Assembly: GCF_006345805.1 (NCBI RefSeq)
Contig: NC_042998.1
Location: 61,318,001 to 61,382,000, forward strand
DNA length: 64,000 bases
Direction: 5' to 3'
Source of the DNA: Octopus sinensis
Lineage: Eukaryota
In this document: piece after piece, positions 1-64,000 of the stretch
Layout: each line of letters begins with the position of its first letter
Numbering within the stretch: the first letter of the stretch is position 1
Notes under the pieces: generated by a model
What the model was told of the DNA's origin: nothing
Seen by the model: only the letters and a program-made list of their open reading frames with translations
Databases searched by the model: none
Made by a program: the position numbers and the translations under genes

Positions 1-1032
1 TGTATCTTAGCTTCATCCATTCGGTCATGTCATTCTCCACCTCTCTTTCAAGTCATTGTTCTTATCCTCCTTTTCTTGTAACTTTCACTCCCTACATCCT
101 CATTATTCTTCCGTTATCACTTAACCTTATCACTTTCTCAACATGTCTTCATGATTGTAAAAACACATCAAAGAGCAATGAGAATTGTATAATATTATAA
201 GATGCAAGACCACCTGACCAGTGCTAGCACTATGAGGAAATGGCCCCAGTACACACTTGAAAGTGATTGATAAATGAGAGGAGACAGCATAATTTTGAGT
301 GGAACGTTCAATCTAATTGTGGACATTGGATTCTGATGCTGCCCATCAGCTTGTCGGCTCTGGTCAAACTGTCTAACCCAGCCAGCATGGACAATGGTGA
401 TGATGACAATCTTATTAGTGCCTGTGTTACTATAAAACATACCCAAGAGACTTTATAAAATGGTTGCTGTTAAGATGGTATCTTATCATAGAAAATCCAG
501 AGTATTTAAGAGTGATGTGTGGCTACCTCAAGAAGTGAAAGTGGATGTTAAGTCTGAATAAGAACTGGCTTGGACATTGATGACCCATCTAATCGACGGG
601 AGCATGGAAGCAGATGATGAATGATAATGACATTATCATTAACTTTTTTGTATTTATTATTTTGCATCTTGCAGCCTGTATATAATCTTTAGGACTTGAA
701 ACTTACACCTGTGTAGCAGGGTCTGACTTACAGAAACTGTCGTGTGATGTTATTGTTAATATAAGATCAACATCAAAAAGAACATCTAATCTCATTCATG
801 TTACTACTGTTTTACTACATTTGTCACTGATATTAATTAAGACCAACTATTTACAAAAGGTCACAGTAATGCTTCATATAATATATATAAATAGTATCAT
901 AAATATACAGAAATATTTAACATTTTATTTTAGGACACAATAACATCTGAACCTTATTGGACTATAGGAGTCAATAATGTCAGTTTGTTGAGAAGTGGTT
1001 GTGTGCACAAGAAAAACAGTAGAATTACTTAC

Positions 1033-1055
1033 ACAGATGGTAATAAAGTTTAAAT
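1033..1055 (-). other. Candidate 23-nt micro-exon, one per unit
   Basis: catctactctcatccaacag|ATTTAAACTTTATTACCATCTGT|gtaagt. Length and both splice sites are kept in the diverged copies near 36850 and 38400. Confidence 0.35.
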
Positions 1056-1551
1056 CTGTTGGATGAGAGTAGATGATGCTGTTATAAAATCAGGTTAAAT
1101 TTCAGACGTACAAATGTAAATCAATAAATGAATAATATCTGATTCATTACATGATTCATGTTAACAGTTTGTATATGTAATACAAAAAAAATACTGTCTG
1201 ACATTGCAATACTAGATATCTATATAAATTGTATATATTCTGAGTAAAAAATAAGTGACTTTCATTACAGTGAATATGATTATGTCTCAGCACAGATCTA
1301 TATTGTAGAAGTTCCATCATCATCGTTATCATCATCATGATTGTTGTCGTCAAGTAATATCTGCTTTCCATGCTGACATGTATTGGACGGTCTGACTGAG
1401 AGCTGGCAAGCCAGAAGTTTGCACCAGTCTCCAAACTGATCTGACATGTGTGCATATATATGTAAACATACATATACATGCATACATATATATGCATATA
1501 TATACAGACATATACATACACAAATATATCACAGTGAAAGTATTAACTCAC

Positions 1552-1593
1552 ATTACAATGGCGATTCTATTGTTTCACTTTTGACAAGTAATA
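1552..1593 (-). CDS. Candidate 42-nt terminal-coding exon (phase 1: VLLVKSETIESPL-stop), one per unit; representative copy
   Basis: ctcttatctcttacactatttcag|TATTACTTGTC...CCATTGTAAT|gtgagt, with a strong pyrimidine tract and consensus donor. The phase-1 frame stops at its last full codon. Confidence 0.4.
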
Positions 1594-1629
1594 CTGAAAT
1601 AGTGTAAGAGATAAGAGATTGCTCTTAGA

Positions 1630-1815
1630 ACACATTAGGCAAGAAGTTGAAAATTTGTTTGGCCCATGACACTGCATGGACCTGAAGTGAGGCATGTGTG
1701 AAATTTGTATGAAATCAGCTGGGTAGTTCTCGAGTTTTAGTGATGCACACATACATACAGACACACATTTACATGCACACATACATGCATTCTCAGTAAT
1801 ATATATATATATATA
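1630..1815 (-). mobile_element. Fragment of a non-autonomous Helitron-like interspersed repeat embedded in each unit
   Basis: Minus strand (TA)n-ctgagaatg-(TGTA/TG)n-catcactaaaactcgagaactacccagctgatttcatacaaatttcacac resembles the 5' ends of invertebrate non-autonomous Helitron-type elements. Confidence 0.4.
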
Positions 1816-1846
1816 TCTTTATATAGACTATAAAACATATTCTAAC

Positions 1847-1954
1847 CTGAGATATTCTGGGAAGATAATCCAGCGAGAAATAATATAGCATATCACATAT
1901 TAGACTACCGTAAAAATCTGACAACCTCATAAGATGATCAATCAAGAAGAACTT
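1847..1954 (-). other. Candidate 108-nt exon-like segment (KFFLIDHLMRLSDFYGSLICDMLYYFSLDYLPRISQ), one per unit
   Basis: ctctag|...CAG|gttaga and open in phase 0. The diverged copy at 39247-39354 has the same length, a CAG acceptor and is also open. Confidence 0.3.
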
Positions 1955-2407
1955 CTAGAGAACGATTTTATAAACAAAGGAAATTATCTTTAACAATTTT
2001 CACCACTTAAAAATATTTCCAGTTCAGATTTGTTATTTAATCTCCTACATTAGAAAGCTGAGAATGATGTTCTTATAAGTACTTTTGACTTTAATTATCA
2101 GTTTCCCAAGATGTTAATAACATCATTAATCATCACTGTTGGCTGGCAACTGACAGTCACTCAGTCTTGTCATTCTCCAACTCTCTTTCAAATCACCATT
2201 ATTATCCTCGTTTTCTCACAACTTTCACTCCCTGCATCCTCATTATTCTTCTGTCATCACTTCTCAATGTGTCACCTTGAATGAAAGAACATATCATAAG
2301 AGCAGTAAGAACTGTCTAATTTTATGGGACGCAAGAAAAACTGACCAATGCTAGTCCTCAAGGGAAAACTTATAGAAATCAATTTAGTACTTTAGTTTTA
2401 TACTCAC

Positions 2408-2443
2408 CGACTGGCGCTTCATTTCCATCCCGCATGTGTGGGT
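2408..2443 (-). CDS. Candidate 36-nt phase-1/phase-1 micro-exon (DPHMRDGNEAPV), one per repeat unit; representative copy
   Basis: Minus strand reads gaatttcag|ACCCACACATGCGGGATGGAAATGAAGCGCCAGTCG|gtgagt. It is a GC-rich island in AT-rich flanks and is open in phase 1. Other copies have lowest coordinate 5150, 7891, 10633, 13374, 16116, 18858, 21597 (donor damaged), 24336, 27080, 29819 and ~32546 (degraded). Confidence 0.55.
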
Positions 2444-5400
2444 CTGAAATTCATAATTTCAAGTGTTATAATTTATAGTAAAATTTACCTGCATACACAT
2501 TCACACAAAAAGCTATAATTATTAATCTAAACTTTTACCAATTAAAGACATTAACAGCAACACTGACCAAATGATTTCACAGTTAGACTTTCTAAAGTTT
2601 GTTCAGATTTTGTGATTGAGCCTCATACTTTACCAAAGCCAAATTTGATGTTCCAGTAGATAACACTGTCTTTGATAATTGGATTCTTAAGATGTTAGTA
2701 AATCATTAACCATCTCACAAATAATTGTATCTTAGCTTCATCCATTCGGTCATGTCATTCTCCACCTCTCTTTCAAGTCATTGTTCTTATCATCCTTTTC
2801 TTGTAACTTTCACTCCCTACATCCTCATTATTCTTCCGTTATCACTTAAACTTATCACTTTCTCAACATGTCTTCATGATTGTAAAAACACATCAGAGAG
2901 CAATGAGAATTGTATCATATTATGAGATGCAAATAACATGACCAGTGCTAGCACTATGAGGAAATGGCCCCAGTACACATTTGAAAGTGATTGATAAATG
3001 AGAGGAGACAGCATAATTTTCTGTGGAACTTTCAATCTAATTGTGGACATTGGATTCTGATGCTGCCCATCAGCTTGTCGGCTCTGGTCAAACTGTCTAA
3101 CCCAGGCCATCATGGACAATGGACGTAAAATGATGATGATGATGATGACAATCTTATTAGTGCCTGTGTTACAATAAAACATACCCAAGAGACTTTATAA
3201 AATGGTTGCTGTTAAGATGGTATCTTGTCATAGAAAATCCAGAGTATTTAAGAGAGATGTGTGGCTACCTCAAGCAGTCAAAGTGGATGTTAAGTCTGAA
3301 TAAGAACTGGCTTGGATATTGATGACCCATCTAATCGGCGGGAGCATGGAAGCAGATGATGAATGATAATGACATTATCATTTATTTTTTTGTATTTATT
3401 ATTTTGCATCTTGCAGCCTGTATATAATCTTTAGGACTTGAAACTTACACCTGTGTAGCAGGGTCTGACTTACAGAAACTGTCGTGTGATGTTATTGTTA
3501 ATATAAGATCAACATCAAAAAGAGCATCTAATCTCATTCATGTTACTACTGTTTTACTACATTTGTCACTGATATTAATTAAGACCAACTATTTACAAAA
3601 GGTCACAGTAATGCTTCATATAATATATCTAAATAGTATCATAAATATACAGAAATATTTAACATTTTATTTTAGGACACAATAACATCTGAACCTTATT
3701 GGACTATAGGAGTCAATAATGTCAGTTTGTTGAGAAGTGGTTGTGTGCACAAGAAAAACAGTAGAATTACTTACACAGATGGTAATAAAGTTTAAATCTG
3801 TTGGATGAGAGTAGATGATGCTGTTATAAAATCAGGTTAAATTTCAGACGTACAAATGTAAATCAATAAATGAATAATATCTGATTCATTACATGATTCA
3901 TGTTAACAGTTTGTATATGTAATACAAAAAAAATACTGTCTGACATTGCAATACTAGATATCTATATAAATTGTATATATTCTGAGTAAAAAATAAGTGA
4001 CTTTCATTACAGTGAATATGATTATGTCTCAGCACAGATCTATATTGTAGAAGTTCCATCATCATCGTTATCATCATCATGATTGTTGTCGTCAATTAAT
4101 ATCTGCTTTCCATGCTGACATGTATTGGACGGTCTGACTGAGAGCTGGCAAGCCAGAAGTTTGCACCAGTCTCCAAACTGATCTGACATGTGTGCATATA
4201 TATGTAAACATACATATACATACATACATATATATGCATATATATACAGACATATACATACACAAATATATCACAGTGAAAGTATTAACTCACATTACAA
4301 TGGCGATTCTATTGTTTCACTTTTGACAAGTAATACTGAAATAGTGTAAGAGATAAGAGATTGCTCTTAGAACACATTAGGCAAGAAGTTGAAAATTTGT
4401 TTGGCCCATGACACTGCATGGACCTGAAGTGAGGCATGTGTGAAATTTGTATGAAATCAGCTGGGTAGTTCTCGAGTTTTAGTGATGCACACATACATAC
4501 AGACACACATTTACATGCACACATACATGCATTCTCAGTAATATATATATATATATATCTTTATATAGACTATAAAACATATTCTAACCTGAGATATTCT
4601 GGGAAGATAATCCAGCGAGAAATAATATAGCATATCACATATTAGACTACCGTAAAAATCTGACAACCTCATAAGATGATCAATCAAGAAGAACTTCTAG
4701 AGAACGATTTTATAAACAAAGGAAATTATCTTTAACAATTTTCACCACTTAAAAATATTTCCAGTTCAGATTTGTTATTTAATCTCCTACATTAGAAAGC
4801 TGAGAATGATGTTCTTATAAGTACTTTTGACTTTAATTATCAGTTTCCCAAGATGTTAATAACATCATTAATCATCACTGTTGGCTGGCAACTGACAGTC
4901 ACTCAGTCTTGTCATTCTCCAACTCTCTTTCAAATCACCATTATTATCCTCGTTTTCTCACAACTTTCACTCCCTGCATCCTCATTATTCTTCTGTCATC
5001 ACTTCTCAATGTGTCACCTTGAATGAAAGAACATATCATAAGAGCAGTAAGAACTGTCTAATTTTATGGGACGCAAGAAAAACTGACCAATGCTAGTCCT
5101 CAAGGGAAAACTTATAGAAATCAATTTAGTACTTTAGTTTTATACTCACCGACTGGCGCTTCATTTCCATCCCGCATGTGTGGGTCTGAAATTCATAATT
5201 TCAAGTGTTATAATTTATAGTAAAATTTACCTGCATACACATTCACACAAAAAGCTATAATTATTAATCTAAACTTTTACCAATTAAAGACATTAACAGC
5301 AACACTGACCAAATGATTTCACAGTTAGACTTTCTAAAGTTTGTTCAGATTTTGTGATTGAGCCTCATACTTTACCAAAGCCAAATTTGATGTTCCAGTA

Positions 5401-8400
5401 GATAACACTGTCTTTGATAATTGGATTCTTAAGATGTTAGTAAATCATTAACCATCTCACAAATAATTGTATCTTAGCTTCATCCATTCGGTCATGTCAT
5501 TCTCCACCTCTCTTTCAAGTCATTGTTCTTATCATCCTTTTCTTGTAACTTTCACTCCCTACATCCTCATTATTCTTCCGTTATCACTTAAACTTATCAC
5601 TTTCTCAACATGTCTTCATGATTGTAAAAACACATCAGAGAGCAATGAGAATTGTATCATATTATGAGATGCAAATAACATGACCAGTGCTAGCACTATG
5701 AGGAAATGGCCCCAGTACACATTTGAAAGTGATTGATAAATGAGAGGAGACAGCATAATTTTCTGTGGAACTTCAATCTAATTGTGGATATTGGATTCTG
5801 ATGCTGCCCATCAGCTTGTCGGCTCTGGTCAAACTGTCTAACCCAGGCCAGCATGGACAGTGGACGTAAAATGATGATGATGATGATGACAATCTTATTA
5901 GTGCCTGTGTTACAATAAAACATACCCAAGAGACTTTATAAAATGGTTGCTGTTAAGATGGTATCTTGTCATAGAAAATCCAGAGTATTTAAGAGAGATG
6001 TGTGGCTACCTCAAGCAGTCAAAGTGGATGTTAAGTCTGAATAAGAACTGGCTTGGATATTGATGACCCATCTAATCGACGGGAGCATGGAAGCAGATGA
6101 TGAATGATAATGACATTATCATTTATTTTTTTGTATTTATTATTTTGCATCTTGCAGCCTGTATATAATCTTTAGGACTTGAAACTTACACCTGTGTAGC
6201 AGGGTCTGACTTACAGAAACTGTCGTGTGATGTTATTGTTAATATAAGATCAACATCAAAAAGAGCATCTAATCTCATTCATGTTACTACTGTTTTACTA
6301 CATTTGTCACTGATATTAATTAAGACCAACTATTTACAAAACGTCACAGTAATGCTTCATATAATATATCTAAATAGTATCATAAATATACAGAAATATT
6401 TAACATTTTATTTTAGGACACAATAACATCTGAACCTTATTGGACTATAGGAGTCAATAATGTCAGTTTGTTGAGAAGTGGTTGTGTGCACAAGAAAAAC
6501 AGTAGAATTACTTACACAGATGGTAATAAAGTTTAAATCTGTTGGATGAGAGTAGATGATGCTGTTATAAAATCAGGTTAAATTTCAGACGTACAAATGT
6601 AAATCAATAAATGAATAATATCTGATTCATTACATGATTCATGTTAACAGTTTGTATATGTAATACAAAAAAAATACTGTCTGACATTGCAATACTAGAT
6701 ATCTATATAAATTGTATATATTCTGAGTAAAAAATAAGTGACTTTCATTACAGTGAATATGATTATGTCTCAGCACAGATCTATATTGTAGAAGTTCCAT
6801 CATCATCGTTATCATCATCATGATTGTTGTCGTCAATTAATATCTGCTTTCCATGCTGACATGTATTGGACGGTCTGACTGAGAGCTGGCAAGCCAGAAG
6901 TTTGCACCAGTCTCCAAACTGATCTGACATGTGTGCATATATATGTAAACATACATATACATACATACATATATATGCATATATATACAGACATATACAT
7001 ACACAAATATATCACAGTGAAAGTATTAACTCACATTACAATGGCGATTCTATTGTTTCACTTTTGACAAGTAATACTGAAATAGTGTAAGAGATAAGAG
7101 ATTGCTCTTAGAACACATTAGGCAAGAAGTTGAAAATTTGTTTGGCCCATGACACTGCATGGACCTGAAGTGAGGCATGTGTGAAATTTGTATGAAATCA
7201 GCTGGGTAGTTCTCGAGTTTTAGTGATGCACACATACATACAGACACACATTTACATGCACACATACATGCATTCTCAGTAATATATATATATATATATC
7301 TTTATATAGACTATAAAACATATTCTAACCTGAGATATTCTGGGAAGATAATCCAGCGAGAAATAATATAGCATATCACATATTAGACTACCGTAAAAAT
7401 CTGACAACCTCATAAGATGATCAATCAAGAAGAACTTCTAGAGAACGATTTTATAAACAAAGGAAATTATCTTTAACAATTTTCACCACTTAAAAATATT
7501 TCCAGTTCAGATTTGTTATTTAATCTCCTACATTAGAAAGCTGAGAATGATGTTCTTATAAGTACTTTTGACTTTAATTATCAGTTTCCCAAGATGTTAA
7601 TAACATCATTAATCATCACTGTTGGCTGGCAACTGACAGTCACTCAGTCTTGTCATTCTCCAACTCTCTTTCAAATCACCATTATTATCCTCGTTTTCTC
7701 ACAACTTTCACTCCCTGCATCCTCATTATTCTTCTGTCATCACTTCTCAATGTGTCACCTTGAATGAAAGAACATATCATAAGAGCAGTAAGAACTGTCT
7801 AATTTTATGGGACGCAAGAAAAACTGACCAATGCTAGTCCTCAAGGGAAAACTTATAGAAATCAATTTAGTACTTTAGTTTTATACTCACCGACTGGCGC
7901 TTCATTTCCATCCCGCATGTGTGGGTCTGAAATTCATAATTTCAAGTGTTATAATTTATAGTAAAATTTACCTGCATACACATTCACACAAAAAGCTATA
8001 ATTATTAATCTAAACTTTTACCAATTAAAGACATTAACAGCAACACTGACCAAATGATTTCACAGTTAGACTTTCTAAAGTTTGTTCAGATTTTGTGATT
8101 GAGCCTCATACTTTACCAAAGCCAAATTTGATGTTCCAGTAGATAACACTGTCTTTGATAATTGGATTCTTAAGATGTTAGTAAATCATTAACCATCTCA
8201 CAAATAATTGTATCTTAGCTTCATCCATTCGGTCATGTCATTCTCCACCTCTCTTTCAAGTCATTGTTCTTATCATCCTTTTCTTGTAACTTTCACTCCC
8301 TACATCCTCATTATTCTTCCGTTATCACTTAAACTTATCACTTTCTCAACATGTCTTCATGATTGTAAAAACACATCAGAGAGCAATGAGAATTGTATCA

Positions 8401-11400
8401 TATTATGAGATGCAAATAACATGACCAGTGCTAGCACTATGAGGAAATGGCCCCAGTACACATTTGAAAGTGATTGATAAATGAGAGGAGACAGCATAAT
8501 TTTCTGTGGAACGTTCAATCTAATTGTGGATATTGGATTCTGATGCTGCCCATCAGCTTGTCGGCTCTGGTCAAACTGTCTAACCCAGGCCAGCATGGAC
8601 AGTGGACGTAAAATGATGATGATGATGATGACAATCTTATTAGTGCCTGTGTTACAATAAAACATACCCAAGAGACTTTATAAAATGGTTGCTGTTAAGA
8701 TGGTATCTTGTCATAGAAAATCCAGAGTATTTAAGAGAGATGTGTGGCTACCTCAAGCAGTCAAAGTGGATGTTAAGTCTGAATAAGAACTGGCTTGGAT
8801 ATTGATGACCCATCTAATCGACGGGAGCATGGAAGCAGATGATGAATGATAATGACATTATCATTTATTTTTTTGTATTTATTATTTTGCATCTTGCAGC
8901 CTGTATATAATCTTTAGGACTTGAAACTTACACCTGTGTAGCAGGGTCTGACTTACAGAAACTGTCGTGTGATGTTATTGTTAATATAAGATCAACATCA
9001 AAAAGAGCATCTAATCTCATTCATGTTACTACTGTTTTACTACATTTGTCACTGATATTAATTAAGACCAACTATTTACAAAACGTCACAGTAATGCTTC
9101 ATATAATATATCTAAATAGTATCATAAATATACAGAAATATTTAACATTTTATTTTAGGACACAATAACATCTGAACCTTATTGGACTATAGGAGTCAAT
9201 AATGTCAGTTTGTTGAGAAGTGGTTGTGTGCACAAGAAAAACAGTAGAATTACTTACACAGATGGTAATAAAGTTTAAATCTGTTGGATGAGAGTAGATG
9301 ATGCTGTTATAAAATCAGGTTAAATTTCAGACGTACAAATGTAAATCAATAAATGAATAATATCTGATTCATTACATGATTCATGTTAACAGTTTGTATA
9401 TGTAATACAAAAAAAATACTGTCTGACATTGCAATACTAGATATCTATATAAATTGTATATATTCTGAGTAAAAAATAAGTGACTTTCATTACAGTGAAT
9501 ATGATTATGTCTCAGCACAGATCTATATTGTAGAAGTTCCATCATCATCGTTATCATCATCATGATTGTTGTCGTCAATTAATATCTGCTTTCCATGCTG
9601 ACATGTATTGGACGGTCTGACTGAGAGCTGGCAAGCCAGAAGTTTGCACCAGTCTCCAAACTGATCTGACATGTGTGCATATATATGTAAACATACATAT
9701 ACATACATACATATATATGCATATATATACAGACATATACATACACAAATATATCACAGTGAAAGTATTAACTCACATTACAATGGCGATTCTATTGTTT
9801 CACTTTTGACAAGTAATACTGAAATAGTGTAAGAGATAAGAGATTGCTCTTAGAACACATTAGGCAAGAAGTTGAAAATTTGTTTGGCCCATGACACTGC
9901 ATGGACCTGAAGTGAGGCATGTGTGAAATTTGTATGAAATCAGCTGGGTAGTTCTCGAGTTTTAGTGATGCACACATACATACAGACACACATTTACATG
10001 CACACATACATGCATTCTCAGTAATATATATATATATATATCTTTATATAGACTATAAAACATATTCTAACCTGAGATATTCTGGGAAGATAATCCAGCG
10101 AGAAATAATATAGCATATCACATATTAGACTACCGTAAAAATCTGACAACCTCATAAGATGATCAATCAAGAAGAACTTCTAGAGAACGATTTTATAAAC
10201 AAAGGAAATTATCTTTAACAATTTTCACCACTTAAAAATATTTCCAGTTCAGATTTGTTATTTAATCTCCTACATTAGAAAGCTGAGAATGATGTTCTTA
10301 TAAGTACTTTTGACTTTAATTATCAGTTTCCCAAGATGTTAATAACATCATTAATCATCACTGTTGGCTGGCAACTGACAGTCACTCAGTCTTGTCATTC
10401 TCCAACTCTCTTTCAAATCACCATTATTATCCTCGTTTTCTCACAACTTTCACTCCCTGCATCCTCATTATTCTTCTGTCATCACTTCTCAATGTGTCAC
10501 CTTGAATGAAAGAACATATCATAAGAGCAGTAAGAACTGTCTAATTTTATGGGACGCAAGAAAAACTGACCAATGCTAGTCCTCAAGGGAAAACTTATAG
10601 AAATCAATTTAGTACTTTAGTTTTATACTCACCGACTGGCGCTTCATTTCCATCCCGCATGTGTGGGTCTGAAATTCATAATTTCAAGTGTTATAATTTA
10701 TAGTAAAATTTACCTGCATACACATTCACACAAAAAGCTATAATTATTAATCTAAACTTTTACCAATTAAAGACATTAACAGCAACACTGACCAAATGAT
10801 TTCACAGTTAGACTTTCTAAAGTTTGTTCAGATTTTGTGATTGAGCCTCATACTTTACCAAAGCCAAATTTGATGTTCCAGTAGATAACACTGTCTTTGA
10901 TAATTGGATTCTTAAGATGTTAGTAAATCATTAACCATCTCACAAATAATTGTATCTTAGCTTCATCCATTCGGTCATGTCATTCTCCACCTCTCTTTCA
11001 AGTCATTGTTCTTATCATCCTTTTCTTGTAACTTTCACTCCCTACATCCTCATTATTCTTCCGTTATCACTTAAACTTATCACTTTCTCAACATGTCTTC
11101 ATGATTGTAAAAACACATCAGAGAGCAATGAGAATTGTATCATATTATGAGATGCAAATAACATGACCAGTGCTAGCACTATGAGGAAATGGCCCCAGTA
11201 CACATTTGAAAGTGATTGATAAATGAGAGGAGACAGCATAATTTTCTGTGGAACGTTCAATCTAATTGTGGATATTGGATTCTGATGCTGCCCATCAGCT
11301 TGTCGGCTCTGGTCAAACTGTCTAACCCAGGCCAGCATGGACAGTGGACGTAAAATGATGATGATGATGATGACAATCTTATTAGTGCCTGTGTTACAAT

Positions 11401-14400
11401 AAAACATACCCAAGAGACTTTATAAAATGGTTGCTGTTAAGATGGTATCTTGTCATAGAAAATCCAGAGTATTTAAGAGAGATGTGTGGCTACCTCAAGC
11501 AGTCAAAGTGGATGTTAAGTCTGAATAAGAACTGGCTTGGATATTGATGACCCATCTAATCGACGGGAGCATGGAAGCAGATGATGAATGATAATGACAT
11601 TATCATTTATTTTTTGTATTTATTATTTTGCATCTTGCAGCCTGTATATAATCTTTAGGACTTGAAACTTACACCTGTGTAGCAGGGTCTGACTTACAGA
11701 AACTGTCGTGTGATGTTATTGTTAATATAAGATCAACATCAAAAAGAACATCTAATCTCATTCATGTTACTACTGTTTTACTACATTTGTCACTGATATT
11801 AATTAAGACCAACTATTTACAAAAGGTCACAGTAATGCTTCATATAATATATCTAAATAGTATCATAAATATACAGAAATATTTAACATTTTATTTTAGG
11901 ACACAATAACATCTGAACCTTATTGGACTATAGGAGTCAATAATGTCAGTTTGTTGAGAAGTGGTTGTGTGCACAAGAAAAACAGTAGAATTACTTACAC
12001 AGATGGTAATAAAGTTTAAATCTGTTGGATGAGAGTAGATGATGCTGTTATAAAATCAGGTTAAATTTCAGACGTACAAATGTAAATCAATAAATGAATA
12101 ATATCTGATTCATTACATGATTCATGTTAACAGTTTGTATATGTAATACAAAAAAAATACTGTCTGACATTGCAATACTAGATATCTATATAAATTGTAT
12201 ATATTCTGAGTAAAAAATAAGTGACTTTCATTACAGTGAATATGATTATGTCTCAGCACAGATCTATATTGTAGAAGTTCCATCATCATCGTTATCATCA
12301 TCATGATTGTTGTCGTCAATTAATATCTGCTTTCCATGCTGACATGTATTGGACGGTCTGACTGAGAGCTGGCAAGCCAGAAGTTTGCACCAGTCTCCAA
12401 ACTGATCTGACATGTGTGCATATATATGTAAACATACATATACATACATACATATATATGCATATATATACAGACATATACATACACAAATATATCACAG
12501 TGAAAGTATTAACTCACATTACAATGGCGATTCTATTGTTTCACTTTTGACAAGTAATACTGAAATAGTGTAAGAGATAAGAGATTGCTCTTAGAACACA
12601 TTAGCCAAGAAGTTGAAAATTTGTTTGGCCCATGACACTGCATGGACCTGAAGTGAGGCATGTGTGAAATTTGTATGAAATCAGCTGGGTAGTTCTCGAG
12701 TTTTAGTGATGCACACATACATACAGACACACATTTACATGCACACATACATGCATTCTCAGTAATATATATATATATATATCTTTATATAGACTATAAA
12801 ACATATTCTAACCTGAGATATTCTGGGAAGATAATCCAGCGAGAAATAATATAGCATATCACATATTAGACTACCGTAAAAATCTGACAACCTCATAAGA
12901 TGATCAATCAAGAAGAACTTCTAGAGAACGATTTTATAAACAAAGGAAATTATCTTTAACAATTTTCACCACTTAAAAATATTTCCAGTTCAGATTTGTT
13001 ATTTAATCTCCTACATTAGAAAGCTGAGAATGATGTTCTTATAAGTACTTTTGACTTTAATTATCAGTTTCCCAAGATGTTAATAACATCATTAATCATC
13101 ACTGTTGGCTGGCAACTGACAGTCACTCAGTCTTGTCATTCTCCAACTCTCTTTCAAATCACCATTATTATCCTCGTTTTCTCACAACTTTCACTCCCTG
13201 CATCCTCATTATTCTTCTGTCATCACTTCTCAATGTGTCACCTTGAATGAAAGAACATATCATAAGAGCAGTAAGAACTGTCTAATTTTATGGGACGCAA
13301 GAAAAACTGACCAATGCTAGTCCTCAAGGGAAAACTTATAGAAATCAATTTAGTACTTTAGTTTTATACTCACCGACTGGCGCTTCATTTCCATCCCGCA
13401 TGTGTGGGTCTGAAATTCATAATTTCAAGTGTTATAATTTATAGTAAAATTTACCTGCATACACATTCACACAAAAAGCTATAATTATTAATCTAAACTT
13501 TTACCAATTAAAGACATTAACAGCAACACTGACCAAATGATTTCACAGTTAGACTTTCTAAAGTTTGTTCAGATTTTGTGATTGAGCCTCATACTTTACC
13601 AAAGCCAAATTTGATGTTCCAGTAGATAACACTGTCTTTGATAATTGGATTCTTAAGATGTTAGTAAATCATTAACCATCTCACAAATAATTGTATCTTA
13701 GCTTCATCCATTCGGTCATGTCATTCTCCACCTCTCTTTCAAGTCATTGTTCTTATCATCCTTTTCTTGTAACTTTCACTCCCTACATCCTCATTATTCT
13801 TCCGTTATCACTTAAACTTATCACTTTCTCAACATGTCTTCATGATTGTAAAAACACATCAGAGAGCAATGAGAATTGTATCATATTATGAGATGCAAAT
13901 AACATGACCAGTGCTAGCACTATGAGGAAATGGCCCCAGTACACATTTGAAAGTGATTGATAAATGAGAGGAGACAGCATAATTTTCTGTGGAACGTTCA
14001 ATCTAATTGTGGATATTGGATTCTGATGCTGCCCATCAGCTTGTCGGCTCTGGTCAAACTGTCTAACCCAGGCCAGCATGGACAGTGGACGTAAAATGAT
14101 GATGATGATGATGACAATCTTATTAGTGCCTGTGTTACAATAAAACATACCCAAGAGACTTTATAAAATGGTTGCTGTTAAGATGGTATCTTGTCATAGA
14201 AAATCCAGAGTATTTAAGAGAGATGTGTGGCTACCTCAAGCAGTCAAAGTGGATGTTAAGTCTGAATAAGAACTGGCTTGGATATTGATGACCCATCTAA
14301 TCGACGGGAGCATGGAAGCAGATGATGAATGATAATGACATTATCATTTATTTTTTTGTATTTATTATTTTGCATCTTGCAGCCTGTATATAATCTTTAG

Positions 14401-17400
14401 GACTTGAAACTTACACCTGTGTAGCAGGGTCTGACTTACAGAAACTGTCGTGTGATGTTATTGTTAATATAAGATCAACATCAAAAAGAACATCTAATCT
14501 CATTCATGTTACTACTGTTTTACTACATTTGTCACTGATATTAATTAAGACCAACTATTTACAAAAGGTCACAGTAATGCTTCATATAATATATCTAAAT
14601 AGTATCATAAATATACAGAAATATTTAACATTTTATTTTAGGACACAATAACATCTGAACCTTATTGGACTATAGGAGTCAATAATGTCAGTTTGTTGAG
14701 AAGTGGTTGTGTGCACAAGAAAAACAGTAGAATTACTTACACAGATGGTAATAAAGTTTAAATCTGTTGGATGAGAGTAGATGATGCTGTTATAAAATCA
14801 GGTTAAATTTCAGACGTACAAATGTAAATCAATAAATGAATAATATCTGATTCATTACATGATTCATGTTAACAGTTTGTATATGTAATACAAAAAAAAT
14901 ACTGTCTGACATTGCAATACTAGATATCTATATAAATTGTATATATTCTGAGTAAAAAATAAGTGACTTTCATTACAGTGAATATGATTATGTCTCAGCA
15001 CAGATCTATATTGTAGAAGTTCCATCATCATCGTTATCATCATCATGATTGTTGTCGTCAATTAATATCTGCTTTCCATGCTGACATGTATTGGACGGTC
15101 TGACTGAGAGCTGGCAAGCCAGAAGTTTGCACCAGTCTCCAAACTGATCTGACATGTGTGCATATATATGTAAACATACATATACATACATACATATATA
15201 TGCATATATATACAGACATATACATACACAAATATATCACAGTGAAAGTATTAACTCACATTACAATGGCGATTCTATTGTTTCACTTTTGACAAGTAAT
15301 ACTGAAATAGTGTAAGAGATAAGAGATTGCTCTTAGAACACATTAGCCAAGAAGTTGAAAATTTGTTTGGCCCATGACACTGCATGGACCTGAAGTGAGG
15401 CATGTGTGAAATTTGTATGAAATCAGCTGGGTAGTTCTCGAGTTTTAGTGATGCACACATACATACAGACACACATTTACATGCACACATACATGCATTC
15501 TCAGTAATATATATATATATATATCTTTATATAGACTATAAAACATATTCTAACCTGAGATATTCTGGGAAGATAATCCAGCGAGAAATAATATAGCATA
15601 TCACATATTAGACTACCGTAAAAATCTGACAACCTCATAAGATGATCAATCAAGAAGAACTTCTAGAGAACGATTTTATAAACAAAGGAAATTATCTTTA
15701 ACAATTTTCACCACTTAAAAATATTTCCAGTTCAGATTTGTTATTTAATCTCCTACATTAGAAAGCTGAGAATGATGTTCTTATAAGTACTTTTGACTTT
15801 AATTATCAGTTTCCCAAGATGTTAATAACATCATTAATCATCACTGTTGGCTGGCAACTGACAGTCACTCAGTCTTGTCATTCTCCAACTCTCTTTCAAA
15901 TCACCATTATTATCCTCGTTTTCTCACAACTTTCACTCCCTGCATCCTCATTATTCTTCTGTCATCACTTCTCAATGTGTCACCTTGAATGAAAGAACAT
16001 ATCATAAGAGCAGTAAGAACTGTCTAATTTTATGGGACGCAAGAAAAACTGACCAATGCTAGTCCTCAAGGGAAAACTTATAGAAATCAATTTAGTACTT
16101 TAGTTTTATACTCACCGACTGGCGCTTCATTTCCATCCCGCATGTGTGGGTCTGAAATTCATAATTTCAAGTGTTATAATTTATAGTAAAATTTACCTGC
16201 ATACACATTCACACAAAAAGCTATAATTATTAATCTAAACTTTTACCAATTAAAGACATTAACAGCAACACTGACCAAATGATTTCACAGTTAGACTTTC
16301 TAAAGTTTGTTCAGATTTTGTGATTGAGCCTCATACTTTACCAAAGCCAAATTTGATGTTCCAGTAGATAACACTGTCTTTGATAATTGGATTCTTAAGA
16401 TGTTAGTAAATCATTAACCATCTCACAAATAATTGTATCTTAGCTTCATCCATTCGGTCATGTCATTCTCCACCTCTCTTTCAAGTCATTGTTCTTATCA
16501 TCCTTTTCTTGTAACTTTCACTCCCTACATCCTCATTATTCTTCCGTTATCACTTAAACTTATCACTTTCTCAACATGTCTTCATGATTGTAAAAACACA
16601 TCAGAGAGCAATGAGAATTGTATCATATTATGAGATGCAAATAACATGACCAGTGCTAGCACTATGAGGAAATGGCCCCAGTACACATTTGAAAGTGATT
16701 GATAAATGAGAGGAGACAGCATAATTTTCTGTGGAACGTTCAATCTAATTGTGGATATTGGATTCTGATGCTGCCCATCAGCTTGTCGGCTCTGGTCAAA
16801 CTGTCTAACCCAGGCCAGCATGGACAGTGGACGTAAAATGATGATGATGATGATGACAATCTTATTAGTGCCTGTGTTACAATAAAACATACCCAAGAGA
16901 CTTTATAAAATGGTTGCTGTTAAGATGGTATCTTGTCATAGAAAATCCAGAGTATTTAAGAGAGATGTGTGGCTACCTCAAGCAGTCAAAGTGGATGTTA
17001 AGTCTGAATAAGAACTGGCTTGGATATTGATGACCCATCTAATCGACGGGAGCATGGAAGCAGATGATGAATGATAATGACATTATCATTTATTTTTTTG
17101 TATTTATTATTTTGCATCTTGCAGCCTGTATATAATCTTTAGGACTTGAAACTTACACCTGTGTAGCAGGGTCTGACTTACAGAAACTGTCGTGTGATGT
17201 TATTGTTAATATAAGATCAACATCAAAAAGAACATCTAATCTCATTCATGTTACTACTGTTTTACTACATTTGTCACTGATATTAATTAAGACCAACTAT
17301 TTACAAAAGGTCACAGTAATGCTTCATATAATATATCTAAATAGTATCATAAATATACAGAAATATTTAACATTTTATTTTAGGACACAATAACATCTGA

Positions 17401-20400
17401 ACCTTATTGGACTATAGGAGTCAATAATGTCAGTTTGTTGAGAAGTGGTTGTGTGCACAAGAAAAACAGTAGAATTACTTACACAGATGGTAATAAAGTT
17501 TAAATCTGTTGGATGAGAGTAGATGATGCTGTTATAAAATCAGGTTAAATTTCAGACGTACAAATGTAAATCAATAAATGAATAATATCTGATTCATTAC
17601 ATGATTCATGTTAACAGTTTGTATATGTAATACAAAAAAAATACTGTCTGACATTGCAATACTAGATATCTATATAAATTGTATATATTCTGAGTAAAAA
17701 ATAAGTGACTTTCATTACAGTGAATATGATTATGTCTCAGCACAGATCTATATTGTAGAAGTTCCATCATCATCGTTATCATCATCATGATTGTTGTCGT
17801 CAATTAATATCTGCTTTCCATGCTGACATGTATTGGACGGTCTGACTGAGAGCTGGCAAGCCAGAAGTTTGCACCAGTCTCCAAACTGATCTGACATGTG
17901 TGCATATATATGTAAACATACATATACATGCATACATATATATGCATATATATACAGACATATACATACACAAATATATCACAGTGAAAGTATTAACTCA
18001 CATTACAATGGCGATTCTATTGTTTCACTTTTGACAAGTAATACTGAAATAGTGTAAGAGATAAGAGATTGCTCTTAGAACACATTAGGCAAGAAGTTGA
18101 AAATTTGTTTGGCCCATGACACTGCATGGACCTGAAGTAAGGCATGTGTGAAATTTGTATGAAATCAGCTGGGTAGTTCTCGAGTTTTAGTGATGCACAC
18201 ATACATACAGACACACATTTACATGCACACATACATGCATTCTCAGTAATATATATATATATATATCTTTATATAGACTATAAAACATATTCTAACCTGA
18301 GATATTCTGGGAAGATAATCCAGCGAGAAATAATATAGCATATCACATATTAGACTACCGTAAAAATCTGACAACCTCATAAGATGATCAATCAAGAAGA
18401 ACTTCTAGAGAACGATTTTATAAACAAAGGAAATTATCTTTAACAATTTTCACCACTTAAAAATATTTCCAGTTCAGATTTGTTATTTAATCTCCTACAT
18501 TAGAAAGCTGAGAATGATGTTCTTATAAGTACTTTTGACTTTAATTATCAGTTTCCCAAGATGTTAATAACATCATTAATCATCACTGTTGGCTGGCAAC
18601 TGACAGTCACTCAGTCTTGTCATTCTCCAACTCTCTTTCAAATCACCATTATTATCCTCGTTTTCTCACAACTTTCACTCCCTGCATCCTCATTATTCTT
18701 CTGTCATCACTTCTCAATGTGTCACCTTGAATGAAAGAACATATCATAAGAGCAGTAAGAACTGTCTAATTTTATGGGACGCAAGAAAAACTGACCAATG
18801 CTAGTCCTCAAGGGAAAACTTATAGAAATCAATTTAGTACTTTAGTTTTATACTCACCGACTGGCGCTTCATTTCCATCCCGCATGTGTGGGTCTGAAAT
18901 TCATAATTTCAAGTGTTATAATTTATAGTAAAATTTACCTGCATACACATTCACACAAAAAGCTATAATTATTAATCTAAACTTTTACCAATTAAAGACA
19001 TTAACAGCAACACTGACCAAATGATTTCACAGTTAGACTTTCTAAAGTTTGTTCAGATTTTGTGATTGAGCCTCATACTTTACCAAAGCCAAATTTGATG
19101 TTCCAGTAGATAACACTGTCTTTGATAATTGGATTCTTAAGATGTTAGTAAATCATTAACCATCTCACAAATAATTGTATCTTAGCTTCATCCATTCGGT
19201 CATGTCATTCTCCACCTCTCTTTCAAGTCATTGTTCTTATCATCCTTTTCTTGTAACTTTCACTCCCTACATCCTCATTATTCTTCCGTTATCACTTAAA
19301 CTTATCACTTTCTCAACATGTCTTCATGATTGTAAAAACACATCAGAGAGCAATGAGAATTGTATCATATTATGAGATGCAAATAACATGACCAGTGCTA
19401 GCACTATGAGGAAATGGCCCCAGTACACATTTGAAAGTGATTGATAAATGAGAGGAGACAGCATAATTTTCTGTGGAACGTTCAATCTAATTGTGGATAT
19501 TGGATTCTGATGCTGCCCATCAGCTTGTCGGCTCTGGTCAAACTGTCTAACCCAGGCCAGCATGGACAGTGGACGTAAAATGATGATGATGATGATGACA
19601 ATCTTATTAGTGCCTGTGTTACAATAAAACATACCCAAGAGACTTTATAAAATGGTTGCTGTTAAGATGGTATCTTGTCATAGAAAATCCAGAGTATTTA
19701 AGAGAGATGTGTGGCTACCTCAAGCAGTCAAAGTGGATGTTAAGTCTGAATAAGAACTGGCTTGGATATTGATGACCCATCTAATCGACGGGAGCATGGA
19801 AGCAGATGATGAATGATAATGACATTATCATTTATTTTTTTGTATTTATTATTTTGCATCTTGCAGCCTGTATATAATCTTTAGGACTTGAAACTTACAC
19901 CTGTGTAGCAGGGTCTGACTTACAGAAACTGTCGTGTGATGTTATTGTTAATATAAGATCAACATCAAAAAGAGCATCTAATCTCATTCATGTTACTACT
20001 GTTTTACTACATTTGTCACTGATATTAATTAAGACCAACTATTTACAAAAGGTCACAGTAATGCTTCATATAATATATCTAAATAGTATCATAAATATAC
20101 AGAAATATTTAACATTTTATTTTAGGACACAATAACATCTGAACCTTATTGGACTATAGGAGTCAATAATGTCAGTTTGTTGAGAAGTGGTTGTGTGCAC
20201 AAGAAAAACAGTAGAATTACTTACACAGATGGTAATAAAGTTTAAATCTGTTGGATGAGAGTAGATGATGCTGTTATAAAATCAGGTTAAATTTCAGACG
20301 TACAAATGTAAATCAATAAATGAATAATATCTGATTCATTACATGATTCATGTTAACAGTTTGTATATGTAATACAAAAAAAATACTGTCTGACATTGCA

Positions 20401-23400
20401 ATACTAGATATCTATATAAATTGTATATATTCTGAGTAAAAAATAAGTGACTTTCATTACAGTGAATATGATTATGTCTCAGCACAGATCTATATTGTAG
20501 AAGTTCCATCATCATCGTTATCATCATCATGATTGTTGTCGTCAATTAATATCTGCTTTCCATGCTGACATGTATTGGACGGTCTGACTGAGAGCTGGCA
20601 AGCCAGAAGTTTGCACCAGTCTCCAAACTGATCTGACATGTGTGCATATATATGTAAACATACATATACATACATACATATATATGCATATATATACAGA
20701 CATATACATACACAAATATATCACAGTGAAAGTATTAACTCACATTACAATGGCGATTCTATTGTTTCACTTTTGACAAGTAATACTGAAATAGTGTAAG
20801 AGATAAGAGATTGCTCTTAGAACACATTAGCAAGAAGTTGAAAATTTGTTTGGCCCATGACACTGCATGGACCTGAAGTAAGGCATGTGTGAAATTTGTA
20901 TGAAATCAGCTGGGTAGTTCTCGAGTTTTAGTGATGCACACATACATACAGACACACATTTACATGCACACATACATGCATTCTCAGTAATATATATATA
21001 TATATATCTTTATATAGACTATAAAACATATTCTAACCTGAGATATTCTGGGAAGATAATCCAGCGAGAAATAATATAGCATATCACATATTAGACTACC
21101 GTAAAAATCTGACAACCTCATAAGATGATCAATCAAGAAGAACTTCTAGAGAACGATTTTATAAACAAAGGAAATTATCTTTAACAATTTTCACCACTTA
21201 AAAATATTTCCAGTTCAGATTTGTTATTTAATCTCCTACATTAGAAAGCTGAGAATGATGTTCTTATAAGTACTTTTGACTTTAATTATCAGTTTCCCAA
21301 GATGTTAATAACATCATTAATCATCACTGTTGGCTGGCAACTGACAGTCACTCAGTCTTGTCATTCTCCAACTCTCTTTCAAATCACCATTATTATCCTC
21401 GTTTTCTCACAACTTTCACTCCCTGCATCCTCATTATTCTTCTGTCATCACTTCTCAATGTGTCACCTTGAATGAAAGAACATATCATAAGAGCAGTAAG
21501 AACTGTCTAATTTTATGGGACGCAAGAAAAACTGACCAATGCTAGTCCTCAAGGGAAAACTTATAGAAATCAATTTAGTACTTTAGTTTTATACACCGAC
21601 TGGCGCTTCATTTCCATCCCGCATGTGTGGGTCTGAAATTCATAATTTCAAGTGTTATAATTTATAGTAAAATTTACCTGCATACACATTCACACAAAAA
21701 GCTATAATTATTAATCTAAACTTTTACCAATTAAAGACATTAACAGCAACACTGACCAAATGATTTCACAGTTAGACTTTCTAAAGTTTGTTCAGATTTT
21801 GTGATTGAGCCTCATACTTTACCAAAGCCAAATTTGATGTTCCAGTAGATAACACTGTCTTTGATAATTGGATTCTTAAGATGTTAGTAAATCATTAACC
21901 ATCTCACAAATAATTGTATCTTAGCTTCATCCATTCGGTCATGTCATTCTCCACCTCTCTTTCAAGTCATGTTCTTATCATCCTTTTCTTGTAACTTTCA
22001 CTCCCTACATCCTCATTATTCTTCCGTTATCACTTAAACTTATCACTTTCTCAACATGTCTTCATGATTGTAAAAACACATCAGAGAGCAATGAGAATTG
22101 TATCATATTATGAGATGCAAATAACATGACCAGTGCTAGCACTATGAGGAAATGGCCCCAGTACACATTTGAAAGTGATTGATAAATGAGAGGAGACAGC
22201 ATAATTTTCTGTGGAACGTTCAATCTAATTGTGGATATTGGATTCTGATGCTGCCCATCAGCTTGTCGGCTCTGGTCAAACTGTCTAACCAGGCCAGCAT
22301 GGACAGTGGACGTAAAATGATGATGATGATGATGACAATCTTATTAGTGCCTGTGTTACAATAAAACATACCCAAGAGACTTTATAAAATGGTTGCTGTT
22401 AAGATGGTATCTTGTCATAGAAAATCCAGAGTATTTAAGAGAGATGTGTGGCTACCTCAAGCAGTCAAAGTGGATGTTAAGTCTGAATAAGAACTGGCTT
22501 GGATATTGATGACCCATCTAATCGACGGGAGCATGGAAGCAGATGATGAATGATAATGACATTATCATTTATTTTTTTGTATTTATTATTTTGCATCTTG
22601 CAGCCTGTATATAATCTTTAGGACTTGAAACTTACACCTGTGTAGCAGGGTCTGACTTACAGAAACTGTCGTGTGATGTATTGTTAATATAAGATCAACA
22701 TCAAAAAGAGCATCTAATCTCATTCATGTTACTACTGTTTTACTACATTTGTCACTGATATTAATTAAGACCAACTATTTACAAAAGGTCACAGTAATGC
22801 TTCATATAATATATCTAAATAGTATCATAAATATACAGAAATATTTAACATTTTATTTAGGACACAATAACATCTGAACCTTATTGGACTATAGGAGTCA
22901 ATAATGTCAGTTTGTTGAGAAGTGGTTGTGTGCACAAGAAAAACAGTAGAATTACTTACACAGATGGTAATAAAGTTTAAATCTGTTGGATGAGAGTAGA
23001 TGATGCTGTTATAAAATCAGGTTAAATTTCAGACGTACAAATGTAAATCAATAAATGAATAATATCTGATTCATTACATGATTCATGTTAACAGTTTGTA
23101 TATGTAATACAAAAAAAATACTGTCTGACATTGCAATACTAGATATCTATATAAATTGTATATATTCTGAGTAAAAAATAAGTGACTTTCATTACAGTGA
23201 ATATGATTATGTCTCAGCACAGATCTATATTGTAGAAGTTCCATCATCATCGTTATCATCATCATGATTGTTGTCGTCAATTAATATCTGCTTTCCATGC
23301 TGACATGTATTGGACGGTCTGACTGAGAGCTGGCAAGCCAGAAGTTTGCACCAGTCTCCAAACTGATCTGACATGTGTGCATATATATGTAAACATACAT

Positions 23401-26400
23401 ATACATGCATACATATATATGCATATATATACAGACATATACATACACAAATATATCACAGTGAAAGTATTAACTCACATTACAATGGCGATTCTATTGT
23501 TTCACTTTTGACAAGTAATACTGAAATAGTGTAAGAGATAAGAGATTGCTCTTAGAACACATTAGGCAAGAAGTTGAAAATTTGTTTGGCCCATGACACT
23601 GCATGGACCTGAAGTAAGGCATGTGTGAAATTTGTATGAAATCAGCTGGGTAGTTCTCGAGTTTTAGTGATGCACACATACATACAGACACACATTTACA
23701 TGCACACATACATGCATTCTCAGTAATATATATATATATATATATCTTTATATAGACTATAAAACATATTCTAACCTGAGATATTCTGGGAAGATAATCC
23801 AGCGAGAAATAATATAGCATATCACATATTAGACTACCGTAAAAATCTGACAACCTCATAAGATGATCAATCAAGAAGAACTTCTAGAGAACGATTTTAT
23901 AAACAAAGGAAATTATCTGTAACAATTTTTACCACATAAAAATATTTCCAGTTGAGATTTGTTATTTAATCTCCTACATTAGAAAGCTGGGAATGATGTT
24001 CTTATAAGTACTTTTGACTTAAATATCAGTTTCTCAAGATGTTAATAACATCATTAATCATCACTGTTGGCTGGCAACTGACAGTCACTCAGTCTTGTCA
24101 TTCTCCAACTCTCTTTCAAATCACCATTATTATCCTCGTTTTCTCACAACTTTCACTCCCTGCATCCTCATTATTCTTCTGTCATCACTTCTCAATGTGT
24201 CACCTTGAATGAAAGAACATATCATAAGAGCAGTAAGAACTGTCTAATTTTATGGGACGCAAGAAAAACTGACCAATGCTAGTCCTCAAGGGAAAACTTA
24301 TAGAAATCAATTTAGTACTTTAGTTTTATACTCACCGACTGGCGCTTCATTTCCATCCCGCATGTGTGGGTCTGAAATTCATAATTTCAAGTGTTATATT
24401 TATAGTAAAATTTACCTGCATACACATTCACACAAAAAGCTATAATTATTAATCTAAACTTTTACCAATTAAAGACATTAACAGCAACACTGACCAAATG
24501 ATTTCACAGTTAGACTTTCTAAAGTTTGTTCAGATTTTGTGATTGAGCCTCATACTTTACCAAAGCCAAATTTGATGTTCCAGTAGATAACACTGTCTTT
24601 GATAATTGGATTCTTAAGATGTTAGTAAATCATTAACCATCTCACAAATAATTGTATCTTAGCTTCATCCATTCGGTCATGTCATTCTCCACCTCTCTTT
24701 CAAGTCATTGTTCTTATCATCCTTTTCTTGTAACTTTCACTCCCTACATCCTCATTATTCTTCCGTTATCACTTAAACTTATCACTTTCTCAACATGTCT
24801 TCATGATTGTAAAAACACATCAGAGAGCAATGAGAATTGTATCATATTATGAGATGCAAATAACATGACCAGTGCTAGCACTATGAGGAAATGGCCCCAG
24901 TACACATTTGAAAGTGATTGATAAATGAGAGGAGACAGCATAATTTTCTGTGGAACGTTCAATCTAATTGTGGATATTGGATTCTGATGCTGCCCATCAG
25001 CTTGTCGGCTCTGGTCAAACTGTCTAACCCAGGCCAGCATGGACAGTGGACGTAAAATGATGATGATGATGATGACAATCTTATTAGTGCCTGTGTTACA
25101 ATAAAACATACCCAAGAGACTTTATAAAATGGTTGCTGTTAAGATGGTATCTTGTCATAGAAAATCCAGAGTATTTAAGAGAGATGTGTGGCTACCTCAA
25201 GCAGTCAAAGTGGATGTTAAGTCTGAATAAGAACTGGCTTGGATATTGATGACCCATCTAATCGACGGGAGCATGGAAGCAGATGATGATGATAATGACA
25301 TTAATCATTTATTTTTTTGTATTTATTATTTATTTTGCATCTTGCAGCCTGTATATAATCTTTAGGACTTGAAACTTACACCTGTGTAGCAGGGTCTGAC
25401 TTACAGAAACTGTCGTGTGATGTTATTGTTAATATAAGATCAACATCAAAAAGAACATCTAATCTCATTCATGTTACTACTGTTTTACTACATTTGTCAC
25501 TGATATTAATTAAGACCAACTATTTACAAAAGGTCACAGTAATGCTTCATATAATATATCTAAATAGTATCATAAATATACAGAAATATTTAACATTTTA
25601 TTTTAGGACACAATAACATCTGAACCTTATTGGACTATAGGAGTCAATAATGTCAGTTTGTTGAGAAGTGGTTGTGTGCACAAGAAAAACAGTAGAATTA
25701 CTTACACAGATGGTAATAAAGTTTAAATCTGTTGGATGAGAGTAGATGATGCTGTTATAAAATCAGGTTAAATTTCAGACGTACAAATGTAAATCAATAA
25801 ATGAATAATATCTGATTCATTACATGATTCATGTTAACAGTTTGTATATGTAATACAAAAAAAATACTGTCTGACATTGCAATACTAGATATCTATATAA
25901 TTGTATATATTCTGAGTAAAAAATAAGTGACTTTCATTACAGTGAATATGATTATGTCTCAGCACAGATCTATATTGTAGAAGTTCCATCATCATCGTTA
26001 TCATCATCATGATTGTTGTCGTCAATTAATATCTGCTTTCCATGCTGACATGTATTGGACGGTCTGACTGAGAGCTGGCAAGCCAGAAGTTTGCACCAGT
26101 CTCCAAACTGATCTGACATGTGTGCATATATATGTAAACATACATATACATACATACATATATATGCATATATATACAGACATATACATACACAAATATA
26201 TCACATTGAAAGTATTAACTCACATTACAATGGCGATTCTATTGTTTCACTTTTGACTAGTAATACTGAAATAGTGTAAGAGATAAGAGATTGCTCTTAG
26301 AACACATTAGGCAAGAAGTTGAAAATTTGTTTGGCCCATGACACTGCATGGACCTGAAGTAAGGCATGTGTGAAATTTGTATGAAATCAGCTGGGTAGTT

Positions 26401-29400
26401 CTCGAGTTTTAGTGATGCACACATACATACAGACACACATTTACATGCACACATACATGCATTCTCAGTAATATATATATATATATATCTTTATATAGAC
26501 TATAAAACATATTCTAACCTGAGATATTCTGGGAAGATAATCCAGCGAGAAATAATATAGCATATCACATATTAGACTACCGTAAAAATCTGACAACCTC
26601 ATAAGATGATCAATCAAGAAGAACTTCTAGAGAACGATTTTATAAACAAAGGAAATTATCTTTAACAATTTTCACCACTTAAAAATATTTCCAGTTCAGA
26701 TTTGTTATTTAATCTCCTACATTAGAAAGCTGAGAATGATGTTCTTATAAGTACTTTTGACTTTAATTATCAGTTTCCCAAGATGTTAATAACATCATTA
26801 ATCATCACTGTTGGCTGGCAACTGACAGTCACTCAGTCTTGTCATTCTCCAACTCTCTTTCAAATCACCATTATTATCCTCGTTTTCTCACAACTTTCAC
26901 TCCCTGCATCCTCATTATTCTTCTGTCATCACTTCTCAATGTGTCACCTTGAATGAAAGAACATATCATAAGAGCAGTAAGAACTGTCTAATTTTATGGG
27001 ACGCAAGAAAAACTGACCAATGCTAGTCCTCAAGGGAAAACTTATAGAAATCAATTTAGTACTTTAGTTTTATACTCACCGACTGGCGCTTCATTTCCAT
27101 CCCGCATGTGTGGGTCTGAAATTCATAATTTCAAGTGTTATAATTTATAGTAAAATTTACCTGCATACACATTCACACAAAAAGCTATAATTATTAATCT
27201 AAACTTTTACCAATTAAAGACATTAACAGCAACACTGACCAAATGATTTCACAGTTAGACTTTCTAAAGTTTGTTCAGATTTTGTGATTGAGCCTCATAC
27301 TTTACCAAAGCCAAATTTGATGTTCCAGTAGATAACACTGTCTTTGATAATTGGATTCTTAAGATGTTAGTAAATCATTAACCATCTCACAAATAATTGT
27401 ATCTTAGCTTCATCCATTCGGTCATGTCATTCTCCACCTCTCTTTCAAGTCATTGTTCTTATCATCCTTTTCTTGTAACTTTCACTCCCTACATCCTCAT
27501 TATTCTTCCGTTATCACTTAAACTTATCACTTTCTCAACATGTCTTCATGATTGTAAAAACACATCAGAGAGCAATGAGAATTGTATCATATTATGAGAT
27601 GCAAATAACATGACCAGTGCTAGCACTATGAGGAAATGGCCCCAGTACACATTTGAAAGTGATTGATAAATGAGAGGAGACAGCATAATTTTCTGTGGAA
27701 CGTTCAATCTAATTGTGGATATTGGATTCTGATGCTGCCCATCAGCTTGTCGGCTCTGGTCAAACTGTCTAACCCAGGCCAGCATGGACAGTGGACGTAA
27801 AATGATGATGATGATGATGACAATCTTATTAGTGCCTGTGTTACAATAAAACATACCCAAGAGACTTTATAAAATGGTTGCTGTTAAGATGGTATCTTGT
27901 CATAGAAAATCCAGAGTATTTAAGAGAGATGTGTGGCTACCTCAAGCAGTCAAAGTGGATGTTAAGTCTGAATAAGAACTGGCTTGGATATTGATGACCC
28001 ATCTAATCGACGGGAGCATGGAAGCAGATGATGAATGATAATGACATTATCATTTATTTTTTTGTATTTATTATTTTGCATCTTGCAGCCTGTATATAAT
28101 CTTTAGGACTTGAAACTTACACCTGTGTAGCAGGGTCTGACTTACAGAAACTGTCGTGTGATGTTATTGTTAATATAAGATCAACATCAAAAAGAACATC
28201 TAATCTCATTCATGTTACTACTGTTTTACTACATTTGTCACTGATATTAATTAAGACCAACTATTTACAAAAGGTCACAGTAATGCTTCATATAATATAT
28301 CTAAATAGTATCATAAATATACAGAAATATTTAACATTTTATTTTAGGACACAATAACATCTGAACCTTATTGGACTATAGGAGTCAATAATGTCAGTTT
28401 GTTGAGAAGTGGTTGTGTGCACAAGAAAAACAGTAGAATTACTTACACAGATGGTAATAAAGTTTAAATCTGTTGGATGAGAGTAGATGATGCTGTTATA
28501 AAATCAGGTTAAATTTCAGACGTACAAATGTAAATCAATAAATGAATAATATCTGATTCATTACATGATTCATGTTAACAGTTTGTATATGTAATACAAA
28601 AAAATACTGTCTGACATTGCAATACTAGATATCTATATAAATTGTATATATTCTGAGTAAAAAATAAGTGACTTTCATTACAGTGAATATGATTATGTCT
28701 CAGCACAGATCTATATTGTAGAAGTTCCATCATCATCGTTATCATCATCATGATTGTTGTCGTCAATTAATATCTGCTTTCCATGCTGACATGTATTGGA
28801 CGGTCTGACTGAGAGCTGGCAAGCCAGAAGTTTGCACCAGTCTCCAAACTGATCTGACATGTGTGCATATATATGTAAACATACATATACATACATACAT
28901 ATATATGCATATATATACAGACATATACATACACAAATATATCACAGTGAAAGTATTAACTCACATTACAATGGCGATTCTATTGTTTCACTTTTGACAA
29001 GTAATACTGAAATAGTGTAAGAGATAAGAGATTGCTCTTAGAACACATTAGCAAGAAGTTGAAAATTTGTTTGGCCCATGACACTGCATGGACCTGAAGT
29101 AAGGCATGTGTGAAATTTGTATGAAATCAGCTGGGTAGTTCTCGAGTTTTAGTGATGCACACATACATACAGACACACATTTACATGCACACATACATGC
29201 ATTCTCAGTAATATATATATATATATATCTTTATATAGACTATAAAACATATTCTAACCTGAGATATTCTGGGAGATAATCCAGCGAGAAATAATATAGC
29301 ATATCACATATTAGACTACCGTAAAAATCTGACAACCTCATAAGATGATCAATCAAGAAGAACTTCTAGAGAACGATTTTATAAACAAAGGAAATTATCT

Positions 29401-32400
29401 TTAACAATTTTCACCACTTAAAAATATTTCCAGTTCAGATTTGTTATTTAATCTCCTACATTAGAAAGCTGAGAATGATGTTCTTATAAGTACTTTTGAC
29501 TTTAATTATCAGTTTCCCAAGATGTTAATAACATCATTAATCATCACTGTTGGCTGGCAACTGACAGTCACTCAGTCTTGTCATTCTCCAACTCTCTTTC
29601 AAATCACCATTATTATCCTCGTTTTCTCACAACTTTCACTCCCTGCATCCTCATTATTCTTCTGTCATCACTTCTCAATGTGTCACCTTGAATGAAAGAA
29701 CATATCATAAGAGCAGTAAGAACTGTCTAATTTTATGGGACGCAAGAAAAACTGACCAATGCTAGTCCTCAAGGGAAAACTTATAGAAATCAATTTAGTA
29801 CTTTAGTTTTATACTCACCGACTGGCGCTTCATTTCCATCCCGCATGTGTGGGTCTGAAATTCATAATTTCAAGTGTTATAATTTATAGTAAAATTTACC
29901 TGCATACACATTCACACAAAAAAGCTATAATTATTAATCTAAACTTTTACCAATTAAAGACATTAACAGCAACACTGACCAAATGATTTCACAGTTAGAC
30001 TTTCTAAAGTTTGTTCAGATTTTGTGATTGAGCCTCATACTTTACCAAAGCCAAATTTGATGTTCCAGTAGATAACACTGTCTTTGATAATTGGATTCTT
30101 AAGATGTTAGTAAATCATTAACCATCTCACAAATAATTGTATCTTAGCTTCATCCATTCGGTCATGTCATTCTCCACCTCTCTTTCAAGTCATTGTTCTT
30201 ATCATCCTTTTCTTGTAACTTTCACTCCCTACATCCTCATTATTCTTCCGTTATCACTTAAACTTATCACTTTCTCAACATGTCTTCATGATTGTAAAAA
30301 CACATCAGAGAGCAATGAGAATTGTATCATATTATGAGATGCAAATAACATGACCAGTGCTAGCACTATGAGGAAATGGCCCCAGTACACATTTGAAAGT
30401 GATTGATAAATGAGAGGAGACAGCATAATTTTCTGTGGAACGTTCAATCTAATTGTGGATATTGGATTCTGATGCTGCCCATCAGCTTGTCGGCTCTGGT
30501 CAAACTGTCTAACCCAGGCCAGCATGGACAGTGGACGTAAAATGATGATGATGATGATGACAATCTTATTAGTGCCTGTGTTACAATAAAACATACCCAA
30601 GAGACTTTATAAAATGGTTGCTGTTAAGATGGTATCTTGTCATAGAAAATCCAGAGTATTTAAGAGAGATGTGTGGCTACCTCAAGCAGTCAAAGTGGAT
30701 GTTAAGTGAATAAGAACTGGCTTGGATATTGATGACCCATCTAATCGACGGGAGCATGGAAGCAGATGATGAATGATAATGACATTATCATTTATTTTTT
30801 TGTATTTATTATTTTGCATCTTGCAGCCTGTATATAATCTTTAGGACTTGAAACTTACACCTGTGTAGCAGGGTCTGACTTACAGAAACTGTCGTGTGAT
30901 GTTATTGTTAATATAAGATCAACATCAAAAAGAACATCTAATCTCATTCATGTTACTACTGTTTTACTACATTTGTCACTGATATTAATTAAGACCAACT
31001 ATTTACAAAAGGTCACAGTAATGCTTCATATAATATATCTAAATAGTATCATAAATATACAGAAATATTTAACATTTTATTTAGGACACAATAACATCTG
31101 AACCTTATTGGACTATAGGAGTCAATAATGTCAGTTTTTGAGAAGTGGTTGTGTGCACAAGAAAAACAGTAGAATTACTTACACAGATGGTAATAAAGTT
31201 TAAATCTGTTGGATGAGAGTAGATGATGCTGTTATAAAATCAGGTTAAATTTCAGACGTACAAATGTAAATCAATAAATGAATAATATCTGATTCATTAC
31301 ATGATTATGTTAACAGTTTGTATATGTAATACAAAAAAAATACTGTCTGACATTGCAATACTAGATATCTATATAAATGTATATATTCTGAGTAAAAAAT
31401 AAGTGACTTTATTACAGTGAATATGATTATGTCTCAGCACAGATCTATATGTAGAAGTTCCATCATCATCGTTATCATCATCATGATTGTTGTCGTCAAT
31501 TAAATCTGCTTCCATGCTGACATGTATTGGACGTCTGACTGAGAGCTGGCAAGCCAGAAGTTTGCACCAGTCTCCAAACTGATCTGACATGTGTGCATAT
31601 ATATGTAAACATACATATACATGCATACATATATATGCATATATATACAGACATATACATACACAAATATATCAACAGTGAAAGTATTAACTCACATTAC
31701 AATGCGATTCTATTGTTTCACTTTTGAAAGTAATACTGAAATAGTGTAAGAGATAAGAGATTGCTCTTAGAACACATTAGCAAAGAAGTTGAAAATTTGT
31801 TTGGCCCATGACACTGCATGGACCTGAAGTAAGGCATGTGTGAAATTGTATGAAATCAGCTGGGTAGTTCTCGAGTTTTAGTGATGGCACACATACATAC
31901 AGAACACATTTACATGCACACATACATGCATTCTCAGATATATATATATATATATAATATATCTTTATATAGACTATAAAAAATTCTAACCTGAGATATT
32001 CTGGGAAGATAATCCAGCGAGAAGATAATATAGAAATGATATAGCCTACGAATATTAGACTACCGTAAAAATCTGACAACCTCATAAGATGATCAATCAA
32101 GAAGAACTTCTAGAGAACGATTTAATAAACAAAGGAAATTATCTTTAACAATTTCACCACTTAAAAATTTCCAGTTCAGATTGTTATTTAATCTCCTACA
32201 TTAGAAAGCTGAGAATGATGTCTTATAAGTACTTTTGACTTTAATTATCAGTTCCAAGATGTTAATAACATCATTAATCATCAGTGGCTGGCACCCTGAC
32301 AGTCACTCAGTCTTGTCATTCTCCAACTCTCTTTAAAATCCCATTATATCCTCGTTTCTCACAACTTCACTCCCTGCATCCTCATTATTCTTCTGTCATC

Positions 32401-34812
32401 ACTTTCAATGTGTCACCTTGAATGAAAAACATATCATAAGAGCAGTAAGAACTGTCTACTTTATGGGACGCAAGAAAAAAAGAAAAATGCAATGTACCTC
32501 AAGGGAAACTTATAGAAATCAATTTAGTACTTTAGTTTATACCACCAATGGCGCTTCATTCCATTTACCGCTGTGGGGGGTCTGAAATTCCTTAATCAAG
32601 TGTTATAATTTATAGTAAAAATTTACCTGCATACACATTCACACAAAAGCTATAATTATTAATCTAAACTTTTACCAATTAAGGACATTAACGCAACAGC
32701 AACACTGACCAATGATTTCAGAGTTTCAGCAGATGTCGCTTTCTAAATTTTGTTCAGATTTGTGATTTGAGCCTCATACTTTACCAAGGCCAGTTTGATG
32801 TTTCCGTAGAAACAAACACTGTCTTTGATATTGGATTCTTAAGATGTTAGTAAATCATTAAACCATCTCACAATAATTGTATCTTAGCTTCATTTGAGAG
32901 GCAAATAACATGGACCAGGGCTAGCACTAGAGGAAAGGCACCAGTTACACACTTGAAGTGATTGATAAATGAGAGGAGACAGCATTAATGTTTTCTGTTG
33001 GAAAGTTACAAATAGAATATTGTGTTACAATGGTTCTGATGATGCCAATCAGATTGTACGGCTATGGTCAAAAACTGGATTAACCTAGGCAAGCATGGAA
33101 AATTGGTATTCTTCCGTTATCACTTAAACTTATCACTTTCTCAACATGTCTTCATGATTGTAAAAACACATCAGAGAGCAATGAGAATTGTATCATATTA
33201 TGAGATGCAAATAACATGACCAGTGCTAGCACTATGAGGAAATGGCCCCAGTAGTACACATTGAAAGTGATTGATAAATGAGAGGAGACAGCATAATTTT
33301 CTGTGGAACGTTCAATCTAATTGTGGATATTGGATTCTGATGCTGCCCATCAGCTTGTCGGCTCTGGTCAAACTGTCTAACCCAGGCCAGCATGGACAGT
33401 GGACGTAAAATGATGATGATGATGATGACAATCTTATTAGTGCCTGTGTTACAATAAAACATACCCAAGAGACTTTATAAAATGGTTGCTGTTAAGATGG
33501 TATCTTGTCATAGAAAATCCAGAGTATTTAAGAGAGATGTGTGGCTACCTCAAGCAGTCAAAGTGGATGTTAAGTCTGAATAAGACTGGCTTGGATATTG
33601 ATGACCCATCTAATCGACGGGGAGCATGGAAGCAGATGATGAATGATAATGACATTATCATTTATTTTTTTGTATTTATTATTTTGCATCTTGCAGCCTG
33701 TATATAATCTTTAGGACTTGAAACTTACACCTGTGTAGCAGGGTCTGACTTACAGAAACTGTCGTGTGATGTTATTGTTAATATAAGATCAACATCAAAG
33801 AATACTAATCCCATTCACTTTACAAACTTTACTACATTTGTCACTGATATTAATTAAACCAACTATTTACAAAAGGTCACAGTAATGCTTTATATAATAT
33901 ATCTAAATAGTATCATAAATATACAGAAATATTTAACATTTTTTTTTAGGACACAATAACATCTGAACTTATTGGACTATAGGAGTCAATAATGTCACAA
34001 GACAAACAGTAGAATTATTTACACAGCTTGTAATAAGGTTTTAAATCTGTTGGGTGAGGGTAGAAGATAATGCTCTGACAACATAAGGTTAACAACTGTT
34101 CATACATACAAATGTACATCATGTTATGACTAATATCTGATTCATTACCATGTTAACAGTTTGTATATGTGATACAAACTGAAAAACACCGTCTGACAAT
34201 TGCAAACTAGATATCTGGTATACAATTGATGATATCATTCGACCTAAAAAATAAGTGACTTTCATTACCAGTGAACTGATATTATTTCTCAGCACAGATC
34301 TATATTATAGTAGTTCCATCATCATCGTTATCATCAATCATTATCGTCAGTCGCCGTTTAATGTAACTGTCTATTTTTCCATGCTGGCATGGATTGGACG
34401 GTCTGACTGGGAGCTGGACAAGCCGGAGTTTGCACCAGTCCCCAAACTGATCTTAATATGTATGCATAGATATGTAACATAAATATACATGCATTCATAT
34501 ATATAAATATTTATACAGACATATACATACAAAATATATCTAGTGGAAAGTATGTAACTCACATTACACATATCAGATTTTATTGTTTCACATTTGACAA
34601 GTAAACTGAAATAGTGTAGAGATAAGAGATTGCTAACAGGATCACATTAGGCAAGAAGTTGAAAAATTTGTTGGGCCCATGACATTGCATGGACCTTAAG
34701 TAAAGCATGTGTGAATATGTATGAAAGCAGTGGGTAATTCTTTAGTTTTAGTGATACACACATACGACAGACAGTCAGACACACATTTACACGCACACAA
34801 ACATGCATTCTC

Positions 34813-34855
<43 letters not shown>

Positions 34856-35456
34856 GTATCTATATACACTATAATACACATTCTAACCTGAGACATTATG
34901 GGAAGATACTCCGGTGAGAGATGATATCTCATATCAAACATCAGACTACTGTCTGACATCTTCATAAGATTGAAAATCTGACATCTTCATAAGATTGAAA
35001 ATCAAGAAGAACTTCTGGAGAATGATTTTGTAAACAAACGAAATTATCTTTAACAATTTTTACCAGTAGAAAAAGGTTTCAGTTGAGATTTGTTATTGAA
35101 TCTCCTACATTAGAAAGCTGAGAATGAATTCTTATAAGTACTTTTGACTTGAATTATCACTCTCACAAGATGTTAATACGTCATCTCTTGAGGCTCACAA
35201 CTGACAGTCACTCAGTCTTGTCATTCTCCAACTCTCTTTCAAATCACCATTCTTATCCTGGTTTCTCACAACTTTCACTCCCTGCATCCTCATTATTCTT
35301 CAGTCAATATTCTCAAAGTGTCACCTTGAATGAAAGACAATATCATAAGAGCAGTAAGAACTGTGTAATTTTATGGGACGCAAGAAAAACTGACCAATGC
35401 TAGTCCCAAGGGAAAACTTATAGAAATTGATTTGGTACTTTCAGTGTTATTCTCAC

Positions 35457-35514
35457 CATGATAGATTGATGCATTTTCAACTGGTGGACCTGGCTGTTCA
35501 TTTTAGATATAAAA
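35457..35514 (-). CDS. Variant micro-exon at the 36-nt exon position (58 nt as assembled; ...NEQPGPPVENASIYH)
   Basis: It has the same flanks as the 36-nt exon (gaatttcag acceptor, gtgag donor) but a different interior. It would be an open 57-nt phase-1/1 exon (LYLNEQPGPPVENASIYH) if one A in an AAAA run is an error. NEQP aligns with NEAP. Confidence 0.4.
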
Positions 35515-38243
35515 CTGAAATTCATACTTTTAAGTGTTATAATTTATAGTAAAATTTACCTGCATACACATTCACACAAAAAGCTATAATTATTAATCTA
35601 AACTTTTACCATTTACGAACTTTCACAGCAACACTGACCAAATGATTTCACAGTGAGTCTTTCTAATGTTTGTTCAGATTTTGTGATTGAGCCTCATACT
35701 TTACCAAAGCCAACATTGATGTTCTAGTAGATAACACTGTCTTTGATTATTGGATTCTCAAGATGTTAGTAAATCATTAACCATCTCACAAATAATTGTA
35801 TCTTAGCTTCATCCATTCGGTCATGTCATTCTCCATCTCTCTTTCAAGTCATTGTTCTTATCCTCATTTTCTTGTAACTTTCACTCCCTACATCCTCATT
35901 ATTCTTCCATTATCACTTAAACTTATCACTTTCTCAACATGCCTTCATGATTGTAAAAACACATCAAAGAGCAATGAGAATTGTATAATATTATGAGATG
36001 CAAGACAACTTGACCAGTGCTAGCACTATGAGGAAATGGCCCCAGTACACACATGAATGTGATTGGTGAATGAGAGGAGACAGCATATTTTTCTGTGGAA
36101 CGTTCAATCTAATTGTGGATATTGGAGTCTGGTGCTGCCCCACAGCTTGCCAGCTCTGGTCAAACTGTCCAACCCAGGCCAGCATGAGCAATGGACGTAA
36201 AATGCTGATGATGATGATGACAATCTTATTAGTGCCTGTGTTACAATAAAACATACACAAGAGACTTTATAAAATGGTTGCTGTTAATATGGTATCTTGT
36301 CATAGAAAATCCAGAGTATTTAAGAGAGATTTGTGGCTACCTCAAGCAGTCAAAGTAGATGTTAACTCTGAATAAGAACTGGCTTGAACATTGATGACCC
36401 ATCTAATCGACGGGAGCATGGAAGCAGATGATGAATGATAATGACGTTATCATTTAAGTTTTTGTATTTATTATTTTGCATCTTGCAGCCTGTATCTAAT
36501 CTTTAGGACTTGGAACTTACACCTGTGTAGCAGGGTCTGACTGACAGAAACTGTCGTGTGATGTTATTGGTAATATAATATCAACATCAAAAAGAACATC
36601 TAATCCCATTCATGTTACTACTGTTTTACTACATTTGTCACTGATATTAATTAAGACCAACTATTTACAAAAGGTCACAGTAATGCTTTATATAATATAT
36701 CTAAATAGTATCATAAATATACAGAAATATTTAACATTTTATTTTTGGACACAATAACGTCTGAACCTTGTTGGACTATAGGCGTCAATAATGTCAGTTT
36801 GTAGAGAAGTGGTTGTGTGCACAAGAAAAACAGTAGAATTACTTACACAGATGGTAATAAGGTTTAAATCTGTTGGATGAGAGTAGATGATGCTTTTATA
36901 AAATCAGGTTAAATTTCAGACATACAAATGTAAATCAATAAATGAATAATATCTGATTCATTACATGAATATCTGATTCATTACATGATTCTTGTTAACA
37001 GTTTGTATATGTAATACAAAAAAAATACTGTCTGACATTGCAATACTAGATATCTATATAAATTGTATATATTCTGAGTAAAAAATAAGTGACTTTCATT
37101 ACAGTGAACATGATTATATCTCAGCACAGATCTATATTGTAGAAGTTCCATCATCATCGTTATCATCATCATGATTGTTGTCGTCAATTAATATCTGCTT
37201 TCCATGCTGACATGTATTGGACGGTCTGACTGAGAGCTGGCAAGCCAGAAGGTTGCACCAGTCTCCAAACTGATCTGACATGTGTGCATATATATGTAAA
37301 CATACATATACATGCATACATATATATGCATATATATACAGACATATACATACACAAATATATCACAGTGAAAGTATTAACTCACATTACAATGGCGATT
37401 CTATTGTTTCACTTTTGACAAGTAATACTGAAATAGTGTAAGAGATAAGAGATTGCTCCAAGAACACATTAAGCAAGAAGTTGAAAATTTGTTTGGCCCA
37501 TGACACTGCATGGACCTGAAGTAAGGCATGTGTGAAATTTGTATGAAATCAGCTGGGTAGTTCTCGAGTTTTAGTGATGCACACATACATACAGACACAC
37601 ATTTACATGCACACATACATGCATTCTCAGTAATATATATATATATATATATATCTTTATATAGACTAGAAAACATATTCTAACCTGAGATATTCTGGGA
37701 AGATAATCCAGCAAGAAATAATATAGCATATCACATATTAGACTACCGTAAAAATCTGACAACTTCATAAGATGATCAATCAAGAAGAACTTCTAGAGAA
37801 CGATTTTGTACACAAAAGAAGTTATCTTTAACAATTTTTACCACTTAAAAACATTTCCAGTTGAGATCTGTTATTGAATCTCCTACATTAGAAAGCTGAG
37901 AATGATGTTCTTATAAGTACTTTTGACTTTAATTATCAGTTTCCCAAGATGTTAATACATCATTAATCATCACTGTTGGCTGGCAACTGACAGTCACTCA
38001 GTCTTTTCATTCTCCAACTCTCTTTCAAATCACCATTATTATCCTCGTTTTCTCACAACTTTCACTCCCTGTATCCTCATTATTCTTCTGTCATCACTCT
38101 CAATGTGTCACCTTGAATGAAAGAACATATCATAAGAGCAGTAAGAACTGTCTAATTTTATGGGATGCAAGAAAAACTGACCAATGCTAGTCCCCAATGG
38201 AAAACTTATAGAAATCGATCTGGTACATCAGTTTTAAACTCAC

Positions 38244-38309
38244 CATTTCTAACATAATGATAAAGTTGATCAACATTCTGAAGTCTTAATGAGGGATGGC
38301 GTTGATGAT
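38244..38309 (-). CDS. Candidate 66-nt phase-1/phase-1 exon (DHQRHPSLRLQNVDQLYHYVRN), possible first tail exon of the GPCR
   Basis: caacttactag|ATCATC...GAAATG|gtgagt, open in phase 1. The donor-side intron is homologous to that of the 36-nt exons. Confidence 0.5.
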
Positions 38310-39140
38310 CTAGTAAGTTGGTCAATAATCCCAGTTTGCATGAAAGTGGTTTTGTGCCGAAGAAAAACAGTAGAATTACTTACACAAATGTTAATAATGT
38401 TTAAATCTGTTGGGTGAGGTTAGAAGATGATGCTATGACAAAATAAGTTTAAATTTCAGACATACCAACGTAAATCAATTAATGAATAATATCTTATTCA
38501 TTCTCATGTTAACACCTTGTATATGCAATACAAAAATCACTCTCTGACATTGCAATACTAGATATCTATAGAAATTGTATATAATCTGACTACAAAATAA
38601 GTGACTTTCATTACAATGAATATGATTATGTCTCAGCAGAGATCTATATTGTAGAAGTTCTATCATTATCATCATCATCATTTTTATCATCATCATCGTC
38701 GTTTAATATCTGCTTCCCATGCTGAGTCCTGACGGAGCGCTTGCAAGCCAGAAGTCTGCACCAGGCTGCAATCTGATCTGATATGTATGCATATATATGT
38801 AAACATACATTACATGCATACATATATATAAATATATATACAGAAATATACATACACAAATATATCACAGTGAAAGTATTAACTCACATTACAATAGCGA
38901 TTTTATTGTTTCACATTTGACAAGTAATAATGAAATAGTGTAAGAGATAAGAGATTGCTACAGGATCACATTAGGCAAGAAGTTGAAAATTTGTTTGGCC
39001 CATGACACTGCATGGACCCTAAGTAAGGCATGTTTAAAATTTGAATGAAATCAGCTGGGTAGTTCTCGAGTTTTAGTGATGCACACATACATACAGAGAG
39101 ACAGACACACATTTACACACACACATACATGCATTCTCAG

Positions 39141-39141
<1 letters not shown>

Positions 39142-39216
<75 letters not shown>
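39142..39216. repeat. (TA)n microsatellite
   Basis: Pure TA run, longer than the homologous runs in the other units. Confidence 0.95.
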
Positions 39217-39218
<2 letters not shown>

Positions 39219-39975
39219 TTATATAGACTATAATACATTTTCTAACCTGAGATATTCTGGGAAGATACTCCGGTGAGAGATGATATCTCATATCACACAT
39301 CAAACTACTGTAAATATCTGACATCTTCATAAGATGATAAATCAAGAAGAACTTCTGGAGAATGATTTTTTTAAACAAAGGAAATTATCTTTAACAATTT
39401 TTACCACTTAAAATCATTTCCAGTTGAGATTTGTTATTGAATCTCCTACATCAGGAAGCTGAGAATGATGTCCTTATAAGTACTTTTGACTTTAATTATC
39501 AGTTTCCCAAGATGTTAATACATCATTAATCATCTCTGTTGGCTCCCAACTGATAGTCATTCAGAACACTGACTTGGACATTGATGACCCATCTAATCAA
39601 TGGGAGCATGGAAGCAGATGATGAATAATAATGACACTATCGTTTATTATTATGTATTTATTATTTTGCATCTTGCAGCCTGTATCTAATCTTGAAGACA
39701 GAAAGAGAATGCTAACCTTAGGAGCAAACCAAAGTTTGATACTTTGATATGAAGATATGTTTAATGTATTTTATTGATTTACAATAAGTGAAAAAAACAG
39801 GGTGGTCACACTTGGGACACTTTTTATCATAAGTCTGTCAGATTACAAAAGATATCAAGCTACAGAACAACAACAATAATAAGCTATCAGTAAACCGAGT
39901 AAAAATTTAAAATAAAGAAAAATATTGTCATTAACTCACCTGTAAAACTAAGCAGAAATATTGTCATTAACTCAC

Positions 39976-40049
39976 CTGTTTAACCAACATAATAAGATAT
40001 TTCCCTCTTTAGGTCCAATATTCTAATTTATCCATATTACCAACTGTAT
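39976..40049 (-). other. Candidate 74-nt exon; phase 1 reads DTVGNMDKLEYWT-stop
   Basis: ctgttggtag acceptor and CAG|gtgagt donor. The donor region is locally duplicated at ~39920-39942. Confidence 0.3.
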
Positions 40050-40317
40050 CTACCAACAGTAGATACTTTATGAGATTTCAGTAATATTGGCTTCGAATTT
40101 TGGCACAAAACCAACAATTTCAGGCCAGTGGGTAAGTCGTTTTCATTGACCCCACATACATAAATGCAAACAGAGATACACATTTGTACCTGCACACAGA
40201 CGCACACACACACGTACACACACAAACACACCCGCACACATGCACACACACACACACCACCCATCCACACTCACACACACGCATACACCCACACCCACAC
40301 CCACACATACATACACA

Positions 40318-40570
40318 CATGTTTATACCTGTAATTATTGGGGCACTGGAATATGTAACACACTGCATAAATACCAATCTTGAGAAATTGGGCTTCTCAA
40401 AACCAGAAAGGAGAAAACTGATTCAAATCTTTAGATCCACTGGAACTGTTAAAATCTATAAAACTTTCCAGAGGTTTATTGTCTAAATTTATATGAGCAT
40501 GTCTAAATATGTGACTAATATGTATGAAAATGCATACATAAAACAAAACACACAAATCTGCATGTATACT
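40318..40570 (+). mobile_element. 3' fragment of an RLE-type non-LTR retrotransposon
   Basis: FIPVIIGALEYVTHC...GTVKIYKTF is homologous to the C-terminus of the 50093 ORF and to the 60150-60395 fragment. It is followed by a (TACA)n tail. Confidence 0.75.
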
Positions 40571-40619
40571 TACATACATACATACATACACTCATACACA
40601 CACACACTCAAACAAACAA

Positions 40620-40657
<38 letters not shown>

Positions 40658-40959
40658 GTACGTTGGTGCAAACAGGAAAGATAGAACTCAAAGTATGAGT
40701 ATATGTATATTTTACACCCCCACACACACACCCATGCACAAACACACATGCACGCACACATTCACGCACACACAGATGCACACGAACACACACACATGCA
40801 CACACAGTAGAGTTGGTATGTATGATGATGTCTATCCTAAGGTGGTGTCGATAGTGGTTGTGTCAGTAGATGTGATGTTTGTGGCTATCCTCATCTTAAC
40901 ACTATTGGCGCTGATTCTGATGATGGTAAGAATAAAAAAAACTCCTTAATTGCACTTAC

Positions 40960-41291
40960 CTTCCTCTCGATTGCATATGAGATTTCTGATATATTTGTAG
41001 TCTATACAGTAAAATATGAAGATAAGGAGACTTTGTAAAATGTTGAATATACCGAAAAGCTTGTCAAACAATTCGACTGAATCATAAAAAGCTAAGAATG
41101 CTAATAACCATAACAATCTGAACAGGAACAATAGGTAAAACAGACAAATGAAGCTACAGAAATTTGTTCTATAATCTTCCTTTCCGTGTTTATGTTTCTG
41201 TGTATGAAAACTGAAGATAATTTGGAAGATGCACACGATCAGCACAGGAGTCAGGAAAGTAATGTAAAATGATGTCTTGGATAACCAACAG
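40960..41291 (-). CDS. Adhesion/secretin-class GPCR exon: ECL2 CWL, TM5-TM7 and start of the C-tail
   Basis: tttgtag|C TGT TGG TTA: CWLSKTSFYITFLTPVLIV...LLWLLAFL...LFGIFNILQSLLIFIFYC matches the family-B CWL and N-x-L-Q-G-x-x-IF motifs. The phase-2 start fits the previous exon. It ends GAA G|gtaagt (phase 1); read-through stops at 40946. Confidence 0.88.
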
Positions 41292-41469
41292 CTACAAAGA
41301 AATAGAAAATCAATTAAGAAAGGAAACTAATCAAATATTCACTTAATAAACTGATAAATCAATGAGGCATTATGGGAAAGTGATTTTGATCCAAAATGAA
41401 AGAAGACATTTCATTACTGGTTGTACATTGTCATCTAAGACATCCATCAATCATTTCACCCTGAAACCC

Positions 41470-44400
41470 TCACTCACCCATCCATCCTTCTATCCATCCA
41501 CTCATCCATCCATCCATCCGTTCCATCCATCAATCCATCAAGCCCATCCATCAATACACCCACCCATGCCTCTGGTTCATCCATCCATCCATCCAGTCTA
41601 TCTATCCATTCATCAATACATCCATCTGGTCCATCCAACCATCCATCCATCAATCCATCCATTAATCCATCCATCCCGGCAATCCATCCATCCATCAAGT
41701 CCATACATCCATCCATCCATCTATCCATGCATCCATCCATCTGGTCCATCCATACATCCACACATCCATCTGGTCCATCCATCCATCCACCCATCCATCC
41801 AGTCCATCTATCTTGTCCGTTAATCTCTAGAGTCCATCCAATAATACATTCACCCATCCATCCGGTACATCCATACATACATTCTTCCATCAGTACATCC
41901 ATGCTAGCATCCACCCATCCATCCATCCATACAGGCCATCGCTCCATCCACACATCCAGTCAATCCATCCATTAATCCACCTAACCATCTGGTCCAAACT
42001 TCCATCCATCAATCCATTGAGACCATGCATCCATCCATACATCCATCCTTCCATTCATCTGGTCCATACATCCAGCCAGTACATCCATCCACCCAATCCA
42101 TCCATCAAACCATCCACCAATCCATCTGGTCCATCCAGTTCATTCATCCATCCATCAATCTATCAATCCATCCAGTCCATCCATCCAGTCCAACCATCTA
42201 TCCATCTATCCATTCATCTGGCCTATCCATCCATCCATCCACCCACCCATCCATCCATCCAACTGGTACATCCATACAACCATGCTTCCATCCTTCCATC
42301 CATCCATCCAGTCCATCCATCTATGCATCCATCAATCCATCCATCCAGTGCATCCATCCTTCCATACAACCATCCAGGTCCTTCATCTATCAGTCCACTC
42401 ATCCATCCATTCATCCATACATCCAACTGATCCATCCATCCATTTATCCATCCATCCATCCATCCATTTGTCCATCCAGTCAATCCATCCTTCCACCCAT
42501 GCATCCATTCATCCATCCATCCATCCATCCGGTCCATCCATCCATCCATCCGTCCGGTCCATCTATCCATTCAGTACACCCATCCACACATCCATCCATC
42601 CATCAATCCAACCCATCCACCAATCCATCTGGTCCAACCATCTGGTCCATCCATCTTTCAATCCCGGCAGTCCATCCATCCATCCATCCATCAACCAATA
42701 TATCTGGTCCAACCATCCATCCATCTATCCATCAATACACCCATCCATTCATCTGGTCCATTGATCAATCCATACATCCAACTGAAACATCCATCCATCC
42801 ATCAATCCATTCAGTCCACCAATCCAGCCATCTATCCAATCCATCCATACATCCATTCATCCATCACTCCAGTCCGTCTGTTTCATCCATCCACCCATCC
42901 ATGTGGTCTACCCATCGACTGATCCATCCATCCATCCATCAATCCAACCCTCCATCCTGTGCATCCTTCAAACCATCTGATCCCTTCATCCATCCATCCA
43001 TCCATCCATCCGGTCCATCTATCCATCCATCCATTCTTGCAATCCATCCATCCATCCTCCCATCCATTAGGCCCATACTTCCATCAATCCATCCCTCCCT
43101 CAATCCATCCCTCCCTCAATCCATCCATCCTTTCTTCCATGCAATCCATCCATCAATCCATTCATCCACCCATCCATCCGTCCATCTATCAATCCACCAA
43201 TCCGCTGGTCCATCCGTCCATCTAGTTCATCCATCCATATATCCATTCTATCCATCAATCCTCCCATCCATACAAGCGTCTGGTCCATACATCCAAGCAG
43301 TACATCAGACCATCCAGTCAATCCATCCATCCACCCATTAATCTGGTCCATCCGGTCCATCCATCAATCCATGCATCCATCCATCTGGTCTATCCAACCA
43401 TCCAATCCATCCATTCAGTCCATACATCCATCCATTACTCCGGTCCATCAATCAATCCGTCGATCCACCCATCTATCCAGTCCATCCATCCATCAAGTCC
43501 ATCCAACCCTCCATCCACTCATCAATCTGGTCCATCCATCCATTCAGTATGTTCATCTGTCCATTCATCCATCCACCCATCTCGCCTATCTATCCATCCA
43601 TTAATCCAGTATATCCATCCATGCATCAACCCATCCATCTGGTCCATCCATCCTTCAATCCAGTCAATCCATACATCCATCTATCCATCAGGTCCATCCA
43701 TCCATCCATCTGGTCCATCCATCCATCCCATCCATCACTTCATCCAGTCCGTTCATCCATCCATCCATCCACCCATCCACCCATCCATCTGGTCCATCCA
43801 TCAATCTGGTCCATCAATCCATGCATCCACCCATTCATCTCGTCTATCCATCCATCAATCCATCCAGTAGGTCCATCCATCAAATCTATCCATTCATTCA
43901 TCCATCCAGTCCATCCATCCAGTCCATCCATCCGTCAAGTCCATACATCCATCAGTCCATCAGATCTATGCAGTCCATCCATCCACACATCCATGTGGTC
44001 AATCCATCCATTCATCCATCCATCAATTCCATCCAACCACCAAACCAAGCATCCATACATCCATCCAGTCCTTCCCTCCCTCCATCCATCCATCTGGTCC
44101 ATCCATTCAATCCATCCATCATCCATCCATCCAATTATCCATCGAGTCCACCCATGCATCCTTCAATCCATCCAGTTCATACATCTACACATTCTCTCAG
44201 GCATATTTCCTCCATTCACCCACTCATCCATCCATCCATACATCCATCCAATCCATAGTTACTTCCATCCACCCATCCATCTGGTCCATCCATCCATCCA
44301 TTCATCCATCTATCCAGTTCATCTATCCATCAATCCATGAATCCATCCAGTCCATACATCCATCCATCCATCCAGTCCATCCATCTGTACATCCATCACT

Positions 44401-45730
44401 CCAGTCCATGTATCCATCCATCCATCCAGTCAATCCATCTATCCATCCAGTTGATCCATCCTTTCATCCACACATCAATGCAGTCCATCCATCCATCCAT
44501 CTAGTCAATCCATCATTCCATCCATCCATCTGCTCCATCCATGAAGCCATCTATCCATCTGCTCCATCCATCCAACCAGCTAGCCATCCATATGTCCATC
44601 CATCCATCAATCCAACCATCCATCTGGTCCCTCCATCCATCCATACATCCATCTATCCATCCATCTGGTCTATCCATCCATCTATCCATCCATCTGGTCC
44701 ATCAATCCAAACATCCACAAATCCAGCCATCCACCCGGACCATCCATCCATCCTGTCCATCCACCCATCCATTCATTCAACCAGCCAGTCCATCGATCGA
44801 TCCAGTCAATCCAACCCTCCATCCACTCATCAATCCGGTCAATCAATCCATCCATCCATCGATCCATCAATCCACTCATCCATCTGGTCCATAGATCAAT
44901 CCATTCCATCCCTCCATCCATCCACACATCCATCTGGTCCATCCATCCATCCAATCCATGCTGTCCATCTCTCCATCCATCTATCCATCCAGCCATCCAA
45001 CCGGTCAATCCATCCATCATGTCCATCTATCCATGAGTCCATCCGGTCCATCCATCCATCCAGCTAGCCATCCATTTGTCCATCCATCCATCTGGTCTAT
45101 CCATCCATCCAATCCATCCATCCATTCACACATTCATCCATTCATCTGTCCATCCATCCATGCATCCCCCCATCCATCCGGTCCATGTATCCATCCAATG
45201 CATCTGTTCCATCCATCCATCCATGTATCCATCTATCTAGTATATCCATCAAACCATCCATCCATCTACTCCATCCATCCGTCCATCCACCCATCCATCT
45301 GGTCCATCCGTCCATCCATCCATTCATCAATCCATACATTCCATCCATCCATCAACCAATCCATCTTGTCCATCCATCCGTCCAATCATACAGCCACCTA
45401 TGCATCCATTCATACATCCATCCATCCGTCCATCCATCCATCCATCTGGTGCATCCATCCTTTCATCCATCTATCCAGTCCATCCATCCATCCACACATC
45501 TATCTGGTCAATCCATCCATCCAGTCCATCCATCTATCCATCCAGTCCATCCATACATCAATCCACCCATTCATCCATCTATCTGGTCCATCCCTCCATC
45601 CATCCATGAATCCTTCCATCCATCCATCTATCCAGTCCATCCATGCATCCATCTGCCCATCCAGCTATCCATCTATTCCCTCCATCCATCCATCCATCCA
45701 TCTATCCATATGCCCACCTACCCACCTGAC
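41470..45730. repeat. Degenerate (CCAT)n satellite tract of about 4.3 kb in a GPCR intron
   Basis: Continuous ccatccat with recurring ccatctggtccat and ccagtcc variants. It generates the spurious HPSI/MDGW ORFs. Confidence 0.97.
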
Positions 45731-46429
45731 CAAAGCACATCCACCTGTCAGTCCATTTATTCACCGGTGATCCTGACATGGGCAACTATCTGACTATAAT
45801 TGTGCCCCGACGCGGAACAGAGCTATACTTCTAATATGGTGAACTCGAACGTGAAAATAAATGCATCCATCCATAATGTGAGCCCCTACATGGAAAACAT
45901 ATCCTTCTATAAATTTGTTTCTCAGTTTTGTATATCAGTGTCAAGCATTATTTAAGTGTAAGTTATTTGTGTATTTAATTTTGCATTGTTCTCTATAAGG
46001 GGTATTGCTTCCACTATTAATTGCCAATTTTTGCAGTGCATTCTGTTTAAAAGTATGTCAGTGCTATTGATCTACCACATTTAAACAAAGAGCTAAAGCC
46101 ATGCCCTATGTCACATTACACAAAACAAAACTAGATAAGAAAACATCCAAGAAAATTCCAAAACAGAAGCAAAATGACTAGACCATGAGCTGGTAAGAAA
46201 AGGAATTACATTGTCAATCTTGAAACTAAAGGTCCTTGATATGGAAATCTGAAATGAGAAGCTCAACCGCTAATCATAGTTGCTGACGAGCAAGGCATTG
46301 AACAAACTTGATACAAAGATTGCTAAAACTCAGTCAGAGAACAAGAGCAGAATCTGTAGAAAAAAGATGACTGTACTAACCATCTTTCTAGTAAATGCAG
46401 TAAGCTGGCACAAAAGAATATAAGTTCAG

Positions 46430-46570
46430 GCATGACTGTATCAGTAAGAGAAACTGGTGACAGTGTCCACTAGATAATAAGTGCCTTTTGTAAGAGCTCG
46501 TTGACAAGGCTGATGTCCAGGACAAGGAAGGCATTATGAAAATCGTATATAGGTGGGCCTCACGGAGGAC
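46430..46570 (+). mobile_element. Possible Penelope-like GIY-YIG endonuclease remnant
   Basis: Translation CPLDNKCLL*ELVDKADV...(frameshift)YIGG resembles the CPL-x-x-x-CL...VY-x-A-x-V...YIG motif. It is short and degraded. Confidence 0.35.
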
Positions 46571-46584
46571 AAGTGATGACACTT

Positions 46585-46805
46585 TGGCGATATGCTGTAC
46601 TTGAGAAGATTCATCAAGCCAAGTGAAATCATAGTTGTGGCCAAGCCAGTGTCACATAACTGGCACCTGTGCCAGTGGCACATAAAAAAAACCCATTACA
46701 CTCTCAGACTGGTTGGTGTTAGGAAGGGCATCCTGCCATAGAAGCCATGCCATATCAGACTGGAACCTGGTTCAACTATCTGCTTTACCAGTTCCAGTCA
46801 AACCA
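46585..46805 (+). mobile_element. Short interspersed repeat (SINE-like or LINE 3' end)
   Basis: Contains ggttggtgttaggaagggcatcc, a motif typical of abundant mollusc interspersed repeats, followed by microsatellites. Confidence 0.45.
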
Positions 46806-46839
46806 TGATCATGATCATGATCACACACACACACACACA

Positions 46840-46884
<45 letters not shown>

Positions 46885-47364
46885 ACACACGTGTACACAC
46901 ATATATATCATGATAATGATGAGGGCTCACAGAAAACACCTTTAAAGCCTGTTTCATTCAACATTTTTACACAATCTGTAACAGTAGTAGAAGAAATGTT
47001 ACATCATATAAATAATCCTACCATCAAGTATTTAAAGAAAGTGTCTAAAATGGACAAGGCACAAGGTGTAATCTGTAGTAACAGAAAAACTGCACATCCT
47101 GTCTGCAATTAACATCTTAAACTCAAGAGAGGAGACACTTGCCCCAATCTTGCTTATATGGGAAAAAATTCAGTCTACAATTATTAAAATATACTCCTTC
47201 CCTGGAGAATTCCATCCACAAACAGGATAACAGTAACATCTTTCCATAATAATCACTACACCATTATCCTAATCAACACCATCATTACAATTGCTCCTCC
47301 CCTTTTTACAATGATTTCCTTATTTTCCTTATCATCATTATCAGAATCATTGTAAGTATCAGAA

Positions 47365-47400
47365 CACATACATACATGCATGTATACATACATACATACA

Positions 47401-47436
<36 letters not shown>

Positions 47437-47648
47437 TATACATACATACATGCATTTATTCATTCATTCATACATACATGCATACATACATACATGCATT
47501 TATTCATTCATATGTACATACATACATACATGCATGCATTTATTCATACATACATACATACATACATACATAAATACATACATACATGCATACATACATG
47601 CATACATACATACACACACACACACACACATACATACATATATACATG
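47365..47648. repeat. (TACA)n microsatellite at the RTE 3' end
   Basis: Direct reading. Confidence 0.9.
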
Positions 47649-47649
47649 A

Positions 47650-49710
47650 TGGCCGTCCACTTGTGACCGAGGAAGACCATTGCCGACCTTCAGGAACATT
47701 GTGCGCTCTAGGACTAACTTATATTTTGCATTTGCGGCTCCGTAGGTGACTAATGAGCCCTGCTCTTGACAAGCATACACGACTGCAAACATTGCAGACC
47801 AAGCTTTCCCCATTCACTATACGAGCCGTGCGCTTTCGCGCAGCTCACCTAAGTTCTTCATGCTGGATACGTGCTCTCTCAAAAGTGCTGATCCCCTCCT
47901 TAACCTGCTTCCTCCATCTGTGGCAATGACAGGCATTGTTCTTCTAGTCAGTGTCCTGCATATCAAAGGCCTTTAACGAGGATTTGACACAGTCCTTAAA
48001 TCGCAGCCTTGGTTTCTGCCAGAGTCTCCTTCCATTCACAAGTTCTCCATAGAGCATCTGCTTAGGAATCATTCTATCCTCCATTCTGATAAGGTGTCCA
48101 GTTCAACGCAACCGGTGCTTGTGTACCATTGCCTCAATACTCAAGATATCAGCTGTCCTCAGGATCTGTGTGTCTGGAATTTTTGAGGTCCAGCCAACAT
48201 TGAGAATGTGTCTGAGACATCTCGGATGAAAACGTTCAAGGACCCTTACCTGACGTTTGTACAGAGTCCATGTCTCACATGAGTAGAGAAGCGATGTCAG
48301 TACACAAGCACGGTACACAGCAACTTTTGTTCTCCTTGCGATGCCATGTTGGGACTAGACACGAGACTGAAGAGACCGGAAGGAATTTGTTGCTCTCTGC
48401 AACCTGAAAGATATTTCCTCATCCAGGGAGCAAGAACGGCTGAGTGTGCTGCCCAGGTAGACAAACTTGTCTACTACCTTCAGAATTGTTCCTTCAACCA
48501 AGGTAGCTGGTTCTATATATGGATTTCCTCGTGCAGGCTGGAACATTACAACAGTCTTGTCCAGGCTAATGCTGAGTCCAAATGCCCTGCAAGAAGCAGA
48601 AATGCAATTCATGAGTATTTGCATGTCATCCACTGTATGAGTGACTAAGTCACAGTCATCTGCATAAAGGAGGTCACAAATAATAGACTGGGAAACCTTT
48701 GAATTGGCAGCAAATCGGCAAAGGTTAAAGAGGCGGCCATAAGATCGATATCTGACATATATTCCCAGAGAGCTAACCTTAACAAAAGCATGAGTAAAAG
48801 TAGCAGCAAAGTACAAAGAAAAGAGAGTTGGGGCAAGGATGTCACTCTGCTTAACACCATTCTCTACAGGAATGGGTCCTGCCATGGCACCACCAACATT
48901 GACCCTGCATCTGTTTTGCTGTGAAAATCATATCCATTGTCCCTCTACCAGATCGGAAGCCACATTGAGATTCAGATAGGACATCATTTACGAGACACCC
49001 ATTCAGACGGGTAAGAAGAATATTTGCCAGAACCTTGCCAGCAGCTGATAGTAGAGCAATACCTCTGTAGTTACCACACATTGTTCTGGCTCCTTTTCCT
49101 TTATATAGAGGAAGAATAATTGCATCCTTCCAGTCCTTAGGGATTGCACCATCCCTCCAAACTGCACTAATAAGTTCATGAAGGGACTGCGTGATGCAAT
49201 TACCACCAAATCACAAGACCTCAGCACAAATTCCATCCTTTCCAGGTGCCCTACCAAGATTCAATTTACTTATTGATGTCATTACTTCATGTATTGATGG
49301 CGAGGAGTCTAAGGAGTCAATGATAGGTCTTTGTTTCATAGTATCAATCACTGTTTCATCCACAACTGACTCATGGTTTAGGAGTTCAGAGAAGTGTTTG
49401 ATCCAGCAACCTGTGATTTCTGTTGATTTAGTAAACAGAGTGGAAGACTCCTTGGAAAACAAAGGAGCTGATGTGGAGCTCTTAGGTCCATAAGCTCGCT
49501 TCATAAGATGGTAAAGCTTCTTGCTGTCATTTGCATCAGCAGCAGCCTGAACATCACGAGCAAGATCCTCCCACCAAGTGTTCTGCATCTTCCTGAGAGA
49601 TCGCTGCAATAGTGATTTTACACTGTTATAGTGGGCAAGTGCTAGACTTTGCTGCACAGTAGACAGTTCTCTGTGCAGCAACACACTGTGGGCATGGCGC
49701 TTCACCACTA
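47650..49710 (-). mobile_element. 5'-truncated, frameshifted RTE-clade LINE (reverse transcriptase)
   Basis: The ORF pieces contain RAPGKDGI, GNYRGIALLS, QCGFRSGRGT-DMIF, GVKQ-D-LAP-LF, LLYADD, FVYLGS and LLYSCETW. It has an internal deletion and (TACA)n on both sides. Confidence 0.93.
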
Positions 49711-50074
49711 ATAGTCATTGAATACATACATACATACATACATACATACATACATACATACATACATACATGTATAATGTGATAATGAAAGTCACAATTC
49801 TTGTCAAATACAATTACCGAGGGTTTCCTGGTCAAAACATGAATATATTTTGCCATTTTTGAAGCTGAGTAAAAGATTTTTTTTAGTTGCTTATCTAAGC
49901 AGATGCTATTTAAACAAGGGGTGCTGATAAGGAAGAAGACAAAAAGAAAAACACAAAGGAAATACATACATACAAACATACACGAATATATACACATATA
50001 CATACATACATAAATACATACATACATACATACGAAAAAAGACCATGCATGGCTATGTTTCTCGTAGACTTTAA

Positions 50075-50928
50075 GAAGACAGTAACATTAACATGAAGCG
50101 AAGCTTCTTTTGGACGCATAATTGTCACATTACATCCCACTTTGATGGCTATGCGTTTGCAATCCAAGAACAGGAGATTGCTGTTAAATACCTAATCAAC
50201 AAAAGAGACAGTGAAACCCTTGGAGTTCCAAGATGCAACTGTGAATGTAGATTATGTCACATTTCTGTGGAAGACATCACACATGGGATTAACAGCTGCC
50301 CAAAATTGTCATTAAGGGGCTACTTCCTTATGGGACATGACATTGTCTCAAAAACAATATACAATGCCATTAGGCAAAAAGACTGTCCTAGAATAAATAT
50401 AGAGAATTCCCCTGTTATTGAATACATACACAAATACCAGCACAAGAAATACTGGTATAACATTCCCCTCAAAACATCTATCAACTGTAAATATAACAGG
50501 CCAGATATTGTTTGGGACAACAATATGTACCGTCAAGAGGTTAGCTGTCCTGCTGATGAGAATATTTCTTTGAAAATCAAAATAAAAGATGATAATTACG
50601 GACAACTGCTTCAAAACCTCCAGCTTTTATATCCGGATTACAAATTCACATTTATACCAATAATAATTGGAGAACTTGGTTTTGTACGTAAATGCCTAAC
50701 TGTCATTCTGGATAAGCATAAATTTTCAGGAAACGAATTCAACCAACAGACTCGGACATTACAAATACAATTTGTAAGCAGAACAGTAAAATTATGCAAG
50801 ACTTTTCTCAGGTTTAAAATGTGACATTACTTTTGTTATCAACATTCCAATGATGGAGCTTTGTATTTTTGTTAGAAACCAGCTCCTTCTTTAGAGGAAG
50901 AATTTAAATGATTAAATACAGAAGAGAC
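50075..50928 (+). mobile_element. 3' fragment of an RLE-type (R4/Dong-like) non-LTR retrotransposon
   Basis: The 243-aa ORF has a CCHC knuckle (CRLC...HGINSC), H-D-x-V, RPDIV, EVSCP, K-x-x-x-Y and PIIIG-LG. It is bracketed by a 20-bp direct repeat. Confidence 0.88.
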
Positions 50929-51084
50929 ATGTTTCTCGTAGACTTTAATTATTACAAGAAAAGTAATAATTAGCAATTAATGCAATCTTCTGTATCATAT
51001 AATAATTAAGTTGAAAAATGTATGATGCTTTGTTTTATTCTTATATGTTGATTGCATTCATGTTTTAAGTTATTTGTCAATAGA

Positions 51085-51440
51085 CATGGTTCCAGGTTCA
51101 GTCTCACTGCATGGCACCTTGGGAAAGTGTCTTCTAGTATAGCCTCAGCCTGACCAAAGCCTTGTGAGTGGATTTGGTAGACGGAAACTGAAAGAAGCCC
51201 GTCGTATATATGTATATACATATGTATGTGTGTGTATATGTTTGTGTGTCTGTGTTTGTTCCCCCAACATCGCTTGAAAACCAATGCTGTTGTGTTTACG
51301 TCCCCGTAACTTAGCTGTTCAGCAAAAGAGACCAATAGAATAAGTACTAGGCTTACAAAGAATAAGTCCTGGGGTCAATTTGCTCGACTAAATGCAGTGC
51401 TCCAGCATGGCCACAGTCAAATGACTGAAACGAGTAAAAG
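51085..51440 (+). mobile_element. SINE (5'-truncated, tRNA-derived type)
   Basis: B-box-like ggttcagtc, caccttgggaaagtgtctt core, an internal (TA/TG)n, and the ccagcatggccacagtc...gactgaaac 3' end typical of cephalopod SINEs. Confidence 0.7.
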
Positions 51441-51691
51441 AGATATCTTCGATTTCTAATTGAGAGGAGAGGAGAGACAAATGTGATCACTGACACCCAT
51501 GTTCCTCAATAAGAAAAATATATAAACAATGTTAGTGAAGTAGGGTCGCTATCAACAGCAACAATCATGACTTTAGCTTGATGGTAGCTTATCTATTATT
51601 TTATAGTTTTTCAAAATATAAATGAGTCTAGCAAAGTATTAATTTTGAAGATCAGAGAAAAATGAGGTGAAGGAAACAGCGAAATACTTAC

Positions 51692-51755
51692 ACTTGTGCA
51701 ACACTGATGTAATTGTTTGTGTAGTTAACTGCCAGAGTAATGACAGCTGGAAGAC
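51692..51755 (-). CDS. GPCR exon: end of TM4 and ECL2 (GLPAVITLAVNYTNNYISVAQV)
   Basis: ttgtcag|GT CTT CCA...CAA GT|gtaagt, 64 nt, phase 1 to 2. It completes the family-B W-G-x-P motif and joins both neighbours in frame. It is absent from the ORF track. Confidence 0.88.
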
Positions 51756-52329
51756 CTGACAATGATATTTACAGAAACAAATATGAATCTTTAGATAATA
51801 ATTAACTTTTGAAATCATAAATAAATGATATGTGAATTGATTTAGTTTAGTATGTTTTTGCCCAGAAAATTAGCCAGTTCAAAAGGAACCGATATTTCAT
51901 TTCTTACCACACACAATTCACTTCTTGCCATTTGCTCCTTTGGTTTCTAGAAATAGCTACGACTAATATGCTATTTTGATCCTATCAATTATGCTTTAGA
52001 GGGCTGCAAAAAGTGGAAAATCATGGAAGTTCTGGACACTGGTAAGAAGACAGAATGACATGGATGACAACAGAAATTCACTCTCCTCAACTATTATTTG
52101 GTGAAAGTGCATAACAGGTAACTCTTGGGTTCCCTCTGGAGACAAGATCAGACTGAAGTTGTAGGACAGTGATCTTTTCACTCAGGATTTAACGCTCCTG
52201 GTATTGTAAATTTGGATTTTACAGTAAAACAGATCTGTAATCTAAGTTTGAGTTGTTTTAAGCAACAACACTTTAATTTCTAGTTTCAAAAGTATCTTTA
52301 AAGATGGTAGGATCTATAATGGGGTAGAG

Positions 52330-54314
52330 CAGTGATTGCCAAACTTTTTCAGACTGCCACCCACTTGGCACCCATACAACATTCCTAGTGTCTCTCTCAA
52401 ACACTCACCACCACAAACACAGACCTCTTTCAGCTGTGAATACAAAACAACTATATTTCACAAATAAACTTAACCCATTGTTTTGTTGCTTTTACAATAC
52501 GAAAGAGTAAATTTACATCTCACTTGTAAATACTTTATTTTCATATTTTTAATACGATGGATATACATTGTGCAGGGAAATTAGCTTCTCAACATCTGGC
52601 TGAAAGGTTCTAAAAAGTAGTTTTAGGTCATCACATTCGATACTGAAGCTCTGCTCTACGAAATATGATGTTGGGACAGCAATAGACTACATCTTGGCTT
52701 TGTTCTTCAGAGCAGGGTAGCAATCAGAAATGTATTTCTGTAATCAAAATTCTTGATGTGATTTTTTAAACTTTGGCCTCAGCTCAGTGTCATTTAACTT
52801 TAAGTGAAACCACTATTCATGTTTCCTCATTGCTGATATCTTGGTAAAGTAACTAAAAATAATATCCTGAAACCTGTCAGACATGTCTCAGTACAGCTCA
52901 TCCAGGTGTGAACAATACACTTGAATGCCATCTTCTGGTGTGCACTTTTCCTTCTCCAATTCAGAGAGTCTCAGAAACTGGAGGCTTATGTTACATTTGA
53001 ATGGTTGGTTTTACTTTGGTATGGTTTAACCTAATTTCCTTGCAGTTGCAAGTAAACTTCATTGAACTTTGTGAATATATCTGCCATGTAAGCAATGCCA
53101 TGCTTGATATTTCTTGGTTCATCACAAAGAACAGAATAAACAGTTCTACATTTAAGAGATGAGGAATTATGTATATTATTTACATTTGATGGATATTTGT
53201 GTTAACAACAAACAAGATGAGGACAAATATCTATCAAATGAAAATAACGAACAGAATAAGAGTCTCAACAACTGTTTTAAAAAGGGAATAGAAACTTCTA
53301 GGCAGTTCCCCTTTGACAGCCATTAAATTTCTGTGTGCAAGAGTTGAAACAGTGAGGAATTGTGAGCATGTGTGTTGATTTTATTTACTGCTGTGATAAC
53401 AGTGCTCATTGATTTGTTAAGTCCACAACTTAGGTTATTTGCAACCAGGTGTTGCCTGAGGATTATAGAGTGTGCACTAGACATGCTAGGTATAACTTTT
53501 ACAATAAACTGATGAAGCTGCAATGACAACCTACCATCGATGGTGTCCCTTCTATTGCTCAAACACAAAATATTGATTCCTCTTGTGTATCTGTTTCTAG
53601 TTGTCTTACAAATTATTACTCTTGAACAAAATGTTAATCTTTTACAAAGCAAACATAAGCAAGAAATATACTTTTATTGTTTGGCAAGGGCGACTAATCT
53701 CGCCAAGCAAGCCAAGTTTGGAGGTTCTAAGTAGGTTGCACTATTTATTTTCAATGCTATAATATTCCACATTTTAAAACATTTGTAGTATGCCTTGTTA
53801 GAAAAAAAATTCCATACGTCCATTTCATTTTGATTTTCATAATTAAAATCTGGAAACCCCACCACCAAAAAATAAAAATAAAAACAAAAACAAATTACGA
53901 TTCATGTATGATAGCCTTTCGAAAAATGTTTTCTGAAAGAATACGGATTATAAGTTTTCAAAATGTGGAAAAAATACATGATGAAAAAATGCCATATGTT
54001 CAGTGTCATGTTTCGTCTTTTTGGGGAATTCTCTTGTGAATTTTATGACCAGCTTTGTTAGAGAACTTTTGTTGTTTTTCAAATTTATTTTTGTTCTTTG
54101 TTCTTTAAGTTAGTTTTACTAAACACTATTTTTTAAACTTGAGTGTACCATTGAAAAATAGACGCTGGCAAGGCCATCCATAACTCCCTTATTGCGCTGT
54201 TTTTTTCCAGTGCCCACCCCACCAGATCTTTCCACTGCCTCTTGGATCTTTCCACTGTCTCTGGATCTTTCTACTGCCCCAAGGGGATGGTAACACCCAC
54301 TTTTGGAACCACTG
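52330..54314 (-). mobile_element. Decayed hAT (Charlie/Buster-like) DNA transposon
   Basis: Imperfect TIRs cagtgattgccaaa and ttttggaaccactg. The minus strand encodes IILRQHLVA...VITAVNKI...LLHTEI*WLSKG, matching the Buster HTEVRWLSKG region. No 8-bp TSD match was seen. Confidence 0.8.
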
Positions 54315-54682
54315 AAGGGGATTCGTGATATAGAGCCCCTTCCTGAGATATTTTACTGCAGTGATTGATTTTCAATACTTTCTGCAACATTAGAACAGAA
54401 TAACAAAATCGAGAAAAATAAATTGAACTCTTACTAGGCAACATCCACTTTGATAATGTCAAAAAACATGGTTAATAATGTTTAGTTTAGTGTCCTGAGT
54501 TCAAATCCCAACAAGGTTAACTTTTCCTTCAAAATTTTTGGTTCAATGAAATGAATACAATTGTCTGGATCATTCAAGAGAAATTTTTGCCATCAACTAA
54601 CATTCATGTACAAATATTAAACACAAAGAAATGTGTGTACGTGTGTGTATGTGTGTTTGAGAGAGAGAGAGAGAGATAGCGT

Positions 54683-54714
<32 letters not shown>

Positions 54715-54760
54715 TAAAGTGACCCGAAAATAGAAAACTGAAGATAGAAATTATACCTAC

Positions 54761-54902
54761 CCCAGGCCAAAATTGAACTCACGATCATAAAATATTTTTC
54801 GTTCAGTTCCAAATTTTTATAATCTGTATAATCATGAAAAGCTTCGATACCCATCCACATGACAGTTGCTGTAAGGGAGTAGTGTAACAGAGCAGCCACA
54901 GC
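54761..54902 (-). CDS. GPCR exon: TM3-ICL2-TM4 (AVAALLHYSLTATVMWMGIEAF...SSILAWG)
   Basis: ttcaag acceptor and G|gtaggt donor, 142 nt, phase 0 to 1. Contains the adhesion-GPCR LLHY...WM-x-x-E motif. Confidence 0.9.
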
Positions 54903-55349
54903 CTTGAATGACAACAACAACAACAATAAAGGTTTCTAACATTGACATATGTTTGGCTTCAAATATATATTGTATTTCAGGGGTAGGGGTGGAGGTGGGG
55001 TAAACTATATTGATATCAGTAATAGTTTTATATTTTATAGTTTTGAATCCAGAAAGTTGAAAATTAAAATAGAATCTTCTGAAATTTCAACACAGAACAT
55101 GGGAACACATATTTCAGTACAGCAAAGATGATATCATTCTCTTAACGTGGGAACGCAGGTTGCCATCGTTCAAATTTTTGAATTTGAATTTCTATAATTT
55201 TGAATTTCTATGCATCACTTTTCATTTTGTACTTGACAAAAACAGGCAAGCTGTTGAAATATTGTTCAAACCAATAAAATATCTATTGTAATGTCATTGT
55301 GCTCTACATATTGTCTACTTACCTTTGTAAGGAGTTATGTTAATCCTTT

Positions 55350-55401
55350 TAAAATTATAATGATAATAATAACGATAATAACTACAATAATAATAATAAT
55401 G

Positions 55402-55437
<36 letters not shown>

Positions 55438-55440
55438 TAA
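55350..55440. repeat. (AAT)n microsatellite
   Basis: Direct reading. Confidence 0.9.
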
Positions 55441-55936
55441 AATTTTGGTACAAGGCCCCATAGAAATGAAAGCAAGATTGATCTCAGCAGATTTGAACTC
55501 AGAATGTAAGAATGGATGAAATCTTTGAAATTTTGGTCTCGTTCATGGCTTTCACATCCAAACCCAGTTATCTGAGGCCACTGAGCAGGCGACTCTGCTT
55601 CGAGAGTGACCCCAATCCACATGCATTTATACATTCTATTGTTGAGGCTGCCATGTTGGCTAAAAGATGATGAAGAGAAAGGGAAACAGACTACTTAACT
55701 ATTTCGTGGTACCAGTGACTGAATGACTTGGTCTCCATAGGGTTTTGAGCTTCCTTAGGGAAATCTGTTAGAAGCCTACAGTTGGCTCTTTCATTAGGAC
55801 TTCACACAGCATCAGGGAAATCTTCCCTCAGTATTTTGTATGCCTCCAAGTCCAATTTTATTATTTTCAAATTTTGTGGCTCTTTGGAAGTGCTGGTCAT
55901 GATAACTTATCCCTCTATTTCAGCATTTTCTTTATC

Positions 55937-56662
55937 TCTCTATATATATAAACGGCAAAATGTGTGTGTGTGTGTGTGTATCCTTTATACAAATCCACAA
56001 TTTTTCAGTTAGAGGGCTCGCACTTTCTATGGTCATTCAAAACCATCCAAGGGTGGTTGTGAAGATCTTTTCATTTCCCCAGTTACCCCTGAAAGCCATT
56101 AAAAAAAAAATCGATAAACCGACCCCTTATGTTTCAGGTAACAAAAGTCTTTAATACAAGGGATGTAACTCCAGCAGTTTAATCTAAAGATATTAAACCA
56201 TAGCAAGCGAAATAACTCTTTAAAACTCTGCATTTCTCTCCCTTTGTTACGTATCACACCTCAATAGTGTACCAGACAAATTTATCCAATTTAGGACCGG
56301 AACTTACCCGGATTTCTGGATTTTCCAGTTCCCCAGAGAATTTCTAAACATTTGCTTAAAATCTCTATATCTATAAATGGCAAAATGTCTCTTTTTGATT
56401 GGACGGCGATAATTTTACACCTGACAGTTTGATGTGCATGCACATTTGCAGACAGTCTGTATGACTCTGTGCATTTTTGTGTTTTGCAAAGACACGTTAT
56501 CATGTATTTTGGCTTTCAAACGTGCACGCTTGTTTGATTTGAGAAATGCAGGGAATAATTAATGAGTTAGACCAAGTGAATGACAAGAGAGCGGGATTTT
56601 CATGAAAGACCAAATATGCTTGACTAGCACTAGACCCAACAACGCTGGGTCATAGTGCTAGT
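55937..56662 (+). mobile_element. Non-autonomous Helitron-like element
   Basis: 5' TCtatatatataaacggcaaaatg, repeated internally at ~56362. The 3' hairpin gacccaacaacgctgggtc is followed 6 nt later by CTAGT. Confidence 0.65.
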
Positions 56663-57522
56663 GTGCTATAAAGAGCATCAGCTTTTTGTTTGTATCCCTA
56701 ACCAGCAAAATGTTTGGACTGGAGATGTTTTGTGGACGTTGTGTTTGTGCATCAGTCTACTGTGTTTTTTTTCTTTCAGTTGAGATGTGTATTGTTGTTG
56801 CTGGCGGTGGTGGATTTGTCCATGTGGGTGTGGTTTCCACAATGCTGTCACAATTGTGCGGCTTGTTCGGAGCTGATGCATCTTTTAAAAACTTCTGTGT
56901 CTATTCTTTTTACATGTTAGGTTGCCTCACAAGATGGTATACCATGTTGGGGATATCTGATGCAGGAAGAAGTCGAAGTATGTTTGCATGTGTCTAACCC
57001 CATGTGTTTGAAAAAGCTGGAAAGCGAGGGAGGGTAACAGAGATGTAGTTTGGTTGAATATTTTCCTGTGGTGTGGGGCCTCAACCCAAAAACGTGACTG
57101 GTATGTTACTTTATCAACCCTGGAGGGATGAAAAGAGTCAACTTTGCATTTCATCCTTCCAGGGTTGATAAATTTAAGTTCCGGTCAAGTGGTGAGGTCA
57201 ATGTAATCGGTTAACCTCCCCTCCTTGATAATTTCTGGCCTTGTACCAAAATTTGAAACAATAACAACAATAAATATTTGCTGTCTGATTAGATGGAATG
57301 GTTTAAAGAGATACAACAAACTTCAAAGAATGTTGAACAGGAAGCTAACACAGACATGTAGAAGGGCTAACTTAGAGGTGAGGGTAAGATGTTGAACATG
57401 AAACAAAATGCAATTTGACAAGTTAAAAAACTGATCGTTTATTACATGGTATTTCCAATTATAAAAATGGATGTCATCATTTAGCAATAAATGAAAGAAC
57501 GCAAGGATGATCAATGCAAACA

Positions 57523-57752
57523 TTAACCCATATGATGCCAACCTGGCTGAAACCACCTCTGGTTCTGTAGTACAAATGTCTTGTTTTCAAAAGTTCTGAA
57601 TTAAAATCTTCCACCAAACCTTAGTCACAATTTATGTTCCTAACTCTAGCTTAATGATAACCAAGTTATTTTACTAAATTCCTTGTTAAATTTAGAATTA
57701 ATTGAAAGAAACATGGAGCATCTCAACAGAAATATAGTAACAACAGGATTAA
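57523..57752. mobile_element. Possible TTAA-flanked MITE
   Basis: ttaaccc...ggattaa ends and about 230 bp long; the TIRs are degenerate. Confidence 0.35.
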
Positions 57753-57874
57753 ATGTAACATTTATTGAGACAACTTGAATTCGAATGGATTAAATCTATT
57801 TGAAGTAAAAGACTGTTGAACATAATATTTAATATAAGAAAAATATCTACTTGCTAAAATATGCTTCTACTTAC

Positions 57875-57998
57875 CTTACAAGCAGTTGTTATTTTTAAGG
57901 CATAAGGGTGCATCCCGATGAGGAAGATGATATTAACAACACTTAAAGAAATGCACTGGCATATCAAAATCTTTGAAGACAAACATTTCCGCAGTTCT
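57875..57998 (-). CDS. GPCR exon: ICL1-TM2-ECL1 (ELRKCLSSKILICQCISLSVVNIIFLIGMHPYALKITTACK)
   Basis: ttattcag acceptor and AAG|gtaagt donor, 124 nt, phase 2 to 0. Ends at the conserved TM3-proximal Cys. Confidence 0.9.
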
Positions 57999-58041
57999 CT
58001 GAATAACAGAAAAAGAAATGATAATATACACACACACAAAA

Positions 58042-58173
58042 GTGGCAAGCTGGCAGAAATGTTAGCACACCGGACGAAATGCTTAGCAGTATTTCGTCTG
58101 TTTACATACTGAGTTCAAATTCTGCTGAGGATGACTTTGCCTTTCATCCTTTCGGGGTCAATAAATTAAGTAA
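58042..58173 (+). mobile_element. tRNA-derived SINE 5' part
   Basis: A-box-like agctggcagaaatgttagc, B-box gagttcaaattc, then gactttgcctttcatcctttcggggtc. Related fragments occur at ~54495 and ~57140. Confidence 0.7.
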
Positions 58174-58559
58174 TATAATATTAATAACCTATAAAGGTCT
58201 AAACTTGCTAGCCACTCTATTATTATCATTATTATTATAAGTAATATTAATGATACTTAAATTTATATATTACTAGGTCATGTTATGTTCATTTTTGAAT
58301 GACGTGTAATGTGATGAATATTTCAGAAATAGATGCCATAGTGTTAGGTCCAGCTGATGAGCTTAAGTATGTTTTACATACAGAAAGTGAGATTAATTGA
58401 TCCTGGAATATACATTACTTTTGTATTCAATGCAAGGTAAGCCTATTTCTGTTATGTTTATCACATCCACCATGCATAGTTTTATAGTGAGTAAATTGTG
58501 GTTTCAGAGAGATATCTCTGTTATGCAAGTGGTATTTTAATACCCTTCTGTATTTTGTT

Positions 58560-58614
<55 letters not shown>

Positions 58615-59119
58615 ATTAGGTTATTTGTGTTAGCGGTTGGAATAAACGTCTAAGGGATAAGAATATCCATTTAACTACAGGTATAAATTACCTATGTTAA
58701 CCCTGGGCATACATATGCAAACATATTATGCTTATAGGATACAAGCAATGACAAAAATAAACATGAGTTTATCAGGAATTAAATTTAAATTCAGCAGAAA
58801 ATGGAGAAATATTGATCAACAACAATTGACTAATATCGATTATTACTTTTTAATAGAAGTTTTTGCATTCCAGGGCATTTGTCTGCCTATAGTTGCACTG
58901 TCTCACTTAATTGTGTTGTTTTGGGGGCATATCCCACCTCCAAAAATTGTGAAATTTTTTTTGGAAAAATTTCTGAATTTTTACCAATTTGTGGCGATTG
59001 TTTTGAAGCTATGTTCCTGCTGCTGTGTCCCTGTTCACTTTTGGACAACCTGTTGGCCGGGAGTACAAGTTGGTCGGAATTGTGTGTTGCTGTGTTTTGA
59101 AATGTTTCCTGAACTTTTT

Positions 59120-60010
59120 CTTCAAAGCATGGCGAAGAAAATGAACACTGTGTTGGAGTGGGAAATCATTCCACCCAAGCAATGGTTAAAAGACTTAGAG
59201 GAAAGAATGGTGGTGTTGAGGACCATCACTCGACACCATCGCGGTCTTTCCGAAGAGAGAAATAGAAAAAGAGTTGTCAGAACATCTGCCAACTATTAAG
59301 TTTATTTCCAGGGGTGTTAGATATGCAACGGTGTGGTTGCTATTTGACACCCCTGAGGTGGCTGGCAAATTTGCGAACCAGCCCTTAGAAGGGCAAAAGA
59401 TTCTGTTTCTTCCCACATATTGAGGGAAAAAATTAACAAGAGCTTGGGTCTGTGGGCTGCTACTGGGCATTGACCTGGAATGGATAGAGGACACTATCTG
59501 CTGGAGTCTGGCAGCAGATCTGCTGGCAGCAGGCCAAAGTTTTTAAATGTGAAATTGTTGCCAGCAGCTGACTGGGTGGGGTTAAAACCGCTTTTGACCC
59601 TATGGACCTGATCAGATGCTAAAGATCTGGTATTTCCAGATCTTTTGAAAATGGCCGGTTGCAGGTACCCAGTGATACTTGTGGGACGCCCCACCCCCAA
59701 TGTCACTTGTACCTGGAATTAGGCCATATTAAGAACTGCCCCCAGGACCAAAGTAAGGTCCTGGAGTAGTTAATAAAAGTAGCACTCCCTCCTCCTTTGG
59801 AGGGAGAGGTGGAGGCATTCGAGGAGGTGGAGACCTCCTCGAAATAAGGGAAAAAAAGGAAGAAGGTGGGCAGCAATGGTTGCCCACCGAAGGACCCCAA
59901 GACTACAGGAGGGAGGGAAGATCCTCCAGATAAAGCGGAGGAACTACACCCTCCTGTAGCACAAGGGAGAAACAAAAAAGAAGACGACGAAGAATGGGAC
60001 ATTGTTGGCA
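59120..60010 (+). mobile_element. Decayed gag-like ORF1 of a non-LTR retrotransposon
   Basis: GC-richer block with a broken frame ...YPVILVGRP followed by QCHLYLELGHIKNCP (degenerate zinc knuckle) and a Lys/Glu/Pro-rich tail. Confidence 0.5.
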
Positions 60011-60149
60011 GTTAGTAGTACACTAACTAGAAGTAAGGTATACAGAATATGGTAGATACCTGATGGAAGGTATTTACTTGGTTCCACGTCTCTGAACAGT
60101 TTCCAGGAAGTCAATGTCCTTAGCAAGATAGGGGTTCCAGACTGGTGAT

Positions 60150-60395
60150 GTAAATTTGTATGTTTTGCTTCATGTATGCATTTTCATGCATATAGTTGCA
60201 TCTCTAGACATGCTCGTATATATTTAAATGATAAAGTTTTGTAAAGTTTTACAGATTTTTACAGTTCCACTGATGGATTGGATCCGTTGTCCACATATTA
60301 GTTTTCTTCTTTCTGGTTTTGAGCAGCCTAATTTCTTAAGATTGGTATTTAGGCAGTGTGTTACATATCCCAAGGTCCCAATAATTATAGGTATG
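60150..60395 (-). mobile_element. 3' fragment of an RLE-type LINE, same family as 40318-40570
   Basis: The minus strand translates to IPIIIGTLGYVTHCLNTNLKKLGCSKPERRKLI...GTVKICKT. Confidence 0.78.
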
Positions 60396-60399
60396 TATG

Positions 60400-61522
60400 T
60401 AAGCAGTATAGTGTACCAAATATCTATGTGTATGGTAAACGACTTGATGTAGTTGATCAGTTTGTCTACCTGGGAAGCACTATATATAGATATGGCGATT
60501 TGGATGATGAAATTCCATATAGAATTAGGAAAGCAAGTGCTGCTTTCAGAAGGCTAGAAAAGCGCCTCTGGAGTTGATGAGACATATGCAGAAAGACAAA
60601 GATAAAGGTGTACAAGGCATGTGTGCTCCCTTCTCTTCTCTATGCCTGCGAGACGTGGGTTACATATCGATACCACCTTAAACAACTGAAATTTCCATCA
60701 GATGTGCCTCAGATGGATCTATAGCATTAAGTGGAAGGACCGCATCCGTGATCTTGAAATATTGGAAGGCTCTCGGTGTGAAAGTATAGAAGCTCTTGTG
60801 TTAAAGCAAAGGCTCAGATGGAGTGGTCATCTGGTCAGAATGAAGGATTCAAGGATGCCAAAACAACTCTTTTATGGAGAATTAGCTAAAGGAGAACGAC
60901 CTCCACATAAACCAAAAAAGAGGTATAAGGACTTGCTAAAGGCTTCCTTAAGAGATGCTTACATCTCTCCTGACACATGGGAAGGCATAGCTATTGATCA
61001 TAGCAGGTGGAGAAGGATTGTGCATGAGGGGACAGCCACTTTTGAGAAATCACGAGTTGCACATGAGAAAGTAAGGAGGGATGTCAGGAAGGGCATCGCT
61101 GTTACACTTCCAGAAGGGAAGGGTCTTCCTTTGATGCTGACATGCAATGTCTGTGCAAGACCCTTCCTCAGTGAAGCTGGACTCAAGAGTCATCTTCATA
61201 GTTATAAAACGAGACAGATGAGTGACAACCTGGTCACTGGTGGTGGTGTAACACACCATACTAATCATGTCTGTCGGGCATGTGGAAGAGAGTGTAATTC
61301 GGCGGGAGGACTTAAACGACATGCAAAGGTACATGAAGCCCAGTTACAACTACAGCCAGCTATTACCAGTGAAGGTTTTAGTTGCCAATTTTGTACAAGA
61401 CATTGTAGATCTTTAGCTGGGCTAAAAAGTCACATTCGATCACAGCACCAGTAACAGTTAAGCTTCATGCAATGGCCATACTCGATAACAAGGAGGCAGC
61501 CACAATGTATGTATGTATGTAT
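60400..61522 (+). mobile_element. 3' part of an RTE-clade LINE with C-terminal C2H2 zinc fingers
   Basis: FVYLGS, RI-KAS-AF, LLYACETW, RLRWSGHLVRM and RMPKQLFYGEL are followed by three CxxC-x12-H-x3/4-H units (the first is degenerate). It ends in an (ATGT)n tail. Confidence 0.92.
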
Positions 61523-62172
61523 AGACCATTGCTAACAATATGTCAGGAAGACTTAGATTACTGTTTAGGGTCAGGTGATACTGACTAACTTTAAGCAAAT
61601 GCTGACATTCTACAAATCTCAAGTCAGTTCCAAAATAGAGTACTGCTCACATCTATGCAAGGGTGTTGCCTCTATCTACACACACACACACACACATATA
61701 TTGTAGACCACACTCAAAAGAAGTTGATCTGGAAGAATGGTATCAAGCTTAACTCACCAACACACTATAGCAACTTGCTTACCATTATACTGCATAAAAA
61801 TAGTAAATATCAATACAGTAGTAGTAGTAGTAGAGACAGAGTCATTACTGTCACTACTTTATTGGTCTGTAATTTTCTGAATTAACAAGCTATAGACTAA
61901 ACACACATGATAGACTTCCCTCATCCCTAAACCTATCTCTTTTTTATGTCATCCTTATTGTGAGTCACTCAAAAAATCTACACTACAGTTTTTGTCCAGT
62001 CAATCCTCATCAGAGTGACAACTTTTCGAAATTGTCTGTTCATTCATGGTTTTTCCTGTAGACATCAAACCCACATTGATCTTACCAGCCTGTGAGAACC
62101 CGACAAAGTGATGGATGCTGTCTCTCAGTATTTAAACAGTTTTTAAAAGAAAATAGAAATTGAAATGCTTAC

Positions 62173-62269
62173 TTGATATAACCATAAAAGATTGCTGTAA
62201 GAATGTGTAAGACTAATGATATTCCACAGCTAATGTGAGACAAACAAATAAGTGTTGCTCGGGGGCATC
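62173..62269 (-). CDS. GPCR exon: TM1 (LSHISCGISLVLHILTAIFYGYIK)
   Basis: ctgtttcag acceptor and AA|gtaagc donor, 97 nt, ending in phase 2 to match the next exon. Contains the family-B C-G-I-S-L TM1 motif. Upstream GAIN/GPS exons were not identified in the window. Confidence 0.85.
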
Positions 62270-62473
62270 CTGAAACAGACACAAACGACAACATATTAAC
62301 TCACCCTCCACTTCATTTCATCTGTGTCAATCAATATAAATCATAAGTGGATATAGCATTGATGTAGAAAACGAGGACTACAGTAAACTGCATTAGAAAC
62401 AATGTATTATTGGGCTTTCTTCTATTATGTGTTACACAACTCTAATATGAATTTTCACTGCCTTCATAATGTA

Positions 62474-63335
62474 TATCAGGTTGAATAAAAAGTTGAACCA
62501 TGAAGAATTTGTACCGGATTTTGGCAGAGTTTTGAATTTTTTGAAAAAATTTTCTTGCAATTGTCTGATAATAGAGACATAGACTTGCCCAAATGCATCA
62601 ATAAATTAACATTGATATTTTTTTCAATGTTGTTACAATCATCTGAAATGGAACTGTCAAAGAGTGATATTCGAGCAATTTTGCTATTCAACTTCAAAAA
62701 AGGACGTACAGCAGATGAAAAAATGTTCTTTGCAGTTGCTGGAGCAAAATGAAGCACCAGAAACCTTCTCTAAACCCAAGCTCTTCAAAAAGAAGGTAAT
62801 GGTGATTGTTTGGTGGTGTACTGCTGGACTCATCCACTATAACTTCTTAAAACCCAGCAAAACCATTACTGCAGAAACATATTGCCACGAAATTGCCAAA
62901 ATGAAAAACTGCAATTCCTTCATCACAGATTGGTCAACAGAAACAGGCCAATCATTCTTCATGACAATGCTTGACCTCATGTTTCACTGACAATTCTCCA
63001 GAAGTTGAGGGAACTTGGCTACAAAGTTCTTCCCCACCCAGCTTATTCCCCAGATTTTTCTCCTGCAGACTACCACTTTTTTAAGCACCTTGATGGTTTC
63101 CTGCGAGAGAAGGAGTTCAAAAATCAAACCAATGCCGAAAGTGCATTCAAAGAGTTCATTAGCTCCAGAACTCCAGATTTTTATGTTAGCAGAAGAAACA
63201 AACTTGTAACTCGTTGACAAAAATGTGTTGATTTCAATGGTACTTATTTTGATGAACAAAATTTCCTCATTCTTGAAATATATTGTGATGAGTTTTATGT
63301 TTTAAAACATTGCTTACTTTTTACTCAACCTGATA
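62474..63335 (+). mobile_element. Internally deleted Tc1/mariner (mariner) transposon
   Basis: TIRs tatcaggttgaataaaaagt and actttttactcaacctgata are flanked by TA. Transposase pieces include KKVMVIVWW, HDNA and LPHPAYSPDFSPADYHFF. Confidence 0.93.
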
Positions 63336-64000
63336 TATAAGACATCTAAGTAGAGGCAGAATGTACCACCAATCCATAGATTTTTAGCTTAAATTCAATG
63401 AAGATATAACTTTGTACAGGTATTGGATACATGTCCTTTATTGACATGAAAGTCTCAGGCAGAGAAATCCAATGAATGGAGAGGAATCACGAAGAGGCCA
63501 AGGGTTTAACATCTGATCAACGATCATGTTTAATGTGCTATGGAGGTTTGTTATACCTTAAATATGACTCTGTTAGTTAGACAACACAATAAATTTCAAA
63601 ACCAGGAGAAATGATTCTGCCTCCCTCCAATTCATATCAATGCTGGAGGAATTCCTATGCATTTCATTGAAAACGGTAGTTTGATACCTCTAAAAGGTAC
63701 CATCCTGAATTCAAACTAATAACAGAAATAGCAACAAGAACAGTGCTGTCTTACCATTTATCAACCCTAATAAAATTAAAACTCTTGATATATTATCAAA
63801 AAAAAAAAAAAGCAAAATTCTCTTATCCCCCTATAATCAATTTTTAAATATTGTAATCTCATATATCTAAAAATCACAAATGCAACTCTCATTTCAATCA
63901 AAAATTTAAGGATAACAATACAATAATCCCTATTAATATTTCTATAATACCAACCAACACAAAGTCCAGTAGGTGTGTTAGTATATACAACTCTTTAAAA

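Follow-up and report, generated by a model that had tools for sequence, protein, structure and literature searches.

The DNA analyzed here, a 64,000-nucleotide window of the Octopus sinensis genome, lies at LOC115224769, a gene for a G protein-coupled receptor (GPCR) of the adhesion class (B2) and the LRR-GAIN-7TM type. Within its RefSeq protein, XP_029651540.2 (P0001), Pfam identifies a long adhesive ectodomain with 12 LRR_8 stretches, a GPS/GAIN motif upstream of the 7TM region (50.1 bits, cutoff 22.5), and a secretin-type 7TM (7tm_2, 47.2 bits). The exons encoding the GPS/GAIN motif are situated outside the window; the complete set of 7TM exons is inside it, aligns to a homologue from Octopus bimaculoides, and is followed on the same strand by a large tandem array, as listed below.

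62173-62269, minus strand: TM1 exon, 97 nt; one base short of frame relative to the O. bimaculoides homologue; absent from the RefSeq model
57875-57998, minus strand: TM2 exon, 124 nt; 7tm_2 match, E 0.006; absent from the RefSeq model
54761-54902, minus strand: TM3-4 exon; 100% identical to XP_029651540.2
51692-51755, minus strand: short post-TM4 exon (ECL2)
40960-41291, minus strand: TM5-7 exon with a phase-1 donor, G/gtaagt; 100% identical to XP_029651540.2
39976-40049, minus strand: 74-nt candidate exon with an in-frame stop; off the array exon position and not in the RefSeq model
32894-39699, no strand: diverged array units bearing the 58- and 66-nt exons; about 80-95% identical to the consensus unit
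38244-38309, minus strand: 66-nt phase-1/1 exon, with which the linker starts; lies in a diverged array unit; 22/22 residues in XP_029651540.2
35457-35514, minus strand: 58-nt exon, one base over a symmetric 57-nt exon; resembles two 19-residue RefSeq repeats
1-32893, no strand: homogeneous part of the array, 12 units of ~2.74 kb, from self-comparison and unit spacing
32546-32581, minus strand: 36-nt copy broken by a stop, its donor damaged; the surrounding unit is rich in indels
29819-29854, minus strand: first clean 36-nt exon, phase 1/1, encoding DPHMRDGNEAPV; ten more follow, one per unit, to 2443-2408
2408-2443, minus strand: final 36-nt exon of the window; divergence of its unit toward the window start resembles an array edge

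The TM5-7 exon (41291-40960) ends in GAA G/gtaagt, phase 1, as the preliminary description of this DNA had it, and read-through past that donor adds GKCN before the stop at 40948-40946. Parts of this exon are present in 20 of the 24 sequencing runs listed, with a best share of 0.48 and no RNA among those listed.

The start of the TM1 exon matches the homologue in frame 0 (DAPEQHLFV versus DVEQPSFV) and the rest in frame 2 (SHISCGIS versus SHVSCGIS), such that, as assembled, the frame from GPS to TM1 is broken by a frameshift within this exon. As the TM1 exon is frameshifted in the assembly, either a decaying gene or a noisy assembly could be the cause. In the former case the lesions would be real (this frameshift, the 58-nt exon, the broken 36-nt copy, and a truncated death domain), the array would have amplified as neutral DNA, and no full receptor would be made from the O. 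sinensis genome. Such decay fits with the TM1 and TM2 exons totaling 221 nt with a change of frame relative to the homologue, with a RefSeq model that omits both exons and keeps only part of the death domain, and with a TM5-7 exon that is 68% identical to the homologue and carries small inner-loop deletions. However, the frameshift aside, the 7TM exons run without a stop over about 250 codons, and single-base indel noise in the assembly is heavy: the unit around 32581 has 62 short indels against 25 substitutions, where clean units have up to 9 short indels. We consider decay unlikely.

The array consists of 12 near-identical units of 2727-2744 bp each over about 1-32900, and it is 99.2% identical to itself when shifted by one unit. 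Counted by substitutions, the 11 clean units are 98.8-100% identical, and several do not differ at all. This last observation, together with an upstream array edge that is rich in indels like an unpolished long-read consensus, could suggest that the exons are real but that the 12-fold homogeneous array is mostly an artefact of assembly, with a true copy number that is much lower or higher. Substitutions, though, run in blocks across adjacent units (one column separates 5 upstream from 6 downstream units), and variants are common to neighboring units and, in the edge units, to the flanking diverged units, as a real array predicts. As a copied consensus would not yield such blockwise sharing, we regard an assembly artefact as improbable. 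The array is also not one of RNA genes such as 5S, snRNA, or tRNA, because none of the Rfam families attains its gathering score within a unit and positions 1-33000 contain no tRNA gene; the 15 Rfam matches are all to microRNA models far below gathering score, and 14 of them fall on one AT-rich repeat. The unit is instead homogenized with diverged edges and holds a frame-symmetric exon, which are traits of an exon-intron coding VNTR.

About 12 copies of a 36-nt phase-1/1 exon had been proposed. Eleven identical open copies, one per unit, bear this out, and the 12th is broken. Their acceptors lie at 29854, 27115, 24371, 21632, 18893, 16151, 13409, 10668, 7926, 5185, and 2443, and the proposed gtgagt donor holds for 10/11, the copy at 21632 having gtgtat. 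The encoded peptide is an acidic 12-mer without Ser or Thr. The exon has a unit's only G/GTRAGT site, which lies on the strand of the gene. An open, symmetric, phase-1 exon ending in G/GTRAGT arose in 10/500 Markov-simulated units and occurs once in 22.6 kb on two strands of the non-array window. As the array copies are not independent, this exon-pattern test alone gives a p of about 0.02-0.06, and the identity of the 11 copies is uninformative because just 0.5 differences would be expected. A sliding-window test puts the exon window at the lowest 5.7% within a noisy unit, and no lower. A comparison of the 36-nt exon with metagenome contigs gave no matches.

In phase 1 the 66-nt exon (38309-38244, tag/gtgagt) has an open frame encoding DHQRHPSLRLQNVDQLYHYVRN, in agreement with the preliminary description. 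From TM7 through the 66-nt exon into the 36-nt exons, the frame is open, and the array and most of the splice signals are present. As assembled, the 58-nt exon cannot be the symmetric variant it was taken for, since 58 mod 3 is 1 and it reads VLYLK and then a stop after the 66-nt exon; in this form it would end translation if placed in the chain. Short indels are absent from the intron directly upstream of it, so the extra base need not be noise, a point that adds to the case for decay. With an X at the break, the 58-nt exon nevertheless matches the two downstream RefSeq 19-mers at 9/19 (p 3e-5, the score being reached by 3/100000 shuffles) and 8/19 (p 1.3e-4), and it matches the residues of the homologue directly before the death domain (5/2000 shuffles). 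The 74-nt candidate (40049-39976) reads DTVGNMDKLEYWT followed by a stop. It was rejected as an array exon, with a flank identity to the unit of 0.34-0.65 and p 0.22 against the 66-nt exon.

Global alignment of the exon bodies at the shared unit position gives 24-29% identity, whereas identity is 87-90% in the 60 nt that follow the donor and, for the 58-nt exon, 97% in the 60 nt that precede the acceptor. Among 21 tests, all pairs setting the 36- and 66-nt peptides against other linker pieces gave p of 0.10 or more; at the DNA level, 58 versus 36 gave p 0.018 and 66 versus 58 gave p 0.06.

These comparisons bear on an alternative in which the array is satellite-like DNA, intronic or downstream, with a chance splice-like site that was copied along, the RefSeq chain is artefactual, and translation of the receptor stops by read-through or in the 74-nt exon, as in short-tailed paralogues. 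The exon pattern has a 2-6% chance per unit, short post-TM7 tails are annotated for the paralogues P0003-P0005 and P0009, and the tail was recovered in no independent protein (7997 scored candidates; best 150 of 222 representative matches), all of which such a reading would accommodate. It would have more difficulty with three different exon bodies at one unit position with the donor kept, with the resemblance of one body to the 19-mers farther downstream and to the linker preceding the homologue's death domain, with the long linker and death domain of the closest homologue, and with the array not being one of RNA genes. We judge satellite-like DNA to be slightly less probable still than decay.

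The proposal of a hidden tail composed of 7TM, the 66-nt exon, and a series of 36-nt exons is plausible as a chain because XP_029651540.2 contains exactly that chain, and for the same reason it is not hidden but already predicted. The order in XP_029651540.2 is REE, the 66-nt exon, 11 copies of the 12-mer, two 19-mers, and a final 39-residue segment, the 11 copies equaling the number of clean 36-nt copies in the window. Gene predictors seldom join micro-exons separated by 2.7 kb unless spliced alignments guide them. The model is imperfect, leaving out TM1-TM2 where the window has the frameshift. In the model, the repeats are not a C-terminal tail, as had been suggested, but a linker ahead of a death-domain-like segment: the last 39 residues align to the death domain of the homologue with a score reached by 0/5000 shuffles. 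As the first about 20 death-domain residues are missing from XP_029651540.2, Pfam gives no Death match there. The DNA encoding this segment lies beyond the window.

The closest homologue, represented by the O. bimaculoides proteins P0002, P0006, and P0007, is the best match at 81% identity over the post-LRR ectodomain. It has a death domain (Pfam Death, 27.6-28.8 bits, cutoff 22.6) and, in the same place, a linker of 101-105 residues built from about 14 QSTSQ-type pentamers unrelated in sequence to the 12-mer. Thus the linker consists of Ser/Thr/Gln pentamers in O. bimaculoides and, in O. sinensis, of an acidic 12-mer with one exon per 2.74-kb unit. Beyond these proteins the tail is isolated. 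Among 1.84 billion representatives searched with the 267-residue tail, P0002 was the sole recognized relative in the best 150 of 222 matches, and seven tail motifs were found in none of the 149 unnamed matches within that set; the other matches look like periodic-repeat matches (four viewed directly, all screened by motif). Residues 1325-1566 of XP_029651540.2, compared with shorter proteins, gave one unrelated plant match (E 3.4) among 7997 scored candidates. With the O. bimaculoides tail (residues 1040-1283), 6285 candidates of comparable length yielded no match other than the query itself, and from the Atlas came just 7tm_2 clusters of a generic kind, below 0.9.

Ritschard et al. (2019, PMC6408891) described an octopus-specific group 3 of adhesion GPCRs with LRR-GPS-7tm_2 architecture, including a death-domain member, Ocbimv22014869m (A0A0L8FLR8). 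The O. sinensis receptor resembles this member in architecture and in its predicted repeat-rich linker before a likely death domain. In the supplement, Ocbimv22014869m is skin specific (tau 0.96), with listed values of 0.71 in skin, 0.17 in sucker, and 0.04 or less in the other ten tissues; the available text of the article gives the death domain one clause and mentions no linker array.

Taken together, we assign a probability of about 0.6 to the reading that this adhesion GPCR contains an intron-exon tandem array whose short exons are spliced as a spacer between the 7TM region and a likely death domain. Spliced in series, the phase-1 exons would form a spacer, predicted to be disordered, from the last TM helix to the likely C-terminal death domain. 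It can be hypothesized that an ancestral linker exon of the 57-nt type before the death domain was duplicated together with its flanking intron, that the exon bodies then diverged into 66-, 57-, and 36-nt types with splice sites and much of the intron kept, and that the 36-nt unit was recently amplified through unequal crossing-over and gene conversion. Each unit would add 12 tether residues between membrane and death domain, which may serve to bring in death-domain adaptors within a sensing or immune pathway of skin or suckers, and spacer length, rather than sequence, is likely to be the property of importance. By analogy, exon skipping may occur and animals would be expected to differ in copy number. 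A more tentative extension would be an intact skin receptor combining a TLR-like LRR sensor, 7TM, and death domain on a tether of 12-residue steps, whose length is a selected, polymorphic control of signaling from the GPCR to the death domain, with the number of steps set by array copy number and exon skipping. Under this proposal, unrelated repeat tethers in two octopus species would mean that tether length is selected.

The SmPoMuc mucins of Schistosoma mansoni have a 27 bp micro-exon and flanking introns tandemly repeated in units of about 1 kb, up to about 20 copies, and >93% identical by concerted evolution, the conserved introns enclosing exons of differing type and the transcripts varying in their number of repeats (Roger et al. 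2008, PMC2576457). The O. sinensis array is similar in being an exon-plus-intron tandem repeat with different exon types within kept introns, but SmPoMuc proteins are mucins with glycosylated repeats, whereas the octopus repeat is predicted to be cytoplasmic, between 7TM and death domain.

The LPA kringle IV type 2 (KIV-2) unit encodes a folded extracellular kringle domain, whereas the octopus unit would encode a 12-residue intracellular spacer. Both are multi-kilobase intragenic repeat units; in LPA, the copy number of the 5.6-kb unit sets protein length, giving >40 isoforms (PMC6314250). In latrophilins, C-terminal tails are varied by splicing, with signaling effects reported for LPHN2 (PMC12236479, PMC10830413). 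With the DRD4 exon-3 VNTR, they share with the octopus receptor, as predicted here, an intracellular GPCR part varied by splicing or repeat number, yet latrophilin tails are distinct exons and DRD4 has a repeat in one exon, whereas the octopus has an exon-plus-intron tandem array. The DRD4 VNTR sits in a receptor loop, and to our knowledge neither latrophilins nor DRD4 contain a death domain.

In the open-access literature we found no description of a micro-exon-plus-intron tandem array in a receptor tail, and matches listed for tandem exons with death domains held nothing relevant. The term "death domain" is absent from the first 300,000 of the 412,533 characters in a review on adhesion GPCRs from 2026 (PMC13197933), and no 7TM-death-domain fusion appears in the available text of a sponge immune-receptor paper (PMC6208332). 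The surprise is limited because RefSeq already lists the predicted protein and a death domain was noted for the homologue in 2019.

In conclusion, the exon-repeat array is likely an unusual construction of a GPCR signaling tail. If the exons are spliced, a GPCR cytoplasmic linker would be made by a micro-exon-plus-intron tandem array, a design known from SmPoMuc and LPA, at a site that evolves fast, with unrelated repeats in two octopus species. Repeats countable by PCR would then give a simple handle on the tuning, by linker length, of an unstudied 7TM-death-domain receptor, a homologue of which is expressed in octopus skin and suckers.

The TM5-7 exon of this gene is 100% identical to XP_029651540.2 (Octopus sinensis LOC115224769), a 1566-aa RefSeq model with LRR, GPS, and 7tm_2 domains. 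After the 7TM region the model runs through REE, the peptide of a 66-nt exon, 11 copies of a 12-mer, two 19-mers, and 39 final residues, with the 19-mers and final residues encoded outside the window. The repeat tail proposed in the preliminary description is already contained in this predicted protein, in the order that had been suggested from 7TM to the 36-nt exons; what the proposal missed is that the tail continues past the repeats. The first two steps of the chain were borne out as follows.

40960, minus strand: end of the TM5-7 exon, in phase 1
38309-38244, minus strand: 66-nt exon, open in the phase set by the TM5-7 exon and continuing its frame

Eleven identical 36-nt exons on the minus strand translate as DPHMRDGNEAPV, with the donor gtgagt in 10 and gtgtat in one; about 12 had been counted, and the twelfth copy, at 32581, is broken. 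The 58-nt variant does not serve as the chainable symmetric exon it was taken for, being asymmetric in phase with a stop after VLYLK. A 74-nt candidate exon reaches a stop after 13 residues, and a 36-bp tandem duplication at 39908-39979 duplicates its donor, giving G|gtgagt at 39976 and 39940.

The closest homologue, from O. bimaculoides (XP_014788728.1 / XP_052821851.1 / A0A0L8FLR8), shares 81% identity in the post-LRR ectodomain and 68% in the TM5-7 exon, and its C terminus is a death domain exceeding the Pfam cut-off. In Ritschard et al. 2019 (PMC6408891), it is the sole death-domain member among the octopus-specific group 3 adhesion GPCRs, and the supplement gives its expression as skin specific (tau 0.96), with suckers ranking second. 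The O. sinensis model ends in 39 residues that align with this death domain at a score matched by 0 of 5000 shuffles; the model itself has no Pfam Death match, and the first ~20 death-domain residues are missing. In O. bimaculoides the stretch from TM7 to the death domain carries ~14 QSTSQ-type pentamers (101-105 aa); in the O. sinensis model it comprises 192 aa of unrelated repeats. As two species carry unrelated repeats at this site, spacer length is probably more important than sequence. The last LRR_8 region and the GPS also sit ~70 residues later in the O. sinensis model than in one homologue record (P0006), in a part encoded outside the window, so that LRR ectodomain length differs as well and the two ends of the receptor both seem variable in repeat number.

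Could the array instead be noncoding, with the chain mispredicted? We consider this rather unlikely. The 66-, 58-, and 36-nt exons are three distinct bodies at one shared unit position: against a clean unit (one with an intact 36-nt exon), identity is 24% in the 66-nt body and 29% in the 58-nt body, compared with 87% and 90%, respectively, over the 60 nt past the donor and 62% and 97% over the 60 nt ahead of the acceptor. A sliding-window version is weaker (exon in the lowest 5.7% of windows, in a noisy unit). Removing one base near its start opens the 58-nt exon, the 58 single-base deletions yielding 3 distinct readings; its peptide, with the break written as X, agrees with the RefSeq 19-mers further downstream at 9/19 (p 3e-5) and 8/19 (p 1.3e-4) and with the homologue residues directly before the death domain (p 0.0025). 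Across the 21 peptide pairs compared, significance was confined to these matches and to the pairing of the two 19-mers; the 36- and 66-nt peptides had no significant match. The 57-nt type is thereby associated with a conserved coding linker. What connects the 36-nt type to the 57-nt type is their shared place in the unit and a DNA similarity that is weak (p 0.018). As a gauge of chance, 10 of 500 simulated units gave a comparable exon, and 45 kb of control sequence held one; the support is modest because array copies count once. Neither one search with 7997 scored candidates nor the best 150 of 222 representative matches from another yielded an independent protein record of the tail, and Rfam and tRNA searches found no RNA gene in the unit.

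The array comprises 12 units of 2727-2744 bp over the first 33 kb of the window, with 2-3 diverged copies running on to ~39700. Counting substitutions, identity among the 11 clean units is 98.8-100% (mean 99.7%). Neighboring units hold substitutions in common in blocks, as do edge units with the diverged flanks, a pattern expected of unequal crossing-over and conversion; an artefactual copy number appears very improbable. In the unit nearest position 1, 20 of 24 substitutions fall in the last 3 of 11 bins, and this divergence towards position 1 is consistent with an array end there. The upstream edge is full of 1-2-nt indels (62 vs 25 substitutions in one unit) and looks like unpolished long-read consensus, so errors may account for the breaks seen in TM1, the 58-nt exon, and the 32581 copy; that these breaks mark a decaying gene is unlikely. 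TM1 and TM2 exons (221 nt in total) are present in the window, with a frame shift within TM1 relative to the homologue. The RefSeq model skips both, leaving a five-helix receptor, probably because the TM1 exon (62173-62269, minus) is one base short of frame.

The introns hold further elements. A degenerate 4.2-kb (CCAT)n microsatellite (~1000 copies, 41478-45709) occupies part of the intron that precedes the TM5-7 exon.

47700-49750, minus strand, and 60690-61454, plus strand: LINE remnants in gene introns, with broken reverse-transcriptase frames matching Pfam RVT_1 and a comparable LINE-like C-terminal frame that shows C2H2 zinc-finger matches
62616-63217, plus strand: disrupted mariner-type transposase matching Pfam Transposase_1 (E 1e-19), within the intron 5' of TM1
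50075-50824, plus strand: 249-aa frame that carries CCHC-like and endonuclease-like motifs, has no Pfam match, and resembles the terminal part of a site-specific non-LTR retroelement
40325-40563 and 60148-60394: shorter related pieces, inverted and 79% identical to each other, encoding a C terminus similar to the 249-aa frame

We favor, at a probability of roughly 60%, an exon-plus-intron repeat whose exons are spliced one after another into a low-complexity spacer joining 7TM and death domain, in which each unit would add 12 residues. The spacer has an acidic composition, and neither Ser nor Thr occurs in the 12-mer. SmPoMuc genes likewise repeat a micro-exon (27 bp) with introns in homogenized ~1-kb units, and their transcripts vary in repeat number (PMC2576457); the octopus gene is predicted to work in a similar way. 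The array also resembles LPA KIV-2 (PMC6314250). Unlike both, the octopus repeat is predicted to be a cytoplasmic part of a GPCR, followed by a death domain. Adhesion-GPCR signaling is reportedly tuned by tail splicing in LPHN2 (PMC12236479). The open-access literature searched contained no publication on this array.

From its domain content, the receptor may couple LRR-based sensing at the skin both to G proteins and to death-domain adaptors. It could be speculated, tentatively, that this is a GPCR death domain held on a polymorphic, length-tunable tether.

Follow-up and report, generated by a model that had tools for sequence, protein, structure and literature searches.

What are the 36-, 58-, and 66-nt segments that recur in an octopus locus between well-conserved flanks, and how did they come to differ from one another? 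The question was studied in a 64,000-nucleotide stretch of Octopus sinensis DNA (the window), for which the original prediction was that exon interiors had been replaced while flanking intron sequence was conserved.

The segments belong to an adhesion GPCR gene

RefSeq places gene LOC115224769, coding for an octopus LRR-GAIN-7TM adhesion GPCR, on the minus strand of the window. The RefSeq model protein, P0001, contains LRR, GPS, and 7tm_2 domains. Its long N-terminus has 12 LRR_8 stretches, and a GPS/GAIN motif precedes the 7TM part (PF01825, E=3.9e-13). An HLT motif was seen in the peptide, and both autoproteolysis and G-protein coupling are putative. The secretin-type 7TM domain (PF00002) was matched in P0001 (E=2.3e-12) and also in an orthologue, P0002, whose C-terminus adds a Death domain that scores above the Pfam cut-off. 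Judged by sequence, the combination of GPS/GAIN, 7TM, and a long adhesion N-terminus makes the LOC115224769 product an adhesion GPCR (class B2). In extended coordinates the GPS exon is at 64208-64065, just past the end of the window; the window itself encodes five 7TM exons:

62173..62269, minus strand: 7TM exon (TM1); not in RefSeq model P0001, matches P0002
57875..57998, minus strand: 7TM exon (ICL1-TM2); not in RefSeq model P0001, equivalent peptide in orthologue P0002
54761..54902, minus strand: 7TM exon (TM3-TM4); peptide found in P0001
51692..51755, minus strand: 7TM exon (TM4 end, ECL2); joined to 41291 in three of four runs
40960..41291, minus strand: last 7TM exon (TM5-TM7, helix 8), phase-1 end; 100% match to P0001; exon-only coverage in runs X1, X4, and X17

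All three segments (36, 58, and 66 nt) are phase-1 micro-exons on the minus strand and lie between this last 7TM exon and a Death domain. Because they are placed after TM7, the linker that they encode is predicted by topology to be cytoplasmic; micro-exons supply ~190 of the 1566 residues of P0001. The window contains:

1..39699, no strand assigned: tandem array A of ~2,742-bp units, ~99% identical in 1-30,000 and rearranged in 32,000-39,700; it extends ~6 kb before the window
38244..38309, minus strand: 66-nt phase-1/1 micro-exon, the first of the cytoplasmic tail (HQRHPSLRLQNVDQLYHYVRN), acceptor type B, tag/gtgagt borders; in RefSeq model P0001
35457..35514, minus strand: 58-nt copy of the 57-nt exon class with one extra A at 35501-35504; 97% identical to an intact 57-nt paralogue (L020:9662-9718); skipped by the RefSeq model
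32548..32581, minus strand: degenerate 36-nt-class slot in a very indel-rich unit (38 gaps per 850 nt versus a clean unit)
2408..29854, minus strand: eleven 36-nt phase-1/1 exons (PHMRDGNEAPV), one per ~2,742-bp unit; eleven copies in RefSeq model P0001

The 36-nt exons start at 29854, 27115, 24371, 21632, 18893, 16151, 13409, 10668, 7926, 5185, and 2443, the one at 21632 having an altered donor, gtgtat. Eleven identical copies reflect recent amplification, not diversification. Among the matches listed, no consistent phase-1 exon accompanied the unit's remaining strong donor-like motifs. As assembled, the 58-nt copy has lost its frame and contains a stop; the A-run (TTTT at 35501-35504 of the forward strand) is either an assembly error or the mark of a dead exon.

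The segments are exons

All three segments proved to be bounded by AG and GT on the minus strand, as predicted (38309-38244, 35514-35457, and, for a 36-nt example, 29854-29819). Across ~153 kb, 34 slots were found in two arrays. Slot length is divisible by three in 29 of them; 25 of 26 flank indels are not multiples of three. Among 17 distinct intact sequences, none has an in-frame stop in the phase-1 frame, versus 7 and 17 in the other two frames. A 98-nt contig from run X1, presumed to be RNA, joins 40960 to 38309: 28 letters match 38282-38309 exactly and then run into the 7TM exon at 40960. This is fewer than the 31 letters of the bridging rule used, and the direct splice evidence covers the 66-nt exon only. 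None of the runs containing the sequence is labelled as RNA in its record, which has no bearing on expression. RefSeq models include the micro-exons, and the nine isoform proteins annotated for the second array are distinguished by the cassettes they skip, each isoform (a model, not a long read) chaining 10-12 cassettes. Frame and stop statistics, the 7TM-to-66-nt splice, the RefSeq models, and the faster divergence of exons than of flanks (below) bear out the claim that the segments are real exons.

Tyrosine-containing variants had been proposed as phospho-docking sites. ITIM/ITAM tails carry conserved (S/I/V/L)xYxx(L/V/I) or paired YxxL motifs, and no conserved motif of this type was found in the O. 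sinensis or O. bimaculoides linkers. Tyr makes up 1-3% of the two O. sinensis linkers and is absent from the O. bimaculoides orthologue linker; each O. sinensis linker has a single YxxPhi (QLYHYV, EKYEDL), both of which lack the ITIM -2 residue, and O. bimaculoides has none. Tyr scarcity and the motif check do not support docking, which was rejected as the common function.

Tail exons diverge faster than their flanks

Alignment of 15 representative units (105 pairs) located the drop in identity at AG/GT, as had been claimed, with mean flank identity holding at 0.86-0.93 between the splice dinucleotides and a distance of 300 nt. For the 58- and 36-nt pair, both 100-nt flanks are indeed alignable (95% identity on the acceptor side, 92% on the donor side), and the interiors score no higher than shuffled sequence (z=0.2). 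The supposed homologous position of all three segments held for this pair, but the 66-nt exon of the window has a different acceptor and has only the donor side in common with other units (58 versus 66 nt: 0.89 donor, 0.47 acceptor).

Tail exons diverge faster than flanks, with pN of 0.42, pS of at most 0.29, and flank divergence of 0.15. Control extracellular exons had no excess (pN 0.039, pS 0.050, flank 0.065). Amino-acid-changing sites of the tail exons differ at ~3 times the flank rate (p=2e-11), in keeping with the diversifying selection originally invoked. The comparison with silent sites did not sustain that claim to the same degree (nonsynonymous versus synonymous, p=0.23; synonymous versus flank, p=0.027). 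Diversifying selection is therefore likely, not proven, since nonsynonymous change is not significantly faster than silent change. The flanks show some homogenisation.

The strongest competing explanation, which we consider less probable but credible, dispenses with positive selection: a nearly neutral spacer, with the contrast created by gene conversion, splicing constraint on introns, and a higher mutability of GC- and CpG-richer exons. It would accommodate the silent-site results above, the base composition (exons, 43% GC and 3.2 CpG/100 nt; flanks, 28% and 0.3), the conflict between exon classes and the flank tree, an orthologue linker that is an unrelated-looking S/T/Q repeat, and the 3' UTR behind Death exon 2, which is itself 6-13% divergent in its first 500 nt. 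However, just 8 of 70 exon differences (six pairs) are CpG transitions, which excludes CpG decay as the sole cause, and pN exceeds pS in 13 of 15 pairs, these pairs not being independent. Death exon 2 differs in amino acid at 10 of 30 codons, versus 14 differences over 495 nt of the adjoining upstream intron, and the lack of any excess in extracellular exons likewise speaks against this explanation.

The size classes share one ancestor

Calling the interiors replaced was too strong. The 36- and 57/58-nt exons are different in-frame deletion derivatives of the second-array 66-nt form, with many substitutions added. Relative to the 66-nt class, the 36-nt class is without 30 nt and the 57-nt class without 9 nt; because each lost a different in-frame part, the two share little sequence despite one ancestor. 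The ungapped match between the 36- and 66-nt classes (p=0.004) led us to drop circular permutation as an origin of the 36-nt exon, and insertion of unrelated sequences into one slot is ruled out, as the classes align. By these alignments, the 66-, 57-, and 36-nt classes are of common ancestry, with homologous interiors. Of the faint peptide similarities reported earlier, NEAPV/NEQPGPPV was confirmed as a local match (p=0.003), and ENASIYH/QNVDQLYH did not rise above chance (p=0.14).

Replacement could still be literal if short conversion tracts had swapped whole exon interiors between units, leaving flanks around another class. The flanks of the array A 36- and 57/58-nt units (0.95/0.92) are closer than those of two 57-nt exons from the same array (0.90/0.84), and these units cluster in the flank tree (support 86/91). 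In the tree test, a clade uniting the two 36-nt classes is rejected (p-AU 0.027) and one keeping the 57-nt class together is not (p-AU 0.11). Yet informative sites are few and mixed (key quartet: upstream, 4 versus 1 versus 1; downstream, 1 versus 4 versus 3), flank conversion would be expected to yield the same pattern, and ancestry is common to all classes. We consider literal replacement unlikely.

The linker likely grew from copies of Death exon 1

A Pfam Death search of the genome gave 31 matches, none at the LOC115224769 locus; the domain was missed because it is split by an intron, and a tblastn search using the orthologue located it. Two tandem copies of Death exon 1, both intact, are present in the second array. 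The Death domain of this array is 48% identical to that of P0002 (E=4.4e-16) and weak by Pfam alone (E about 0.05); the predicted model has pLDDT of 90 and TM of about 0.8 to the ankyrin-G and RIPK1 death domains, with all Foldseek E-values above 0.001. An intact Death domain with a helical death fold is thus predicted for the second array. A search with the orthologue Death region among proteins of similar length returned 1 of 32 candidates, the orthologue itself, and no O. vulgaris tail orthologue.

We found that the flanks of 36-nt units match those of Death exon 1, both in the receptor gene itself (z=3.4-6.8) and in an ankyrin-RING-Death gene (z=7.0, 8.0); control flanks from eight other exons of the receptor gene gave 0 matches of 16. 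Five linker exons of the ankyrin-RING-Death gene, each of 51 nt and in phase 1, carry the same donor flank; a 72-nt exon of that gene can still be aligned to its Death exon 1 (z=4.0). Slot interiors gave p<0.05 against Death exon 1 in 8 of 25 tests, none above z=3.2; the proposed ancestry rests on flanks because interiors are by now mostly unalignable. The homology of these 40-nt flanks between slots and Death exon 1, in both the receptor and the ankyrin-RING-Death gene, is new, and implies that the linker likely grew from Death exon 1 copies. Our main reading, to which we assign a probability of ca. 70%, is that the micro-exons encode a predicted disordered cytoplasmic linker in an LRR adhesion GPCR, likely derived from serial tandem copies of Death exon 1 with its splice flanks.

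Since every exon begins and ends in phase 1, units can be gained, lost, or skipped in frame. Fold constraint would act only on the copy adjoining Death exon 2, leaving upstream copies free to change. Selection would maintain frame and splice signals and probably favor new peptides, while unequal crossover and conversion would hold introns alike. Tail length, Ser/Thr/Pro and charge content, and distance to the Death domain are predicted to vary by splice form and haplotype, and this variation may tune adaptor recruitment. The locus would then be a traceable case of a folded-domain exon recycled into a variable disordered linker, the splice flanks being the remaining record of ancestry, with the same module present in octopus proteins of two unrelated families. 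A further implication is a Death-domain GPCR that evolves fast in its intracellular part and not in its ligand-binding part.

Two tail modules

The Death exons right after the window array are broken (exon 1, 71 nt long, contains a TGA; exon 2 contains stops and has lost 51 nt), so this copy as assembled would be without a working Death domain unless spliced to the second array. No second 7TM exon for the second array was found in the assembly, leaving a single 7TM exon for two tails. A fold-back marks the junction between array A and the second array, a gap lies at the far end of the latter, and a partial inverted, stop-containing 5' copy adjoins a gap. The two tail modules differ by ~7% close to the Death exons and by 0.07-0.13% about 25 kb past them. 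The 7TM exon exists in several strongly divergent versions, seen inside individual runs and under two organism labels; in one run, sequence passes from the 7TM exon into a tail exon missing from the assembled arrays.

The arrays may represent a pair of divergent alleles, in which case the locus could be tested as a candidate for cephalopod immune or self-recognition. The divergence gradient, the single 7TM exon with two tails, the fold-back, the divergent 7TM versions, and the unassembled tail exon hint at a hyperpolymorphic recognition locus. We regard as speculative, and rather doubtful, the full scheme in which tail haplotypes, differing in micro-exon array and in whether the Death domain works, are ancient alleles under balancing selection, shared across octopus species, with death-receptor-like signalling via recruitment of members of the expanded ankyrin-RING-Death E3 family and a recycled-exon linker that sets the wiring. 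That the window array is instead a decaying or partly mis-assembled copy, its exons mostly unused pseudo-exons in a satellite-like repeat, would fit the broken Death exons, the 58-nt frameshift, the indel-rich units at 32-35 kb, the fold-back, and the gap, but is improbable given the spliced first tail exon, the frame and stop statistics, and the use of the same kind of exon by second-array RefSeq isoforms.

Comparison with known systems

No description of the receptor's micro-exon tail was found in the searched literature, mostly non-subscription papers, nor in the accessible portions of PMC10084454 and PMC6208332. The receptor's domain set fits group 3, an octopus-specific adhesion GPCR expansion (Ritschard et al. 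2019, PMC6408891); the sections of that paper available to us do not describe the tail, its origin, or its variation.

The closest full-domain relatives of the Death domain (about 40-50% identity) are octopus ankyrin-RING-linker-Death proteins annotated as MIB2-like (such as P0027, P0036, and P0047), which have the same two-exon Death domain as the receptor. Unlike the receptor, they are cytosolic predicted E3 ligases. The one gene examined, that of P0027, has tandem phase-1 linker exons with splice flanks homologous to the receptor slots, in units of ~166 bp versus 2.7-4 kb in the receptor.

In venom-peptide genes, exons evolve faster than introns, and coding sequence outpaces flanking intron there as it does here. 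Venom peptides are secreted toxins under predator-prey selection, whereas the octopus exons encode an intracellular spacer.

Arthropod Dscam arrays, as presented in the accessible part of PMC3236188, resemble the octopus tail in that a recognition receptor carries tandemly duplicated exons that have diverged and are alternatively spliced. The Dscam exons are mutually exclusive, code for parts of extracellular Ig domains, and show no gene conversion; the octopus tail has many cassettes per model instead of one exon per transcript, is cytoplasmic by prediction, and has flanks with signs of homogenisation.

Fast micro-exons within conserved flanks are not unique as a phenomenon, the nearest resemblance being to schistosome MEGs, which, in the portion of PMC4350168 available, have very small symmetrical exons, exon-skipping variation, and high dN/dS. 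Tiny symmetrical exons and skipping are common to both. MEGs consist mostly of micro-exons and their products are secreted or surface-exposed, whereas in the octopus receptor micro-exons form only the intracellular linker of a large 7TM receptor, cytoplasmic by topology, and likely derive from a folded-domain exon.

Anatomy of the receptor tail

Coordinates are given on the scale of the window (C2 position = 61,318,000 + coordinate, negative values lying upstream), and the region examined comprised the window and 200 kb on either side. Tandem repeats with a ~2,742-bp period (array A) fill the first 39.7 kb of the window. Features are listed below; the segments bounded by AG and GT follow the sequence motif pointed out originally, and L numbers denote individual sequence pieces.

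Exons of the receptor and its tail
Starting at 62269, 57998, 54902, 51755 and 41291, minus strand: secretin-type 7TM exons
38309-38244, minus strand: 66-nt segment bounded by AG and GT
35514-35457, minus strand: 58-nt segment bounded by AG and GT
Once per array unit, minus strand: 36-nt segment bounded by AG and GT
L020:3047-3117: broken Death exon 1 after array A (71 nt, TGA)
From L019:4904: truncated Death exon 2 after array A
L008:6485-6690: intact Death exon 2 of array B

The 7TM exon at 41291 is 100% identical to the O. sinensis LOC115224769 protein, which contains LRRs, GPS, and 7tm_2; the O. bimaculoides orthologue has the same domains and, at its C terminus, a Death domain scoring 27.6 bits against a cut-off of 22.6. 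Because the last 7TM exon ends in phase 1, the micro-exon positions (slots) are tail exons. The 17 slots of array A comprise one 66-nt, one 58-nt, one degenerate, eleven 36-nt, and three 57-nt exons. A second array (array B) begins at ~-42,700, about 27 kb past the broken Death exons of array A, and also has 17 slots, of 35/36, 57, 64/66, 90, and 129 nt, followed downstream by two intact 72-nt copies of Death exon 1 and the intact Death exon 2. In this slot list, an acceptor-like anchor without an exon at -62944 was excluded, and a slot at -50879, picked up in a separate search, was included. RefSeq isoform sets of this kind are usually based on RNA-seq introns; in the case of array B (LOC115232413), the nine isoform proteins retrieved (numbering to X10) vary in which cassettes they skip and through a 6-nt alternative acceptor. 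In its predicted model (pLDDT 90), the array B Death domain adopts the Death fold; TM scores against the ankyrin-G and RIPK1 domains are ~0.8, with no E-value <0.001. An excerpt of Ritschard et al. (PMC6408891) reports that adhesion GPCRs have expanded specifically in octopus: of 22 members, 5 carry LRRs and one carries a Death domain.

RefSeq model XP_029651540.2 lacks the TM1 and TM2 exons (62173-62269 and 57875-57998), which are intact in the genome, so that two helices are missing from the model. The LRR region (L028-L032, about +130,000 to +176,000) is likewise made of 72-nt exons of one repeat each, two of which (166771 and 152137) are identical duplicates. The intron preceding the last 7TM exon contains a 4.2-kb (CCAT)n microsatellite (41478-45709, ~1,024 units), and two LINE reverse transcriptase-like fragments and a mariner transposase-like fragment were seen by eye at 47650-49720, 60400-61450, and 62640-63260.

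Exon status and splicing

Slot length is a multiple of three in 29 of 34 cases in the two arrays; the five exceptions include a 36-nt exon whose donor is altered, and a single slot among the 29 carries TT in place of GT. In-frame stops are absent from the phase-1 frame of all 17 distinct intact sequences (7/17 and 17/17 in the other frames), and 25 of 26 flank indels are not multiples of three. Three of four sequencing runs aligned over 40830-41440 gave exon-only coverage, with an upstream splice to 51692. A 98-nt contig from run X1 exits the 7TM exon at donor 40960, and its next 28 letters are identical to 38282-38309, a match unique in the window; this is a single contig from a run of guessed RNA status, and 28 letters are below the 31-letter bridging threshold. 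In run X17, the five letters visible past the 7TM exon match neither the intron nor any array A or B acceptor. We infer that the 36- and 58-nt exons are used.

Divergent interiors within conserved flanks

The original prediction was that exon interiors differ between units while the flanking introns are conserved, and the 58- and 36-nt exons bear this out: their 100-nt flanks are 95% and 92% identical, while alignment of the interiors does not exceed that of shuffled sequence (z = 0.2). Among 15 representative units (105 pairs), mean flank identity is 0.86-0.93 out to 300 nt, and exons are 0.82 identical when of one length class and 0.61 when of different classes, against 0.54 for shuffles. 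That three lengths occupy one homologous position holds for the 36/58 pair, with both flanks, but for the 66-nt exon the donor flank alone is homologous to that of the 58-nt copy (identity 0.89 versus 0.47 for the acceptor flank). The window's 66-nt exon has a different acceptor and groups with the 90- and 129-nt exons.

Replacement of the interiors, as had been proposed, is not supported. When aligned with the array B 66-nt class, the 57-nt class lacks 9 nt from the first half and the 36-nt class 30 nt from the second; an AAATGAA core is common to all three, and the 36-nt exon can be aligned gap-free to one 66-nt exon (p = 0.004). The alignment shows a single ancestry for slots with the type A acceptor; the 36- and 57/58-nt exons look unrelated because they have only ~27 aligned positions in common. 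In a flank tree, whose informative sites are few and mixed, the two 36-nt classes were rejected as a clade (p-AU 0.027), and the 57-nt class was not (p-AU 0.11). Some recombination is evident.

As assembled, the 58-nt copy reaches a stop after four codons; compared with an intact 57-nt exon (L020:9662-9718), to which it is 97% identical, it carries one extra A in the run at 35501-35504. Since its unit differs from the intact paralogue by five 1-nt indels in 750 nt, and the neighbouring unit has 38 gaps in 850 nt, the extra A is plausibly a consensus error. The RefSeq model omits both the 58-nt copy and its intact paralogue.

Probable origin of the linker from Death exon 1

Octopus ankyrin-RING-linker-Death proteins are many among the closest single-domain relatives of the Death domain (27/150 listed matches examined; 10 by name); Death exon 2 has 86 genome matches at E up to 0.1. 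The linker of one such protein, P0027 (contig C10645), is encoded by five 51-nt phase-1 exons and one 72-nt exon; the latter is alignable to Death exon 1 of the same gene (z = 4.0), and the donor flank of all these exons is that of Death exon 1. With splice consensus letters taken out, flanks of the 36-nt receptor units match those of Death exon 1 of the receptor gene itself (z = 3.4-6.8) and of the P0027 gene (z = 7.0 and 8.0), while none of 16 control flanks from eight other receptor exons matched. On the donor side, 23 of 25 tests gave a significant match; on the acceptor side, 18 of 20 did so for type A slots and none of 5 for the 66-nt exon of the window. Interior matches to Death exon 1 reached significance in 8 of 25 tests and were weak.

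The simplest reading of these comparisons is that serial duplication of Death exon 1 gave rise to the linker: the cassette would be duplicated repeatedly, and spare copies would drift into linker while their splice flanks persist. The two intact tandem copies in array B represent the first step.

The ankyrin-RING-linker-Death family, annotated MIB2-like, is large (135 matches; L042-L043 at G000:C10645:28232-38055, and many loci on C1, C8, C26, C27, and C29), and the single gene examined has a tandem micro-exon linker. A literature search found no paper on this octopus family. Tandem, stop-containing, intronless matches across linker and Death domain at G000:C1:41.73-41.76 Mb and 107.08-107.10 Mb are possibly its processed pseudogene arrays.

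Two arrays, one receptor

Arrays A and B fit two old alleles joined by the assembler. The last 7TM exon is single copy in the assembly. In the sequence downstream of the arrays, A and B diverge by 7.5% at Death exon 1 and by 3-10% in the region of exon 2; divergence is ~1% between -21 and -24 kb and 0.07-0.13% between -37.5 and -42 kb. The trend is broken by one window at 1.3% and by three that lacked a proper match. Arrays A and B meet at a fold-back that looks like a haplotype mis-join, and the array B copy of this sequence terminates at a gap. This near-perfect (~99%) inverted and tandem duplication lies in L016 (about -42,706 to -41,200) and is repeated in L004 (about -166,500 to -165,030), beside a 100-N gap. 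Runs X1 and X4 each contain versions of the 7TM exon separated by up to 24-27 differences over ~190-210 nt, and versions carrying a 12-nt in-frame insertion are found under both organism labels. Tandem paralogues are a possible alternative, as is one gene splicing through both arrays.

The ICL3/TM6 stretch (41155-41205) is highly variable between contigs in single runs, where a +1 and a -1 change compensate each other as a pair; compared with the orthologue, the assembled version has three residues fewer. The 5' end of the gene also has a partial, inverted copy (L038-L039, about +226,000 to +251,900), which is 2-7% divergent, has a stop codon, lacks ~58 kb including all LRR exons, and ends at a gap.

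Substitution rates and tail function

Minimum changes were counted in 14 exon sequences of three classes: 49 in 116 nonsynonymous sites (0.42), at most 10 in 34 synonymous sites (0.29), and 173 in 1172 flank sites (0.15). The nonsynonymous excess over flanks (p = 2e-11) favours the diversifying selection proposed earlier, but synonymous sites also exceed flanks (p = 0.027) and the two exon rates do not differ significantly (p = 0.23). Between A and B, 15 of 90 nt differ in Death exon 2 (~13 nonsynonymous), with 14/495 in the upstream intron; the first 500 nt of its 3' UTR are 6-13% divergent too. Four extracellular exons compared with a partial second copy had no excess (pN 0.039, pS 0.050, flank 0.065, one flank poorly aligned). 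Given these comparisons, diversifying selection on the tail is likely but unproven; intron homogenisation contributes to the exon-flank contrast.

The array A linker is rich in Pro, Asp, Glu, and Arg, that of array B in Ser, Thr, and Pro; by composition, the linker is predicted to be disordered. The O. bimaculoides linker is a Ser/Thr/Gln repeat without Tyr, which argues against tyrosine docking sites; the conserved element would be a variable spacer ahead of the Death domain. In GPCR tails, clusters of Ser/Thr typically serve as kinase and arrestin sites, and Death domains partner with other Death domains, so the receptor tail would tune adaptor recruitment.

Comparison with known systems

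The tail micro-exon pattern is a genuine feature, and our literature search turned up no account of this tail. The features that merit follow-up are its probable origin from recycled Death exons and the possible allelic hypervariability. Dscam arrays, as described in an excerpt of PMC3236188, are of the mutually exclusive type, and the octopus tail is not. Judged by the part of PMC4350168 consulted, it also falls outside the schistosome MEGs, although variation works similarly in both.
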